A stretch of DNA of 64,000 nucleotides, from positions 64,001-128,000 of IMG/VR virus record IMGVR_UViG_3300031951_000017; one strand, given 5' to 3'. The first letter of the stretch is position 1; the number at the start of each line of letters is the position of its first letter. This document shows, piece after piece, positions 1 to 64,000 of the stretch. This DNA is from a virus. The notes beneath the pieces were generated by a model. That model was given only the letters and a program-made list of their open reading frames with translations, was not told the DNA's origin and did not search any database. The position numbers and the translations under genes are program-made.

Positions 1-105
1 ACCAAATCTTAAATTTTTTGGATTTTTTGCATTTTCAATGGCTGACTCTATGGTTGGGATTAATTGTGGGTCTCTATAAGACGCAATTTGGATAAAAATT
101 TTCAT
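1..105 (-). CDS. GT60-like GlcNAc transferase (Gnt1 / Skp1-hydroxyproline GlcNAc-transferase family), N-terminus only; runs off the window edge
   Basis: Not in the ORF track. Manual translation from ATG at 105 gives MKIFIQIASYRDPQLIPTIESAIENAKNPKNLRFG. The IFxQIASYRDP...A.nP..L.fG start is characteristic of GT60. Confidence 0.7.
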   Translation of the reverse strand, partial: MKIFIQIASYRDPQLIPTIESAIENAKNPKNLRFG

Positions 106-149
106 AAAATTATTCTTTTATGAATAAAATTAAAAACTAATTGTTAAAA

Positions 150-650
150 TTAAAGACATTTTGGACATTCTTCTGAAATTGTTCCACTCACAATTTGATA
201 CTGATTTTCAGTCACTAAGAATGTGGAATAACCTGGTAAATTTTGATTTAAAACTGATTCTATATACATACAACAACCATCTATTGTAAGTATCATTGGT
301 GGGGTTATTTCTTGGTAAGTTATAAAATTAAAGTAATACCCTCCACTACTATTATTTAAGAAATTTTCACACAATTGTGGGTCACAGACCTCACAACTCT
401 TTGCTACGGTAAAATAGTTGAATGTTGGTGGCTCCGTTGTTGTTGTGGTTGTTTCAGGTATAATTAATTGACAATTTTGACCTTGGTTTATAAAGTACAA
501 ATCGTAGGTTCCTTCGTAATTTTCAACGTCAAATGTGTAAGGAATTATATGCGAACCTAAATCAATAGAACCACCACTTAAAGGATAAAATGTAATGTTT
601 GCAACATCTCCTGAAAAAATTTGACTCTTTAATGTTATAACTGTTCCCAT
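150..650 (-). CDS. Small virion-associated protein: shared N-terminal beta domain, poly-Thr linker, Cys-rich domain
   Basis: N-terminal ~65 aa are paralogous to 1986..2855 (FSGDVANITFYPL.GGSID.GS.IIPY); TTTTTT linker. Confidence 0.6.
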   Translation of the reverse strand: MGTVITLKSQIFSGDVANITFYPLSGGSIDLGSHIIPYTFDVENYEGTYDLYFINQGQNCQLIIPETTTTTTEPPTFNYFTVAKSCEVCDPQLCENFLNNSSGGYYFNFITYQEITPPMILTIDGCCMYIESVLNQNLPGYSTFLVTENQYQIVSGTISEECPKCL

Positions 651-663
651 TTTACTTTATAAA

Positions 664-1983
664 TTATTTACTAATTATTACACCTGTTGCAATATAATTA
701 GACCCATCTCTTATTGTTATATTCCCACTATCCAAAACTTGAGGGGACCTACTAGCGGTTTCATCGTATATCAATATTCCATCCTCGTCTAATTGTGACG
801 TGACACTTTCACCTGTGACCATATTTACTATAATTCTAACCACATCTTTATCCGTAACCATAAATGAACCACTACGACTAACATTCGTATTAACAACTTC
901 TAACCCATTTTTTAATATTCTATAAGTATTTAACTCGGAACCTCCAGCGTCGTCAAATGACCAATTAAAATTATCTGTGGGTGGTAATGTTTCCATTGTT
1001 GCCGTAGGTGTAGGAGTTAATTCAGGTAATGTTGATGATGGTGTCAAAGTTGGAGTTTCTGTTAAGGTAGGCGTATTGGTAGGTGTTAAAGTTGGTGTAC
1101 TAGTTGGAGTTTCAGTTAAAGTAGGTGTGTTTGTTGGCGTCTCCGTTAATGTTGGTGTGTTAGTAGGTGTACTAGTTGGGGTTTCAGTTAAAGTAGGGGT
1201 ATTTGTTGGAGTATTAGTAGGTGTACTAGTTGGGGTTAGTGTGGGGGTCTCAGTTAATGTCTGAGTCAAAGTAGGTGTATTGGTTGGAGTTGAGGAATTT
1301 GTTAAAGTTAGTGTAGGTGTCGGTGGTGGGGTAAAGATGGTGTCGGCAGTAAAATTAAAACCTATCTCAATATTCTGAGGTGAGAATTGTAAATTTGTAA
1401 ATTCTGAAGTATCATTTAAATTATAATAATCGTAATCGACTACAATAAGTGTACTTCCTGATAAATCGCCAGCTTGTATTGTAACTCCCGAACTAATAAT
1501 TAGACTATCACCAGATAATGTGCCTAACACATGTTGGAATGATACTGATAAATCAAAATCTAGTGGTTCAGTTGTTACTAGGGTATATTCGGCATTTACA
1601 GACCCAGGGCTAATAGTTGAGGTAAAGATTACTTCAGTATTCTGAGGTACAAAATTTAAGTCATAACTTATATCGCAAATATTAAGTATTGTTGTGGTAG
1701 TTGTAGTAATTGGTTCAAAAGTAGTTGTGGTTGTTACAGGAATAAAAGTGGTTGTTGTAGTTGTTGATGGTAAGACATTAATAATACAGGTTTTATAAAA
1801 TCTAATATAGTAAAAAGTATATTTACCATAAACCGATAAATTAGGTTCAATATCGTCACCATAAAAGGTAAAGGGGACTACTTGTTCACCCAAATCATAA
1901 ACAGACCCGTTTAAAGACTCAAACGTAACTTGTGCAGTTTGTCCACTATAGTTTGTATCGAAAAATTCAACGTATTGTGACAT
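664..1983 (-). CDS. Mucin-like Thr/Pro-rich putative virion protein
   Basis: Diverged copy of the shared N-domain, poly-T runs, a long TPT repeat, and an internal domain shared with 6658..10530. Confidence 0.65.
   Translation of the reverse strand: MSQYVEFFDTNYSGQTAQVTFESLNGSVYDLGEQVVPFTFYGDDIEPNLSVYGKYTFYYIRFYKTCIINVLPSTTTTTTFIPVTTTTTFEPITTTTTTILNICDISYDLNFVPQNTEVIFTSTISPGSVNAEYTLVTTEPLDFDLSVSFQHVLGTLSGDSLIISSGVTIQAGDLSGSTLIVVDYDYYNLNDTSEFTNLQFSPQNIEIGFNFTADTIFTPPPTPTLTLTNSSTPTNTPTLTQTLTETPTLTPTSTPTNTPTNTPTLTETPTSTPTNTPTLTETPTNTPTLTETPTSTPTLTPTNTPTLTETPTLTPSSTLPELTPTPTATMETLPPTDNFNWSFDDAGGSELNTYRILKNGLEVVNTNVSRSGSFMVTDKDVVRIIVNMVTGESVTSQLDEDGILIYDETASRSPQVLDSGNITIRDGSNYIATGVIISK
990..1330 (-). 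repeat. Coding TPT(L/N/S)T tandem repeat (mucin-like stalk)
   Basis: Repeated TPTLTETPTNTPT units in the translation. Confidence 0.85.
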
Positions 1984-1985
1984 AG

Positions 1986-2855
1986 TTAAAAATTATTTTC
2001 TGTGGCCAAACAAATTTCACCATTCATTTTTATTAATCTCTCCATATCTGTAAATGAGATATAGGCATTACCTTGTAATCCCCATCCCCTTCCCCAACTA
2101 TTCTTTATTCTAAATAGTCTTTTTCTAGTATCAATTCCATTAATAACATAGGCGTGTCCACCAACAATAGGTCCTCCAATACGAATATTACCATTTCTAT
2201 CAGGATAAAACATATTTCTATACCAATATGTCCCAGCAACTACGGGCCCAACATTTAATACGGTGTTAATTAGTGTGTTAATGTCAAATGCCCAATAGTA
2301 GTTTTTAATTCGGTTTGTTTGTTGTAAATACTTGGCACCAGCCCTAACAGATGTACCATCATAATTTTCTCCAGGCCACTCGTCAATCTTTTGAGACTCC
2401 TTATAAATTAATGTTGGGTGTACAATAGGTGGAGTACCTCCGTGTTTTACGGGACCATCCTCAATCCAATGTGCCCAAGAATATCCAACACATTGTGGTG
2501 TAATTCCTTGGTTTCCCCACCATTCATTTTGTTCCCAGTACCTAGATATGATTGGACTCTTATTAATTGTTATTTTATCTTTAATTAAGTAATTCTTATC
2601 TCTATTATCAATTGATATTCCCCTACCTAAACCAAACACTAACTCTGTAAGTCCTGATGGTGAAACAAAAACCTCACAACTTTGACTTTGAGCTGTAAAA
2701 TTAAGGTTATATGTTCCTTCGTAGTAATCCGTAACATAAACATAGGGGATTATTTGTGAACCAATATCAATACTACCACCCGTTAATGGGTAGAATGTGA
2801 TATTAGCAACATCACCTGAAAAATTATCACTTTTTAAAATTACTACTGACGGCAT
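1986..2855 (-). CDS. Papain-like (C1) cysteine peptidase fused to the shared N-terminal domain
   Basis: NQG..PQCVGYSW (oxyanion Gln and catalytic Cys), GGHAY (His), IKNSWG..WG (Asn). Confidence 0.85.
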   Translation of the reverse strand: MPSVVILKSDNFSGDVANITFYPLTGGSIDIGSQIIPYVYVTDYYEGTYNLNFTAQSQSCEVFVSPSGLTELVFGLGRGISIDNRDKNYLIKDKITINKSPIISRYWEQNEWWGNQGITPQCVGYSWAHWIEDGPVKHGGTPPIVHPTLIYKESQKIDEWPGENYDGTSVRAGAKYLQQTNRIKNYYWAFDINTLINTVLNVGPVVAGTYWYRNMFYPDRNGNIRIGGPIVGGHAYVINGIDTRKRLFRIKNSWGRGWGLQGNAYISFTDMERLIKMNGEICLATENNF

Positions 2856-2882
2856 TTAAAAATAAATATCCAAATAAATGAT

Positions 2883-3512
2883 TTATACCCTTTGGAAATA
2901 CTTATATATTCTTTGACTTAATCTAATTCTTGGGTCATTTTCATTTCTACCTAGGGTTTTGTAGGGGAGGATAAACCCAAAACTTAAAAACACTCTTCGT
3001 GATTTAAATTCATTAGTCCAATGTTTGTAAAGAGATGCTTCAAAACAATATAAATCGGTTTCAGATATATTAAGTACGTCTTCTCCGATGAAAATTTGAT
3101 AGTCTTCGGATAAGACACTAATATTACATTTATAATTAATATATCCGTCTATTGATGCATCATAATGGGGGGTTATCTTACCACCTGAGTCCATATCAAC
3201 AACTTGTAAAAATATATTGTCTGCTGGGATTTCTAAAGTTTCAGATAATCTGCCAATAATGGACTCAATAAAATCAGGAACTTTAATTTTTAAAACCTGA
3301 CTGACAGACTGAAAGTTTGTGATATAGTTTGTGTAACTATTATTTGAAATATCTATAATAGTAGATTTACCATTTAAATCTTTTGTGATTTCAGATAAGT
3401 GGTGATTTGGATTACCTTTATCCGATTCTAATGAATTTACCCATTCTAAAATTTTTATAACTTCTTCTTTAGTTATAAAATTTCGTATCACCTTATGATT
3501 TTCAATCCCCAT
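2883..3512 (-). CDS. 2OG-Fe(II) oxygenase superfamily protein
   Basis: HxD (PHYD), distal His (YKHW), RVFLSFG. Confidence 0.75.
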   Translation of the reverse strand: MGIENHKVIRNFITKEEVIKILEWVNSLESDKGNPNHHLSEITKDLNGKSTIIDISNNSYTNYITNFQSVSQVLKIKVPDFIESIIGRLSETLEIPADNIFLQVVDMDSGGKITPHYDASIDGYINYKCNISVLSEDYQIFIGEDVLNISETDLYCFEASLYKHWTNEFKSRRVFLSFGFILPYKTLGRNENDPRIRLSQRIYKYFQRV

Positions 3513-3736
3513 TTGTTAAGAAATTCTTTTGGTCCAATTTCTAACTCCATTATAGATAAATTTTTTTTATTGTAAATCTTCATCATTTGTTCTTCAGACC
3601 CAGCCATTGTACAATACCAATGAGTCGCGGGTTCTTCTCCTGTTGGTGAACAAGGTATTTTCATTACATTTTTATTTATCCAAGCTTCTCTAACTTGTTC
3701 TACCTTATCGTTGTCTGTTAAAATGTTAATTCTCAT
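3488..3736 (-). CDS. Hypothetical protein
   Basis: 82-aa ORF in a co-directional run. Confidence 0.6.
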   Translation of the reverse strand: MRINILTDNDKVEQVREAWINKNVMKIPCSPTGEEPATHWYCTMAGSEEQMMKIYNKKNLSIMELEIGPKEFLNKWGLKIIR

Positions 3737-3765
3737 AATATTATTTAATTGTTTTAAATTAATTA

Positions 3766-4416
3766 TTAGTCCTTTATGATTATTTCAATTGGTGTGTAAA
3801 ATAATGAATCTAAAGCATTAGTTAAATCAGTCACTCCTTTATTACTTAACACAATAAAACTATCAGGATTATTAATATTCCCTAATGAAACAAAAGAAAT
3901 TATAAATTCGTCAATAGATTCTATATATTTTGATTGTGTGTTTACAATTGTATTATTTCTTGGGAATGTGTCTACAGATATTGGGTTAGTCCCCCCAGTA
4001 TAGTAGCTTCCAGGAGAAACCTTCCCCCAATTAATTTCAAATCCCAAACTATTTTCTAACACTGAAACACAAAGATTACCTGACGAAGTAATTTCTGAGT
4101 AATCTCCCCAATAACTTGGGGTCTCCCCCGTGGCAATAAATACACATCCAGTTTGATTTATTACACCACTTTGAACATAGGCAATATTACTAAAATCGTC
4201 ATTTGAAACATAGTCTGTAATTGTATAAGTTTCACCTATGATAAATTTTCCATATAACTGACTTGTGTCATTTGCAACTAAAATAGGTGTTTGAGTTAGT
4301 AATGCTCTATAAGTTCTATTATTTGTAATCCCTGTTACAGTTATATTACCATTAATTGTAAGGTCACCAACTATAGTCTGACCTGATAAATTATCTATTA
4401 TGTATTTTGTTGCCAT
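3766..4416 (-). CDS. Putative virion/fibre protein
   Basis: GDLTINGNITVTG beta-repeat, Gly/Thr-rich, coupled to the upstream fibre gene. Confidence 0.55.
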   Translation of the reverse strand: MATKYIIDNLSGQTIVGDLTINGNITVTGITNNRTYRALLTQTPILVANDTSQLYGKFIIGETYTITDYVSNDDFSNIAYVQSGVINQTGCVFIATGETPSYWGDYSEITSSGNLCVSVLENSLGFEINWGKVSPGSYYTGGTNPISVDTFPRNNTIVNTQSKYIESIDEFIISFVSLGNINNPDSFIVLSNKGVTDLTNALDSLFYTPIEIIIKD

Positions 4417-4418
4417 TT

Positions 4419-6620
4419 TTATTCTGTTATGTTTGTTATATTTAGGACATCATTTGAGTCGTAGTATGATAATCTTTGTCCGCCACCTGCCCTTGTAAAG
4501 ATTTCGCAATTATAAAATCCGTAGACGTGAGTTGATTCTGAAAAATCAATAGATATTACACTATTACATATTCTATTCATTTGGAAATAATCTACAACAA
4601 TGTTATTAGTAAAATTATCTCCAATAGTATTATCATAAAAATATTCTCCGATGTTATTATCATAGAAATTATTACCAATCACATTTCCTCTATATGAACC
4701 TCCGCCAAAACCAAAACCATCTAGAACTTCGTTACTATAAAAATTAGTACCTATTGTGTTATATGAAAATGAACCATAACAATTATTAAATTCAAAATAA
4801 TCTCCGATATTGTTACTGATTGTTTGTCCACTCATATTATTCACGAAGAAACTATAACCAACATTATTATAACCAAATTCGGCAAATGTTTGGTTTGCTT
4901 TAAAATTTGTTTTAATATGATTACTCCAAAAATCCCCCTGAATGTTATTACCCTTGAATTCATTCATAATTTGATTGTTTTCAAAGGTAAGATTTAAATT
5001 GTCTGAATCTCCGATTGTGTTACCTTCAAACCCATTTAATATTGAGTTTTTATATATGTTTGAATATATATTATTATTATAAAAATCATTTAAAATATTG
5101 TTACTTTGGAAGTTATATCTAATTGTATTAGTTGCACAATCACTTCCAATACTATTCCCTACAAAATTGTATGACCCTATATTTGTACTAATACCAATCG
5201 TATTACCCCCAAAAACTTGACCGATATTATTTTCATAAAATTGGTTATATACAGTATTATTATTATAACCATTACCAATCAAATTACGATAATAGTTTGA
5301 ATAGCTTTTATTGTTGTTATAACCATTGCCGATGTCGTTATTATAAAAGTCATTATAGATTTTATTATTTGCAAATTGGTTACCTATTTCATTATTTTGA
5401 AAATCTCCATTAGTCCAAGTGTTATCTTCAAAGTTATTCCCAATATTGTTTCTATAAAAAGAACCACCAATTAAGACATTATAGTTAAAATCACTACCAA
5501 TTCTGTTATTATTAAAATTCGCAGTTATATAATTATTATTGAAGTTTTCCCCGATGATGTTTCCATCAAAATCATCATTTGTTGAGTTGTTATAAAAACT
5601 ATCACCTATTTGATTATTGTCACAATCGTCATTAAATGTGTTATTATATGACCTATTTCCTATTGTGTTGTTTGTGAATGAACCACTAATAAAAACGTTG
5701 TTTGCTAAAAGAAAATCTCCTGAGCCAAGCTCAATATATATATTTGAGTGGTTACCAATATAATTGTTAACTGCGGTTGTCTCATTAAATGTAGTATATT
5801 CGAAAACCTCATTCACCCTTATATTAGGTTGATAGTAACTCATAACACCATCATCATAGGCCGTGTAATATGATGAATTACTAGTCTCATTTATTGTAAC
5901 ACCTGAAATAGTTGCCAAAGAATTACTATTAACTAATATGACTTCAAAAATTCGAGGGTTTAGATTACCTATCGCAACAAACGAACCTGTTGAAAAATTT
6001 GAACTAAATGTTGTTCCTGTATTACCGTATAATACTCCTGTGTTCCCTGTTATACCACTTATTCCAACGAGTCCACTAAGTGGTTCAGATTCATAATACG
6101 AATATCCAATATACCTTTTAAATAATATATTTCTGTGGTCATAATCAGTTCTATTACTAAAATTATCAATTCTTTCAGTGATTCTACCTTTCGCGGGACT
6201 ATTGCTAATTTCAGTTATGTTCCAAGAAATGTCGTATGTTATTTTATCTTTAGGGTGTAGTGTTGAGTGTACTGTCGGTGAGAATCCTGTTATTGAAGTT
6301 GCTAATAATAAAATTGGTTCGGTGTCACCTGTCATATAGTTATCCGAAAATATAGGACTACGAAGATTATCGTAGTTTGGTTGGTCATAACAAGTTTGGA
6401 AATCTGTCATTAAGTAAAATTGACCAGGTGTTAACGTCCCTCCGGTGTATAAAGAATACAACTCATTATAAGTGATTTCAGTGTAAGTTGTTATACCAGA
6501 AAATAAACTTTCTTTTGTTATTTTATATGTTTCAGTTTGAGCTGAATTATTTAATATAAGCCAAGTATTATCTGTTGACCCTGTAAATTCTGGTAATTGC
6601 GAAATTTTTATATTAGCCAT
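4419..6620 (-). CDS. Putative tail fibre/spike with a long Asn-rich beta-helix repeat
   Basis: MANIKISQLP N-terminus and many IG(N/D)xFxNN repeats; TATTTAT motif upstream. Confidence 0.65.
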   Translation of the reverse strand: MANIKISQLPEFTGSTDNTWLILNNSAQTETYKITKESLFSGITTYTEITYNELYSLYTGGTLTPGQFYLMTDFQTCYDQPNYDNLRSPIFSDNYMTGDTEPILLLATSITGFSPTVHSTLHPKDKITYDISWNITEISNSPAKGRITERIDNFSNRTDYDHRNILFKRYIGYSYYESEPLSGLVGISGITGNTGVLYGNTGTTFSSNFSTGSFVAIGNLNPRIFEVILVNSNSLATISGVTINETSNSSYYTAYDDGVMSYYQPNIRVNEVFEYTTFNETTAVNNYIGNHSNIYIELGSGDFLLANNVFISGSFTNNTIGNRSYNNTFNDDCDNNQIGDSFYNNSTNDDFDGNIIGENFNNNYITANFNNNRIGSDFNYNVLIGGSFYRNNIGNNFEDNTWTNGDFQNNEIGNQFANNKIYNDFYNNDIGNGYNNNKSYSNYYRNLIGNGYNNNTVYNQFYENNIGQVFGGNTIGISTNIGSYNFVGNSIGSDCATNTIRYNFQSNNILNDFYNNNIYSNIYKNSILNGFEGNTIGDSDNLNLTFENNQIMNEFKGNNIQGDFWSNHIKTNFKANQTFAEFGYNNVGYSFFVNNMSGQTISNNIGDYFEFNNCYGSFSYNTIGTNFYSNEVLDGFGFGGGSYRGNVIGNNFYDNNIGEYFYDNTIGDNFTNNIVVDYFQMNRICNSVISIDFSESTHVYGFYNCEIFTRAGGGQRLSYYDSNDVLNITNITE

Positions 6621-6657
6621 TTTTAATTTTATCTATAAATACTTTTATTTTTTTCAT

Positions 6658-9600
6658 TTAACAAGGTCCTGTGAATGTTAATGGGAATTGACAATCAAAC
6701 GCAACCCCACCACCTGCACCTGTAAATACATAAGTATATGTGCCATCCGATGAAACAATTCCTACAAAACTAGTTGACCCATTATTATCTGTTATAGTAT
6801 CATTTACTTGTATTTGTAAAGTTTCTGAAGTTTGTGTTAGTACAAGTTGATTTGTATTAATAGTTGTACCGCCATTCCATAAGGTTGGAATCACAATATT
6901 ACGTTGACAATTTGGTGTTAAAGTTAGTGTTGGTGTTGGGGATGGTGTTGGAGTTGGTGAACTTGGTGGTGCTGATGGCCAAGATTTAACGTTTGTCAGT
7001 AAAACCTGTATTTTTGCGGTCTGTGATGATGATACCGTTTCAAACCAAGAAGCCCCATTGTTTGTTGTTGCCCACCCAAAGGTGTCAGGAACCGCATTCG
7101 GGTAAGCTGGTGACAAGAAGTTTAAAACTGGGTATAAGTTAGTAGATGCTGGCGCCGCTTCAACACCGCTAGGTCTTTTTCTAACGTAGAACATAGTCAT
7201 ACCACCAATTACATTTGGTGAATTTCCCATATAAGTCGGAGTACCAGTGTGATATGTCGTCGTATATCCAAGTTGGACTTGACCATTTTGATTCCAAGAC
7301 TCTGCAACAAATCCTACAACGTAATAACCTGTAGGTATCGTGAGAGGGGTACTAGCGTCGATTGTTCCAAAAGTCGTAGTATCATATCCAGTTGCAACTG
7401 CTCTTGTGTTTACTTGTTCGTCAGTATTACCAATTTTAACCACACCATCAACATTACCAAAAATATCATTATATTCTTGTTGCGTAATAATTACCCAATC
7501 ATTATCTGTTGCATTTTGATAACTTACTAAACTTGTTGTTAATTGGTCTTCTAACGCATCATAATTTGGGTCGACTACATACGATGGGGCTAAATTAGCT
7601 CCAGAATCTAAAAATACTGATACTGTTGTTGATTGTTCATTTGATAAAAAAGATGCACCATACACATTCCACCCTGTAAACATATAACCTGGTGATGGTA
7701 CTGCCTGTATATTATATGAGACATTCTTTTCAACACTAACTTCAGTTTGTTCAGTATAAGTTACACCATCAAATATTATTGATAAACCACCACTTAATGG
7801 TTGGATGTACAACGTTAGGGGTACTAATGGTACTACTGAAGTTGTTGGTGTCATAGTCTGTGTTGGTGTTGGTGTGGATGTAGGTGTTGAGGACTGGGTG
7901 AGTGTCGGTGTTAATGTTGGAGTAGATGTGGGTGTAGGTGTTGGTGTTGGTGTGGATGTGAGTGTAGGTGTTGGTGTTTGACTAGATGTAAGTGTGGGTG
8001 TAGGTGTTGGTAAACAAAGGTCTAATTCTGTGATTATATAACTACCATTTTCTGCAATAATAAAATCATCGTTTTCAGTTAGAAGATATTGATTACAAGG
8101 GTTAAGATTAAAGATTGTTTCCGAAGATAGTGAGATTACTAAATCAACCCAATATGGTGACCATTTAACATCAACAAATTCTGACGTATCATTCAATATA
8201 TTATAATCCTCTTGACGTATTACAATAGTTTCACCACTTAATAAACCTTTTGGTACCACAACACCTGATTCAATATTTATACTATCTCCACTAATAGTCC
8301 CTAAAATATGTGTGAATGTAACCGACAAATCAAAATCTAAAGTGTTACTTAATTGTAGAGAATACACTGCTTCAATTGAACCTGGATATAGATTAGCAAT
8401 TAATATTACCTCAGCATCTAATGGTATATTATAAAGTTCATAGTTTACATCGCAAGGTATAATTGTAGTTGTTGTTGTAGTTACAGGTATCGTAGTTGTT
8501 GTTGTAGTTACAGGTATCGTGGTGGTTGTGGTTGTAATTTCATAAACTATTGCTGACAAATCACACTCAGGGACAATAACCTCACAATCGGGACAATCCC
8601 AATCAAACAAATTATACCTACCCTTATTTAATTTAAAATTATGTTTAACTTCGTCAGACGTTAAAGGTTTTACATAGTAATTAAATTGTGATATACCCCC
8701 ATCAAACGTACCTGCAAAGTATTTTTCTAATACTATATTTGTCGATAGTCCTGATAATGTAGTTCCACTTAAAACTGAATCAGGGAATAATTCAGGGTCT
8801 TGTTGGTATTGATAACCTAAATACGATGATGTTGTTGTCGTTGTTGAGTAATCTATTGTTGTAGTCGTGGTAACATCACCTGAAATTGGACATTCAATAA
8901 ATGTTAAATTTTCTCTCAGTCCTTGTGTACCACCACCCCAAGATATGTTAAACGGAACCCCTATTTGTTTTTCCCTCTCAACGTTCAAAGCTCTAGGTAT
9001 GACCTCTTCAAAATTTTCAAATGTGTGAAATTTACGTCCATTTACGTAGATTTTTAATCTACCTAATCTATAATCTTTTTCTTTTAACCACTTATCATTT
9101 AATTCAACAACCTCTCTACCATACGGAGTTTCAATTGTTGTTACATTATATGTTGTAGTTGTTGATGTGTATGTTGTGGTATAATAGTGAGTATATGGTG
9201 GTTGAATTAATGTGACAGATTGATTGTAAGTGGATGCGGTATAAACAAAATTAGTAATGTCCCCTAATCCGCCATACCAATACAAATGACATTCGTCCAT
9301 TGCACGATATCTCTCAAATACAACATCGACTTGTACCCAATGTTCAAATTTAATATAGTCAGTATTTTCACAAAAATAATGTATTCCTTTTGGTGTACAA
9401 TACTCTTGGACCGTACAACCTGATGTATAAGTTTTTGTTCCTGTACATGCATCTACGGCACATTCATCGGTTAACCTTAAAACCCTAACACATATTTTTG
9501 GATTACCCGGGTCACCACTAAATTTAACCACAAAATTGTTTGAACATGAGTCTCCACTTGGGTTAAGTTCAGGTGCAGTTATTTCTACCGAACTACATGG

Positions 9601-10530
9601 TGTAGTTTCAGTCACATATCTTAATGGTGGGTATACTGGACCACAATGTGAAAAAGTATTACCTGTATCTGAACATCCACAAGTACTTAAACAATCTAAT
9701 TTTTCAGTAACACGAGTATAAGCTGAAAATCCTGATGGTGAACCTGAAGCATAATGATAAAATTTATTCTCAGCCCTTGCTCCCATATAGAAGAACATAC
9801 CTGAATTTTCAGGGTAAACGTCATTTAAAGTTGTATCGCCAGTAGGTACAAAATAATCATCCCATATTCTAGGTCTTAATAATAATTCAGCACTCCATCC
9901 GTGATTTGGTCTTTCAGGTAACGTTTCATAATCGTACCCATATAACTTATAGAACCCTTGATAAAATCCTCCGTATAATTCATGGTAAACCCCTACATCA
10001 GTTTGTTTGGAAACAATCGAATAGTTGTCATTTTTTTCAATACCTGAAAATCTAATATTTGGTGGTTGGGTATATCCTGTTACTTGGAAAAATTTAGTTC
10101 TTCTGTCAAAAGATAACCTATCGAATTTTGTAAAATCGTTAATCCCTTGGGTTATGAATGCTGTCTCACCAGTCATTTCTTTTACAAGACCATTATCAAT
10201 ACCTGTAAGACCTATGTCACATAAACTTGTAAACCCTGAATAACAAGACAAATCTAGATTATCTGGATTATAGTAGTTTGACGAAACTAAAATATTAAAC
10301 GGATTATATGTGTTATATTCTAAAACGTATAATTCCGAATTGTCGGGATTATTTAAATCAATCTTAATTGGTAAGACGTTCCCGTCCTCATTACCTATAA
10401 TATAAGGTGAGAAAATAACTTCTTCTTTATAGTCCCTTTCATCTGACGTTAAACAGAAATCCATTATTTCAGATTTGTTTAACAAATACCATTTTGGGAA
10501 ATTATATTGGTTGATATTTTGGTACGCCAT
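6658..10530 (-). CDS. Large modular virion protein (LamG-like region, poly-Thr/TP linkers, B-repeat-like domain)
   Basis: FDGGISQFNYY..PL..EV..NF, AVPSPGYMFTGW, LLTENDDFIIAENG, several TPT tracts. Confidence 0.65.
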   Translation of the reverse strand: MAYQNINQYNFPKWYLLNKSEIMDFCLTSDERDYKEEVIFSPYIIGNEDGNVLPIKIDLNNPDNSELYVLEYNTYNPFNILVSSNYYNPDNLDLSCYSGFTSLCDIGLTGIDNGLVKEMTGETAFITQGINDFTKFDRLSFDRRTKFFQVTGYTQPPNIRFSGIEKNDNYSIVSKQTDVGVYHELYGGFYQGFYKLYGYDYETLPERPNHGWSAELLLRPRIWDDYFVPTGDTTLNDVYPENSGMFFYMGARAENKFYHYASGSPSGFSAYTRVTEKLDCLSTCGCSDTGNTFSHCGPVYPPLRYVTETTPCSSVEITAPELNPSGDSCSNNFVVKFSGDPGNPKICVRVLRLTDECAVDACTGTKTYTSGCTVQEYCTPKGIHYFCENTDYIKFEHWVQVDVVFERYRAMDECHLYWYGGLGDITNFVYTASTYNQSVTLIQPPYTHYYTTTYTSTTTTYNVTTIETPYGREVVELNDKWLKEKDYRLGRLKIYVNGRKFHTFENFEEVIPRALNVEREKQIGVPFNISWGGGTQGLRENLTFIECPISGDVTTTTTIDYSTTTTTSSYLGYQYQQDPELFPDSVLSGTTLSGLSTNIVLEKYFAGTFDGGISQFNYYVKPLTSDEVKHNFKLNKGRYNLFDWDCPDCEVIVPECDLSAIVYEITTTTTTIPVTTTTTTIPVTTTTTTIIPCDVNYELYNIPLDAEVILIANLYPGSIEAVYSLQLSNTLDFDLSVTFTHILGTISGDSINIESGVVVPKGLLSGETIVIRQEDYNILNDTSEFVDVKWSPYWVDLVISLSSETIFNLNPCNQYLLTENDDFIIAENGSYIITELDLCLPTPTPTLTSSQTPTPTLTSTPTPTPTPTSTPTLTPTLTQSSTPTSTPTPTQTMTPTTSVVPLVPLTLYIQPLSGGLSIIFDGVTYTEQTEVSVEKNVSYNIQAVPSPGYMFTGWNVYGASFLSNEQSTTVSVFLDSGANLAPSYVVDPNYDALEDQLTTSLVSYQNATDNDWVIITQQEYNDIFGNVDGVVKIGNTDEQVNTRAVATGYDTTTFGTIDASTPLTIPTGYYVVGFVAESWNQNGQVQLGYTTTYHTGTPTYMGNSPNVIGGMTMFYVRKRPSGVEAAPASTNLYPVLNFLSPAYPNAVPDTFGWATTNNGASWFETVSSSQTAKIQVLLTNVKSWPSAPPSSPTPTPSPTPTLTLTPNCQRNIVIPTLWNGGTTINTNQLVLTQTSETLQIQVNDTITDNNGSTSFVGIVSSDGTYTYVFTGAGGGVAFDCQFPLTFTGPC

Positions 10531-10540
10531 AATTCTTATG

Positions 10541-10567
10541 ATAAATACTTTGGATTGAAGTATTTAT
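10541..10567. promoter_or_regulatory. Back-to-back divergent TATTTAT late-promoter motifs
   Basis: ATAAATACTT-N7-AAGTATTTAT inverted repeat between divergent genes starting at 10530 and 10589. Confidence 0.6.
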
Positions 10568-10588
10568 TAGTAAAAACAAACTATCAAA

Positions 10589-11449
10589 ATGGAGTTAAAT
10601 AAAGAATATTTTCAAAACCCTTACTATTTTTTCCTAAAAACTAGGAAGGATAGTGGTTCATTATACTATTCAATATCAAATACTTTATCTGAATCGAGAA
10701 AAAAAGACGAAAGATTTGATTTTGATTTAAAGGATATGGATAAAGTTAGAAAGATTGTAATGAAGATTATAAAGGATAAGAAAATAAAAACTATTCCTGA
10801 ATTAAAGAAGGTTTTAACCAAATCTGTAACTAAAAAAGATGATGGTGAAATTTCAGAATTTGTTGATGAGACAGGAGCTATGAAATCTTCTAGAATACCA
10901 AATATTAACCATACCTTATCACCAAACCGTACTATGGACCAAACCATTCTTAATAGAATGACAAACAACCCAGTTACTAGAGGTTATAGAAGATATTATG
11001 GAGAAAACGAATCTAAAAAAGGTAACATAGTTAATGAAACTGATTTTTCTGACGCTTTTGGTTATGAGGAAACTAAAGAAATGGATGGACCTGAAACTTT
11101 TAACTATTTTGTTAATGATTTGGAGATGGACCCAATTGAAGCGATGGAGAGAACAAAACAATTTGGTAAGGACCCTAGCGGTGAAAAAACTAAAAAGGCA
11201 CCGAAAAGGATTAGAAATCAAAAAGGGTTCATTGACAGGATGACTTTAGCAGAAAAAACATTAGAAGAAAACGCCGTCAAAATGATTGAGGATATTTTAA
11301 TGAATTCAAAAACTAAGGATTATGAAGTGACTGAAAGGGAGTCACCTATCAAAAATATATTAAAGAAAAACGTGCTAGCTTTGAAAAATATGGCCGAGAA
11401 AAATGGTTTAAGTGTTAATGAATTAATTAAAATGTTTAAAAGTGAATAG
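10589..11449 (+). CDS. Hypothetical protein, probable head-associated protein
   Basis: First gene after TATTTAT; several hydrophobic-x-E sites (TLSE, EISE, IVNE, TLAE). Confidence 0.55.
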   Translation: MELNKEYFQNPYYFFLKTRKDSGSLYYSISNTLSESRKKDERFDFDLKDMDKVRKIVMKIIKDKKIKTIPELKKVLTKSVTKKDDGEISEFVDETGAMKSSRIPNINHTLSPNRTMDQTILNRMTNNPVTRGYRRYYGENESKKGNIVNETDFSDAFGYEETKEMDGPETFNYFVNDLEMDPIEAMERTKQFGKDPSGEKTKKAPKRIRNQKGFIDRMTLAEKTLEENAVKMIEDILMNSKTKDYEVTERESPIKNILKKNVLALKNMAEKNGLSVNELIKMFKSE

Positions 11450-11912
11450 TAAGTTATACGGAAATATGGTCGATTTACCTAATGATGTTAAAAACGTCCT
11501 TAAATCTGCATTGACCAAACATTCCCAAACTTCAAACAATAATCAAGAAGGTATTACTAGAAATCGAGGTCTTTTAAACAAAGGTAAAGCATCCTACCAA
11601 CAACTAAAAAGAATTAAAAATTGGTTTGATAATTATAACGGACCAAAAGATGCGAAAGAATATGAGTTAAATGGTGGTGATAAAATGAAAGAATGGGTAG
11701 ATGGTATATTAAAACAGATGAGAAATGGTGTACTAACTAGTACTCAAATGAGAAAAGAATATCTTCCCGATAAAACTAAAAACTCAGAATTTAATGTGGA
11801 TTTGAAAAACGACAATCGACCTTCACAATCACATGGAAATTCTTTAGCCAAATATAATATTGATTTAACAGAAAGCCTAAAAAGGATAAATGAAATAATG
11901 TCAAAAATTTAA
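11442..11912 (+). CDS. Hypothetical basic protein
   Basis: Overlaps the upstream gene; C-terminal LTESLKRINEIM motif. Confidence 0.6.
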   Translation: MNSKLYGNMVDLPNDVKNVLKSALTKHSQTSNNNQEGITRNRGLLNKGKASYQQLKRIKNWFDNYNGPKDAKEYELNGGDKMKEWVDGILKQMRNGVLTSTQMRKEYLPDKTKNSEFNVDLKNDNRPSQSHGNSLAKYNIDLTESLKRINEIMSKI

Positions 11913-11916
11913 AATT

Positions 11917-12216
11917 ATGCCACAACCAATTATACCACAAGACTATACCCAACCACTAAATGAATTGGGTCAAATTGGAGCATCTCAAAGAACCGCTCTA
12001 ATCACTGTGAACACATTAAAACCACAGGCAAATGAATATTCAAGTACCAATCCTGATGCGTTGGCAGATGGTGACAATATGGGTAGAGGTACTGGTTTCT
12101 TCTTAGATGTTTACAATCAGGCCGCAGGTACAATTACCGACATCACAGAAAGAAATTCAGAAATAGTTATTAATGAATACAAACCAAATAACCCATATAC
12201 CACACCAACTCTATAA
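11917..12216 (+). CDS. Small putative structural protein
   Basis: 99 aa, PDALADGDNMGRG motif, late operon context. Confidence 0.55.
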   Translation: MPQPIIPQDYTQPLNELGQIGASQRTALITVNTLKPQANEYSSTNPDALADGDNMGRGTGFFLDVYNQAAGTITDITERNSEIVINEYKPNNPYTTPTL

Positions 12217-12629
12217 TGAAATTAACTGACACATTAAAATCTTTAATTGTCGAGGAAGTTGCCTTAGACCAGGTTATTAGTGCGGTTAAAAATAGAAAAA
12301 AAATAATCATTTATTATGATGGTGATGAACCAGGTGGTAAGGGTTTAAGGGAAATAGAACCTGTCTGTATAGGTAGAACTAAGGGTAAGAAAAATTTAGT
12401 AGTTCGAGCATGGGATTCTGAAGGAGCCTCACATAGAGGGTTTTTAGGTACAAGACCTATGCCAGGTTGGAGGCTATTCAAACTTAATAAAATAATAACT
12501 TTTAAGGAAACGGGTGAAACTTTTGATGAACCTAAACCTAATTTTAATTTTAATGGTGACAAAAGTTTAGAAGATATTATTATTATAGCAAAATTCGACA
12601 ATAATCCCGGGGAACAAAATTTAGCTTAA
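12216..12629 (+). CDS. Stand-alone WYL-domain protein
   Basis: A+..R..I.I.Y, REIEP..IG, VVRAW, WRLFKLNKI pattern; no HTH domain. Confidence 0.75.
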   Translation: MKLTDTLKSLIVEEVALDQVISAVKNRKKIIIYYDGDEPGGKGLREIEPVCIGRTKGKKNLVVRAWDSEGASHRGFLGTRPMPGWRLFKLNKIITFKETGETFDEPKPNFNFNGDKSLEDIIIIAKFDNNPGEQNLA

Positions 12630-12630
12630 T

Positions 12631-13203
12631 ATGAGTAAAGATTTAATGGAAAAACTAATGATTTCTAAAGCAATTATGCAGAAATCAGATTCAATAAAAA
12701 GAGGTAATGTGAGTGAATCTTCATTGGACACCACAAGGACAATAAATGCACCTCAATTAGAGTCATTTCAACCAGTTAGTGGTAACTATAATATCCCACA
12801 AGAATTTATACAGGAGTCTCAAGTATCAAAAATGCCACAAGTGGCTACAAAAGATAGAATTGTTAATTCAAAATTACCTGATGAAATTAAACGATTAATG
12901 ATTGAGAATCCTATTGAAGCACCCACATCAATGTATGGTGGGTCAGTTATTAGTGAAGAGTTGGTTGAGAAAGCTTCAAAATTAATGGGTACACAACGAC
13001 CTGAACAAAAAAAAGTGGTATCAGAATCTACTAGTCCTAGTAATTTAAGAGAAATGTTACGTGAGGTTGTTGAGGAAGTTTTAAGAGAGAATGGTGTGAT
13101 TGCCGAGTCCAGTCAAAAAGCTAATGAAACAATCTCCTTCAAAGTCGGGGAACATATTTTTGAGGGTAGAGTTACAAAAATTAAAAAAATCAGAAAACAA
13201 TAA
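12631..13203 (+). CDS. Hypothetical protein, probable prohead core/internal protein
   Basis: Many x-E-S sites (VSES, IQES, VSES, IAES) and LREVVEEVLRE. Confidence 0.55.
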   Translation: MSKDLMEKLMISKAIMQKSDSIKRGNVSESSLDTTRTINAPQLESFQPVSGNYNIPQEFIQESQVSKMPQVATKDRIVNSKLPDEIKRLMIENPIEAPTSMYGGSVISEELVEKASKLMGTQRPEQKKVVSESTSPSNLREMLREVVEEVLRENGVIAESSQKANETISFKVGEHIFEGRVTKIKKIRKQ

Positions 13204-13209
13204 TCTGTA

Positions 13210-13240
13210 TTGATAGTCTGACTTTCTGTTGTTATACTTC
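13210..13240 (+). promoter_or_regulatory. Host-sigma-type promoter for the glyco/nucleotide cluster
   Basis: TTGATA-N17-TATACT directly upstream of 13255. Confidence 0.55.
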
Positions 13241-13254
13241 TAAAAAAAGTAAAA

Positions 13255-14475
13255 ATGACAGAAAAGATTAATGTTTTAGTAGCCCCATCAGACAAAACAG
13301 GAGTAGGTAAATTCCGCTCTGTAGACCCTCACATCGCATTACAACGACTTTATCCTGAAGATTTTCATGTTGATATTGTTTACGATTTTAATTTTGCGGA
13401 TATCAATTTTTGGAAAAAGTATCAGATAGTACATTTCCATCGTAGTATTGGTCACGATTTTGACCAAGCGGTCAATCTAATTAAAATGCTTAAAAGTTTA
13501 GGTATTATAATGGTTATGGATTTAGATGATTATTGGTTACCAACTAAAGAACATCCACTTCATTCTTTGATTTTACAAAACAAAATGAATGAAAAAATAG
13601 TTAATAATCTAAAAGTTGCTGACTATGTGATAACTACAACTGAAATGTTTGCTAATGAAATTAGAAAAATTAACAAAAATGTTGTTGTTATACCAAATTC
13701 TATAGACCCTAGTGAACCACAATTTCAATATGAAAAAACTGAAAGTGATTTATTACGTATTGGTTGGTTAGGAGGTTCTTCACATCTACATGATTTAATG
13801 TTGTTAGATGGTACATTTAATAAATTACGTTCAGATAGAAACAAGTTTCAAACATATTTGGCAGGATTTGACACTAGGGGTACAGTCACAGAAATTAATC
13901 GTGATAATGGACAACAAACACAACGTCCAATTAAACCTCATGAGACTGTTTGGTATCAGTATGAAAAAATAATGACTGACAATTATCATGGACTAGACAC
14001 AAATTATGTAAATTTTCTAATGAAATTTAAGGAAGAACCATATCCCAATATGGACAATCAACAATACGTTAGAGTTTGGACTAGACCTGTTAATGCATAC
14101 GCCGCTAACTATAAAAGATTTGATGTTTCGTTGGCACCAATTAAAAATCATATCTTTAATAGAGTTAAATCACAATTAAAGGTTATTGAGGCGGGATTTC
14201 ATAAAAAAGCATTGATTGCGTCAAATGTGGGTCCGTACACAATCGATTTGAAACATTGTTTAGATAAAGGTAATTTTGTATCGGGTGCTAATGCTTTTTT
14301 AGTTGATGAGAATAAGAACCATTCAGACTGGTCAAAATACATTAAAAAATTAATCGATAATCCAAACTTGGTTACCGATTTGGGAGAATCTTTGTATGAA
14401 ACAGTTAAAGATACTTACCATATTGATACAACAACTAAATTTAGAAGTGAATTTTATAAATCTTTAGTAAAATGA
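13255..14475 (+). CDS. GT-B fold glycosyltransferase (GT4-like)
   Basis: MDLDD, IGWLGGSSH, DVSLAP...FN..KS.LKVIEAG...IASNVGPY. Confidence 0.8.
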   Translation: MTEKINVLVAPSDKTGVGKFRSVDPHIALQRLYPEDFHVDIVYDFNFADINFWKKYQIVHFHRSIGHDFDQAVNLIKMLKSLGIIMVMDLDDYWLPTKEHPLHSLILQNKMNEKIVNNLKVADYVITTTEMFANEIRKINKNVVVIPNSIDPSEPQFQYEKTESDLLRIGWLGGSSHLHDLMLLDGTFNKLRSDRNKFQTYLAGFDTRGTVTEINRDNGQQTQRPIKPHETVWYQYEKIMTDNYHGLDTNYVNFLMKFKEEPYPNMDNQQYVRVWTRPVNAYAANYKRFDVSLAPIKNHIFNRVKSQLKVIEAGFHKKALIASNVGPYTIDLKHCLDKGNFVSGANAFLVDENKNHSDWSKYIKKLIDNPNLVTDLGESLYETVKDTYHIDTTTKFRSEFYKSLVK

Positions 14476-15170
14476 TAAACACACCTTTAGACCACATCTT
14501 ATTTATTGATATTGAAACTGTGGGAATCACTAGTACATATGAACAATTCTGTGTTGATTACCCTGAGCTTTGTTTCCAATATAAAAACTACTATGATTGG
14601 TTTCAAAAACGATTTGTGGAAGACTCTCATTTAGACTTAGGTGAAATGTTTAATAAACGTTCAGCTTTAGTTCCAGAGTTTGCAAAAATAATTTGTGTTT
14701 CAGTAGCGTTTGTTGACCCAAAAGGAGAGTTAAGAAAACAAACTTTTTTTAATTCAGATGAGAAGGTGTTACTTAAAGAAGTTAATAGTCTATTAGATAA
14801 GGTTAATAAATTAAATTTTATACTTTGTGGACATAATCTAAAGAACTTTGATATCCCAATGTTAGCAAAACGTATGATTATCAACGGAATACGTCCATCA
14901 CAGATGTTACCGACACACGACACAAAACCTTGGGAGATTAAAGCGATTGATACTAAGGAATTTTGGCAGTATGGTCAGTTTGGAGCGATTTCTTCCTTAG
15001 AATTAATGTGTGTTAGTATGGGTGTACCATCATCTAAAACTATGGAAGTAACAGGGGACTCAATTCACAAAACTTACTGGTTTGATGAGAAATACGACCA
15101 AATAAAAGAGTATTGTGAAAAAGATGTTGAGTGTTTAGTTGAAGTAATAAAAAAAATTAAAAGTCTATAA
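14472..15170 (+). CDS. DEDD 3'-5' exonuclease (PolB-exonuclease related)
   Basis: FIDIETV, GHN..NFDIP, YCEKDV. Confidence 0.85.
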   Translation: MINTPLDHILFIDIETVGITSTYEQFCVDYPELCFQYKNYYDWFQKRFVEDSHLDLGEMFNKRSALVPEFAKIICVSVAFVDPKGELRKQTFFNSDEKVLLKEVNSLLDKVNKLNFILCGHNLKNFDIPMLAKRMIINGIRPSQMLPTHDTKPWEIKAIDTKEFWQYGQFGAISSLELMCVSMGVPSSKTMEVTGDSIHKTYWFDEKYDQIKEYCEKDVECLVEVIKKIKSL

Positions 15171-15171
15171 T

Positions 15172-15762
15172 ATGAGTGAAAAAAATTTTAACATTAATGA
15201 TTATAAGTTTCTTTTTGAGAAGGATGGTGACGACGGTAATTATAAAAAGATTTTAGATTCATTTTCAGATAGAATCAGTAATATCCAAGACAAATTTGAT
15301 GTTAGTGGATTCACCCCAAAAAAAATATTAGAGTATAAAGTACTAAGTCCGTATGCTACTCATCCTTCTTATGTATATCCTACGGACTCAGGATTTGATT
15401 TATACTCTACCGAATCTCTGATAATTCCACCATTAGGAAGAGCTTTAGTTCCCACAGGTTTGTCATTTGACCTACCTGATGGAACCGAACTTCAAATTAG
15501 AAGTAAAAGTGGGTTGGCCATCAATAAAGGTATAATGGTTTTAAATTCACCAGGAACTGTTGATTGTGGTTACACAGGTGAAGTTAAGATTATCCTATTT
15601 AATTGTTCGTCTGAAGCTGTTGAAATTGAGAGAGGGATGAAAATCGCTCAAGCGGTATATGTTAATTGTATGAATGGTAAGTGGGTTGAGTTGGAGGAAG
15701 TTGATGAAATTAAAGGGAAAGATAGAAACGATAATGGTTTTGGTAGTACAGGTTTAAAATAA
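15172..15762 (+). CDS. dut: Trimeric dUTPase
   Basis: SGFDL, SKSGL, NSPGTVDCGYTGE, IAQ, R...GFGSTG. Confidence 0.95.
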   Translation: MSEKNFNINDYKFLFEKDGDDGNYKKILDSFSDRISNIQDKFDVSGFTPKKILEYKVLSPYATHPSYVYPTDSGFDLYSTESLIIPPLGRALVPTGLSFDLPDGTELQIRSKSGLAINKGIMVLNSPGTVDCGYTGEVKIILFNCSSEAVEIERGMKIAQAVYVNCMNGKWVELEEVDEIKGKDRNDNGFGSTGLK

Positions 15763-15780
15763 AAATATAAAATATTAGTC

Positions 15781-16434
15781 ATGTATTTAAAACAACCCTA
15801 TAAAATTTTTTATGATACAAAAAAGTATCCTTTCAAAGAAATTGTAAAAGAAATATTAGAAATTAACAATTCTGAATTTGATTTATCCGAACTTCATAAA
15901 ATCGAGAAGTATGATTTATTAGTTCGTGAAAAAGACCAATCAACTAAATGGCATAAAAAGTATTACGAAAAGTTTGAATCTAAATTTAAACCTGTTTATC
16001 TAGAACTAGTCACAGAACTAAAAGAAAGATATGGGTATTCTTCAATAGTATACCAACAAATCCCAACATTTAGAGTTCAATTAGGTGATGGTAATTTAGG
16101 TGTTGGTGAATGGCATAAAGATAAAACATATAATCATGGCAGTGATGAACTTAATTTTTGGATGCCGTTTGTAGACACTAATGACCTAAATTGTGTATGG
16201 TTTGAGTCTGAGGAAGATAAAGGTGATTTTAGACCATATAATGTAAATTATGGGGAAATTTTAGTTTTTGATGGTGCAAACTTAAATCATGGGAATCAAA
16301 AAAACGATAGTGATTTCACTAGAGTTTCAGTTGATTTTAGATTAGTTGACCCAAATAAATTCAAACCAAACCAAGAAGGGTCGATTAATATGAAAACTAA
16401 ATTTGACATCGGCGGATATTTTGAAAAACTATAA
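15781..16434 (+). CDS. 2OG-Fe(II) oxygenase (StrG/PhyH-like)
   Basis: WHKD..YNH, NFWMP, HGN..N, TRVSVDFR. Confidence 0.75.
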   Translation: MYLKQPYKIFYDTKKYPFKEIVKEILEINNSEFDLSELHKIEKYDLLVREKDQSTKWHKKYYEKFESKFKPVYLELVTELKERYGYSSIVYQQIPTFRVQLGDGNLGVGEWHKDKTYNHGSDELNFWMPFVDTNDLNCVWFESEEDKGDFRPYNVNYGEILVFDGANLNHGNQKNDSDFTRVSVDFRLVDPNKFKPNQEGSINMKTKFDIGGYFEKL

Positions 16435-16436
16435 AT

Positions 16437-17948
16437 ATGATAACAATAATTTACTCAACTCATAAGGATGAGAACTACAATTCCAAGTTTAAATCTCATC
16501 TAATAAAGAGTGTTGGACTAAAAAATGTTCAGATACTAGAATACGTAAACCATAACGAATTTCCTTTATCAATTGTATATAATAAAGGAATTTCTGAAGC
16601 CAAATATGACATTATTGTTTGTTGTCATAATGATATTAAACTTGAAAGTGGTTGGGGTAAAAAACTTCTAAAAGACTTTTCTAAAAATCCTGAATTTGGG
16701 ATTATAGGTAAAGCTGGGTCTTGTTATTTTCCAAGTTCAGGTGTGTACTGGGAAAAAATGAATCAAACGATGGTTGGTCAGGTATATCACGAACCAAAGG
16801 GACAAAAAAAATGGTTAAGTAAGTACTCAAATAAATTTGAATTTTTAATGCCCGTTGTAACAATTGATGGTTTATTTATATCTTTCAATAGGAATAAAAT
16901 TAAACATCTTTTTGATGAAAGTATTCCAGGTTTTCATTTTTACGACCATGCTTTTTGTCTACCTAACTATTTAGATAATGTTAAAATAGGTGTAACAACA
17001 TCTTTTGATATTACCCATGAATCCGTGGGTATGGTAGGTGATGATTTTCATGTAACTAAATTAATATTTTTAAAGAAATACGGAGTTCATTTACCACAAG
17101 ATTTAAAACCAAATGAGTTTGTTTGTGAAAAAACCACACCAAAAAAAATTAAAACAAATGATAAAGTTGCAATAATCATACCGACAAAAGGATTAACTAG
17201 CATGCTATTTCAATGTTTAGACTCTTTTTATGAACATTGTCACTCAGATAATTTTCACATTTTTATTGGTGACACAGGGTCAACACCAAAAGAGTTAGAC
17301 GAAATTGAATCCTACATTAACAATAAAAATAATATAACATTAATTAAATACGATTGGTATCAGTACTCAAAAACAAATAACACGATAGTTAAAGATAACA
17401 TTAGTAATGAGTATACATATCTGTTATTTTGTAATAACGATATAAAGATAATGAACGATGTTATTTACAAAATGTCTGAGGTTTTTAGAACTAATACTAA
17501 AACTGGAACTGTTGGATGTAGATTATATTTTGAGGACAATACGTTACAACATAATTCAATGATTATTTACCACAGAAAGGATATGAACCTGTTCATCCCA
17601 ACGCATGAATTTTTTGGCAGTTACTACCGTAGTACAACTGGAAAAAAGAATTGTTTGGGTAATACTGCGGCTTTGATGATGATTAAAAAGAAAACATTTG
17701 ATTTATTAGGTGGTTTTGATGAGAACTATTTGTATCACTTTGAGGATGTAGATTTGAATCTAAAATGTAAAATGATAGGTTTGACAAATATTTTTGAAGG
17801 TACTGCGGTAGCTTATCATTATGAATCAATGTCTAAGAAAGTTGAGGGTAAGAGGGAGGATTTAGAAAAGAAAGACACATTTTTATTAAATAAAAAAATA
17901 AATGAGAATTTAAAATTATTACAAAATGACATTTTAGTCTTACAATAA
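16437..17948 (+). CDS. Two-domain GT-A (GT2-like) glycosyltransferase
   Basis: CHNDI, DGLF and FHFYD in domain 1; IIIPT, GDTGS, CNND and GGFDE..FEDVD in domain 2. Confidence 0.85.
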   Translation: MITIIYSTHKDENYNSKFKSHLIKSVGLKNVQILEYVNHNEFPLSIVYNKGISEAKYDIIVCCHNDIKLESGWGKKLLKDFSKNPEFGIIGKAGSCYFPSSGVYWEKMNQTMVGQVYHEPKGQKKWLSKYSNKFEFLMPVVTIDGLFISFNRNKIKHLFDESIPGFHFYDHAFCLPNYLDNVKIGVTTSFDITHESVGMVGDDFHVTKLIFLKKYGVHLPQDLKPNEFVCEKTTPKKIKTNDKVAIIIPTKGLTSMLFQCLDSFYEHCHSDNFHIFIGDTGSTPKELDEIESYINNKNNITLIKYDWYQYSKTNNTIVKDNISNEYTYLLFCNNDIKIMNDVIYKMSEVFRTNTKTGTVGCRLYFEDNTLQHNSMIIYHRKDMNLFIPTHEFFGSYYRSTTGKKNCLGNTAALMMIKKKTFDLLGGFDENYLYHFEDVDLNLKCKMIGLTNIFEGTAVAYHYESMSKKVEGKREDLEKKDTFLLNKKINENLKLLQNDILVLQ

Positions 17949-17993
17949 TAATTTTTTATATACAAAAAATTTAATAAACATATATTTTAAAAT

Positions 17994-18734
17994 ATGAGTA
18001 AAAAAATAGGTACTTTTATTTTTGTACACGACCAAGAAATTGTCCTAGACTTTATTAATTGTGAAAAATTTCAAGTCTTTGAAAATCTTACATTTGTATT
18101 TGTTGGTAATAAAGACACTTCAAAAATTGAAAATATTAGTAATGTTGTGATTTGTAAAAACCTCGTATATAATATTGAGGAATATCCTAAACTTACTTCG
18201 TATACTGGGTGGTATGCCATATGGAAAAATGAATTATATAAAGAATATGACTACTTAAATTTATTTGAGTATGACGTAAATATTTTAGAAAATTTTAATG
18301 AATCTCAGTCAGAAGTATTAGAATCAGGGTTGGTTGGGTATATACCATTATCAATTAATAATTCATCATACATAAGAGTTAAAAAATGGAGTGAGGAAAT
18401 AATCCTCTCAATTAAAGAAAAATACGATACGGATATTTACAAACTTGTAGATAATTTAGATAAAAATTTCAATTGTTCTATAACATCCAACCATACATTT
18501 AGTAAAATTAATTTTGAAAATTATATGTTGTGGGTTGAGCCCCTAGTTGAGGACATAAAAGATTTAGAGATGGCAGGACACCAAATTGAAAGGTCAATAA
18601 GTTTTTTCTATTTAGTTAACAACATCGAATTTAAAATTCTTCCTTATGTTTTAAAACATTTTCAATTCGATAGTCATAAAACACAAGGTATTAGTCAAGA
18701 AAAATTTAACACAAATTACAAAAAATTATTATGA
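17994..18734 (+). CDS. Putative glycosyltransferase-like protein
   Basis: FEYD, GHQIER; glyco-cluster context. Confidence 0.5.
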   Translation: MSKKIGTFIFVHDQEIVLDFINCEKFQVFENLTFVFVGNKDTSKIENISNVVICKNLVYNIEEYPKLTSYTGWYAIWKNELYKEYDYLNLFEYDVNILENFNESQSEVLESGLVGYIPLSINNSSYIRVKKWSEEIILSIKEKYDTDIYKLVDNLDKNFNCSITSNHTFSKINFENYMLWVEPLVEDIKDLEMAGHQIERSISFFYLVNNIEFKILPYVLKHFQFDSHKTQGISQEKFNTNYKKLL

Positions 18735-19423
18735 TTAAATTTGATGATATAAAAGTAATTACGTTTGCAAAAGGTAATTTTTTGAATTCGCAGACTATTC
18801 TTTCGGAACATCTTAATAAATTAGGTATTAGTAATCAAATAAATCTTTCTGATAAAGATTTACCTGAGGATTTTAAACAAAAACACAAACTTTTTTTTAA
18901 CGAAATACGTGGCTATGGTTATTGGATTTGGAAACCATTTATTATTTTAAATGAAATTTTTAAATTATCTAATAATGAGATTTTGGTGTACATAGACTCT
19001 ACTGATTTACCCAAACTACCTTTTTTTGAGTTTTTACAAACACATTTTATAACTGAAGATATTTTACTTACAAATCGTGGTTACAAAAATGGAGAGTGGA
19101 CTAAAAGAGATTGTTTCATTAGTATGAATTGTGATAGTGAAAAATATCATAATGCGATACAATTAGAGGCCGGATTAATGGCGTTTAAAAAAAATGATTT
19201 ATGTATTAATCTCCTATCAGAATGGTTTGAATTTATGCAAAACAAACAAATAGTTGACGATAGTCCAAATACTTTAGGATTTCCAAATCTTACAAATTTT
19301 AAAGAACATAGACATGACCAAAGTATATTAACAAATCTAAGTATTAGTAAAAATATAAAAAACTTCAACATTGGGAGTGAATATGTAAATTTTAATTTTA
19401 ATCAACCAAGAATATATATATGA
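18731..19423 (+). CDS. Putative GT-A glycosyltransferase / nucleotide-diphospho-sugar transferase
   Basis: GYGYWIWKP, YIDS, HRHDQS motifs. Confidence 0.7.
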   Translation: MIKFDDIKVITFAKGNFLNSQTILSEHLNKLGISNQINLSDKDLPEDFKQKHKLFFNEIRGYGYWIWKPFIILNEIFKLSNNEILVYIDSTDLPKLPFFEFLQTHFITEDILLTNRGYKNGEWTKRDCFISMNCDSEKYHNAIQLEAGLMAFKKNDLCINLLSEWFEFMQNKQIVDDSPNTLGFPNLTNFKEHRHDQSILTNLSISKNIKNFNIGSEYVNFNFNQPRIYI

Positions 19424-20067
19424 AAAACTTATTATCAAATATAAACCCTCAGACAATAATCGAGGATGAGTTCATTAAAAATCTACTTAATTTTGAAGAT
19501 GTCTTTAAAGAAATACTAAGTGTATGTAACAATAAATTTAGTTTTGGTACTGGTAGTTACTTGTTTGACGGTACAAAATACGAGTATTGTGATAAAATGT
19601 TTCAAAAACAAGTTCTACTTTATGAAAAAGTCAAAAATATTAATAGTGTATGTGAAATAGGTACTTACATGGGACATTCACTATTAATAATGCTGATATC
19701 TAATCCTAGACTAAGGATTACGTCTATTGACATTGATGATACCTTTAGTTTACCTGCCATTAAATTATTAGAAAAAAAATTTAATACAAATATAAATTTT
19801 ATAAAAGGAAGTAGTTTAGACGTACTCCCCAATCTCCAAGAAAAATTTGACTTATTTCATATTGATGGGACACACAAATTAGATTTTGTAACAAAAGAAT
19901 TTGAAATGTGTAAGAATCTTACTTCATCAGATGAAATTAATGTTATATTTGATGATTATGACACAATATCTGAAATGAAAAATCTTATTCTTAAAAAACA
20001 TACTATTTTAGAACAGGTAGTCCCAAATTGTAATTGGAGAAATTCTTATTTAAAAATAAAATTATAA
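19420..20067 (+). CDS. Class I SAM-dependent methyltransferase (Methyltransf_24-like)
   Basis: EIGTYMGHS, FDLFHIDGTH, IFDD. Confidence 0.85.
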   Translation: MKNLLSNINPQTIIEDEFIKNLLNFEDVFKEILSVCNNKFSFGTGSYLFDGTKYEYCDKMFQKQVLLYEKVKNINSVCEIGTYMGHSLLIMLISNPRLRITSIDIDDTFSLPAIKLLEKKFNTNINFIKGSSLDVLPNLQEKFDLFHIDGTHKLDFVTKEFEMCKNLTSSDEINVIFDDYDTISEMKNLILKKHTILEQVVPNCNWRNSYLKIKL

Positions 20068-20077
20068 AGATAAAATT

Positions 20078-20695
20078 ATGAAAACAGAATTATGTGAAAT
20101 AATGACTAGACATGGTAGTGATAAAGGACATGGGGTGCATAACTACACTATTTTTTATTATGAATTATTTAAAGACATCAAAGATAAAAAAATGAATATT
20201 TTTGAGCTAGGTTTAGGTACAAATAACACAGATATTCCATCTAATATGGGTAGTTCTGGAAAACCTGGAGCTTCTTTGAGGGGGTGGAAAGAATTTTTTA
20301 CAAACTCAATGGTTTATGGGGCGGATGTTGATAAAAGAATATTATTTAATGAGGATAGAATAATTACGTTTTATTGCGACCAAAAAAATCCATTAGAAAT
20401 AAAAAATATGTGGGAAAGTGAGATACTTAATAACTTATCATTTGATATTATTATTGAGGATGGTTTACACGAATTTGATGCTAATTTAATTTTTTTAGAA
20501 AATTCACTTCATAAATTAACAAATGATGGTGTTTATATATGTGAAGATTTAAAACCAAATACAATTGAGTTATTTGAAAAAGAAATACCACTTTTAGAAA
20601 AAAAATACCCTGATTGTAAATTTGAATTGAAAAAATTAGAAAATTCCCTGAATGTATATAACGACAATAATATATTAGTTATTAAAAAATTTTAA
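20078..20695 (+). CDS. SAM-dependent (sugar O-)methyltransferase
   Basis: GSDK..HNY, ELGLG, GASLRGW, FDIIIEDGLH, GVYICED. Confidence 0.8.
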   Translation: MKTELCEIMTRHGSDKGHGVHNYTIFYYELFKDIKDKKMNIFELGLGTNNTDIPSNMGSSGKPGASLRGWKEFFTNSMVYGADVDKRILFNEDRIITFYCDQKNPLEIKNMWESEILNNLSFDIIIEDGLHEFDANLIFLENSLHKLTNDGVYICEDLKPNTIELFEKEIPLLEKKYPDCKFELKKLENSLNVYNDNNILVIKKF

Positions 20696-20703
20696 TACAA
20701 AAA

Positions 20704-21441
20704 ATGACAAGAAAAAAAACAACACCTACTAAAGAATCACCACTTATGATATCTGAAAGTACTTCAAAACTCTCTAAGAAAGACCAAATTAGGTCAATTA
20801 TTAAGAGAAGTAAAAATAAATTCCTTACTGATAGTCAAAAGGAATATTATGATAAATTATATAATAACCAAATTACAATTTGTTCAGGTCCTGCAGGTGT
20901 TGGTAAAAGCTACATTGCAATGAAGGCAGCAGTTGACTTAATCCACGACAGTGATAATTCATTTGAAAAGATTATTATTGTTAGACCTGCGGTTGAAGCC
21001 GAGGAGAAGTTAGGTTCATTACCTGGTAACTTGGAAGAAAAATTAGACCCGTATATCTTCCCATCTTATTACTTACTTAACAAAATTATCGGAAAAGAAG
21101 CTAGAGAAAAACTGAAACAAATTGAAGTTATTGAAGTATTTGCTTTAGCGTATATGAGAGGTATGAATATTGACAACTCAATATTGATATTTGAAGAGGC
21201 TCAAAACTCATCTCCAAGTCAAATGAAACTTCTATTGACAAGAATTGGGTTTAATAGTAAATTTTTTATATCTGGAGATATTGAACAAACTGACAGATAT
21301 AAAGATAAAAGACACTCAGGATTATTTGACGCAATTGAAAAATTTAGTGATGTTCCTGACATTGGGGTTCACAAATTTGGAGATGAAGACGTTGTTAGAA
21401 ATCCTTTAATTTCTAAAATATTAAAAAAATACGACACATGA
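20704..21441 (+). CDS. phoH: PhoH-family ATPase
   Basis: GPAGVGKS, RPAVEA..LG.LPG, YMRG, EAQN, GDIEQ, VRNP. Confidence 0.95.
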   Translation: MTRKKTTPTKESPLMISESTSKLSKKDQIRSIIKRSKNKFLTDSQKEYYDKLYNNQITICSGPAGVGKSYIAMKAAVDLIHDSDNSFEKIIIVRPAVEAEEKLGSLPGNLEEKLDPYIFPSYYLLNKIIGKEAREKLKQIEVIEVFALAYMRGMNIDNSILIFEEAQNSSPSQMKLLLTRIGFNSKFFISGDIEQTDRYKDKRHSGLFDAIEKFSDVPDIGVHKFGDEDVVRNPLISKILKKYDT

Positions 21442-22091
21442 AGATTGGGTTTAATTTTGTAGGTATAAGTTACGAAAAGGATAAAAGAGATTGGAGGATT
21501 GAAAAAGAGGCTTTTAAAAAACAAGTTATCGATTGTTGGGACAACTCTAATAATAAAATTATTAAATTAACAACTTATAAACAATACTCAACACACAATA
21601 ATAACTTAAATGAGTCGGCTCGTTGGTATAACCCTACAATAGATGAATTGTTAGATTTTTTTAAACCTAAAGACTTATTACTTTTAAATGTTGAAAATTC
21701 TAGTCAAATAAAAACATTTTTACAATCATTACTATTGTGGGAATTTGAGGATGTTGATTTTATTGTTTGTAGTAGATTTGATATTAAGTATAACGTTCCT
21801 GTTAATAATAATGTCGACTTAAATAAAATCAATTTTTTATTTAGAGAAGGTAAGTGGTGGACTGAACGTAGGTATATATGTGACAATTTTTTTATAATAC
21901 CTAAGAAATTTTTAGAGTCATTTACTAAAGCAATGCACTTACATCTCAAAAAAAACTCTTGGGATTGTATAAACATACACCCGATTTATAATTATTTATT
22001 GTTTTTTTTAGATGAAAACAATTTTCATTTCATGTATAATGATATGAATTCTTATAGTCATCATAATCCATATTATACTTTACTAAGATAA
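21438..22091 (+). CDS. Putative glycosylation-related protein
   Basis: SRFD and CDNF motifs; cluster context. Confidence 0.45.
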   Translation: MKIGFNFVGISYEKDKRDWRIEKEAFKKQVIDCWDNSNNKIIKLTTYKQYSTHNNNLNESARWYNPTIDELLDFFKPKDLLLLNVENSSQIKTFLQSLLLWEFEDVDFIVCSRFDIKYNVPVNNNVDLNKINFLFREGKWWTERRYICDNFFIIPKKFLESFTKAMHLHLKKNSWDCINIHPIYNYLLFFLDENNFHFMYNDMNSYSHHNPYYTLLR

Positions 22092-22696
22092 TGAGAATAG
22101 GAATAGAGGTTAATGGTGTACTAAGAGACACCATTTCTAAATTAGAACAAGTTTATCAAAAATACTTTATTGATAAGTGGGAAGGGTTTGATGAAACCCC
22201 TGATTTTGACTATGGTATGAATTTACCAGTAACTAGTTTAAATTTAAAAGAGCATTTTAAATTTAAAGATGATGAGGAATTCTTTTCATTTTTATATGAA
22301 GAAAACTCAATGGAAATATTTGGACACGCGGGTTCAACCGAGACTTTCACATTCAATGACTTTAATAGCATTTATTTAGAATTACGTAACAAAAATGATG
22401 TCGTAATTATATCGGATGAGATTGGGAAGTCGAAACCAGCAACATTATTCTTCTTGTCAAAATTTGGATGTTTAACTGAAGAAGTTAAATTTTATTCAAA
22501 TTCCACAATAAATTCGATGTGGGATAGAATAGACATTTTACTTACTGCAAATCCTGACTTATTATTAAACTATCCTAAAGATAAAAGAGTTATTAAATTC
22601 AATACACCATACAATGAACATATTGAATTTGGCGAATCTATTGACACTTTAAAGGATTTTTTAGATAAACTTAAAATTAAAGAATTAAATGATTAA
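22091..22696 (+). CDS. HAD-like 5'(3')-nucleotidase homologue with a degenerate active site
   Basis: MRIGIEVNGVLRD replaces IDxDGV; C-terminal PYN. Confidence 0.6.
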   Translation: MRIGIEVNGVLRDTISKLEQVYQKYFIDKWEGFDETPDFDYGMNLPVTSLNLKEHFKFKDDEEFFSFLYEENSMEIFGHAGSTETFTFNDFNSIYLELRNKNDVVIISDEIGKSKPATLFFLSKFGCLTEEVKFYSNSTINSMWDRIDILLTANPDLLLNYPKDKRVIKFNTPYNEHIEFGESIDTLKDFLDKLKIKELND

Positions 22697-22952
22697 AATT
22701 TTAAATGAAAATTATTACTTCGACTTAGATGTTTTGGACGCCTGTGTTCAAATGCCTAAAATAGAATCTTATTCCGGTGAAAATCACATCAATATCGTAA
22801 AATACGAAATGATTAAATTAATGGTTGAGGTCGTTATGGATTCGCAGGAGGAAGTCGATGAGAAACTAGGACCTAGGGCTGAAGGGATATCAATACCTTT
22901 TAAATTAGCATTTAACACCCTTTTAAATAAAAAAATAATAAATAAATACTAA
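22689..22952 (+). CDS. Hypothetical protein
   Basis: 87-aa ORF overlapping the upstream gene. Confidence 0.65.
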   Translation: MIKILNENYYFDLDVLDACVQMPKIESYSGENHINIVKYEMIKLMVEVVMDSQEEVDEKLGPRAEGISIPFKLAFNTLLNKKIINKY

Positions 22953-22953
22953 A

Positions 22954-24018
22954 ATGGACGAATTACAATTAAAAAAATTAGAAGAATCTATTAAAAATCT
23001 CGAAGAAAAAACATCGAGAATCTATTTGATGGTACAAGATACCAAAGGTAACCCTAAAGCCTCAGTAAGGTACATGTATCAAATGGGTATGGCTCTTAAA
23101 AACGGAGGGTTTAACATCATTATTCTTCATGAAAAAAATGACTATATTGGTGTTGGTGAGTGGTTAGGTGAGGAATATATGTCACTACCTCATAAATCTA
23201 TCGAATCAAAGAACTTGGAGGTTGCACCTGAGGACTTCATCATTATCCCAGAGATTTATGCATTTGTTATGGAACAAGTCGTTAAATTACCTTGTGCTAA
23301 AATAGTTCTATGTCAGGCATACGACCATATGTTAGAGACATTGAAACCTGGTATGAGTTGGCCACAATACGGATTTTACAAGTGTATCACAACTAGTGAG
23401 TTTCAAAAAGAGTATATTAGTAGTGTGATGAGAAATGTTTCATTCGATATAATTGAACCTTACATTTCTAATACTTTCACTAAAAATACAACACCGCCAA
23501 ATCCGATTATTGCAGTTCACACCCGTGACCAAAGAAAGACGATGAACATTATTAAATCTTTTTATTTGAAATTCCCACAATATCGTTGGGTGACGTTTAG
23601 AGATTTAAGAGGCGTTTCTGAACAAACATTTTCAGAATACTTGAGAGAATCATTTCTTTCAGTTTGGGTAGATGAGACAAGTGGTTATGGTACATTCCCA
23701 TTAGAGTCTATGAAATCTAACGTATTGTGCTTAGGGAAAACACCTAATTTAGTACCTACTTGGATGAATGAAAATAATGGTATTTGGATTACTAACGAAA
23801 ACTTGATAATTGACTATATCGCTGATTTGTTACAAAATTGGTTGGAGGATAATATTAGTCCTGAGATTTATGAAAAAATGGACGAGACAATTAACTCACT
23901 ACCAACTGAAGAAAGTTTCAATACACAAGTAATAGCTACATTTAGTGAATACTTTGTTAACCGAATTTCAGGATTTAAGTCACAATTAGATAAAATGAAA
24001 ACACAAGAACAAGAATAA
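22954..24018 (+). CDS. GT-B-like glycosyltransferase
   Basis: IIIPE; SGYGTFPLESM (E-motif-like). Confidence 0.65.
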   Translation: MDELQLKKLEESIKNLEEKTSRIYLMVQDTKGNPKASVRYMYQMGMALKNGGFNIIILHEKNDYIGVGEWLGEEYMSLPHKSIESKNLEVAPEDFIIIPEIYAFVMEQVVKLPCAKIVLCQAYDHMLETLKPGMSWPQYGFYKCITTSEFQKEYISSVMRNVSFDIIEPYISNTFTKNTTPPNPIIAVHTRDQRKTMNIIKSFYLKFPQYRWVTFRDLRGVSEQTFSEYLRESFLSVWVDETSGYGTFPLESMKSNVLCLGKTPNLVPTWMNENNGIWITNENLIIDYIADLLQNWLEDNISPEIYEKMDETINSLPTEESFNTQVIATFSEYFVNRISGFKSQLDKMKTQEQE

Positions 24019-24019
24019 T

Positions 24020-24868
24020 ATGGAAAACAATGAAGAAGTAAAAATTGATGCCGAATACATTAAGGTTGAGGGTCAAATGGATTTAACGGTAGTATTACCA
24101 ATTAAAACTATATCAGCTAAAAGATTTGATGAATTATTTGATGCTGCGATTAAATCTGTAAGAAATCAATTAGTTTCTTGTAGTGAATTAATTATAGTTC
24201 ATACCGATGAAACACCCCTTGTTGAATTTTTAAAGTCTTATGACTTTTTAAATTTAAATGTACGATTATTGGAATGGGTAAATGAACCTAATTTTGCCGA
24301 ACAAGTTAATTATGGTGTTAATAAAGCGGAAACTAAGTGGATTTCAATTCTAGAATTCGATGATGAATATTCATCCATTTGGTTCAAAAACGCTAAAAAA
24401 TATTCTGAAATTTACACCGATGTGGATATTTTCTTACCAATTGTTGTGGATATTGACGATAAAGGTGTGTTTGCTGGATTTACAAACGAAGCAACATTTG
24501 CAGCAAATTTCTCACAAGAAATTGGAATTTTAACAAATGATACCTTACAACAATATCAAAACTTCCAAAGTTCAGGTATGGTCTTTAAAAAGTCTTTGTT
24601 TGAAAAATTTGGTGGTGTTAAAAGTAACATTAAATTAACATTTATTTATGAAATGTTTTTAAGATATACACATAATTCTGTGAAAATTATGACTATCCCT
24701 AGAATAGGTTACAAACACGCTAATATGAGAGAAGGTTCAATTTTTTGGCAACATAAGTTTGGTACAGAAAAACTTTCAGAAAATGAAGTTAGATTTTGGA
24801 TTCAAACTGCAAAACAAGAGTACTTCTTCACAGAGGAGAGAGCTATAAATTATGAACAGGTTAATTAA
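24020..24868 (+). CDS. GT2-like glycosyltransferase
   Basis: LTVVLP, N.G...A...W..ILEFDD. Confidence 0.75.
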   Translation: MENNEEVKIDAEYIKVEGQMDLTVVLPIKTISAKRFDELFDAAIKSVRNQLVSCSELIIVHTDETPLVEFLKSYDFLNLNVRLLEWVNEPNFAEQVNYGVNKAETKWISILEFDDEYSSIWFKNAKKYSEIYTDVDIFLPIVVDIDDKGVFAGFTNEATFAANFSQEIGILTNDTLQQYQNFQSSGMVFKKSLFEKFGGVKSNIKLTFIYEMFLRYTHNSVKIMTIPRIGYKHANMREGSIFWQHKFGTEKLSENEVRFWIQTAKQEYFFTEERAINYEQVN

Positions 24869-25623
24869 TGACACAATCCGCAACAACTTTAGTTAGCGGT
24901 AATCAAAAGGCAGATAACGATAAAAAAGTAAAAAAAGTTAAGTCAGATAATTACTTTGATGTTAGAGAGGAATCTGCAGTAAGGATGTTTTTATTAACTG
25001 ATTGTGTAATTGAAAGAAATCAAATATACAATCAGTTTTTAAGAGCTCCGTTAGATAAGATGATATCTTCAATTATAAGAAGATATAAACTATACCGAAA
25101 AGACATGGATTTTGTCGAAATTCACGCAGATACCCATTCTTTTTTGATGACAAAAATTGATAAGTTTAGACCTTCTGAAAATAAGAAAGCTTACTCTTAC
25201 TTTGGTACTATATGTAAAAATTACCTTATGGGTCAAATTATTAAAGACCAGAAGGAGATGAATAGGAAAATATCTTATGAGGACATTTCTTCCGATTTAG
25301 AAGAAAGTAATAGTTTTTCATATAGGATTGATGAGGAAGAAATTGAAACTGACGTATTATTATTAAAATTTGTAACTCAACTCCGCGAATATATAGAAAC
25401 AGAACCATTAACTGAGAACGAAATCAAATTAGGTGACGCCCTAGTTGATTTGTTTGAGAATCATAATTTAATTTTTTCATCCGCGGATAATAATAAATTT
25501 AATAAAAATGTAATTTTATTATCTTTAAGGGAAATGACCAACTTATCTACTAAGGAAATTAGAATATCTCTGAAAAAATTTAAAAAACTTTACGTAGGTA
25601 TAGTTAACGAAGTTTATAAATAA
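24868..25623 (+). CDS. gp55-like late-transcription sigma factor
   Basis: Sigma region-2-like KIDKFRP...KAYSYFGTICKNYL, resembling T4 gp55. Confidence 0.65.
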   Translation: MTQSATTLVSGNQKADNDKKVKKVKSDNYFDVREESAVRMFLLTDCVIERNQIYNQFLRAPLDKMISSIIRRYKLYRKDMDFVEIHADTHSFLMTKIDKFRPSENKKAYSYFGTICKNYLMGQIIKDQKEMNRKISYEDISSDLEESNSFSYRIDEEEIETDVLLLKFVTQLREYIETEPLTENEIKLGDALVDLFENHNLIFSSADNNKFNKNVILLSLREMTNLSTKEIRISLKKFKKLYVGIVNEVYK

Positions 25624-25643
25624 AAAAAAATATATTTATAAAT

Positions 25644-26009
25644 ATGAGTAGACCAAAGAAAAAAGAGATTAATCTAACCAAAGAATCGATGTTATCATTG
25701 ATGCAGGAGATTTATAACGAATTAGTTGAACAAAGAAATACCGCAATCAGGATTCAAAATAAAATGCTGTCAATGATGAAGGAACCTGAAGATATGACAG
25801 TTATTGGACCTGTAATTGAAAAACAACAAAAAATTGTTAATGATTGTGTTGAAAAAAAATTACAATTATCTAAATTACAATCAACAATGTGGGAAAAAAC
25901 ACAAAATAGTGAGATAGAACTTACATTGAACGATTTAGATGAAGGTCTTATAAGTTCTCTAATCGATAGAGAAATTGAGGATGATAAAAACTATAAATTA
26001 AATAAGTAA
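25644..26009 (+). CDS. Hypothetical coiled-coil protein
   Basis: 121-aa ORF with TATTTAT 4 nt upstream of the ATG. Confidence 0.6.
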   Translation: MSRPKKKEINLTKESMLSLMQEIYNELVEQRNTAIRIQNKMLSMMKEPEDMTVIGPVIEKQQKIVNDCVEKKLQLSKLQSTMWEKTQNSEIELTLNDLDEGLISSLIDREIEDDKNYKLNK

Positions 26010-27949
26010 TGCCATTACCTTCAGATAAATTTGATAGTGCCGCAGGTAAAATTGATGGATTCAAAACCTATAAAGAAGTTTCAGCTGGAATCAAGGAACT
26101 CAAAGAAAAAGGTAGTAACTTTGAAGCAGCAGCAAAGGATAAAGCTCAGGGTATATCGTCAAAAGCTCAAGGTCTAACATCACAAGCAGAGTCCACGATA
26201 GCTTCTGCTAAAGATAAGGCAAAACAATTCCAACAACAGGCAACTACACAACTTGACCAACTATTACAATTAATTTCACTTAATACCGGAAATAGTTCAA
26301 GTACTGTTAATGCTTTGAAGGGTATATTTAACAAGGTTATTATTGCAACTTATAAACGAATCCCTGAGATTTTATTACAGGAAGCAATTAATGCAGTTGG
26401 GTGTTCCCAACAACAAGAATTTCAGCCTCAAGTTTTATATATTAAAGTCCCTTCCATTGATTTATTAAACATTCTTTTTTTATCACCAGATGAGCCACCC
26501 GGTAGATTTTGTTATGAAAAAGCACAGCCTCAAAATGGACAAGCTCCATTTGCCATGAATAAACTTCTTAATCAAATATTAAATCAAGAAAATGTACCCT
26601 TTCCTGGTTACATTGGTTTTTCAGGTAAAGAGTTGTTTGATATTGAATACGTAACTGTTGATGACCAAGGAAACTTTGGTGACTTTTATAAAGTAACGTT
26701 GAAAAATCGTTTATCCTTAAATGGTCAGGTACAAAACAAAGTTGGGGATTTTATTGTTGACTACTACAAGTCAATTAAAATTTTTGACGTGGCGTCAGTT
26801 TACCAATTAGTGATGGATTTAATTATGAATTCTTTTTCAATATCCGCTAATATAGGGACAAAACAGGTAGAATTAAAAAGTAAATTTGAGATTATATTAC
26901 AAAGAATTTTAGGTTTGTGTTTTGATAATACAAATGAAATTGACATTGCTGGTACATCAAAAGTATCTGAAACTGACGCAATTGACGAGTCATTTTTTCA
27001 ATTCACAGATATAGACCTCCGTAATATTGAAACCAAATTAAGTAATATTAGTCAAGGGGTAATTGAGTTTGAGAGTTGTGAAAATGTTAAACTTCCTGTA
27101 GATACTGAATTAATTAATTCACAACTTGATTTATTATTTGATGCGGATAATTTAGAAGACCAAATTGAGATTGCTAATAATTTAACCGACGTTATTGCTG
27201 ATAAATGGAAAAATCTATTAACAATACCCTATCTAGATTTTAAATTAAGTTTAGATTTATCTTTTATCAAAGAGTTACCAAAAGCGTTATGTACTGCAAT
27301 ATTATCACCAAAGGTATTATTACCAATTATGATAATGATTAAGGCACTTCAACAACAACTAGAAGCTGTTGACATTGAGGATTTTTTAAAGAAATTTAAA
27401 AAATTTATTATCAATTTTATGTCTAAATTAGGTGCAATATTTTTAGAAGAGTTATTTAAAGTCCTTAAAAAAGAAATAAGAAAACTTATCGCTTCAATAA
27501 TCTCTGACATTCAAGATGAAAGAGTTCAAAAGGCATATTTAATTATTTCCCAACTAGTTGAGGTAATTGAGATTGTTGTGTCTTTAATTAAAGATTATAG
27601 AAGTTGTAAATCTTTAATTGATGAAATATTAGCATTACTGAGATTAGCTGGTAATTTAGTAGGAAACCAATTACCATTCCCATTAGCGTTTGGTGCTCAA
27701 CTAAGGAGTGGTACTTCAGGGATACGTTCATTTATAAATACTATTGAGGAGATGCAGAAACTAGGAATACCTACAGGACCAATGCCCGACGGGTCACCAA
27801 ATTTAGGTATAATTTCAATGTTTTCACAATTACAAGGTCAAGAAAAAGAATCGGCCCAAAACTCTAAAACCACAACCGCATTACCAGCATTAACAGTATT
27901 ACCAGTAATGGTAACACAACCTGACCAAGCTGACGGATTAATACAATAG
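26009..27949 (+). CDS. Large helical late protein, possibly baseplate or tail associated
   Basis: 646 aa, amphipathic helices, upstream of the gp5-like gene. Confidence 0.5.
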   Translation: MPLPSDKFDSAAGKIDGFKTYKEVSAGIKELKEKGSNFEAAAKDKAQGISSKAQGLTSQAESTIASAKDKAKQFQQQATTQLDQLLQLISLNTGNSSSTVNALKGIFNKVIIATYKRIPEILLQEAINAVGCSQQQEFQPQVLYIKVPSIDLLNILFLSPDEPPGRFCYEKAQPQNGQAPFAMNKLLNQILNQENVPFPGYIGFSGKELFDIEYVTVDDQGNFGDFYKVTLKNRLSLNGQVQNKVGDFIVDYYKSIKIFDVASVYQLVMDLIMNSFSISANIGTKQVELKSKFEIILQRILGLCFDNTNEIDIAGTSKVSETDAIDESFFQFTDIDLRNIETKLSNISQGVIEFESCENVKLPVDTELINSQLDLLFDADNLEDQIEIANNLTDVIADKWKNLLTIPYLDFKLSLDLSFIKELPKALCTAILSPKVLLPIMIMIKALQQQLEAVDIEDFLKKFKKFIINFMSKLGAIFLEELFKVLKKEIRKLIASIISDIQDERVQKAYLIISQLVEVIEIVVSLIKDYRSCKSLIDEILALLRLAGNLVGNQLPFPLAFGAQLRSGTSGIRSFINTIEEMQKLGIPTGPMPDGSPNLGIISMFSQLQGQEKESAQNSKTTTALPALTVLPVMVTQPDQADGLIQ

Positions 27950-27951
27950 TT

Positions 27952-28164
27952 ATGTCATCAGATATTAGAAAAAAAATATTAGAAGTTTCTCAAAATTGTT
28001 CAGAAAGAACAAATAAAGAACTTATTGAGTCTATGGATTTTTTAAAACAGGATTTTGAACAAACTAAGAGTAATATCATACATCTTACAAAACATTTAGA
28101 TGGGATAGAATCCGTTTATAACAAAATATTAACAGAATACGAAAAACGAATAAATGGTAGATAA
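27952..28164 (+). CDS. Small coiled-coil protein
   Basis: 70-aa ORF coupled to its neighbours. Confidence 0.55.
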   Translation: MSSDIRKKILEVSQNCSERTNKELIESMDFLKQDFEQTKSNIIHLTKHLDGIESVYNKILTEYEKRINGR

Positions 28165-29698
28165 ACTTAAAGATAGTAAAATAATTTTTCCTGGTGAGGT
28201 CATTAGTAACCAAGACCCGTTATTTTTAGGTAGAATTAGAGCTAAAGATAAAACTAAAAATTTTTTAGATATCGTTGGTGCTAATCAAATAATATATTTG
28301 AATGAAACTAAAACTGACCTCGCTAAAGAATATTGGTGGGATAAGGAAAAAGACCCTTTTGTTTTTAACTCATTATTACCGATTGAATTGGGTACACGAC
28401 CCAAGGAAGGTGAGTACATTAACATTATATATATGAACAAGGATGTTAATTACCAAGACCAATATTATATCCAACCACCCCCTTCACAAATAACAAATAT
28501 TGGTAGGGACGTATACGAAAGTGCAGTTGGTAATACCGGACAAGGTTCACAAAATAAATCAGGTCCCGCATTAAAAGACACCTCAAATAAAACAGCTCCT
28601 GAGTCCTTTGGGGTGTTCCCAGAACCTAATGACACGGCAATTCTAGGTAGGAGTACATCTGATTTAATTATTCGTGATGATATTGAATCGGGTCACTCCT
28701 CAATTATGTTACGTTCTGGAAAATGTGAAACTTTAAAATCTAACACAAAACCTCTTCCCTATGATAAAAGAGCATTTATACAATTATCAGATTTTTCAAC
28801 AACTATAAATCCACCTGATAGTTTTTCATTTAATAATGTTTCTGAGGATGAACAACTTATTCGTTATTTAATTGAGTGGAATGTTCTTAATTTAGAAAAC
28901 CAATTTGATAGTTTTATATTTAATTTAACAATATATGAGTTAGCACCTAAAGATATTTTTACAACATCTAATTTTAATGAAAATACCCCATTAGGTTCAA
29001 ATGCAAAACTTTTTAAGACTTATACTTTTTATAATAAAACAAAAAATGATGTTGTAAAAATTACAAATAAATTATTAAAAGGTTTCAAAGACGGGACATG
29101 GAATTTACCTGATAGTCCTAAAGGAACTATTACTAATCAGTTTCCATTTGCATTTAGAGCTAATCCATTAACTTATAAATGGTTTGATGACCCAACCACA
29201 CCACAATTTGCTAATTTAAATTTAGTATATCCTAGAATAAGAATTTCACCTGCAAGTATTTTATCAGGATTTGGATTACAAGCTAATCCTGAACAGGAAG
29301 GACCACCGACAAAATCAACGCCATCTACATCTAAAATTAATACTAGTAACGCTAATAGAAATACCTTTGGTGTACAGGGTGCAAATAAGTTATTCTTATT
29401 ATCTCACAATTCATCTATAAGTGACAAAGGTGTAATTGATTTATCTAATTCAATTTATGGATTATCTCAACAACAAATAATGTCTGAGGTATATCCAAAA
29501 ACTGAACCAATGGTTAGGGGTGAACAATTAATGAAATTACTAGATTTAATGGTTAAATTTATGATTGCTCACGTACATCCTTTCCACGGAGTCCCACCAG
29601 TACCGACTGCATCGGACGGTACAACATCGGCACAGATACTTACAGAATTACAAAATGCACCTAATAATATTCTAAATCAAAATATCCGAATTAATTGA
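28154..29698 (+). CDS. gp5-like baseplate hub/central spike
   Basis: N-terminal OB-fold pattern GEV...DP..LGRIRA...P..GE; C-terminal VRGE.L...HVHP spike-tip HxH. Confidence 0.7.
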   Translation: MVDKLKDSKIIFPGEVISNQDPLFLGRIRAKDKTKNFLDIVGANQIIYLNETKTDLAKEYWWDKEKDPFVFNSLLPIELGTRPKEGEYINIIYMNKDVNYQDQYYIQPPPSQITNIGRDVYESAVGNTGQGSQNKSGPALKDTSNKTAPESFGVFPEPNDTAILGRSTSDLIIRDDIESGHSSIMLRSGKCETLKSNTKPLPYDKRAFIQLSDFSTTINPPDSFSFNNVSEDEQLIRYLIEWNVLNLENQFDSFIFNLTIYELAPKDIFTTSNFNENTPLGSNAKLFKTYTFYNKTKNDVVKITNKLLKGFKDGTWNLPDSPKGTITNQFPFAFRANPLTYKWFDDPTTPQFANLNLVYPRIRISPASILSGFGLQANPEQEGPPTKSTPSTSKINTSNANRNTFGVQGANKLFLLSHNSSISDKGVIDLSNSIYGLSQQQIMSEVYPKTEPMVRGEQLMKLLDLMVKFMIAHVHPFHGVPPVPTASDGTTSAQILTELQNAPNNILNQNIRIN

Positions 29699-29718
29699 TA
29701 TTTATCTAAAAAAGATAA

Positions 29719-31281
29719 ATGTCAATTCACAGGTCATATTTTTCAAAGAATAATACAATAATTTATAATTCTTTAATCAACACAGGTCAAAATCCTGTTG
29801 TTGATTTATTTTTTGGGTCGTCAAATGGTACGGTCTCTAGTCCTGGTTTTTCTAGATTAATTTTTGATTTAGATTTAAATACTCTATATGAGAAGTACAA
29901 TAATGGGACTTTAGGAAATAATTGTTGTAATGTGGTAACTACGACCACAACTAATTCAACTATTACCACTACAACTACCACGTCACCATTTTGTGTACCA
30001 AATATGAAACACGTATTAATGATGACCAATACTATAAAATTTGATGATTCATTAATCAACACATATAATTCTGATGATAGGTTACGTGCAACATCATTTG
30101 ATTTAGTTCTGTTTAGAATACCAAAAACCAATGATGGATTTCCACAATATTGGGATGAGGGTGTTGGGTATGACTATTATAATACTAATAAAACATTGAT
30201 TAAGGACAATGGTTATATTAACTTAACTGACCCAGAACAAGATAAACAAGTATCTGATAGACCTTCAAATTGGTACCAAGGAACGACATTAGAATTTTGG
30301 GGAACTCCTGGTATATATGATAACAAAAACTCAGGGACAACTAACTATTCAGGTCTTACAATAATTGCAAAACAACATTTTGAATTTGGTAATGAGGACA
30401 TCAATTTTGATATGACAGATGAAATTAATGGAATATTAACTGGTCAAATAACTGGTGTCACGGGATGGGGAATTGCGTTCTTACCTGACTTTGAGAACAT
30501 TACGGGACTAACATCTAATTATTCGGTTTCTTTTTTCTCAAGACATACTCAAACATTCTATGAACCATTTTTATTAACAACATATGATGATATAATCCAA
30601 GATGATAGAAATCTCTTTGTTGAGTTTCAAAATAATAAATTATACCTTTATGTTAATATTGGTGGTAAAATGCAGAATTTAGACACCGCACCAACTGTTT
30701 CTATATTTGACTCAAATGGTGACCCACTTACAGGAATGACAGATTTACCTTCTTGTCAGAGGACTTTAGGTGTTTATGAAGTATCTCTTCCCGAATTTGT
30801 TGGTTATTTTACACCTTGTACATTTACCGATAAATGGTCAAATGTATACTATAATGGTATAAAACTACCTGGCATTGAAAATGAATTTATTTTACAACCA
30901 TTTAATAAAAAATTCAAGATAGGCTCATTGTCAGTTGACCCACAAATCTATGGATTTGATTTTTACGGAATTAAACAAGATGAGAAAATATTAAATACTG
31001 ATATTAGGAAGGTGGGTGTTGTAATTAAAAAAGCTTATACTACTAATACACTTTTACCTTACGTTGACGCAAGTTATCGAATATATGTTAGAGAAGGTAC
31101 CACTGAGGTTCAGGTACAAGATTGGACAACAATTAATAGGACCCCAAATGAGTATTATTTTATATTTGACACTAGAGATAAAATACCAAATGAATATTAC
31201 ATTGATATTAAAGTAGAATCTAGTGGTCAAATAGATACTTATAAAAAACAGATTAAATTCCAAATAGTAAACAAAAAATGA
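29719..31281 (+). CDS. Putative virion structural protein
   Basis: SRL..DL, WDEG.G, SNW motifs, poly-Thr insertion; TATTTAT upstream. Confidence 0.55.
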   Translation: MSIHRSYFSKNNTIIYNSLINTGQNPVVDLFFGSSNGTVSSPGFSRLIFDLDLNTLYEKYNNGTLGNNCCNVVTTTTTNSTITTTTTTSPFCVPNMKHVLMMTNTIKFDDSLINTYNSDDRLRATSFDLVLFRIPKTNDGFPQYWDEGVGYDYYNTNKTLIKDNGYINLTDPEQDKQVSDRPSNWYQGTTLEFWGTPGIYDNKNSGTTNYSGLTIIAKQHFEFGNEDINFDMTDEINGILTGQITGVTGWGIAFLPDFENITGLTSNYSVSFFSRHTQTFYEPFLLTTYDDIIQDDRNLFVEFQNNKLYLYVNIGGKMQNLDTAPTVSIFDSNGDPLTGMTDLPSCQRTLGVYEVSLPEFVGYFTPCTFTDKWSNVYYNGIKLPGIENEFILQPFNKKFKIGSLSVDPQIYGFDFYGIKQDEKILNTDIRKVGVVIKKAYTTNTLLPYVDASYRIYVREGTTEVQVQDWTTINRTPNEYYFIFDTRDKIPNEYYIDIKVESSGQIDTYKKQIKFQIVNKK

Positions 31282-31889
31282 GAAAGATAAGACTAACTGA
31301 AAGTCAATTAATAAAGATTATTAAAAATGTCATAAATGAAGGAATAGATACTCCTAATTTCATTAATGACATTTTAGAAAAAATAGGTGATGTTGGTTAT
31401 AAAGGATTAACCGAAATCGAACAAACAATGATTGATTCATTTTCAAATGATATGTTTGATAAAGATAACATAATATTTTTAATTAATAAAAAAATAGCTA
31501 AGGGGGGGTTAAAATCTTTATCCGAAATTGAACTTTCATTCTATGAGGACAACTCACCAATTACTGACGAAGACGATGGAGGTCAAGATTATGTTGGTGT
31601 TTGGGATTATGAAAACCCACAAAGTGATTTAAATGGTATGCAATTTAGGTATCGTTCATCATATGATGAGGACGATGGTTTAATACATGAAGGTGAGCTA
31701 ATTGTTGGTGATTATAGTTTTTTTGGGAATGTTTATTGTGATATTGAGGGGAACTATGACACTTGTAGTTTTGAAACGGATGATGATGAACTTTTATTTG
31801 AAGTATTTAAGGGTAGTGAAAAAGAAGTTAGAAGATTTTTTGAACAGGTCTGTGACGATTTAAAAGGAAATTTTAATGAAATGTTATGA
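31278..31889 (+). CDS. Putative internal head protein
   Basis: N-terminal MRKIRLTESQL..IIK.VINE leader; duplicated I..KI...G...L.EIE motif. Confidence 0.55.
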   Translation: MRKIRLTESQLIKIIKNVINEGIDTPNFINDILEKIGDVGYKGLTEIEQTMIDSFSNDMFDKDNIIFLINKKIAKGGLKSLSEIELSFYEDNSPITDEDDGGQDYVGVWDYENPQSDLNGMQFRYRSSYDEDDGLIHEGELIVGDYSFFGNVYCDIEGNYDTCSFETDDDELLFEVFKGSEKEVRRFFEQVCDDLKGNFNEML

Positions 31890-32344
31890 GAAATATAGAA
31901 CACAAAATAACTAGATTACTAAGAGAAGAAACTGAAAGATATATGTTTTTCAGTAATTTAGAACAAATGAGAAGACAATGCGATTTATTGTTAGATTTAG
32001 ACCAAAACCAAGTTGAGGGGATTCTTAAAAATGGACACGATTGGGCTCAAGACCACATTGCGGAAGCTAAGAACAATATGGACCAAGTTTTTGATTTCTT
32101 AATGAATGAAACTAAAAGTACTCATAAGATGCAAGATGAGGTTAGGTATCCGATGGAACCCGAAACAATGATGGAAGGACGTAAAAAATCAGGTACTAAA
32201 CTTTGTGCTAGAGGTAAAGCCGCCGCAAAATCAAAATTTAAAGTATATCCTAGTGCTTACGCTAATGGTTACGCAGTTCAAGTGTGTAAAGGTACCAAAC
32301 CAGGATTAGACGGAAAGAAAAAATGTTCGTCACCATATTGTTAG
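31886..32344 (+). CDS. Two-module putative internal head protein
   Basis: LLRE leader, helical module, then MME/GRKK..CARGK..KFKVYPSAYAN basic Cys module. Confidence 0.6.
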   Translation: MRNIEHKITRLLREETERYMFFSNLEQMRRQCDLLLDLDQNQVEGILKNGHDWAQDHIAEAKNNMDQVFDFLMNETKSTHKMQDEVRYPMEPETMMEGRKKSGTKLCARGKAAAKSKFKVYPSAYANGYAVQVCKGTKPGLDGKKKCSSPYC

Positions 32345-32368
32345 TATAGAATTTTTGTCATATCTTTG
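32338..32368 (+). promoter_or_regulatory. Bacteroidota-type -33/-7 promoter
   Basis: TTG-N20-TATCTTTG upstream of 32389. Confidence 0.65.
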
Positions 32369-32388
32369 TCGTATTAATCATAAATGAT

Positions 32389-32802
32389 ATGAACAATTTT
32401 AAAAAACTATACGTTAAATTACGTATTCAATTACGTAATTTGATGACACAACCAGAACATTATTTGGAAGAAAAAAAATACACATCAATGTGTGTTTCAG
32501 TGGCAAAGACTCTAATTTCATTACCTGATTCTGAACTTATATATACCCCACAAAGTTACAAATACTACATTAAAAATGTAAGGTTGGGGATTTATATGGT
32601 TATTAATAATGATGTACTATCTGTGACTAATCATTCATACTCATATGAAGTCAAATTATCAGGTAAAAGTTCAAGAATTTTAACAAATAATTTTGATTAT
32701 CATCTCGAAAAAAGAGGACAAGAGTTTGATTTAGAAATGATAAAACAAATTAAAGAGTCGTTATCTTCTGTATATAATAAACTAGAAATTACGAATAAGT
32801 AA
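32389..32802 (+). CDS. Hypothetical protein
   Basis: 137-aa ORF with a host-type promoter. Confidence 0.65.
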   Translation: MNNFKKLYVKLRIQLRNLMTQPEHYLEEKKYTSMCVSVAKTLISLPDSELIYTPQSYKYYIKNVRLGIYMVINNDVLSVTNHSYSYEVKLSGKSSRILTNNFDYHLEKRGQEFDLEMIKQIKESLSSVYNKLEITNK

Positions 32803-33748
32803 TTTTTTTCAAGTGATTTTTAATACTCTCAACTAATCTTGTAAACAAAATTTCTTCGTTAGTTTTTTTCTTCTTTGGTTTATACGATACCATTTTAGGT
32901 TTATTTCCTGTACCTGTCTTTGGGTTTGATTTTTCAGCTTTTCTCTTCTGAGCACAAGCTGATTTTTTTTGACTATCTGACATTTTTCCAGCCACCCCTG
33001 CTGCACGACATTTAGGATATGCTTTATCTGATGCCTCAGGTCTCCCACAAGGAGGATGTTTACCATTTTTATCTCTTTTACAGATATTAACCCAAGGACC
33101 CTTTGGTTGTTTACTACCTTTTGGTTTTTTCTTAGTACCGAACCAAACGGCTAAATCCTCTTTAATTGTATGTACATCATGTGTGGGTAATTTATATCCA
33201 CTTTCAGGATGTTTTTCCCACACACCAACAACCTTTTTTGTGTTGTTTTTTAATTTTTTTTGTTTTTTTGTCGTATTAACCGGGTGTTTTGAAAACTCAC
33301 TAAAAGGACCTAGCTCTTGTTTTCTCCATTTTTTTAACCCTAACTCTATCGGTCCTGTATAAGGTCCTGATGAGACCCAAGAATCTGTTGCTTCACGTAA
33401 AAAATCTTTTATTTTCTTTTTTAAACTATCCATATTTTCTTTTAGATTGTAATCATTATTCAAAATACCTCCATCTTCATCATTTTGTTCAGGATGTTTT
33501 TTACTATTTAAAGATATTTTTCTTGTCTTTTTTTCTAATTTATTAGCGACTTTTCTTGGCTCATCCATTTTACCATCGTAACTATCATAAGCTAATAAAG
33601 CATTATTATACTTAGATACAGGTTCAGTAAATGGGGTTAAACTATCCTTATCAAACATTCTTGTTCCTGGTTGTAACGGAGCTTGGTATTTTCCTACCGA
33701 TGTATTTGTGGAAGTTGCCTCATTTATTTTATTTTTTTTGTAATTCAT
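32789..33748 (-). CDS. Basic multi-module putative internal head polyprotein (start revised to MNYKK)
   Basis: Modules follow KINE/A, FLRE/A, TIKE/D and KTNE/E; TATTTAT 20 nt upstream of 33748. Confidence 0.6.
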   Translation of the reverse strand: MNYKKNKINEATSTNTSVGKYQAPLQPGTRMFDKDSLTPFTEPVSKYNNALLAYDSYDGKMDEPRKVANKLEKKTRKISLNSKKHPEQNDEDGGILNNDYNLKENMDSLKKKIKDFLREATDSWVSSGPYTGPIELGLKKWRKQELGPFSEFSKHPVNTTKKQKKLKNNTKKVVGVWEKHPESGYKLPTHDVHTIKEDLAVWFGTKKKPKGSKQPKGPWVNICKRDKNGKHPPCGRPEASDKAYPKCRAAGVAGKMSDSQKKSACAQKRKAEKSNPKTGTGNKPKMVSYKPKKKKTNEEILFTRLVESIKNHLKKITYS

Positions 33749-33775
33749 AAAATTTACCCTATATTTGTATAAATA
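33737..33775. promoter_or_regulatory. Overlapping divergent promoters: host-type (+) and TATTTAT (-)
   Basis: TTTG-N19-TATATTTG on + (33737-33767); ATAAATA at 33769-33775. Confidence 0.55.
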
Positions 33776-33784
33776 TTTGATTTT

Positions 33785-34018
33785 ATGGAACAGACAGAAG
33801 AAACAGAAAAACAACCATTAGGTTCGTTATTTGGAACGATTAATTACTATAGTCTTGATGACTTAGATAGATTTGTTGCGTCCATGCAAAAAGACCAGGC
33901 AGTGTATTGTTTGATTCAATCAGTACATCTAGGGTTTCAAAAACAAATTTTCTCAATGCAGGAAATTGAAGTACTTTCAAAATGTTTACGTTTAATAGTT
34001 CAAAAAGATGAAAAATAG
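33785..34018 (+). CDS. Hypothetical protein
   Basis: 77-aa ORF. Confidence 0.65.
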   Translation: MEQTEETEKQPLGSLFGTINYYSLDDLDRFVASMQKDQAVYCLIQSVHLGFQKQIFSMQEIEVLSKCLRLIVQKDEK

Positions 34019-34628
34019 TTTGTTTATTCTATTTTTGTTGTTAGGTCTAACCCTATACTCACAAAATGATTGTTATATGTATAAATCAAATATAAGATAC
34101 CTTGAGTGTAGTAATGGGTACATCACAACAAACAAATATCCCGTTACGTCTGAAAATAGGTATTTACGTAATCTAAACATTGATTATCTAAGACTAGATT
34201 CAATTAATTACAACATTGAAAAATGTTTAAATGAATTTAGACGAGAATATAATTGTCCACCTCTAACACATTTGAAAATTTTAGATGAATTAGCAAAATT
34301 ACAATGTGATTATAACTATTATAATCATACAACAGGTCATTATAATTCCAAATATGGTGAGGATGTTGGATTAAGAGCTCAATACCTTGGTATAACGACG
34401 TTAAAAAGAGTTGGTGAGGTCTGTATGTACCGACAACATAGTTTGCTTGAATTTCCTAGCTATAAATCAATAAATTTAGACTACGTTAGAGATGTTATGG
34501 ATTACTATTGGTTATCCCCACTTCATAGGAATTGTTTGTTGAATTTAAACTACGTTTACTATGGTTTTTATAACCATTATAATAAGGACACTAAGGAATA
34601 TTATAATGTAATGATTGTAGGGTATTAA
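34008..34628 (+). CDS. Secreted CAP (SCP) domain protein
   Basis: Signal peptide MKNSLFILFLLLGLTLYSQ; LNEFR, GE, W.LSPLHR.CLL. Confidence 0.75.
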   Translation: MKNSLFILFLLLGLTLYSQNDCYMYKSNIRYLECSNGYITTNKYPVTSENRYLRNLNIDYLRLDSINYNIEKCLNEFRREYNCPPLTHLKILDELAKLQCDYNYYNHTTGHYNSKYGEDVGLRAQYLGITTLKRVGEVCMYRQHSLLEFPSYKSINLDYVRDVMDYYWLSPLHRNCLLNLNYVYYGFYNHYNKDTKEYYNVMIVGY

Positions 34629-34630
34629 AT

Positions 34631-34661
34631 AAAAAAAGGTCAGATTAATCTGACCTTTTTT
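34631..34661. terminator. Bidirectional intrinsic terminator
   Basis: AAAAAAGGTCAGATTAATCTGACCTTTTTT between convergent genes. Confidence 0.9.
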
Positions 34662-34678
34662 ATCATTGAAGATTAAGA

Positions 34679-36541
34679 TTATCTTAACTCTCTCAAGTCG
34701 AATGTACGTACACCATCAACTTGGATACGTCCGTAGAAACGGTTGTTAACCATTTTCTTAGCGTAACGTGTCATGATACCCTTGATAGGAGTAAAGTTGA
34801 ATGGGTTATACATAGTTGGAGTTAATTGAAGTGGTACGTATGGAGCGTAGATGTAACCAGTATCCAATAAAGATGTACCCTTATGACCAATCAAAACTGT
34901 GTTTGGTGGGAAGTATGGGTCACGATATACTTGGTAACGACCTGCTAAAGTACCAACTCTTTCAATACCCATGTTGTATTGGTCTTGCTCAGGAGCAGCA
35001 TTTGATACGTGGAAATATTCCAAGTCATCAAAAATCGCACTGATTTCAGAAGATACAACAATCCAGTTAGCACCACCTCTTAGGGTAGACTTGTGGATTT
35101 GAGCAGAGATTTGGTTGATAGCTGTAATCAACGTTTGGTTCCAATCCTTTTGAGTGTAAGGAACTGCGTTATTACCTAGTCTCTTCCATCCGTTGTAATC
35201 CCAACGTAATGTCCAAGCTGCACCTTTACGTAAGTCACGTAAGATTTCACGGTCAATTTCAGCAGCAACTTGCTCAGAAAGTAATGCTGTTAATTCAGCT
35301 TCAGCGTCGATGTTGTGGAACGCAGCCACGTCTTGAGCCATTTCTGGAGACCATTGTGCTCTTAATTTTCTTTCAGTTACAGAAACTGTTACAGACTCTA
35401 AATCGAAAGAAACTTCACCAATTTTGTCTTCAAATTCTAACTCTTCGTATCTACGATAAACAACTTTGAATGCTTGGCCAGCACCAGTAAATGCTGCCCA
35501 GTTAACTGACATACCAGTGTAGCCATCTAAAGTGTCACCAGTACAAGTTAAACATACTGGACATTGTAAATCCACTTCAAGATAGATACAACCATCTTGT
35601 GAACAAATATCCCAATATTTTCCACCTGAACCAGTTGTTGGGAATGATGTAGAACCCCAAGAACCATATTGTACTAAACCTTTACCATATTGTTGAGTAA
35701 CAGCACGGAAAGGAACAATAGAAACACCAGTCAAACATGATGCAGTCCAACCAGATTGAGCAGTAACGTTTGATTGAGCAACAACTCTTAAATCAGAAAG
35801 GAAAGTTTCAGTATCCATTTCGTTTCCGTCAGGACCGATTAATTTACCTTCACCACTTGTTGCGAAACCACACATTTGGATTAACGCTTTTCTGATAACT
35901 TTGTTAGTGTAAGCAGCAGTAGTTGTAGAACCAGTTGTCAAAGCACCATTGTCCCAAGCAACTAAAGTTGCGTTTTGTGTGATTGCAGTCCACTGACCTT
36001 TTGAATAATCAAATAAACCAGCTGGGTCTAAGTTAGGTTCGTTACCTTCATAGAACAAATCATAAAGATTCTTAGTGTAATAATCAGTACCTGCAGTACC
36101 ATTAGCCATTTGTGGGTAACCTGCATCTGGACTTCCAGGATAGTTACCAGGTGAACCTACTGGTGCATAGTGTTGACCTGATGCAGTAGCAGTTGCTCCA
36201 GTGTAACCTTGGATACGTGGTACGAAGTAGAACAATTTACCAATTGGTAAGTTCATAGCTTGTACAGATACGATATCGTTAGCCAACAACTTAGAGAATA
36301 CACGTCTTACGATTGGGAATACGACAGTTTCAAAAGAACCTGAAGAATCTGTAGAAGACGCTTCGTTAATCAAATGTGACGCTTGGTTTTCATACAATTG
36401 TGCAACATTTTCTTTTAGGTGGCCTTTAAGACCTTCTAGGAATCCTAATTTATCCCATTTGTTTATAGTGTCTTCTTTGATAACTTTCAAGTGCTTAAGA
36501 CCGATGTTACCAACTAATCCACTTTCTAATAATGCTCCCAT
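34679..36541 (-). CDS. gp23: Major capsid protein (T4 gp23-like)
   Basis: VSVQAM..P.G..F, RKLRAQWS.EMAQD..AFH.IDAEAEL, YAPYVPL, GIMTRYA. Confidence 0.97.
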   Translation of the reverse strand: MGALLESGLVGNIGLKHLKVIKEDTINKWDKLGFLEGLKGHLKENVAQLYENQASHLINEASSTDSSGSFETVVFPIVRRVFSKLLANDIVSVQAMNLPIGKLFYFVPRIQGYTGATATASGQHYAPVGSPGNYPGSPDAGYPQMANGTAGTDYYTKNLYDLFYEGNEPNLDPAGLFDYSKGQWTAITQNATLVAWDNGALTTGSTTTAAYTNKVIRKALIQMCGFATSGEGKLIGPDGNEMDTETFLSDLRVVAQSNVTAQSGWTASCLTGVSIVPFRAVTQQYGKGLVQYGSWGSTSFPTTGSGGKYWDICSQDGCIYLEVDLQCPVCLTCTGDTLDGYTGMSVNWAAFTGAGQAFKVVYRRYEELEFEDKIGEVSFDLESVTVSVTERKLRAQWSPEMAQDVAAFHNIDAEAELTALLSEQVAAEIDREILRDLRKGAAWTLRWDYNGWKRLGNNAVPYTQKDWNQTLITAINQISAQIHKSTLRGGANWIVVSSEISAIFDDLEYFHVSNAAPEQDQYNMGIERVGTLAGRYQVYRDPYFPPNTVLIGHKGTSLLDTGYIYAPYVPLQLTPTMYNPFNFTPIKGIMTRYAKKMVNNRFYGRIQVDGVRTFDLRELR

Positions 36542-36575
36542 TTTTTAATTTGGTTTTTTATTTTTGTGTTTATTT

Positions 36576-38159
36576 TTATTTTATTAACTTTTGCATGATA
36601 TCCTTCATTCTCATGAATTGAGGATTCTCATAAGTTTTAGATTCAATCAAATTGATTGCGGAACCTGTTGAAGGTGTCTTATTGATTTTAGTTTCAACTG
36701 ATTCTTTAACAATTTGACTATCGTTTTTCGATGAAAGTTCATCCTTTATAGTTTTATATAAAGTCTTAGATTCTTTAATTGACTCAGCTCCATCAAAACG
36801 TCTCAAAATGTTAATCTTTTCTTGTTTTGTAGTAGTATGTTCAGTGAACAATCTAGTAGCATAAGCCAAGTTAGAATTAAATACCGCAACTTCGTTAAGT
36901 TTGTCTCTGAATAAATTCAAAGCTTTACGATATTCATCATTCTTAGATTTTAACATTTCAATTTCAGTGTTAACTGATTCAGTTGCTAAATGACGTGGTG
37001 CAGTTCTTGGTTTGTTTAAACCATTTCTACCCCATTTCTTACCATTACCTAGTGTTCTAGCAGCTTCAGTATGTTCACCTTTTTTCGCTTTTGCTGGTGC
37101 TGGTTCATTTTCCTTATTAGGATTTCTCATCGGATTACCAGGTTTTCTTTCAGTTTCAGTACCAGGTTTAACTTTTGGTTTTGCAGGTGCTGTTTTAGTT
37201 TCACCTTCCTTAAACTCAAATTTTGGACCTTTACCCATTCCAACTCCACGAGAACCTTGTTTTTTATCTTCTTTAAATCCTCCTGTAGTTTTCTTGTAAT
37301 TAAACTTTGGTTTACCGAATCCTTTACCTTTAGGTTTGAATCCAATACTTTCATTTGTCATTTCTTCATTTTCTTCGTCGTAATCCTCATCTATTTCTTC
37401 GTCAATTTCTTCATCCATTTCTTCGTCCATTTCTTCGTCCAAAGTAATTTCGTAAATTGTTTCTTCAGATGACATTTCCATGTTGTCCATCTCATCCATT
37501 TCATCAATCTCATCAATATAAGACTCTTGGAATTCGTTATCAAACTCGAATTCGTCATCATCATTATTATTATCTAAATTGTCATTGTCTGACACATTAG
37601 ATATTGCAGAAAGAAGTTCATCCATTTCTTCTGGAGTAAACTCTTCAGATTCGAACATTTCTTCGTTTGATTCCATTTCGTTAAGTTTGTTTTTTGGATT
37701 TTTAGTAACTGACTCACCCATTTTGATTAGGTAATTTTTATCAGTGTTATTATCTGATAATGAGATAGTATCGTCACTATTTTTTTTAATAATGATACCA
37801 TCATCCTCACCCATTTCCATGAATGCTTTGATAACGTCTGACATAGGGGCATTTGTTAAATCTTTAACAACTTCCTCTTCATCGTCAACTGACAAATCAA
37901 CATCTGTATCGTCTATATCTGTATCCTCTACATTATCAATATCAACCTCATCGGTATCCATTGTTGCAGCATCATCAACATCCATAGTGTCAACATCAAT
38001 TTCTTCGTCGTCTTGTTCCTTTAAGGATTCTTTTACTAGTTCATTGATTTCTTCCTTCATTGTTGAAGCAAGTATTCCTTTTGCATTCTCAGCGATTACA
38101 TCTTCCAAATTTTTCATTTGGAGTACCGCTTCTTCGACTAATGATTTTTTATCACTCAT
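36576..38159 (-). CDS. Prohead core/scaffold protein (gp22-like position)
   Basis: Very acidic, many hydrophobic-x-E sites, directly upstream of the MCP gene. Confidence 0.8.
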   Translation of the reverse strand: MSDKKSLVEEAVLQMKNLEDVIAENAKGILASTMKEEINELVKESLKEQDDEEIDVDTMDVDDAATMDTDEVDIDNVEDTDIDDTDVDLSVDDEEEVVKDLTNAPMSDVIKAFMEMGEDDGIIIKKNSDDTISLSDNNTDKNYLIKMGESVTKNPKNKLNEMESNEEMFESEEFTPEEMDELLSAISNVSDNDNLDNNNDDDEFEFDNEFQESYIDEIDEMDEMDNMEMSSEETIYEITLDEEMDEEMDEEIDEEIDEDYDEENEEMTNESIGFKPKGKGFGKPKFNYKKTTGGFKEDKKQGSRGVGMGKGPKFEFKEGETKTAPAKPKVKPGTETERKPGNPMRNPNKENEPAPAKAKKGEHTEAARTLGNGKKWGRNGLNKPRTAPRHLATESVNTEIEMLKSKNDEYRKALNLFRDKLNEVAVFNSNLAYATRLFTEHTTTKQEKINILRRFDGAESIKESKTLYKTIKDELSSKNDSQIVKESVETKINKTPSTGSAINLIESKTYENPQFMRMKDIMQKLIK

Positions 38160-38241
38160 TTTATGTTTTCTTTATAAATATGTTATTTTTTATAAAAAAT
38201 TAATTTTTGATTAATTCTAGATAATAAATATGTTATAAAAT

Positions 38242-38268
38242 AAAAAAAGGAGGTAAAAACCTCCTTTT
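38242..38268 (-). terminator. Intrinsic terminator
   Basis: AAAAGGAGG-TAAAAA-CCTCCTTTT downstream of 38293. Confidence 0.75.
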
Positions 38269-38292
38269 GAAAACATTAAATACGATTATAAT

Positions 38293-38508
38293 TTATTCGA
38301 AAATCTCATCGATTTTACTTTCAGCAACTGAAGTAATTCTCCAATCATAACTAAAGGATTCATACGCTTTAGTAACTTTTGCCTCCACGTCTGTTACATT
38401 ATAACCCTTTACGAGTTTTTCTTCTCTTACCTTTTTAATTTTTCCTGAGTTTTCATCTGGCAAATCATACTGAATTTTTGCCACAAAATATTTTTCGTCC
38501 ATTTCCAT
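38293..38508 (-). CDS. DUF4494-like small protein (Bacteroidota-associated)
   Basis: YF.AKIQY...KK..E..LV....T..EA...I..V.E.KI; TTG-N20-TATATTTT promoter at 38523-38553. Confidence 0.6.
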   Translation of the reverse strand: MEMDEKYFVAKIQYDLPDENSGKIKKVREEKLVKGYNVTDVEAKVTKAYESFSYDWRITSVAESKIDEIFE

Positions 38509-38542
38509 AATTTATTTTTTTAAAAATATACGACAATTAAAA

Positions 38543-39280
38543 TTACCTATCAAGGTATGCGGAAAGTTTTTTCATTAAATCTAAAGATTTATTTGCAGAA
38601 TCTTCACCACCTGTTAGAGTTCTAGATGCTTTCATTTTGTTTTCCTCATCTAAATTCTCCTCAAAATTATTTCTATCCTCAGGATTTGAGAATAAATAAG
38701 CCCCGGGTGTTGATGGGGAGGATACTAGGTCAAAACATATTAATTCAAAATCATCTTGTACTTCATTTTGTTCTCCGACCTTTTTTAATGACCCTACACC
38801 ACGAGAAGAAATACCAAGGGTTACACCTTGTCTTAAATAATTTGCGGCTAAATCTCCTTTAGTTGAACAGATACCTCTTTCATGAAAACCTGGTGAGGTT
38901 AACAATCTTAATTTACCCATTAAAATCTTACCATCCCACCACACATCTGTTATGATGTGTGCAACTCTATCTAAATCTATTAATGATGATTCAGGGTGAT
39001 TCAACTCAGAAAGTGAAACACCCTTAGCAATCATTTTTTTATAGTTCTCAGCTTCTCTTTTAAGAATTTTTTCAGGGTAAACCCTTCCGTTTCTATTTGG
39101 AGTATTATATTTCTGTAGTACTGCGTAAAACTCAAATGGTTTAGAGTAATCTAAAAAATTTTTATTTTCTTTTATTATCTCAGCATTTCCATTTTCTCTA
39201 GGGTTGATGTATCCTGCGTCGTATTCAATTAGGATACCTTTTCCAGAATCAGTAGGTCCTAATATTTTTAAATTATTCAT
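38543..39280 (-). CDS. gp21: Prohead core protease (T4 gp21-like)
   Basis: NRNGRVYP, ELNHP, GISSRGVGS, FDLVSSPS. Confidence 0.93.
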   Translation of the reverse strand: MNNLKILGPTDSGKGILIEYDAGYINPRENGNAEIIKENKNFLDYSKPFEFYAVLQKYNTPNRNGRVYPEKILKREAENYKKMIAKGVSLSELNHPESSLIDLDRVAHIITDVWWDGKILMGKLRLLTSPGFHERGICSTKGDLAANYLRQGVTLGISSRGVGSLKKVGEQNEVQDDFELICFDLVSSPSTPGAYLFSNPEDRNNFEENLDEENKMKASRTLTGGEDSANKSLDLMKKLSAYLDR

Positions 39281-39304
39281 CTTATATTTTTTATTATAAA
39301 TATA

Positions 39305-39757
39305 TTAATTACGAATAACTTCAAAGTCCTCTTTTTTAGAAATAGAAAAATTGAAATGTTTATTGTTTTTTAGACAATATTTTATAACTGAATCAGTAAT
39401 CTTTTTCATATGATTTTTTAATTCTAAACATTTAAAATCATAGTGTTTAGTTGTGTAAAATACACATTCTAGATTCATAAAAGACTTTTTACCAAACATC
39501 ACCCCACTAGACCTCAAATCCATATCACATATAAAATTTGATTCAAATAAATTTCTATCAATTAAATCACCTATTGTTAATTTAATTGTTCTAGTAAGAT
39601 GATTAATTATTTTTTCAGCGTTTTCTATGAAATCTTTTGGTTCTACCCAAGATTGAATGTTTAGATATACTGATTTAAGATTTTTAAAATCTACTGTTCC
39701 GTAACTTACTTTAAATGACTTATAACCTGTAAGTTTAATACTTTTTCCTTTTTTCAT
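39305..39757 (-). CDS. Hypothetical protein
   Basis: 150 aa; host-type promoter TTG-N20-TATATTTTG at 39787-39818. Confidence 0.65.
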   Translation of the reverse strand: MKKGKSIKLTGYKSFKVSYGTVDFKNLKSVYLNIQSWVEPKDFIENAEKIINHLTRTIKLTIGDLIDRNLFESNFICDMDLRSSGVMFGKKSFMNLECVFYTTKHYDFKCLELKNHMKKITDSVIKYCLKNNKHFNFSISKKEDFEVIRN

Positions 39758-39823
39758 TAACCATTTTAATACTTGTTTATTTGTATCAAAATATAGTTAA
39801 CAATTATAAAAAAAACAAAAATT

Positions 39824-40528
39824 TTAAAGATTATTAAATAATTGACGCAATTTCATTAAATTAATCTGATTTTTTGGTTCAGTTTTAATTCTCTCAATTG
39901 TCTCAGTTATTTTTTCTTTAGTTGGTGTGTCTGAAATAGAGACCAATTCGTCTAATTTTTCAATAGTCATTTCAGATAATAAATCGTATTTAGATACTAT
40001 TTCAGATTCAGTTAGTGTCAAATACTTATTTAAAGTTTTTAGTTCATTTTCAGATAAATCTGACAAATACTCCTTAGTAGTGTTTTCGGCTATCTCATAA
40101 ACTTTATTTAAAGGTATACTAGGTGTGTCAGTTTTTTTATCCTTTAAAATAATTTTTTTAGTTATTGTTTTTTTTGCCTCTAAAATTTTCTCAATATCCA
40201 AATCCTCATTAAAAATATTATCTATAATCTCATATGTGTTAGACTCAGTGGGAATTTCCTTTACCCAACTCTCAAGTTGTAAAATTTTTTTGGAGTTAAA
40301 ATTTAATTTCTCAAATTGTCTGATACACTCATTAATGAATAAATCTGCATCGTTTGGATTTAGTCCTCTTTTTCTATCCATAATATCGTAAAGATAAAAT
40401 GCTTTTGCAATATTTTTATCCTCTAAAACTAAAGACTTAAAAGTTTTAATCTTGTCTTTAAAGGTGTTATCAGACATAGATTCAACTAGAATCTTCTCAA
40501 CTTTTGATTTTATTAGACCTATTTTCAT
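39824..40528 (-). CDS. Putative prohead core component
   Basis: Helical, ILVE/S site, located between portal and protease. Confidence 0.5.
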   Translation of the reverse strand: MKIGLIKSKVEKILVESMSDNTFKDKIKTFKSLVLEDKNIAKAFYLYDIMDRKRGLNPNDADLFINECIRQFEKLNFNSKKILQLESWVKEIPTESNTYEIIDNIFNEDLDIEKILEAKKTITKKIILKDKKTDTPSIPLNKVYEIAENTTKEYLSDLSENELKTLNKYLTLTESEIVSKYDLLSEMTIEKLDELVSISDTPTKEKITETIERIKTEPKNQINLMKLRQLFNNL

Positions 40529-40563
40529 TTTTTTATTTATAAATATATCAATTTACGATTAAA

Positions 40564-42918
40564 TTATTGTGGACAAACTCCACCAATACAAGCCCCGTAA
40601 AAAGCCACTGCCATATTAGCCGTTAATCCGCTTATATTACCAACTTTACAATATTTTGGAGTTCCGCTATTTGCCGGAACTACTTCATTTTTGGTATTTC
40701 CATTACATTGCGTAAATGTAATAACACCTGTAGTTTGTCCAGTGTTGACAACTTTAAAACATAAACAATTACTTGTTGGTGTCACGGTTGGTACTGGATT
40801 AAAAGATTGTGTAGGTGTTATAGTCCTTGTTGGTGTTGGAGTACTTGTTCTTGTCGCTGTGGGTGTTGGTGTTAATGCACATTGATTATTTACACATAAC
40901 CCTAAAGTTTGTTTTATAATTCCTGACACATTTGGTACACTACTAGCACAGAAATTAGAAGTTGTGGTATTGGCACCAACTACAATATTAGTGCTTTGAT
41001 TTGAACAATTGGTATAAGTTACTACTATCGCACTTGTTGTTGTATTTTGTAAACGATGACACAAACAATTATATGTTGGTGTTGGTGTACTTGTTCTAGT
41101 TGGTGTTGGTGTGCTTGTTCTAGTTGGTGTTGGACTTCCTGTCCTTGTTGGAGTATTTGTTAAGGTTGGGGTTATTCCAGGTGTTGTAGTTCTAGTTGGG
41201 GTATTCGTTAAAGTTGGGGTTGCCGTTCTAGTTGGGGTCGCTGTTCTAGTTGGAGTTGCCGTTCTAGTTGGAGTTGCCGTTCTAGTCAATGTTGGTGTTG
41301 GTGTTGGTGCTGGTGAACAATTTCCGTTTACACAAGTCCCGACATATAATACTTGGAGTCCTGTAGTAACTACTGGTAGTTGTCTAGCACAGAAATTATT
41401 ACTAAATGAATTTGGTAATACAAAAGTATTAGATGCCCCTCCATTACACCCTAAATAAGAAAAAGTTTTTGTGGTTACGGTATTGTTCCTCACACGATAA
41501 CAAATACAGACGTTTGTAGGTGTTAAAGTAGGTGTTCTTGATGGTGTTGAGGTATTTGTTGGTGTTAATCCAAATGTATTTGTCGGGGTTACAGTTCTAG
41601 TTAGCGTTGGTGTTGGTGTCGGATATAGTTGACAAGAATTATTTAAACAAGAGCCCACCGTATTAATTATAATACCTGACATATTTTGTACAGATTTCGC
41701 ACAAAAATTATTACTTGTAAAATTAGATGGTACTATGATTGTTGTTAAAACATTATTACAATTGGTATATGTGACATTTTTTGTTGTTGTTGTCGTATTT
41801 TGTAAATTATAACATAAACAACTATTGGTACTTGTTGGAGTTGCGGTTCTAGTTGGAGTTGCGGTTAATGTTGGTGTAGTTGTTTTTGTCGGTGTAGGTG
41901 TAGGTGTCTTAGTTACAGTAGGTGTTGCACTTGCGGTTCTAGTTGGAGTAACTGTTTTAGTCGGAGTTACCGTTGGTGTTAAGGTTTTGGTGCTAGTTAC
42001 CGTTGGTGTTGGGGTTACAAATACAGGAATGTCTTTAACTTGTTGGTATCCATATATCATATAACCCTTTAGCTCTATATTACTTTTTGCGGGAGACACC
42101 CAATTATCGTAAGCATTTTTAAAATTTAGATATGCCTGTTCAAATCCAAACTCCTCAAAGTATGAGTGCATATATGAAGTTCCACCATGATAAATTATTA
42201 TTATTTCAACATTCCTATTTGACCCTGATGCCGCATAACCTAATAATTCTAATTCTTCATCAATTGTGGTTAATCCATAATTTGTGGTTGCCGTAAATTG
42301 ATTGGTTGTTATGTAACAAGTTAACAAAATCCTATCTGTTCTATTAACTAAAAACGTGGAAATTTGTGATGGGGTATAAGCCGAAGTCTCATCCCTTATC
42401 AGTCCAATATAAGCATCAAAAGTAACATTAGTACCTGATGTAACTGCAGACACTTGTAACATTTCATCCCTATATGTTAAAAACGGAACTGTCCCAACAT
42501 TATCAGGATAATTCCAAAATTCATTCTCTAAATTAAATACATTAAAAGTTTCTGCCGAACTAGTACAACCCGTATTAAAGAAATAACGTGAATTATTTCC
42601 AGTTGTTCCAGTACCAACCAAAGTATTACTACTACCCCCAATACCACCAACTTCCAATACTCCCGATTCTCTAACAGAAACGTTATAAGCCCTAACATTT
42701 GTACGACCTGAACTACTAGCTAATATGGGTGTTAAATCATAAAAATATAACGCATTAAAACCAAAATATTCTGTGAATATTTTTAAATTATTTTTTTCTG
42801 AACCATTATTAATTATTGTATCATAGTCATTTACATATAACCCTTTGAACTGAATCAATGGGGTACTAGATGGTGTTGGTGTTAGGGGTATTGTTCCCGT
42901 CGGGAGTGGAGTTGACAT
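40564..42918 (-). CDS. Putative glycoside-hydrolase-like TIM-barrel domain plus four Cys-rich repeats separated by TP linkers
   Basis: KGLYV, LYFYDL, NLENEFWN; four C.C(Y/H/F)..NT...(Y/F)..C...(F/Y)C...G.C...C units; TPTRTA repeats. Confidence 0.6.
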   Translation of the reverse strand: MSTPLPTGTIPLTPTPSSTPLIQFKGLYVNDYDTIINNGSEKNNLKIFTEYFGFNALYFYDLTPILASSSGRTNVRAYNVSVRESGVLEVGGIGGSSNTLVGTGTTGNNSRYFFNTGCTSSAETFNVFNLENEFWNYPDNVGTVPFLTYRDEMLQVSAVTSGTNVTFDAYIGLIRDETSAYTPSQISTFLVNRTDRILLTCYITTNQFTATTNYGLTTIDEELELLGYAASGSNRNVEIIIIYHGGTSYMHSYFEEFGFEQAYLNFKNAYDNWVSPAKSNIELKGYMIYGYQQVKDIPVFVTPTPTVTSTKTLTPTVTPTKTVTPTRTASATPTVTKTPTPTPTKTTTPTLTATPTRTATPTSTNSCLCYNLQNTTTTTKNVTYTNCNNVLTTIIVPSNFTSNNFCAKSVQNMSGIIINTVGSCLNNSCQLYPTPTPTLTRTVTPTNTFGLTPTNTSTPSRTPTLTPTNVCICYRVRNNTVTTKTFSYLGCNGGASNTFVLPNSFSNNFCARQLPVVTTGLQVLYVGTCVNGNCSPAPTPTPTLTRTATPTRTATPTRTATPTRTATPTLTNTPTRTTTPGITPTLTNTPTRTGSPTPTRTSTPTPTRTSTPTPTYNCLCHRLQNTTTSAIVVTYTNCSNQSTNIVVGANTTTSNFCASSVPNVSGIIKQTLGLCVNNQCALTPTPTATRTSTPTPTRTITPTQSFNPVPTVTPTSNCLCFKVVNTGQTTGVITFTQCNGNTKNEVVPANSGTPKYCKVGNISGLTANMAVAFYGACIGGVCPQ

Positions 42919-42920
42919 TT

Positions 42921-44735
42921 TTAATCTTTAAGCAATTTATTTAGTTTATTTTCCATTTCAGTTAACGAGTCACTACTTTTATCAAAATTAAAATAATCAT
43001 CATCCATTGTTTCTAGTAAGATGTTTAATTGTTTTTCCTTTGACTCGGGTGTAATTCCTGCTGGTTCTGCCGCTGGTTCAGGTGTAGGTTCTGCCGCTGG
43101 TTCACCTAATCCCCCTCCTAAATCACCACTAGGCATTCCGCCTCCTCCAGCTTCACCACCTCCAGCTTCAGGTGTTGTAGTAGTCCCACTTGTTGACCCA
43201 TACAACTTGTCAATATTATCAAATAATCCTGTATGTTTTATAACCTCAGCAGTTGCCGCTAACTCACCCGCAACGGCTTTCTCAACACGTTGTTGTTGGA
43301 TATCAAGTTTAATTTCTTCATCAGAAAACCCAAGGATATTTTTTTTAGCCCAAGATACTGAGGTCGGTGCTATACCTTCAATTGGTGTGACCGCATCTTT
43401 ATACAATACAACTTTTTCTTTCCAAATGTCAATTTTTAACAAGTCTGCCTGAGAAGATGGGTTGGTTAACATTAAATTAAAATTGTTAAGTTCATCTTCA
43501 AACCCTAATAAGAACAAATGGATAATTGCAATTTTATTTAATTCTGCCAATACACACTTTTGAATTCTATTGATAGTTCTAGCGAAACGAATATCTAGTA
43601 ATGAAAGGTTTTTACCATCCCCAACCACTTCCTCAAACCCTAAAAATGCTTTAGGTACACGAAGTGCAGTAAGTAGTTTCTTTTGGATGTATTCAATATC
43701 TGCAATCTCAGATAGGTTTGTAGCTCCGGGTAATGTGTCAATTGGATTTGGTGCCGCTGGGTCTCTAACAGGAATAAAATAATCTTGGTCAACCGCCATT
43801 TGATTAAACCTCATATCCACATTACCCGTTTTATTATCAACAACTTGAGACCTTTTAAATTTATTGGCAACTCTTTGTACATATGGTTCAATATCTTTGT
43901 CATCCATATTACCCACAAATACTTTAAATACTCTTCTCTCAGGTGCTCTAGATGTTCTGTAAATTAACATTGCATCTTCAGACAATAATAATTGTTTCCA
44001 AATACGTCTCGCTTTTTCTAACATCGATGTACCATAAGGAAGTTTTCTATCATCACCTAACAATCTAAAATGTGCAATTTCCCAAGTATTGAATTCCATT
44101 TCTTTATTTTTCCAAACAAACTTTAAACCATTTGTCTCTACGTCAGCATTATCCAAATTAGATTTTCCCTTCATTCCTCTTTCAATCCTTTCGATTTCAA
44201 TGTTAGGTAGTTGTGAACACCCAACGACACCCTTTTCAGGGTCTAATCGTAAGTAAACAAAGTTATCACCATACTTACAAACATTTCTTATCCACATAGG
44301 TAAGTTAGTATTGACATCCAATGCATTATTGAACAAATCAGTTAATACTGATTTAATCCTTTTAGACTCAGAATATATTTGTAACATATGACCATTTTGG
44401 TCAGGGGTTGTGGATTCTTCAGCATAAATGTCTAAAGATGCCGAAATTTCAGGAGTATATTCCATAGATTCATAATCATAATATGATGCCAATCTAGTGG
44501 GTTCAAAATATACTCCTTGAGTATATAAATTATTTTCAATTTTAGCCCACTGGTTAGCGAGATAAAATGTTTGTTGTGCTTGTAGTTTTGCTAAATCATA
44601 TTCACCTTTTGACGTGGTTTTTAGTAATTCTTTTTTATCAAATTTGTAGACTGGATAGTCTTGACCTAATAAAGAATTTGGACCGAATGTCTGCGATAAT
44701 CTTTGCCAAACTGTTAATTTTTGATTATTTTCCAT
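42921..44735 (-). CDS. gp20: Portal protein (T4 gp20-like)
   Basis: EDAMLIYR.SRAPERRVFKV.VGN, DYFIP, IDTLPG, ALRVP, RFARTI.RIQ. Confidence 0.95.
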   Translation of the reverse strand: MENNQKLTVWQRLSQTFGPNSLLGQDYPVYKFDKKELLKTTSKGEYDLAKLQAQQTFYLANQWAKIENNLYTQGVYFEPTRLASYYDYESMEYTPEISASLDIYAEESTTPDQNGHMLQIYSESKRIKSVLTDLFNNALDVNTNLPMWIRNVCKYGDNFVYLRLDPEKGVVGCSQLPNIEIERIERGMKGKSNLDNADVETNGLKFVWKNKEMEFNTWEIAHFRLLGDDRKLPYGTSMLEKARRIWKQLLLSEDAMLIYRTSRAPERRVFKVFVGNMDDKDIEPYVQRVANKFKRSQVVDNKTGNVDMRFNQMAVDQDYFIPVRDPAAPNPIDTLPGATNLSEIADIEYIQKKLLTALRVPKAFLGFEEVVGDGKNLSLLDIRFARTINRIQKCVLAELNKIAIIHLFLLGFEDELNNFNLMLTNPSSQADLLKIDIWKEKVVLYKDAVTPIEGIAPTSVSWAKKNILGFSDEEIKLDIQQQRVEKAVAGELAATAEVIKHTGLFDNIDKLYGSTSGTTTTPEAGGGEAGGGGMPSGDLGGGLGEPAAEPTPEPAAEPAGITPESKEKQLNILLETMDDDYFNFDKSSDSLTEMENKLNKLLKD

Positions 44736-44772
44736 ATTAAAATTTAACCCTATTCATTTTTTTATAAATACA

Positions 44773-46530
44773 TCATCTTCTACTTCCAAACAACCAACCA
44801 TATTTTGCGTAGTCTTCTCTTGAAAACTCCATAGGGTGGTTTTGTCCTCCAACAACATACGAAGGGACGTATGTATTTTGGTTTATACTTTTTGATACAT
44901 TTTCATTCTCGGCAACTGACCAAGACTCTAACATAGTTTTTGCTTGCTCTGTAACTTTGGTTAAAGAAGAAAATGAATTTTCACCAACGTAACAAGCAAT
45001 TGCGATTGACATAATTAGGTCATCGTGTTGTCCTTTTTGGTGGTCAGGTCTTCCATTAACATAAACAAAAGTATTCATCTCGTTTAACAATCTTGATGAA
45101 TATACCTTAAACCCGTGTCTTAAATATTCCTCATATGCCGCAATTATTTGAACTCGTTTATTATTGAAGTTAATTCCTGGTATTTTTTCATTCATTTTTG
45201 GGTCATATTTCCATCTATTTGTCGAATCTAATCCATCAATATATAAATTTTTATAACCCAATTCTTGTAATTTTCTTGACGTAGTGACACCCATACCTCC
45301 TGTAATATCAACAACAATAAATGCTGAATACATAGTTCCCCATTTATAACATAGTTCCGCCAAAGTGTCAGGTGGAAGTTTTCCAATATATTCAGCAACT
45401 TGTTCCCTTGTTTCAAAATCAATAATTTGAAACGTAGAATAGTCTTCACTATCGCCACGACTTACGTCAACTCCCATAATATACCTATGACCTTCAAGTG
45501 GGTCTTTCCATATCCATAATCCACCACTAACCATCTTACCTTGTGGTTCTCTAACCATATTGGCTCTAATGTCTTCAGTAAGTCTACTATCAAATACGTT
45601 ATCACCAGAACCTAAAAAAGCACATTCTAATTCCTGATTAACTTTACGTTTGTCGTATTTAAGTTTTTTAACCATTTTCTCATACCAAGATGAGGTTGGT
45701 TTGTAACCTTGACCAATTAAAGAATTAACTTCAACATAGTCTTTAACTTTGTCTGAAAAATCAATTACTTCATCATTTAAATGTTCCTCACGATTTAAAA
45801 AATAATGAATGATGTCATCACATTTAACTAATTGTAGGTCTTTATTATATCTTGGGTCCTTATACCAAACCATTGGGGAGATTTTAAAATCGTTCATCCC
45901 TTTTTGTGCTTGGTCAAAAATTTCATAGTATATTGGGTCATAACCATTTGGGGTTGAAATGACTATTACCTTACCTCCTGTTGATAAAGATGCCATACAA
46001 GCTGCCCAAAAGTCACCATCTGCCTCGATATATGCTGCCTCGTCAAACACCAATATTGTTGGTGTGTAACCACGTAAGGCATCGGTGGATGTTGCTACGG
46101 CTTTAACCTCACATCCATTTGTTAATTTAAAGTGTCTTTGTGAATTTTTTTCAGCAGAAAATGTAACCCCTACCCATTTTGGCCATTGTTCGGTGAAACC
46201 ACGAACTTTGTTAGCCATCTCAACGGCAGTATCTAATTTGTTTGCAATAATAAGAACCTTTTCAGGTTTATTCTTTTTGGCAAATACTAATTTCTTTGAT
46301 GCCCATGCGGCAGTTACTGTTGACACACCTGCCTGACGATACTTTAACGCAATATTTTCATTAAAGTTTTCATAATCCTCAACAAGTGTTATTTGGTCAG
46401 GAAATAATTCTAGTGGAACATACTGAGAAACAGTATTATCATAAGTTTGTAGATAAGTTTTTAAGGCGTATGGAGTGTCCTTCATACACCTTGTGTACTC
46501 AATTATTAATTCTTCTTTTGTCATTGCCAT
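44773..46530 (-). CDS. gp17: Terminase large subunit (T4 gp17-like)
   Basis: KYRQAGVST, LRG, VFDEAA, ISTPNG, GVDVSRG, HDDLIM. Confidence 0.95.
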   Translation of the reverse strand: MAMTKEELIIEYTRCMKDTPYALKTYLQTYDNTVSQYVPLELFPDQITLVEDYENFNENIALKYRQAGVSTVTAAWASKKLVFAKKNKPEKVLIIANKLDTAVEMANKVRGFTEQWPKWVGVTFSAEKNSQRHFKLTNGCEVKAVATSTDALRGYTPTILVFDEAAYIEADGDFWAACMASLSTGGKVIVISTPNGYDPIYYEIFDQAQKGMNDFKISPMVWYKDPRYNKDLQLVKCDDIIHYFLNREEHLNDEVIDFSDKVKDYVEVNSLIGQGYKPTSSWYEKMVKKLKYDKRKVNQELECAFLGSGDNVFDSRLTEDIRANMVREPQGKMVSGGLWIWKDPLEGHRYIMGVDVSRGDSEDYSTFQIIDFETREQVAEYIGKLPPDTLAELCYKWGTMYSAFIVVDITGGMGVTTSRKLQELGYKNLYIDGLDSTNRWKYDPKMNEKIPGINFNNKRVQIIAAYEEYLRHGFKVYSSRLLNEMNTFVYVNGRPDHQKGQHDDLIMSIAIACYVGENSFSSLTKVTEQAKTMLESWSVAENENVSKSINQNTYVPSYVVGGQNHPMEFSREDYAKYGWLFGSRR

Positions 46531-46559
46531 ATCTGATAAATACCTAGATATGGCAATGA
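46521..46559 (-). promoter_or_regulatory. 14-bp hairpin covering the terminase start codon, with TATTTAT in its loop
   Basis: Perfect inverted repeat TCATTGCCATATCT / AGATATGGCAATGA with an 11-nt loop. Confidence 0.8.
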
Positions 46560-46562
46560 AAT

Positions 46563-47879
46563 TTAGTCATCAGATAAATCAATACCTAAACTATCCAAAA
46601 ACCCTGAGATATCATCGTCACCCGGTTTAATATTTTTCGATTGTTTGTATTCTTCATATTGTTGTAACATATCCATAGCATCTCTTACAATCTCTTTCAT
46701 TTCCAATTTAGCTTTACTAATATCTTTTGGGTCATCGGAAATCACCAAAGACATTAAATTGAGGAATTCTTTTGGTTTTTTTGAATATAACAATTTTTTA
46801 AACCAAGGATTAACTTTTGAATTTTCCAATGCTTCTATTGGTAATACATTCCTTAAAGCATCCACAACTTCAGGTCCAATACGGATTTGCATAATTTCAT
46901 TCTCAAACGTATCAGTTTGACCATATACTTCACCAGCATAACCTGGTTCAGTTTCTCTAAATTGTTCTCTTGTTGGAGCTTCTTCAATACCCTTAATAAT
47001 TTCGTGTACTAATATTGGGAAAATGATTCCTTGTGCTACGATTTTTGTATCAGGAGCATCTTCATCAGGTTCTCCTCCACCCATTTCATCATTTTCTTCT
47101 TCGTCAGCATCTTCTAAATTAACACTACCCGCAACACCTTGTCCTGTTTGAGTCGCCATTTCAATGAAATCCTCCATAGTAAAATAAGAGATATCCAACA
47201 TGGTCATTAATTTTGAGTACAATGATGCAAGTTGTGGACTTTTTCTATCTAACTGAGATTTAATTGATGGGTCTTCAAAATAGTAATGACCTTTTTTAGC
47301 TTCACCTTGGGTAATTGCATTTGCCAAATTTCTCATCTGAACGTGTTGTTGGAATTCCTCTTCCTCTGTTGGGAAATCAGGGTCAAATGCTTGTTCTCCA
47401 TATTTTTCAAAATCAGGAACATTTTTTCGTTCCTTTCTTTTTTTTGGTCCCATTTGGAAATTTGGTGCGGAAAAATCGGTTTCTTCTTGTCCTAATGATA
47501 GTTCATACTGAAACCAATCTTTATCAATACCAGTTTTTTCAGCCGCAACTCTTAATGCCAAATCTTTAAGATATTTTTTATGAGGTGACTCTAACCTCAT
47601 AATTTCTTTAACTAAAGAATACATAGACATAAACAAAGTACGAATTTCTTCGATACTACCTAATGATTCTTTACCATGTGCTTGTCTTGCTTTTCTAACA
47701 ATGTTCTCAAATCTTTTTGATGACATTCTTTCGACATCTGCAACCCCTCTTTTTAAAGCGGGATTTTTAGCAAATAAACTTTCAGGTGAACCTAATTTTC
47801 TTTCAGTCCTTGGGTCCATCCTTTCAGGAAACCCTTCAGGATAACTTATTGGTGCCTCTCTTAAATTTCTCTTTGCCAT
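46563..47879 (-). CDS. Hypothetical head-module protein
   Basis: MAKRNLRE/A leader; PILVHEIIKGIEE (HE motif, not a full HExxH). Confidence 0.55.
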   Translation of the reverse strand: MAKRNLREAPISYPEGFPERMDPRTERKLGSPESLFAKNPALKRGVADVERMSSKRFENIVRKARQAHGKESLGSIEEIRTLFMSMYSLVKEIMRLESPHKKYLKDLALRVAAEKTGIDKDWFQYELSLGQEETDFSAPNFQMGPKKRKERKNVPDFEKYGEQAFDPDFPTEEEEFQQHVQMRNLANAITQGEAKKGHYYFEDPSIKSQLDRKSPQLASLYSKLMTMLDISYFTMEDFIEMATQTGQGVAGSVNLEDADEEENDEMGGGEPDEDAPDTKIVAQGIIFPILVHEIIKGIEEAPTREQFRETEPGYAGEVYGQTDTFENEIMQIRIGPEVVDALRNVLPIEALENSKVNPWFKKLLYSKKPKEFLNLMSLVISDDPKDISKAKLEMKEIVRDAMDMLQQYEEYKQSKNIKPGDDDISGFLDSLGIDLSDD

Positions 47880-47881
47880 TT

Positions 47882-48727
47882 TTATTTCTTTAAAATTTTG
47901 TTAATTGCCGACATAAATTCGTCTTTCTTTCTTTGCATTTGTGAATTAGAAACTTCTTTAGTTTCAATTTTTTTAGCCTTAGCTGGTGCCGGACCTTCAC
48001 CTGGTCTTGGATTTCTTCCAGGATGTGATGGTTTTGGTCTTGTTTCAGTTCCAGGTTTAACTTTTGGTTTAGCTGGAGCTGTCTCAGTTTCAGACATTTC
48101 ACTCTTACCATAAATGATACGACCAATTGGTTTATTCATCTTAGGTTTACCAATTAAATTAATAGTTGTTTCCATATCTTTTGATTTTGTTTCAAGCAAA
48201 GATACGAAATTTTTCTTAGTGATTCTACCTTGTATGTTATTTTTAATCAAGTTCTCAAATTTAGACTCAAGAATTGTCATATAAGGATTTTTACCCTCAT
48301 TAACATCTTGTTTAACTTGTTTAACACATCTTTCATATTTATTTTTTTGTTTTGCTGACCACTCACTTCTTTCAGTAGTTTTAAACTCTTTACCTAGTTG
48401 TGCTGTACAAATAGCCCAAGGGTTATATTTCGATTTCTTTTTCTTTTTACCCTCTGACATTTCACCATCTTTGATTACTTTGTTTTTAGGCGCTTCAGAT
48501 TTACCTGACTTTTGTAGTACTCTTACTCCACCACCAGGTGTTGGTGTTACTTCACCATTTGATACATTAACACCCTCACCTTTCTTTTGCATATCTGCAA
48601 CTTCAGATGCGGTATAATCAGTTATTTTAACAGTTTGAGTTTTAGTGGTGGCTTCTTGTAATAAAACATTAACAATCTTTTTTAAATCAGATTCGTTAAT
48701 TTTTAAAATATTTTTATTCTTTTTCAT
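47882..48727 (-). CDS. Basic multi-module putative internal head polyprotein
   Basis: INESDLKKIV.VLLQE/A leader; NPWAICT..KYERCV module; Pro-rich module shared with the scaffold. Confidence 0.6.
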   Translation of the reverse strand: MKKNKNILKINESDLKKIVNVLLQEATTKTQTVKITDYTASEVADMQKKGEGVNVSNGEVTPTPGGGVRVLQKSGKSEAPKNKVIKDGEMSEGKKKKKSKYNPWAICTAQLGKEFKTTERSEWSAKQKNKYERCVKQVKQDVNEGKNPYMTILESKFENLIKNNIQGRITKKNFVSLLETKSKDMETTINLIGKPKMNKPIGRIIYGKSEMSETETAPAKPKVKPGTETRPKPSHPGRNPRPGEGPAPAKAKKIETKEVSNSQMQRKKDEFMSAINKILKK

Positions 48728-49121
48728 AAACTAAATTTTTTTCAAATTCAAGGATTAGGTCTCGTTCATAAAGTTTATCTTCAACTTCTTTAAGGGTCAT
48801 TCCAAAATGAAAGACTAGTCTAGTTATTCTATCGAAATCTAAATCATCATCCATTTCCCAACCTAAAGCAATAACTTTATCTACAGCATCAAAAAAAGAA
48901 AAAAAATCAGAATTTTGAATCAATTCCATTTTTAATTTAGAATTCTTCAAAATACCGACTTTTTTTATATGTTCCAATTTTGGTGGTTTTGGGTATCCAT
49001 TTGCGGGTTTTGAGTCCCAATCTTCACCTTCACAATTTTTTTCATCACCAAAAATAAATTCATACATAAAGTTACCTTTATAGTCAGAACCTAATTGGTT
49101 TATGAAAATTAAATTATTCAC
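48714..49121 (-). CDS. Hypothetical protein
   Basis: 135 aa, overlapping both neighbours. Confidence 0.65.
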   Translation of the reverse strand: MNNLIFINQLGSDYKGNFMYEFIFGDEKNCEGEDWDSKPANGYPKPPKLEHIKKVGILKNSKLKMELIQNSDFFSFFDAVDKVIALGWEMDDDLDFDRITRLVFHFGMTLKEVEDKLYERDLILEFEKNLVYEKE

Positions 49122-50397
49122 TAATTTTACCAGATTTAGTAACTTTAATTTGTTTATTATTCATTTCAAATACTAAATTACCTTTATTAGTTTTCCCAAC
49201 AAATCTAACGTTATCGTTTTCGTCAAGTAACATAATACTTTTTTTCTCTTGTATTGCAGTTTCACAAAGACGAGAAATTTCATTCATAGTTTTATCTTTT
49301 ACCTTTTCTTGAATAAATTTCTTTTCTCGTTTGTCAACTTTAAAATATTTTGTTAAAATACTATCAACCTTTGATTCTGTAAACATACCATCCATAATTG
49401 ATTGTACTTTTTCTTTTGGACTATATCCCATACTTTTTTTCATCATTGTCCCAGCAACATCTGTTGCCATTCTTGATGCTAACTCTGGCCAACTACCTTC
49501 TTCCATTTCACTAGTATTATCTGTTGGTAAATCTGTTGGAACTTCAGGAATATCTTCGTCAGTAACGTCAACATCCATTTCATCACCCATGTCCATTGAC
49601 ATATCACCGATTTCCTCATCTTCAAATTTAGCAATAATATCATCCTTATCGTCTTGAGATAATTTGGTTAAATCAATTGCTGATAAAATTGTATTGATTA
49701 CGTATTTGATATCTTTGTCAGACAATTTATCTTCGTCTTGTAAATCTCTCATTTTTTGAGTTGCCTTACCAAGAAGTTTTTGTACTACTCTAAAAGAACC
49801 AGGGATATTTGAGTCTTCAGTGTCACCACTTTCTTCAGAACCCGTGTCATCCATAGGTGGAGTAGGGATTTCTTCAGAACCCATATCATCCATAGGTGGT
49901 GTCGGAATTTCTTCAGAACCCATATCATCCATAGGTGGGACAGGAGTTTCATCAGGACCCATATTATCCATAGGTGGGGCAGGAACATTCTCTACCTCAG
50001 GTAAGTTTTCGGATGGACTAAAATTTTTTTTTTGTTTTAATACATATTTTGTATCTTCCGAAAATAAAGATAAACCTTTTTCATTACCATAATTTTCATT
50101 AAGTTCTTTAGCAATGATATTTAATCTTTTAAGTGCTTGAGAATAAGAACTAAAATATTTTCTTTCTTGGATTGGTTCTCTATAATCAATCGTATTTTCA
50201 CTTACGGTTGATTTAATGATATAACCATTTTTTTCTCTTACAATATGGTAAGTGTTACCATCCGCTAATAATTTAGTATACTCTGAAGTATTTTCATTGA
50301 CGTTAGAATTATTTTTATAATTAGCTATTTCAATAATTCTCTTAATTTTGTCGTCTCCTTGAAGTTTCTCACTTCCTAACGGTCTTAAATCTGACAT
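49114..50397 (-). CDS. Acidic putative prohead core protein
   Basis: Acidic Met/Pro linker; VNE/N, LNE/N, FSE/D, FTE/S sites. Confidence 0.6.
   Translation of the reverse strand: MSDLRPLGSEKLQGDDKIKRIIEIANYKNNSNVNENTSEYTKLLADGNTYHIVREKNGYIIKSTVSENTIDYREPIQERKYFSSYSQALKRLNIIAKELNENYGNEKGLSLFSEDTKYVLKQKKNFSPSENLPEVENVPAPPMDNMGPDETPVPPMDDMGSEEIPTPPMDDMGSEEIPTPPMDDTGSEESGDTEDSNIPGSFRVVQKLLGKATQKMRDLQDEDKLSDKDIKYVINTILSAIDLTKLSQDDKDDIIAKFEDEEIGDMSMDMGDEMDVDVTDEDIPEVPTDLPTDNTSEMEEGSWPELASRMATDVAGTMMKKSMGYSPKEKVQSIMDGMFTESKVDSILTKYFKVDKREKKFIQEKVKDKTMNEISRLCETAIQEKKSIMLLDENDNVRFVGKTNKGNLVFEMNNKQIKVTKSGKISE
49830..49980 (-). repeat. 39-bp (13-aa) coding tandem repeat PPMDDMGSEEIPT, about 4 copies
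   Basis: Repeated CCATAGGTGG...TCTTCAGAACC units. Confidence 0.9.
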
Positions 50398-50412
50398 ATC
50401 TTTATTTTATTT

Positions 50413-50823
50413 TTACGAGTTTAATCCGTTAAATCCACCTAGGACTACGGAGTTCATTTGGATTACATCCACATTAGCATTATTTGTCCAAATAGCATGA
50501 TTAACAGTTTTGGCACTAACACCAACATTTTGATTCTCATCATTACATACTATTTGACAATATCTGTAATTTGTTCCTGCTGAAATAGTGTCCCTAGAAT
50601 TATCACATTCATTACAATCATCAAAAGGACCTGAGGCAAAAATTATTGATGATGAGGGTGTTGTACCTGTTGTTAATTTGGCACACCCACCAAACACACC
50701 ATTACTATATTGTTGTAATTGAGTGTAGTAGAATTTATCGAGAGTTAAACTCCCGTCAACTGCTTGATTTGAAACAATTACTTGCCCTGAATCACAACCT
50801 GAAAATGCGTAATATGTTGCCAT
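50413..50823 (-). CDS. Cys-rich small putative virion protein
   Basis: GPFDDCNEC motif; TATTTAT upstream. Confidence 0.55.
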   Translation of the reverse strand: MATYYAFSGCDSGQVIVSNQAVDGSLTLDKFYYTQLQQYSNGVFGGCAKLTTGTTPSSSIIFASGPFDDCNECDNSRDTISAGTNYRYCQIVCNDENQNVGVSAKTVNHAIWTNNANVDVIQMNSVVLGGFNGLNS

Positions 50824-50845
50824 TTATTTTTTCTTTATAAATATA

Positions 50846-51598
50846 TCAAATATCACGATTTTCAATAGATAATTTTTTATCCATTATTTTATTTTTGGCG
50901 TCAAGTAACTTACCAATATAACCATTTCTTCTTAAAATTTTAAAAACTAAGTTTTCATACGATAATTCTCCCTTAGTTTCTAATCCACACTTACGATATT
51001 TTTTTAACTTATCTTGGTATTTTTTAATTAGTTTTTTAGCATCATCAAGTTCCTCATCTTGGATATTCTCGAGTACACCATCAATGATGTTCATCCATTG
51101 CTTTGCCTTTTCTTTTAACTTGTCTTTATCTAATCTGAAATTTTGTTTTTCAGGAACAACTTCCCATTCCTCATATAAAACAGAATATACTCCAGTAGAC
51201 GTGTGTTCTTCATTAGCGTCTTGTATGTATAACTCCACTTCATAATTTTTAATGGTAATATCATGAGTATCATTAAATAATGTTTTTTTCAGATTAAAAA
51301 GTTCCTTATACAACTCATTTTGAGATTCTTCAAATTGAGACATATCGACTAAGACGTGTAAATCAAAATCGGAATACTGAGACCAATTGTAATTTGATAA
51401 AGAACCCGTTAATATTATATCGGAAATAAAAAAGTCTAGACCGACAAAATCCACAAATTCATACGCAATCTCAAGTAGACTAGATTGTATCTCTTTTTTT
51501 AAAGTTGCGTTTTGAGGGTCGGTCTCATTATCCCACACTTTCGGATTTAAACTATCCTGAATGTTAAAACTATCTATTACTTTACTTAAATTTGACAT
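50846..51598 (-). CDS. Pol-beta-superfamily nucleotidyltransferase
   Basis: LTGSLSNYNW..YSDFDLH, then EVELY. Confidence 0.8.
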   Translation of the reverse strand: MSNLSKVIDSFNIQDSLNPKVWDNETDPQNATLKKEIQSSLLEIAYEFVDFVGLDFFISDIILTGSLSNYNWSQYSDFDLHVLVDMSQFEESQNELYKELFNLKKTLFNDTHDITIKNYEVELYIQDANEEHTSTGVYSVLYEEWEVVPEKQNFRLDKDKLKEKAKQWMNIIDGVLENIQDEELDDAKKLIKKYQDKLKKYRKCGLETKGELSYENLVFKILRRNGYIGKLLDAKNKIMDKKLSIENRDI

Positions 51599-51619
51599 CT
51601 ATAATAAATACTCAAGTTT

Positions 51620-51862
51620 TTACAACTTTTTGTACTTAAATGTTTTTGCTATATTTTTACTAAAAAAACTTCCTTGTGATTGAGCAGTTCTAAATGAAGT
51701 GTATAGTTGGTGAGGAACTTCCTCATATTCATAATTGACTCCATTCTTAAATTCAACAATTAATTTTTTTGTTTCTGTATTGTAATCAGTTTTTACTATA
51801 TTTGTGGACTCAATCTCACAAATAATATGAGTACCTTTAATTTCTTCTTTAGTAATTGCCAT
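51620..51862 (-). CDS. KTSC-domain protein
   Basis: STNI...Y......L.VEF.NG..Y.Y..VP...Y..F..A.S.GSFF..NI. Confidence 0.9.
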   Translation of the reverse strand: MAITKEEIKGTHIICEIESTNIVKTDYNTETKKLIVEFKNGVNYEYEEVPHQLYTSFRTAQSQGSFFSKNIAKTFKYKKL

Positions 51863-51915
51863 ATGTTTTTTTTATTAACATAAATAGAATAAAATGACTT
51901 GTGAATATTATTTAG

Positions 51916-51947
51916 TTGAAATTTAAAAAAAAATGAATTATTATTTT
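51916..51947 (+). promoter_or_regulatory. Host-sigma-type promoter for clpC
   Basis: TTGAAA-N17-TATTAT(TTT). Confidence 0.45.
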
Positions 51948-51961
51948 AAAAACATAAAGTT

Positions 51962-53974
51962 ATGATAGAGTCAATGGACAATGACAAAAACAAGAATCAG
52001 GGGAAATCTGATTCATCAACAACTCCCGCTTTAGATAATTTTAGTAGGGACTTAATTAAATTGGCCGAACAGGGTAAATTGGACCCCGTTGTTGGTCGAG
52101 AAAAAGAAATTTTGAGAATTGCTCAAATTCTTTCTCGTAGAAAGAAAAACAATCCAATCATTATTGGTGAACCTGGTTGTGGTAAAACCGCTCTAGTTGA
52201 GGGATTGGCTATGAAAATTCACCAAGGTGAGTGTCCTAGAAATTTAATGGACAAACGAATTTTATCTTTGGACATGACATCAATTGTTGCGGGAACAAAA
52301 TATCGTGGACAATTTGAAGAAAGGATGAAAGTAGTTATTGAAGAACTTCAGGCCAACCCTGATATTATTGTGTTCATTGATGAGATTCATACAATAGTGG
52401 GTGCTGGAAACACAACAGGTTCTTTAGATGCTTCAAATATCTTTAAACCAGCTTTAGCCCGTGGTGAGATTCAGTGTATTGGTGCCACGACTCTTGATGA
52501 GTATAGAAAGAACTTTGAAAAGGATGGTGCATTAGAAAGACGTTTTCAAAAGGTAGTCGTTGACCCATCTTCAGCTGAAGAAACTTTACAGATTCTTAAA
52601 AACATTAAAGACAAATACGAAACATTTCATAAGGTAATTTTTACTGAAGAAATTCTTAATATTTGTGTCCGTTTGGCTGAGAGATATATCACCGACAGAG
52701 AATTTCCTGATAAGGCAATTGACATTTTGGACGAGGTTGGTGCTCGTAGTCAAGTTGAGATAAAGACTCCGGCAGTGATTGAGGACTTGAAAGCCGAGGC
52801 TGATGGAATCAAACAAGAAAAAATTCAAGTGGTTAAAAGTCAAAAATACGAGGAGGCCGCGGAACTAAGAGATAAGGAGAGAAAAGTTCTTTTAAAATTG
52901 GATAACGAGAAAAAGAAATTTGAACAATCCCTTTTGAAAAAGAAAAAAACAATCCCAATTGAACTAGTCTATGAAGTAGTTTCAAACATGACGAAAATTC
53001 CATTGTCTAAACTTTCTTTAGATGATTCAAAATCATTAATCAATCTTGAAGAAACTTTATCGGGTAAAGTTATTGGTCAGGAAGATGCCGTTAAACGAAT
53101 TTCAAAAGCTATACGTAGAAATCGTTTGGGGATTAAAGACCCAAATAAACCAATCGGGTCGTTTATTTTCTTGGGGTCAACAGGTGTTGGTAAAACATAT
53201 TTGGCAAAACAATTGGCTAGGGAGATATTTGGAAGTGATGAAAACTTAATCCGAGTTGATATGTCGGAATACCAGGAAAAACACTCAATATCTAAATTAA
53301 TTGGGGCACCTCCTGGATATGTTGGATATGACCAAGGTGGACAACTTACCGAACAAATTAAAAATAAACCTTATTGTGTTATTTTGTTCGATGAAATTGA
53401 GAAAGCCAACAAAGATGTATTCTCATCTTTACTTCAGGTTTTAGATGACGGACACATGACAGATGGTTTAGGTAGAAAAATTAATTTCAAGAATTGTTTG
53501 ATTATTATGACATCAAACCTAGGAATTAAAAAATTACAAGATTTCGGGTCTAGTGTTGGTTTTAGTACTTCACAAAGTTCTTATAGTGCTGAGGAAAATA
53601 GAAAGAACATGCTTCAAAAAGAACTTAAAAATTTCTTTAGTCCAGAATTCCTAAACAGAATAGACGACGTAGTGATTTTCAACTCACTCAAAGAAGAACA
53701 CATTGAGAGTATTGCTAAAATAGAGTTGGACAAACTAACTAAGAGATTGATGGAGATGAAATTTGATGTTAAATTTGATGAGAGTGTTGTAAAATATGTA
53801 TCTAAGAATGGGTATGATGAACTTTATGGTGCACGTCCTTTAAAAAGAGCCATACAAGATAAATTAGAAGATTATATCTCTGATGAAGTTCTAAAGGGTA
53901 ACATCGTTGAGAATGGTCATTACACTCTATCAATCAAAGATGATGAAATCCAATTAATGGGTATTGTAATGTGA
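51962..53974 (+). CDS. clpC: ClpC-type AAA+ unfoldase lacking the N-terminal Clp-repeat domain
   Basis: GEPGCGKT and GSTGVGKT Walker A motifs, KYRG and GYVG pore loops, UVR-like [12 protein letters not shown] ClpP-docking loop, GARPL. Confidence 0.92.
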
Positions 53975-53999
53975 AAAAGGGAGGTTAACCTCCCTTTTT
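53974..53999. terminator. Bidirectional intrinsic terminator
   Basis: AAAAAGGGAGGTTAACCTCCCTTTTT between convergent genes. Confidence 0.9.
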
Positions 54000-55410
54000 A
54001 CATTGCTTCTAATTTTGATTGAAGTTCTTCTGAATCTTCAATATTTTTACTTTTTAGTAATTCAGCTAATTTTCTAGATGTCATTCTATCCATTTTACCA
54101 GTTGAACTACTTAATCCATTATCTTTTTGGAATTTACTTAATGCGGTTTTAGTTTCGGGACCAAACTTGCCATCTGCACCATATTTTGGTAGTGAATACC
54201 CTAACTTCATTAAAGCGTTCTGTATTGTCACCGCATTATCGTTAACTGAATATTGTTTAGTGTCTCCTTGATATTCTGAAACTTCCTCTTGCATAAAGGC
54301 CAAAGATTCCTCAGATGTCATGTTTGGGTCTAAGTCTTCAAATTTATCGAGCATTGCCGAATCAAAGTCACCACTTGAAGTTAAAAAGTCTGCAAATCTT
54401 TTCATAAATAAAGGAACTGCAACAGTATATCCTCTTCTACCCCAAGGTGCTCCAACCGCATTTTTAATAAATGTTTCAGCTGGTAACATCATTTTTTGAC
54501 CTTTTCCAAATAAAACTTGTACACCCGAATCACTTATATTTAAAATTTTGGCAGTTGTTGCCTTACCATTTTTACCAACATATCTATAACTTTTCCCAGT
54601 AATAAATCCTAGTTTTCGCATAACTTTGACAGGATTTGCAATTGGTTTTGCCATTCTAACAAATGAATAAAATCTATCTTTTAAATTTTTAGATAGAGTT
54701 TGTAATCCTTTCTTAATAGAAGTCTTACCTGCAGTTTTACTAGTTGTTTTACCTGCCGCTGGAATTAATTTTTGAAATATTTGTCTAGCTCTTACTGCAA
54801 ACCTTGAGAAAAAACCTCCTACCTTACTTGCATATTTACCTAAAAGTTTTTTACCTAATGTACTATTAACTGCCTTACCGATATATGCTGGAATTTTAAC
54901 TAAAACTTCCTCTAAAATTCTACCAACAACTCTTAAAGCAATTAGAACAGGTTTAGTTAAAGTTTTAACTGAACCACTAACAAAAGCTTTTAATGCTGGA
55001 GCAACCGCTTGTAATTGACCAGGTAATACCCCAAATGCAAAAGTAATTGCGGCCATTAAGTATAAATTATCAGTCTCTTCCTCTGATTTAAATTGTGCTT
55101 CTACTATATAACTCAATGCATGAACAATATCGACAATTGCGCCTGAACCTGGTACAAAATAATCAACACCTGCGGAAACTAAATCAACACCAGCATGTAT
55201 AATATCACTTAAACTCCAATCCTCATTAATTGGGACTATGTCACCTGTTTGAATGTTATAAGCAGTACCTTCGTATACTAAATACTTGTGGTCATTAGTT
55301 ATTTTACAAGATAATAATTTAGTTAAAGGTGTTATAGAATTTTCATCTATTGGATTATATAGGTTTAAAATTCTTTGTTTTTCGGATTCATTTAATAAAA
55401 TTCTTGGCAT
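53998..55410 (-). CDS. Late protein with a pre-toxin-TG-like helical hairpin and a C-terminal peptidoglycan-binding domain
   Basis: IH...D......VPG.G...D...A..Y..E; IQNALMKLGY...ADGKFGPETKTAL..FQ..NGL. Confidence 0.7.
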   Translation of the reverse strand: MPRILLNESEKQRILNLYNPIDENSITPLTKLLSCKITNDHKYLVYEGTAYNIQTGDIVPINEDWSLSDIIHAGVDLVSAGVDYFVPGSGAIVDIVHALSYIVEAQFKSEEETDNLYLMAAITFAFGVLPGQLQAVAPALKAFVSGSVKTLTKPVLIALRVVGRILEEVLVKIPAYIGKAVNSTLGKKLLGKYASKVGGFFSRFAVRARQIFQKLIPAAGKTTSKTAGKTSIKKGLQTLSKNLKDRFYSFVRMAKPIANPVKVMRKLGFITGKSYRYVGKNGKATTAKILNISDSGVQVLFGKGQKMMLPAETFIKNAVGAPWGRRGYTVAVPLFMKRFADFLTSSGDFDSAMLDKFEDLDPNMTSEESLAFMQEEVSEYQGDTKQYSVNDNAVTIQNALMKLGYSLPKYGADGKFGPETKTALSKFQKDNGLSSSTGKMDRMTSRKLAELLKSKNIEDSEELQSKLEAM

Positions 55411-55449
55411 AATTTACTTTTTATATAAATATTGCCATATAATAAAAAA

Positions 55450-56274
55450 TTACCAATACCTAAAAGATGGACTCTTTTGTGGACTGAGTTCGTATTTTTT
55501 AAGACCTAAATCTTGAATCATTTTTTTACCCATATCAATACCATTAAACACATCCTCAATCACAACATATTCATTTCTTGTGTGATATTGATAATAACCG
55601 ATTGATATGTTGATACAAGAAAAGTCAAACAAACTTTTAAGGGCATATACATCAGTATAGGGGTGAACCATATATTTTTTCTTGTCGTTCATTCCCTCTG
55701 TCAAAATTTTATCACAGGTACTGAAAAATTCACCTTCCCTATCAAATAACTTAGCACCAAAACAAGTTTCAGTAATCATCCAGTTTTCAGGACCGTCGAA
55801 TTGAATCGCATAACCAACATCAGAAAAGAAAGACTTGTCAGCATACCTTGAGCCATGACATCCAGTTTCCTCAGAAACAAAAAATGCGGCTTTAATGGTT
55901 TCCATCTCTTCCAAAAGTTCCATACAGGCAAATACTCCACATTTATCATCTCCACCAATACCTGTTGGTTCTCCGTGGTCATTATACGCCTTCAAAGACA
56001 ATTTCAATTCTCTATGAGAATTTGGCAACATTTCCTCAACAACATTAATTGAGTCTATTGGGTGGACAGTATCGGTGTGACATACAACACATGGGTATTT
56101 TTCATTATCATTAAGAATACCTTTTGTTGCATAGATATTAAAATGTTCATCAACCACAAAGTCAATGTTTTTTTCTTTAAGCCAATCACATATGTATTGT
56201 ACCATTTTTTCCTCACGATAAGTGTGAGTCGGTACAGCTAATACCGATTTTAATAACGTTAAATCTCGATTCAT
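55450..56274 (-). CDS. M20/M28-family zinc peptidase (start revised to MNRDL)
   Basis: HTDTV, GGDDKCG, SEETG, QFD, YHT. Confidence 0.85.
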   Translation of the reverse strand: MNRDLTLLKSVLAVPTHTYREEKMVQYICDWLKEKNIDFVVDEHFNIYATKGILNDNEKYPCVVCHTDTVHPIDSINVVEEMLPNSHRELKLSLKAYNDHGEPTGIGGDDKCGVFACMELLEEMETIKAAFFVSEETGCHGSRYADKSFFSDVGYAIQFDGPENWMITETCFGAKLFDREGEFFSTCDKILTEGMNDKKKYMVHPYTDVYALKSLFDFSCINISIGYYQYHTRNEYVVIEDVFNGIDMGKKMIQDLGLKKYELSPQKSPSFRYW

Positions 56275-56292
56275 TTTTATTTGTTTAAGGTG

Positions 56293-56322
56293 CAAATATA
56301 TGAATAATCCTTAATCAAACAA
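56293..56322 (-). promoter_or_regulatory. Bacteroidota-type -33/-7 promoter
   Basis: TTG-N19-TATATTTG on the minus strand. Confidence 0.6.
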
Positions 56323-57372
56323 CTCTGGGTGAAATAAAAATGTTAAAAAATCATCATAACCCATTTTAAATTCTTCAATTGTTTCAAAAGATGCTTGTGA
56401 ATATTCTACAATAATTTTTCCTGCAAAAATATTAAGAATCTTAAATTTAGAGTTTGTATTTTGTTTTTGTTTGGGAAATGAATACCAAGTATTATATTTA
56501 TAGTCATACTTATGCATAAGTTCCTGGAGTTCATTATTTTTTTCTAGAACACCTGAATCCATATCTTCCTCTATCGCATCAATTATTTTGTCTAATTGAT
56601 TTTCAACACTTCGATTAAATCCCTCTTTATCAAAATTTTCCCAACTGAAATAATCAAAATAGTCATCATATAAATCTTCATCCAAAACTAAGTCTTCCAT
56701 TTTCATTATATTATTCATCATTTCTAAAAAATCATCATCAAATCTTTCGTATTTTTCATAAAGTTTCAAAATGTTTTTAACATTTGTAACATACTTTAAC
56801 TGGCATTTCACCTCAACAAATTTAAATTTTGTAAGGACTCCACAAAATTTTTGACTAAGATAATCTTTAAGTCCTGCAACTAAGGCAATATCATATTCAT
56901 CGGCGTAGTCACCAACAATGTAATCCACTTCTTTTTCAAATTTATCATACAAGAATGAAGCAATATCACTTTTAATATTCCAAAAATCTTCATTTTGTAT
57001 CTCTGAAAATAATTTTATATTTGTTAATCTAACAATTTCTTTTACTTTATTAATATTCTCATTATCGAATGAATCAAATATATATCCTTCCTTAAAGTCT
57101 TCTTCCGCCCAATATTTGTCGACAAACATATGACCATATCCGTAACTATTACCAAAAACATTATTTATGTAGAACGTATTATTTGTGTAGTCATTACGGT
57201 TATCGAACATTGATAAAAATTCGGGTCTACTAAAAAATACATTAACTACGGTTCTTTCTCGTTCTTCTTTTCTTAGTACAGGTATTTTTAGTACGTCATC
57301 ATCAGACTCCCTAGTTGGGTCATAATCAATTTCACCATTTACGTAAGATTTCAATGCGGTATATAAATTCAT
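56311..57372 (-). CDS. Hypothetical acidic protein
   Basis: 353-aa ORF divergent from the tmRNA. Confidence 0.65.
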   Translation of the reverse strand: MNLYTALKSYVNGEIDYDPTRESDDDVLKIPVLRKEERERTVVNVFFSRPEFLSMFDNRNDYTNNTFYINNVFGNSYGYGHMFVDKYWAEEDFKEGYIFDSFDNENINKVKEIVRLTNIKLFSEIQNEDFWNIKSDIASFLYDKFEKEVDYIVGDYADEYDIALVAGLKDYLSQKFCGVLTKFKFVEVKCQLKYVTNVKNILKLYEKYERFDDDFLEMMNNIMKMEDLVLDEDLYDDYFDYFSWENFDKEGFNRSVENQLDKIIDAIEEDMDSGVLEKNNELQELMHKYDYKYNTWYSFPKQKQNTNSKFKILNIFAGKIIVEYSQASFETIEEFKMGYDDFLTFLFHPELFD

Positions 57373-57408
57373 GTTTTTTTTACAAATATATTAATATCTT
57401 AATAAATA

Positions 57409-57440
57409 TTTGTTTTAATGAAAAGATATTTATATCTTTG
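57409..57440 (+). promoter_or_regulatory. Bacteroidota-type promoter for tmRNA, overlapping a TATTTAT motif
   Basis: TTTG-N20-TATCTTTG; TATTTAT at 57427-57433. Confidence 0.7.
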
Positions 57441-57461
57441 TATCGTAGTTCTTTGATTTAT

Positions 57462-57855
57462 GGGGATGTTTTTGGCTTTGACAGGTATGATACGCCATAA
57501 AACGCACGTCGGAGCTGAATTAACTCCGTTAAACTGATTCAAATTGTAAACGGCAACGTTATCAACAAACTTTCAGTAGCTGGTTTAATCCGCACTGAAG
57601 AAGTAGCAGTAGCTTAATCTAGGATTAACCTACAAAACGGGTCGGTAAGCATATAACCTTGGAACAGAAGCTCGTATTGTGGTGTGGTTTCTACCCAAAA
57701 AGAAACAAGTGGAGGATTAGTTCTCAGTAAACCGAACCACTATAAAATAAGGGAATTGTGAAGTTTTGGATTATTTAGAAAAATAATGACCTAAACGTGT
57801 AGTGTTTTATGTCTTACTTATTTGGACCCGGGTTCGACCCCCGGCATCTCCACCA
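57462..57855 (+). ncRNA. ssrA: tmRNA (transfer-messenger RNA)
   Basis: 5' GGGGATG pairs with 3' CATCTCC-ACCA and includes G3:U70; T-arm CCGGGTTCGACCCCCGG; internal tag ORF at 57552-57617. Confidence 0.95.
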
Positions 57856-57857
57856 TT

Positions 57858-57889
57858 AAATAAAGGGACTTTGGTCCCTTTATTTTTTT
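57858..57889 (+). terminator. Intrinsic terminator after tmRNA
   Basis: AAATAAAGGGAC-TTTG-GTCCCTTTATTT followed by a T run. Confidence 0.85.
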
Positions 57890-57913
57890 ATGTATTTTTT
57901 ATATTTATATCAT

Positions 57914-58762
57914 ATGAATAAAGATTTTGTTTTAAATGTTGTAAATAAAGTTGATAGATTTTGGGAATCATCAGATGGTGTTTTAAGTTTCACAACTAAA
58001 TTAGTTAAGGATAAAAAATTCGCTGGGATTTTTGAGAAGTTCAAGGGTAGTAGTCTATTTGTAATTTCTTTTCTAGTTCAGGCAAAGAAAAACAATCAAG
58101 ATTTAGATAAAATTTTTGATGAACTTGAGAATAGTCTTTTTGTTTATAATACAATTACGGTAGAAGATACTGAACCAACTATAGAGTGTGATGCTTGTGA
58201 TGGTGATGGTACATTTGAATGTCCTGAATGTAATGGTAGTGGTAGGGAAGAATGCTGGGAGTGTGGTGGTAGTGGTGAAAAAGAGTGTGGGGATTGTGAG
58301 GGTACTGGTGAGGATTCAGATGGGGAAGAGTGTACAAGATGTTATGGTAGCGGAATGGAAACATGTAATGAGTGTCTTGGTGATGGTGAAACTAGGTGTG
58401 AACGATGTTCGGGTAAGGGTGACAAAGAATGTTACAAATGTGAAGGTGAAGGTGAGGTCACTACTAAAGACCAATTCAAGGTTATACAAAGACAATACAT
58501 TAGTTATGATGGTGAGTATTTAAATTATCTTGAAAATTTAAAAAAAGAGGAAGAAATAGAATATTCCCCAACAACTGATAGAGCCTCATTACTAAGAGAA
58601 GATATTGGGTATATTGATTCTAGTTTATATGATTTTGAACAGGGTGTGGAATATTTTATGGACATATTCCTAAATGAAGATGGTAATGTCGGTGTTACCA
58701 TATTAAATTCACACAATAAATTTATGTTCGATAGTTACGAACTAGATAATTATTTAGATTAA
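57914..58762 (+). CDS. DnaJ-type CxxCxGxG zinc-finger repeat protein without a J domain (start revised to MNKDF)
   Basis: 8 CxxCxGxG repeats; TATTTAT 5 nt before ATG 57914. Confidence 0.8.
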   Translation: MNKDFVLNVVNKVDRFWESSDGVLSFTTKLVKDKKFAGIFEKFKGSSLFVISFLVQAKKNNQDLDKIFDELENSLFVYNTITVEDTEPTIECDACDGDGTFECPECNGSGREECWECGGSGEKECGDCEGTGEDSDGEECTRCYGSGMETCNECLGDGETRCERCSGKGDKECYKCEGEGEVTTKDQFKVIQRQYISYDGEYLNYLENLKKEEEIEYSPTTDRASLLREDIGYIDSSLYDFEQGVEYFMDIFLNEDGNVGVTILNSHNKFMFDSYELDNYLD

Positions 58763-58767
58763 AATAT

Positions 58768-59622
58768 ATGAATCCATTAATAAAACTTGCTTTAGTTAAA
58801 AGACTACAGAAATTGTGGAGACCAGGGGATACTACCATTGGTTTTTTTAAAGATTTACGTGCTAACAAAAAAATCAAACATTTTTTTGAAAATTATGATT
58901 TAACTGATTTAATTGAAATTTGTATGTTAGTTAACGTCGCCAATCATGGTTTAGACCTTAATAAAGAATATGATTTAATGAAAAAAAATCTTTTTACATT
59001 TTCATTAATTAGGGTGGAGGAGTTGAGTCCTGAAGTTGATTGTGGGGTATGTGATGGGTCAGGGGAGATTAGGTGTGATTATTGTTATAACGGAAGTGTT
59101 GATTGTGCTCATTGTGATGGTGGTGATATAGATTGTAGACGTTGTGATGGTAGTGGTGAAGGTCCAGATGAGGAGGATTGTACACATTGTGATGGTAGTG
59201 GTTATGAACAATGTGAATATTGTGATGGTGATGGAAAAATAGATTGTGATGAATGTGGTGGTACTGGTGATATAGGATGTGATGAGTGTGAAGCGTCAGG
59301 GTATGTTAATAGGGAAGATAGAATGCAGATTTCACAACTTGAATATATAAGTTATGATGTTAAACTGAAAGATATATTAGAAAGAAAAAACGAATTTGAC
59401 GTTATGAGTGATGAAATTATGGAATACATATCAAATTCTAAAAGTACTAGTATATTGAGTGACTTTGGTGGAATTAACGATGAATCAAAAATAGTTTTAG
59501 ATGATGCTGATTTTGAAGAGGGTGTTGTGTATTTTGGTGAGTTAAATTTACATCACATTTATATTAGAAATTTTTCTAGAAGTGTAGTGACTGATGGTAA
59601 TTTAGAACAATATTACGATTAA
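58768..59622 (+). CDS. Paralogous CxxCxGxG zinc-finger repeat protein
   Basis: 8 CxxC repeats, some degenerate; shares LF..I.VE..P...C and YISYD flanks with the upstream gene. Confidence 0.8.
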   Translation: MNPLIKLALVKRLQKLWRPGDTTIGFFKDLRANKKIKHFFENYDLTDLIEICMLVNVANHGLDLNKEYDLMKKNLFTFSLIRVEELSPEVDCGVCDGSGEIRCDYCYNGSVDCAHCDGGDIDCRRCDGSGEGPDEEDCTHCDGSGYEQCEYCDGDGKIDCDECGGTGDIGCDECEASGYVNREDRMQISQLEYISYDVKLKDILERKNEFDVMSDEIMEYISNSKSTSILSDFGGINDESKIVLDDADFEEGVVYFGELNLHHIYIRNFSRSVVTDGNLEQYYD

Positions 59623-60239
59623 ATTTGTGTATGTAGAGAATTTGATTCTCTAAGAATGTCTTTTTTGAAATCTTCTGTAAATTCACCATTAACAACAATT
59701 TCGGTTGTGGGTTCACTGAATACCCAATCCATACCTAACATCCCTATTAAATGTTTATCCCGGTCATATATGGGACAGGCAACGTGAGATTGAGTTCCAT
59801 ATGATGATAAAAAAGCTCTAGTAGAAATATCTTCAATTTTATTCAAATCAGTGTAAAACATTTTTTCATCAACCATTTGACGGATATACCAATTAAAATG
59901 TGATACTAAAACATTTTGAAATTTGTCTGATAATTTCTCTAAACCATCAGAACATCTTTCATATGTCATTGTAGATTTTTGCATTGGGGATTCAGTATAG
60001 AAATTACCCCCATTGTGGTATTGAATGATGAATATACGGTCACAATTATATAACCTTCTTAATTCTCGTAAAGCAAAATGAACAATCTCATCTTTTTTTA
60101 TACGTGCAATTAGACCTTCTCTAGATTTTTTTTCCTTCTTTTTTTCCTGCCAATTTCTAAAAAAACCTGAAGCAATCAAAGCGACTAATATCGAGGTTAT
60201 TGAGGTAATCCCCAATTCTATAATTTTCATGTAATCCAT
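59619..60239 (-). CDS. Putative T4 T-like holin (single TM segment plus GAF-like domain)
   Basis: N-terminal TM segment; DR.FI.QYHNG, PI......IG.LG.DW; TATTTAT upstream. Confidence 0.6.
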   Translation of the reverse strand: MDYMKIIELGITSITSILVALIASGFFRNWQEKKKEKKSREGLIARIKKDEIVHFALRELRRLYNCDRIFIIQYHNGGNFYTESPMQKSTMTYERCSDGLEKLSDKFQNVLVSHFNWYIRQMVDEKMFYTDLNKIEDISTRAFLSSYGTQSHVACPIYDRDKHLIGMLGMDWVFSEPTTEIVVNGEFTEDFKKDILRESNSLHTQI

Positions 60240-60277
60240 TCAAATAGTATAACAAATAATAAATATCACCTATTCTA

Positions 60278-61222
60278 TTATTGTTTACCATACATACCAA
60301 TCAAATAGTCTTTGATGTGAAGAAAACTCTTAGTGATATCAAACCCAGCAAAATAATTTCTCAACTTGCCTAAGTCTAATCTATATTCCCTATCATGACC
60401 CAATCTGTCAGGAACAAATTCAATTGTTGCCGTATTATCAGGAACTATCTCTTGAATCATTTTAATAATTTCAATATTCTGAAATTCAATGTTTGAACCA
60501 ATGTTGAATGTGTCATTTATGATATGTTCGTTAAACATAAATTCAGCAATTATTCTAACATTGTCATAAACATAAATCCATTCTCTTGATTGTTTCCCAT
60601 CACCATATACAGGTATGTTTTTACCTTCTTTGATTGAATTATAAATGACAGGTAAAAACTTTTCTTTGAACTGGTGTTCGCCAAAGTTATTACAAGTTCT
60701 TGTTATCAAATATGGTAACCCATATGTTCTATGACAAGCTTTAACCAATAAATCCGCAGCAGCCTTTGATGCTGAATAATATGAACTTGGATTTAATTCA
60801 TGGTCTTCATTTGCCGACTTATGTTTAAAAACAACCGATTCCATATCACCATACACCTCGTCTGTCGATATTTGGATGAACTTCTTCAATCTTTTGTTTT
60901 GTCTTGCACACTCAAGTAGATTAAACGTCCCTTCAATATTTGATTTAATAAATGGTTTTCCATTTTTAATCGAATTATCAACATGTGATTCTGCGGCAAA
61001 GTTTACAAGATAATCATATTCACCTAAGTCTTTAGGAGTGACATCACAAATATCCTTCTCAAGGAATTGGTCATCAAGTCCAAACTCTATTTTTATATTG
61101 TCAAGATTTGAGCAATATGTTAATGAATCAACACATAAAATGTTACAATGAAAATTCTCTTTTAAATAATTAATAAATGCAGAACCTATAAATCCCGCAC
61201 CACCTGTGACTACTACTCTCAT
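60278..61222 (-). CDS. rmlB: dTDP-glucose 4,6-dehydratase
   Basis: TGGAGFIG, FAAESHVD, STDEVYG, YSASK, R.GHD..Y. Confidence 0.92.
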   Translation of the reverse strand: MRVVVTGGAGFIGSAFINYLKENFHCNILCVDSLTYCSNLDNIKIEFGLDDQFLEKDICDVTPKDLGEYDYLVNFAAESHVDNSIKNGKPFIKSNIEGTFNLLECARQNKRLKKFIQISTDEVYGDMESVVFKHKSANEDHELNPSSYYSASKAAADLLVKACHRTYGLPYLITRTCNNFGEHQFKEKFLPVIYNSIKEGKNIPVYGDGKQSREWIYVYDNVRIIAEFMFNEHIINDTFNIGSNIEFQNIEIIKMIQEIVPDNTATIEFVPDRLGHDREYRLDLGKLRNYFAGFDITKSFLHIKDYLIGMYGKQ

Positions 61223-61395
61223 ATTTTTTTTATTTCGTATTTGTATCCTGAATCAGAATTTTGTTCAAAAATCTCCTTAAATTTAATTGCCTCTTCCTGG
61301 ACATCAAATTCTAAAACTTCACCATGTGAATCTAAAATGATTACAGGTAAAGACACTCCTTTTTTGTTTTCAATATATTTTAAAATTACCCACAT
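61219..61395 (-). CDS. 58-aa hypothetical protein (not in the ORF track)
   Basis: MWVILKYIENKKGVSLPVIILDSHGEVLEF...YEIKKI; its stop overlaps the rmlB ATG (ATGA); own promoter. Confidence 0.7.
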   Translation of the reverse strand: MWVILKYIENKKGVSLPVIILDSHGEVLEFDVQEEAIKFKEIFEQNSDSGYKYEIKKI

Positions 61396-61412
61396 ATATC
61401 GTTTGTTTTGTA

Positions 61413-61443
61413 CAAAGATAAACTATTTAACGTTTTCTCTCAA
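61413..61443 (-). promoter_or_regulatory. Bacteroidota-type -33/-7 promoter
   Basis: TTG-N20-TATCTTTG on the minus strand. Confidence 0.65.
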
Positions 61444-63425
61444 CTTTTTTTCAAAAAAATTTCTTGCCACTCTTTTCTCCGATTATCTATATCAGTTTTA
61501 TTCTGTGGTTTTACAATTTTTGGGCTGTCCACAATAGATTTAATAATTTTTAAGTTTTCCTTATTATTTATATACTCTAAAATTTTTTTATTGTCATTTA
61601 CTTTATACTTTTCATTATTTTCAATAATGACAGGATTGAATTTTTTTAAATCTACATTGGTGACTAGCTTACTAATCAAATTATTTTTTTCTTTATTATT
61701 AATGGTGTCGGTATTATTTACAATAATATTTTCAGATAATATTTCTTTAATAGTTGATGTCTCCTCCTCAACTTTATTTTTAACCTCTGTTAAATTTATA
61801 TTTTTTAAATCATTTGTTTTTTCAACTAAGTTGTTCTTTTTTTGTTTAATTACTATGTAATTTTTATTTATTTTTTTGTTAATTGTATCTAATTTTAAAT
61901 TTCTATTTTCCTTTAAGTTTTTAGATTGGATTTCAATATGTTCTTTTTCAGTTTTAGTTAGTTTAAATTTAAGTTTGTTGTATCTAGGTAGGGAATATAT
62001 ATACTTTTCAGTTCTTTTTTGAAGTGTGGTATCTTTAACTGACGAATTAATGGTGTGTGTGTTTCTATTATGCCAATTATACACATAGGTGATGTCATTA
62101 AATTTTTTAAAGTGTTCTTTCCCTGCCATTTCAAGCATCGGCATTCCGTAAGCAATATCATTTGCGGCTTTTATAAACTCACCTTCAAACATTAAATCTG
62201 TTTTTTTAATATTTCTAAATAAAAACGCCTTAAAAACTCTCATGGCTGAAAATCCCCAAATGTTTTTTCTAGGATTATCAGCATCAGGTATTGCGGTAAA
62301 TGGTGATTTTCTTCTAAAATTGTCTATCCAATTATAACCAGCAATCCATAAATCTAGATTTGAAAAATGGTAATCTACTTTATTTAAAACGTCATTTCCA
62401 AAAAAATAATCGTCTCCGTCTAATTCAATTATTACATCTTCATCATCAATTAACTCGTTATTATTAATTAATTCATAAAAATTTTGTGTTTTAAATTTTT
62501 GAGTAGTGTTTTTAAAAATAGTGAACCTAGTATCATCACTAATCTCTTCTAATAGAGTTTCATATGTCCCATCATTAGAATTATCATCAATTACAAATAC
62601 TTTAAAATTTTTGTATTGTTGTCGTTTAATTGAATTAACATAAGTTCTAACAAAATTTTTAGCATTCCAAATAGTACTAACTATTATTAGATTACTTTTT
62701 ACTTTATTAGGAACATCAATTCTTTTTTGAAAATCTGATATGACTAAATCAGGTAAAGGTCCATAATTACTAGTTTTTCTTTTCGAACTTCTAATTTCAT
62801 GATATTTTTTTCGTATTGTCGAATTCATGTTTGTGTTTGAAGCATTCGACAAACTCTGATTGTAACGTCTATAAAAAAAAGGTGCTTCAGAAAGATACCT
62901 AATTTTGAATTTATTAGATTCTACCCTCCAAAAAAATTCATTGTCGGCGGCACACACCCAAGGTTCAAAACCATTTAAAAATTTAAAAACATGTTTATTA
63001 ATTCCAAAAGCCCCTGCAGCGTAATTATTAGATGATGTTTCATTTATTAATTTAAGTTCTTCATTTTCTTTAAAATTAAAAAAAGAAAATTTAACAAAAT
63101 CAAAATTATCCAATAATTCATTAGTTTTTGAAACCAAATTTTTTGACATTAAATCATCAGAATCAAAAAAAATAATTTTTTTATACTGACATTCTTTAAA
63201 TAGAGTATTACGTATAATATAAGTGCCAGGTTTTTTTTTAAAGAAAAATAATTTTAAATTTTGATATTTTTTTTTTTGATTAAGAACTGATTTATATGTT
63301 TTTTCACAATTGTCAATACCTAATAATATTTCATATTCTAAATTTTTACAAGAACTAATAACTGAATCAAGACATTCATGTATAAATTCATCATTATTAT
63401 ATGCCGTAATTACAATTGAAATCAT
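61440..63425 (-). CDS. Tandem GT2-GT2 glycosyltransferase with a Lys/Asn-rich tail
   Basis: ISIVITAYN, FFDSDD; IDDNSNDGT, LDGDD. Confidence 0.88.
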   Translation of the reverse strand: MISIVITAYNNDEFIHECLDSVISSCKNLEYEILLGIDNCEKTYKSVLNQKKKYQNLKLFFFKKKPGTYIIRNTLFKECQYKKIIFFDSDDLMSKNLVSKTNELLDNFDFVKFSFFNFKENEELKLINETSSNNYAAGAFGINKHVFKFLNGFEPWVCAADNEFFWRVESNKFKIRYLSEAPFFYRRYNQSLSNASNTNMNSTIRKKYHEIRSSKRKTSNYGPLPDLVISDFQKRIDVPNKVKSNLIIVSTIWNAKNFVRTYVNSIKRQQYKNFKVFVIDDNSNDGTYETLLEEISDDTRFTIFKNTTQKFKTQNFYELINNNELIDDEDVIIELDGDDYFFGNDVLNKVDYHFSNLDLWIAGYNWIDNFRRKSPFTAIPDADNPRKNIWGFSAMRVFKAFLFRNIKKTDLMFEGEFIKAANDIAYGMPMLEMAGKEHFKKFNDITYVYNWHNRNTHTINSSVKDTTLQKRTEKYIYSLPRYNKLKFKLTKTEKEHIEIQSKNLKENRNLKLDTINKKINKNYIVIKQKKNNLVEKTNDLKNINLTEVKNKVEEETSTIKEILSENIIVNNTDTINNKEKNNLISKLVTNVDLKKFNPVIIENNEKYKVNDNKKILEYINNKENLKIIKSIVDSPKIVKPQNKTDIDNRRKEWQEIFLKKS

Positions 63426-64000
63426 CGTTTTTCTTTTTGTCTCATTTTTAAATACTCATCTAAAACTTTCCTTTCATTTAATTTAGATGAAGGGTCATCC
63501 ATGTGTATTGCATAATTTGGGATAGTTCCATAATGCTTATTTCTTGTGATGTTAACTTTACCACTTTTCACACAAAATGGTGTTGCAAAATAGCCCATTT
63601 TTTTTCCCTCAGGTAAATAAAATCCACCAGTTAATTCAAAAATTTCTCGTGTCATTAATGTTGCCCCCAATCCAGTTCTAGGTACTTTTAATGTGTTATC
63701 ATTAATTTTTTCAACACCCTCATCTAAATTATATCTAGCGTAGTCATAAAATGAAACAATACCACAATCATTAAATTTGGACATAATTTCAATAACCGCT
63801 AAATCCCAATATCTATGAAAATACATATCATCATTTGCCATTACAAAAACTTTTGATTTTGAGAGTCTGATTATCTCATTGAAATTGTTAGCGGTTCCCT
63901 TGTTTTTATTATTTAATACTAAGTGATGTATTTTTCCATCCTTTTCCATTTTTTTTAACCACTCAACAGAACCATCAGTAGATGAATCATCAATAACATA
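63422..64000 (-). CDS. GT2 glycosyltransferase, 5'-partial
   Basis: Frame is open to the window end (YVIDDSSTDGS...); ANDD. Confidence 0.8.
   Translation of the reverse strand, partial: YVIDDSSTDGSVEWLKKMEKDGKIHHLVLNNKNKGTANNFNEIIRLSKSKVFVMANDDMYFHRYWDLAVIEIMSKFNDCGIVSFYDYARYNLDEGVEKINDNTLKVPRTGLGATLMTREIFELTGGFYLPEGKKMGYFATPFCVKSGKVNITRNKHYGTIPNYAIHMDDPSSKLNERKVLDEYLKMRQKEKR

Follow-up and report, generated by a model that had tools for sequence, protein, structure and literature searches.

We find that the 64-kb stretch of DNA analysed here (the window) opens in the gene for a predicted GT60-like polypeptide HexNAc-transferase, which probably serves a soluble, cytoplasmic mucin-type O-glycosylation of the phage's own virion proteins. 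The window comes from a 164-kb record that covers only ~56% of the genome of a large aquatic phage, whose hosts are likely Bacteroidota. Public data hold more than 7,000 close homologues of the GT60-like protein and at least 596 relatives of the capsid. The major capsid protein (34679-36541) and the portal (42921) serve as landmarks in the window. Our analysis builds on gene families, fold, motifs, synteny and co-occurrence in phages and bacteria, all of which we observed. An initial annotation had proposed GT60-initiated glycosylation of Thr/TP tracts. Its core agrees with the fold of the enzyme, the synteny of GT60 with an HtrL-like gene, whole-genome presence and absence, the pairing seen in bacteria and the staining of XacN1 virions, whereas its prolyl-hydroxylation step and its count of six to seven further glycosyltransferases were not borne out.

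A GT60-like enzyme with a GT27-like fold

Positions 1..105 (minus strand) contain the first 35 codons of a 416-aa ORF (G000 62855-64105, corresponding to L006:8455-9705:-), which had been read as the start of a GT60-like gene. Searches with the full-length ORF, as suggested in the initial annotation, agree on both family and fold. In a Pfam profile search, it scores 245.3 bits against PF11397 ('GlcNAc', cut-off 21), covering profile positions 2-43 and 95-350 of 352. Its AlphaFold model (pLDDT 94.9) has a GT-A fold, and approximately the top 30 Foldseek matches are GT27 ppGalNAc-transferases (E ~1e-10), placing the modelled fold nearest to the mucin-initiating GT27 enzymes. The DxH metal motif (D92-S-H94), the GEE motif (G203-E-E205) and H229 are invariant across 32-69 homologues, with the alignment for D92-S-H94 and H229 comprising 32 phage and bacterial sequences. 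The C-terminal domain is beta-rich and measures ~90 aa, and no transmembrane segment is predicted in the protein. GT60 enzymes are polypeptide alpha-GlcNAc-transferases, whose acceptors are Thr residues of Trypanosoma cruzi mucins or the hydroxyproline (Hyp) of Skp1 (PMC8724618, PMC6939170). The phage enzyme may likewise transfer GlcNAc from UDP-GlcNAc in alpha linkage to Thr or Hyp of a polypeptide, for which its adjacency to and co-occurrence with TP-rich ORFs (below) offer indirect support.

An HtrL-like partner and a hypervariable cassette

Of 59 related viral loci, 50 encode a homologue of a 558-aa HtrL/YibB-like protein no more than 9 kb from GT60. The N-terminal ~260 residues of this protein match PF09612 (60.5 bits, cut-off 24.1), and the match stops before the C-terminal ~300 residues. 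Because it scores 60 bits against TIGR02192 (NCBIfam), far under the equivalog cut-off of 264.9, we regard it as a relative of HtrL/YibB and not as an equivalog. Where the GT60 and HtrL-like genes are apart, a hypervariable cassette of glycosyltransferase and methyltransferase genes is found between the two. The cassettes and adjacent downstream ORFs amount to 291 ORFs in 121 clusters at 40% identity, with families that include FkbM methyltransferases, GT10, GT25, GT7, PLOD-GT, UDP-Galp mutase and carbamoyltransferase; the largest cassettes hold up to nine transferases and methyltransferases. In the query phage, the GT60 module adjoins PolB, and the strain-specific cassette contains a GT34 and methyltransferase fusion and a 346-aa ORF. 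None of the glycosyltransferases and methyltransferases of this phage has a predicted transmembrane segment.

Thr/TP-rich proteins are candidate acceptors

Several Thr-rich proteins are encoded in the same minus-strand run as GT60. ORFs 150, 664 and 6658 had been described as virion proteins of this run; we find both the strand and the poly-Thr/TP tracts as described, and infer their place in the virion. The run begins with ORF 6658 (6658..10530), whose 1290-aa product is built of several modules, contains six poly-Thr runs as well as two TP linkers, and is a candidate virion fibre and acceptor; in 19 related loci, a homologue is found at the equivalent position. As a weak lead, the N-terminal part of the protein is similar to Atlas clusters of the LamG/ConA-like type. 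A 115-aa module with 40% identity is common to ORF 6658 and ORF 664 (664..1983). The latter is a 439-aa candidate acceptor, in which globular modules flank three poly-Thr runs (aa 65-101) and a TP repeat of 129 aa (aa 210-338); its T fraction is 0.22 compared with a genome-typical ~0.06, it contains 20 TP[TS] triplets, and its DNA carries tandem repeats of 24-30 nt. ORF 150 (150..650), a 166-aa candidate acceptor, is composed of a 65-aa N-terminal module, a TTTTTT run and a Cys-rich C-terminal part. This N-terminal module recurs, at 57% identity, in ORF 1986 (1986..2855), a 289-aa protein that continues into a papain-like (C1) peptidase domain (phrog_16701 'peptidase', 2.5e-57; weak Pfam Peptidase_C1). 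Also on the minus strand, the 733-aa Asn-rich repeat protein of ORF 4419 (4419..6620) is fibre- or spike-like by composition and has no match in family searches.

Further Thr/TP tracts are present, as annotated, in ORFs 29719 and 40564. The 520-aa protein of ORF 29719 (29719..31281, plus strand) contains two poly-Thr runs (aa 70-97). ORF 40564 (40564..42918, minus strand) adjoins the portal gene and encodes a 784-aa candidate acceptor, in which four Cys-rich modules of ~60 aa, separated by long TP linkers, come after an N-terminal domain (T fraction 0.22, 33 TP[TS] triplets). The tail sheath, a bona fide virion protein, has a TP tract inside its insertion. The major capsid protein contains no poly-Thr run and a single TP[TS] triplet. 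The late-like motif TATTTAT is found upstream of ORF 1986 (at -13), ORF 4419 (at -21) and ORF 6658 (at -17), and ORF 29719 likewise has a late-like motif upstream. TATTTAT precedes 22 of 63 TP-rich ORFs versus 95 of 775 ORFs overall, making it ~3 times commoner there, and it is rare upstream of GT60 (4/50), HtrL (0/35) and cassette genes (3/118).

GT60 and TP tracts co-occur in phages and bacteria

We compared the distribution of GT60 with that of TP-rich genes, a check put forward in the initial annotation. Because most GT60-positive phages found have common ancestry and synteny, the phage co-occurrence counts are not independent events. Giant ORFs rich in Thr or TP, with T fractions reaching 0.35 and as many as 382 TP[TS] triplets, are found no more than 9 kb from GT60 in 46 of 59 viral loci, and the gene order takes at least six forms. 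When whole records are considered, TP tracts occur in 7/7 GT60-positive genomes and in 0/5 of the nearest GT60-negative cultured relatives. Four complete GT60-positive genomes without a tract near GT60 all have TP ORFs elsewhere, and three cultured GT60-positive jumbo phages contain 12-17 tracts each, partly in large ORFs beside the sheath gene. PF11397 is found in 9 of 39 viral records picked solely for (TP)7 DNA, compared with 4 of 50,697 cultured phage records. TP linkers also exist in many phages that lack GT60 (30 of the 39 records), and many of these records are fragments or small proviruses.

In cellular genomes, all 19 TP-rich ORFs found are within three ORFs of a GT60(-HtrL) module, and 15 are within two (permutation p = 0.00035). 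The neighboring TP-rich proteins carry a Tat-like RR motif or a T9SS sorting domain, or else are VgrG proteins of the T6SS that have (TP)n tails, and proteins of these kinds exit the cytoplasm folded or assemble within it. A protein with at least six membrane segments is encoded nearby in only 11 of 80 bacterial loci. That many bacteria encode the enzyme pair beside exported TP-rich proteins points to a cytoplasmic system for protein glycosylation that is yet to be described. More tentatively, the GT60 and HtrL-like pair may form the core of a widespread and so far undescribed prokaryotic and phage mucin-type O-glycosylation in the cytoplasm, dedicated to TP tracts of proteins that never cross membranes unfolded (Tat/T9SS surface proteins, T6SS VgrG spikes and virion proteins). 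Its hypervariable extension cassette would generate glycan diversity, and the system would represent a prokaryotic relative of the GT27/GT60 mucin machinery.

Further sugar genes and the host envelope

The window contains additional sugar genes outside the GT60 module. Three of the six to seven glycosyltransferase-like genes annotated at 13.2-24.9 kb are supported: a GT4-like gene (13255..14475, plus strand), a protein with two GT2-type domains (ORF 16437) and a GT2 gene (24020..24868, plus strand). The first matches phrog_7162 at 4e-49 and, weakly, Pfam Glyco_transf_4, and is syntenic in 10 related loci; the last scores 24.8 bits against PF00535, barely over the cut-off. ORF 16437 belongs to a strain-specific island inserted between dUTPase and PhoH (15781..20695, plus strand), where Pfam and PHROG matches also indicate a possible oxygenase (15781) and SAM methyltransferases 19420 and 20078, the two methyltransferases that had been predicted, beside ORFs 17994 and 18731 without family. 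In relatives, dUTPase directly adjoins PhoH, and most of the island genes have no homologue at those loci. The remaining ORFs at 13.2-24.9 kb encode a PolB-like exonuclease, dUTPase, PhoH and others without a significant family. A third sugar island (60278..64000, minus strand) comprises an NDP-sugar epimerase/dehydratase (60278), a 661-aa GT2 and a further GT2; past position 64000 it extends to genes for a methyltransferase, a rhamnosyltransferase-like protein and one more GT2. The two GT2 genes annotated here are present (61440 and 63422), and the accompanying RmlB can be assigned to family level only, as an NAD-dependent sugar epimerase/dehydratase. That the islands at 13-25 kb and 60-66 kb serve one pathway together with GT60 is an assumption of the initial annotation.

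Taken by themselves, the three islands with their GT2, GT4, rhamnosyltransferase-like, epimerase/dehydratase and methyltransferase genes look like polysaccharide clusters. The transferases might thus act on lipid-linked LPS, capsule or exopolysaccharide intermediates, masking receptors (superinfection exclusion) or altering the cell surface, with the TP tracts being plain linkers. HtrL/YibB is named after a gene of the E. coli LPS-core cluster, an origin that hints at a lipid-linked glycan, with the NCBIfam score of the phage protein given above being far under the equivalog cut-off; O-antigen assembly, moreover, normally includes soluble transferases. We nevertheless consider such a remodelling of the host envelope unlikely. 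Every ORF in the 164 kb, a record of ~56% of the genome in which host enzymes could supply missing functions, has at most three predicted membrane segments, and none thus resembles a flippase, polymerase, ligase or polyprenyl-phosphate transferase. The core enzyme has a polypeptide-transferase fold, and in both phages and bacteria its module accompanies TP-rich ORFs, not polytopic membrane proteins.

Oxygenases and modified DNA

ORF 2883 (2883..3512, minus strand) is located between TP-rich genes in the same strand run as GT60 and encodes a 209-aa protein without a match in Pfam. It has a conserved HxD...H...R motif (H116, D118, H164 and R173) and a confident double-stranded beta-helix model (pLDDT 92), which together confirm the 2OG-Fe(II) oxygenase annotated here. 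Foldseek returns a mixture of AlkB-family and PHD2/P4H matches. A second oxygenase had been proposed at ORF 15781, for which we found only a weak match (E = 0.06). Prolyl hydroxylases are among the structural and weak sequence matches of ORF 2883, and Gnt1 belongs to GT60; the oxygenase could therefore hydroxylate Pro in the TP tracts for GT60 to add GlcNAc to Hyp, as on Skp1. This prior hydroxylation, part of the original proposal, now appears improbable. None of the 59 related loci has a homologue of ORF 2883 within 10 kb of GT60, the 25 commonest cassette families include no oxygenase, AlkB-type matches are as good as those to prolyl hydroxylases and leave the fold ambiguous, and the pure poly-Thr runs contain no Pro.

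It is very improbable that the transferases glycosylate modified bases of the phage DNA against restriction, as in T-even and other phages: the GT60 module is located beside PolB here and close to the genes for PolB and RNase H in XacN1, and viral transferases that build multi-sugar glycans on DNA are known from work cited in PMC12619734, but PF00303 (thymidylate-synthase-family hydroxymethylase) is absent from the record and from 4/4 complete GT60-positive relatives, PF12851 (TET/JBP) has no match in the record (the control for this profile likewise matched nowhere), the cassettes of up to nine enzymes exceed known DNA glycans, and the GT60 fold is closest to polypeptide transferases.

Discussion

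We thus favor a direct modification of Thr in virion proteins, for which we infer acceptor, donor sugar, linkage, order of steps and biological role. The GT60-like enzyme would attach the first HexNAc directly to Thr in poly-Thr/TP tracts of structural proteins, in the cytoplasm and during their synthesis and assembly. Candidate acceptors with such tracts are the insertion of the tail sheath, ORFs 150, 664 and 6658 (all fibre-like), ORF 29719 and the portal-adjacent ORF 40564. The HtrL/YibB-like partner and the strain-specific transferases and methyltransferases would then extend and cap the glycan, resulting in virion stalks that are glycan-coated, protease-resistant and antigenically variable. 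If correct, an abundant lineage of large aquatic phages makes its own glycan coat on tail and fibre proteins, with a composition as variable as that of O-antigen. This would bear on virion stability, resistance to grazing and proteases, adsorption, host range and the behavior of particles in organic matter. The bacterial counterparts would represent a class of protein O-glycosylation that is new, takes place in the cytoplasm and is linked with Tat/T9SS export and T6SS spikes, and the initiators of eukaryotic mucin glycans would gain a prokaryotic relative.

We compared the proposed system to known ones. Virions of phage XacN1 show at least two periodate-Schiff-positive bands, reported without protein assignment, and the authors proposed that the phage's own transferases produce these glycoproteins (PMC5852040). 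Among the transferases they proposed is ORF334, the GT60 homologue (49% identity to ours), which in XacN1 is likewise accompanied by an HtrL-like partner (ORF330, 42% identity) with a carbamoyltransferase between the two, and by TP tracts in large tail-module ORFs. The GT60 family, the partner gene and the TP tracts went unrecognised in that study, and the stained glycoproteins were not named (PMC5852040). XacN1 and Jiulongibacter sediminis are both in culture, and mass spectra of XacN1 virions are public. In mycobacteriophages, as far as described by Freeman et al. 2023 (cited in PMC12619734), phage-encoded transferases also decorate virion proteins in the cytoplasm, with glycans that are thought to shield the particle. 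There, capsid and tail-tube subunits are modified at their C-termini. In our phage, by contrast, the major capsid protein lacks a Thr tract, TP tracts of sheath, fibre-like and decoration-like proteins are the candidate acceptors, and a GT60 enzyme would act as initiator.

Eukaryotic GT60 (T. cruzi, Dictyostelium) and GT27 enzymes resemble the phage protein in PF11397 membership, GT-A fold, DxH metal motif and GEE motif. Thr-rich, Pro-containing repeats are the likely acceptors in both cases, and several further transferases extend the glycan. The eukaryotic enzymes are Golgi type II membrane proteins, whereas the phage and bacterial ones are predicted to be soluble and cytoplasmic; GT27 enzymes have a ricin-type lectin domain, and the phage protein has the beta-rich C-terminal domain described above. 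In the Skp1 pathway of Dictyostelium and Toxoplasma (PhyA and Gnt1), a cytoplasmic GT60 enzyme is likewise followed by further cytoplasmic transferases, and its prolyl hydroxylase has a possible parallel in the nearby oxygenase gene. Its target is one Hyp in one protein, in contrast to the long repeat tracts in many proteins of our phage, and the co-conservation of its prolyl 4-hydroxylase is not seen here (0/59 loci). Gram-positive serine-rich-repeat adhesins are glycosylated by GtfA/GtfB and variable extension transferases before being exported. They share with the phage system a cytoplasmic O-GlcNAc-type initiation on long hydroxy-amino-acid repeats and strain-variable extension enzymes. 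Their initiator is a GT4 enzyme of the GT-B fold with a chaperone-like partner, whereas a GT-A GT60 enzyme and an HtrL-like partner would perform this role here. The adhesins use accessory Sec, whereas the proteins beside bacterial GT60 resemble substrates of Tat/T9SS or T6SS.

Phage GT60 enzyme and its gene module

The minus-strand gene start at positions 1-105 of the window encodes residues 1-35 of a 416-amino acid ORF, which over its full length matches the Pfam family PF11397 (GT60) with 245 bits, as the initial annotation had anticipated from the first codons. Asp-92-x-His-94, Gly-203-Glu-Glu-205, His-229 and Trp-240 are invariant in 69 phage homologues and also in 32 homologues drawn from phages and bacteria. 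The DSH and GEE motifs of the phage enzyme are the probable counterparts of two GT27 motifs, the Mn-binding DSH and the Gal/GalNAc-T motif. A PDB sequence search with GT60 returned no match at E <= 1. A structure search, also proposed in that annotation, was performed with Foldseek on the AlphaFold model (pLDDT 94.9); about the top 30 PDB matches are all GT27 polypeptide GalNAc-transferases, the starters of mucin-type O-glycans, and wall-teichoic-acid GT2 enzymes rank only below them. GT60 has been reviewed as the GlcNAc counterpart of GT27, with Thr of T. cruzi mucins and hydroxyproline of Skp1 as acceptors (PMC8724618, PMC6939170). Membrane segments are predicted in none of the glycosyl- and methyltransferases of the phage.

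The GT60 gene is followed on its 3' side by a GT34-methyltransferase fusion (809 amino acids), a 346-amino acid ORF, an HtrL/YibB-like protein (558 amino acids), a 134-amino acid ORF and PolB. Of 59 related viral loci, 50 have a homologue of the HtrL-like protein close to GT60; the pair is either contiguous or interrupted by up to ten small ORFs. This cassette and the adjacent downstream ORFs amount to 291 ORFs, which form 121 clusters when grouped at 40% identity. Where families could be assigned, they include FkbM and other methyltransferases, GT10, GT25, GT7, PLOD-type and GT2 glycosyltransferases, UDP-galactopyranose mutase, a carbamoyltransferase and a sugar epimerase. The module is a conserved core with a hypervariable extension cassette.

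Thr-Pro-rich proteins and their upstream motifs

ORFs 150, 664 and 6658 (named after their start in the window) are located upstream of GT60 on the same strand and contain poly-Thr runs and long Thr-Pro (TP) repeats. Comparable tracts are present in ORFs 29719 and 40564, the insertion domain of the tail sheath and a small number of further large ORFs; the tracts noted at first reading in the five numbered ORFs are all evident in the protein sequences. They run counter to the AT-rich composition of the genome and in part correspond to 18-30-nt tandem repeats in the DNA. Most TP-rich ORFs have no family in Pfam or PHROGs, and phrog_15511 was rejected as their family, its matches spanning the repeat alone.

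Three neighbouring genes (150-650, 664-1983 and 1986-2855) begin with a common module of ~65 amino acids, which is 57% identical between ORFs 150 and 1986 and was judged by eye in ORF 664. The C-terminal bodies behind it differ, one being a papain-like peptidase, and the common module looks like an attachment domain for interchangeable virion appendages. The minus-strand ORF at 40564-42918, which directly adjoins the portal gene and has no family match, consists of a 295-amino acid N-terminal domain and four Cys-rich modules of ~60 amino acids (about six Cys each) with TP linkers between them. Outside the window, a 319-amino acid ORF at 147371-148330 of the viral record (83371-84330 in window coordinates) combines a TTGTEG/TTGTAG repeat with a Thr run and has two late-like motifs upstream.

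Of the 154 ORFs in the whole record, 47 have the sequence TATTTAT in the 60 nt before their start, at a distance of 10-40 nt; this is ~8 times the expectation from base composition. It precedes the sheath, portal, terminase and scaffold-like genes as well as ORFs 6658, 4419, 1986 and 29719 (example sites are at window positions 6621-6657, 10531-10588 and 44736-44772), and is a candidate late promoter element marking structural genes. The T4 late motif TATAAATA was discarded; it occurs within 60 nt upstream of 9 of the 154 ORFs, with no structural gene identified here among them. The share of genes preceded by TATTTAT in the relatives is 35% for TP-rich ORFs, 8% for GT60 and 0% for HtrL, and from this motif distribution the TP proteins look like late, structural gene products. 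Consensus terminator and sigma-70 scans performed at chance level and operons were not delimited; the same terminator scan placed none between the enzymes and the upstream late genes.

Co-occurrence in other phages

The initial annotation had suggested examining whether GT60 and TP-repeat genes occur together across related phages, and they do: extreme Thr/TP ORFs lie within 9 kb of GT60 in 46 of the 59 loci, and 0 of 5 GT60-negative relatives have a tract. These ORFs reach a Thr fraction of 0.35 and up to 382 TP[TS] triplets, and the 46 loci show at least six different gene orders. The small ORF behind HtrL in our phage corresponds to the N-terminus of an extreme Thr/TP protein in relatives. 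In four complete GT60-positive genomes that have no tract nearby, TP ORFs are found elsewhere in the genome. The cultured GT60-positive jumbo phages XacN1, Xoo-sp13 and RAS14 each have 12-17 tracts, some of them within large ORFs adjoining the sheath gene, and an HtrL-like partner at 42% identity. Among viral records of at least 30 kb selected solely by a (TP)7-coding DNA pattern, 9 of 39 encode PF11397 (6 of 9 when restricted to those of at least 90 kb); the comparison rate in cultured phage records is 4 of 50,697. Because of common ancestry, the counts in this section do not represent independent events.

Cellular genomes

A prokaryote scan with one genome per species yielded 429 relatives; of the 80 loci retained, 31 have an HtrL-like partner. 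None of the 19 TP-rich ORFs in these loci is more than three ORFs away from the module, and 15 are no more than two away (permutation p = 0.00035). A recurrent neighbour starts with S/T-R-R-x-F-[LV]-[KR] and a hydrophobic stretch, followed by a long TP/SP repeat; it is found in Cytophagaceae (including the isolate Jiulongibacter sediminis), Saprospiraceae, Lewinellaceae, Verrucomicrobiota, Vicinamibacterales and Acidimicrobiaceae, in two cases with a T9SS sorting domain at its end. The Tat assignment uses these visible motifs alone, because an NCBIfam scan of the bacterial TP proteins returned no Tat-signal family. In Ralstonia and Achromobacter, the module neighbour is a T6SS VgrG spike with a very long C-terminal (TP)n tail, located three ORFs from the GT60-like gene (10267-13131 in locus L216, the Ralstonia sp. 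25C chromosome, and 13049-15520 in locus L228, an Achromobacter MAG). Tat substrates, VgrG spikes and virions would have in common that they fold or assemble in the cytoplasm, within reach of a soluble transferase. GT60 from a Saprospiraceae contig, otherwise unlike the phage, is 67% identical to the phage enzyme, which fits a host in the Bacteroidota that has exchanged genes with the phage.

In J. sediminis JN14-9 contig5 (5945-13148), the gene of a TP-rich protein with a Tat-like signal is divergently oriented to an operon that comprises GT60, a NodU-like carbamoyltransferase and an HtrL-like gene; the same three enzymes are present in XacN1. The window also encodes (51962-53974, plus strand) a 670-amino acid AAA+ unfoldase of the ClpC/ClpB type without the N-terminal domain, which scores 741 bits against ClpC from the PDB. 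Its homologues directly follow the GT60-HtrL module in two Cytophagaceae loci (L170, L206) and adjoin GT60-like genes in three from Burkholderiaceae (L204, L219, L237).

Phage lineage

The source record, from IMG/VR, is 163,928 bp long (GC ~30%), with a CheckV completeness estimate of 56%; the window corresponds to its bases 64001-128000. A T4-like major capsid protein, portal and large terminase are encoded in the window, and the tail sheath and a baseplate wedge protein elsewhere in the record. The closest cultured phages by capsid protein (36-43% identity) are Microcystis phage Mel-JY01, Flavobacterium phage immuto and Rhodothermus phage RM378; a 12-kb megablast query returned no match among cultured phages. 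The lineage is very common in metagenomes, with close capsid relatives on at least 596 IMG/VR stretches and with more than 7,000 protein matches to the GT60-like enzyme, the longest of their contigs reaching 320 kb. The record contains no HSP70 gene, and we thus do not assign it to the published 'moraphages'. Two neighbouring plus-strand ORFs at 57890-59622 contain DnaJ-type CXXCXGXG zinc-finger repeats, and GC skew within the window peaks here (0.40). A four-copy 39-nt tandem repeat (87% matches, 49830-49985) is located within the head-module ORF 49114-50397.

Oxygenases and other sugar-gene islands

ORF 2883, annotated initially as a 2OG-Fe(II) oxygenase, has no Pfam match. Its fold is nevertheless confirmed by His-116, Asp-118, His-164 and Arg-173, kept in a family of 62 members, and by a confident model (pLDDT 92) whose matches are 2OG oxygenases of the double-stranded beta-helix fold, AlkB-type and PHD2/P4H-type ones intermixed. 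A PDB profile search with the family yielded nothing beyond one non-significant prolyl-hydroxylase match (E = 0.27). A second oxygenase (15781) matches weakly.

Between 13 and 25 kb, where six to seven glycosyltransferases had been proposed, we find support for three (13255, 16437 and 24020) and for both methyltransferases. The remaining ORFs include those for an exonuclease, a dUTPase and PhoH and others without significant family; 17994, 18731, 21438, 22954, 24868 and the 346-amino acid ORF of the GT60 module are not counted as transferases, since relaxed Pfam thresholds added none among them. A second variable island of transferases and methyltransferases (5 kb, 15781-20695) interrupts the dUTPase-PhoH pair, whose members adjoin each other in related phages. 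At 60-64 kb, both GT2 genes hold, and the supposed RmlB is recognizable only as an NDP-sugar epimerase/dehydratase. This island extends beyond the window end, where it holds a methyltransferase, a rhamnosyltransferase-like gene and a further GT2.

Possible acceptors

The finding is real, and its best-supported reading is that TP tracts of the virion are O-glycosylated, which we consider moderately probable. The fold, the module and the co-occurrence all argue for this core of the initial proposal, in which the phage uses GT60 on its own TP tracts; its prolyl-hydroxylation step is not supported. XacN1 virions show two or more protein bands that are periodate-Schiff-positive, for which its authors suggested the phage's own transferases ORF328 and ORF334 as responsible (PMC5852040); ORF334 is the GT60 homologue. 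In mycobacteriophages, glycosylation of the virion by phage enzymes is established (Freeman et al. 2023, as cited in PMC12619734). Our literature search found no paper tying GT60/PF11397 to phages or to bacterial TP-repeat proteins.

That the transferases instead remodel the host envelope appears rather improbable, as the record encodes no polytopic membrane protein and the bacterial GT60 module does not track polytopic membrane genes. Glycosylation of phage DNA is unlikely because a hydroxymethylase-family gene is absent from four complete relatives and from the present record. For a hydroxyproline route via oxygenase 2883 there is no support, since this enzyme is not conserved together with GT60.

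Glycosylation of the virion TP tracts remains our preferred reading, and the finding reaches well past the one phage, to other phages and to bacteria. In its architecture, the phage GT60 module resembles O-antigen loci, in which a conserved core is likewise combined with a hypervariable cassette.
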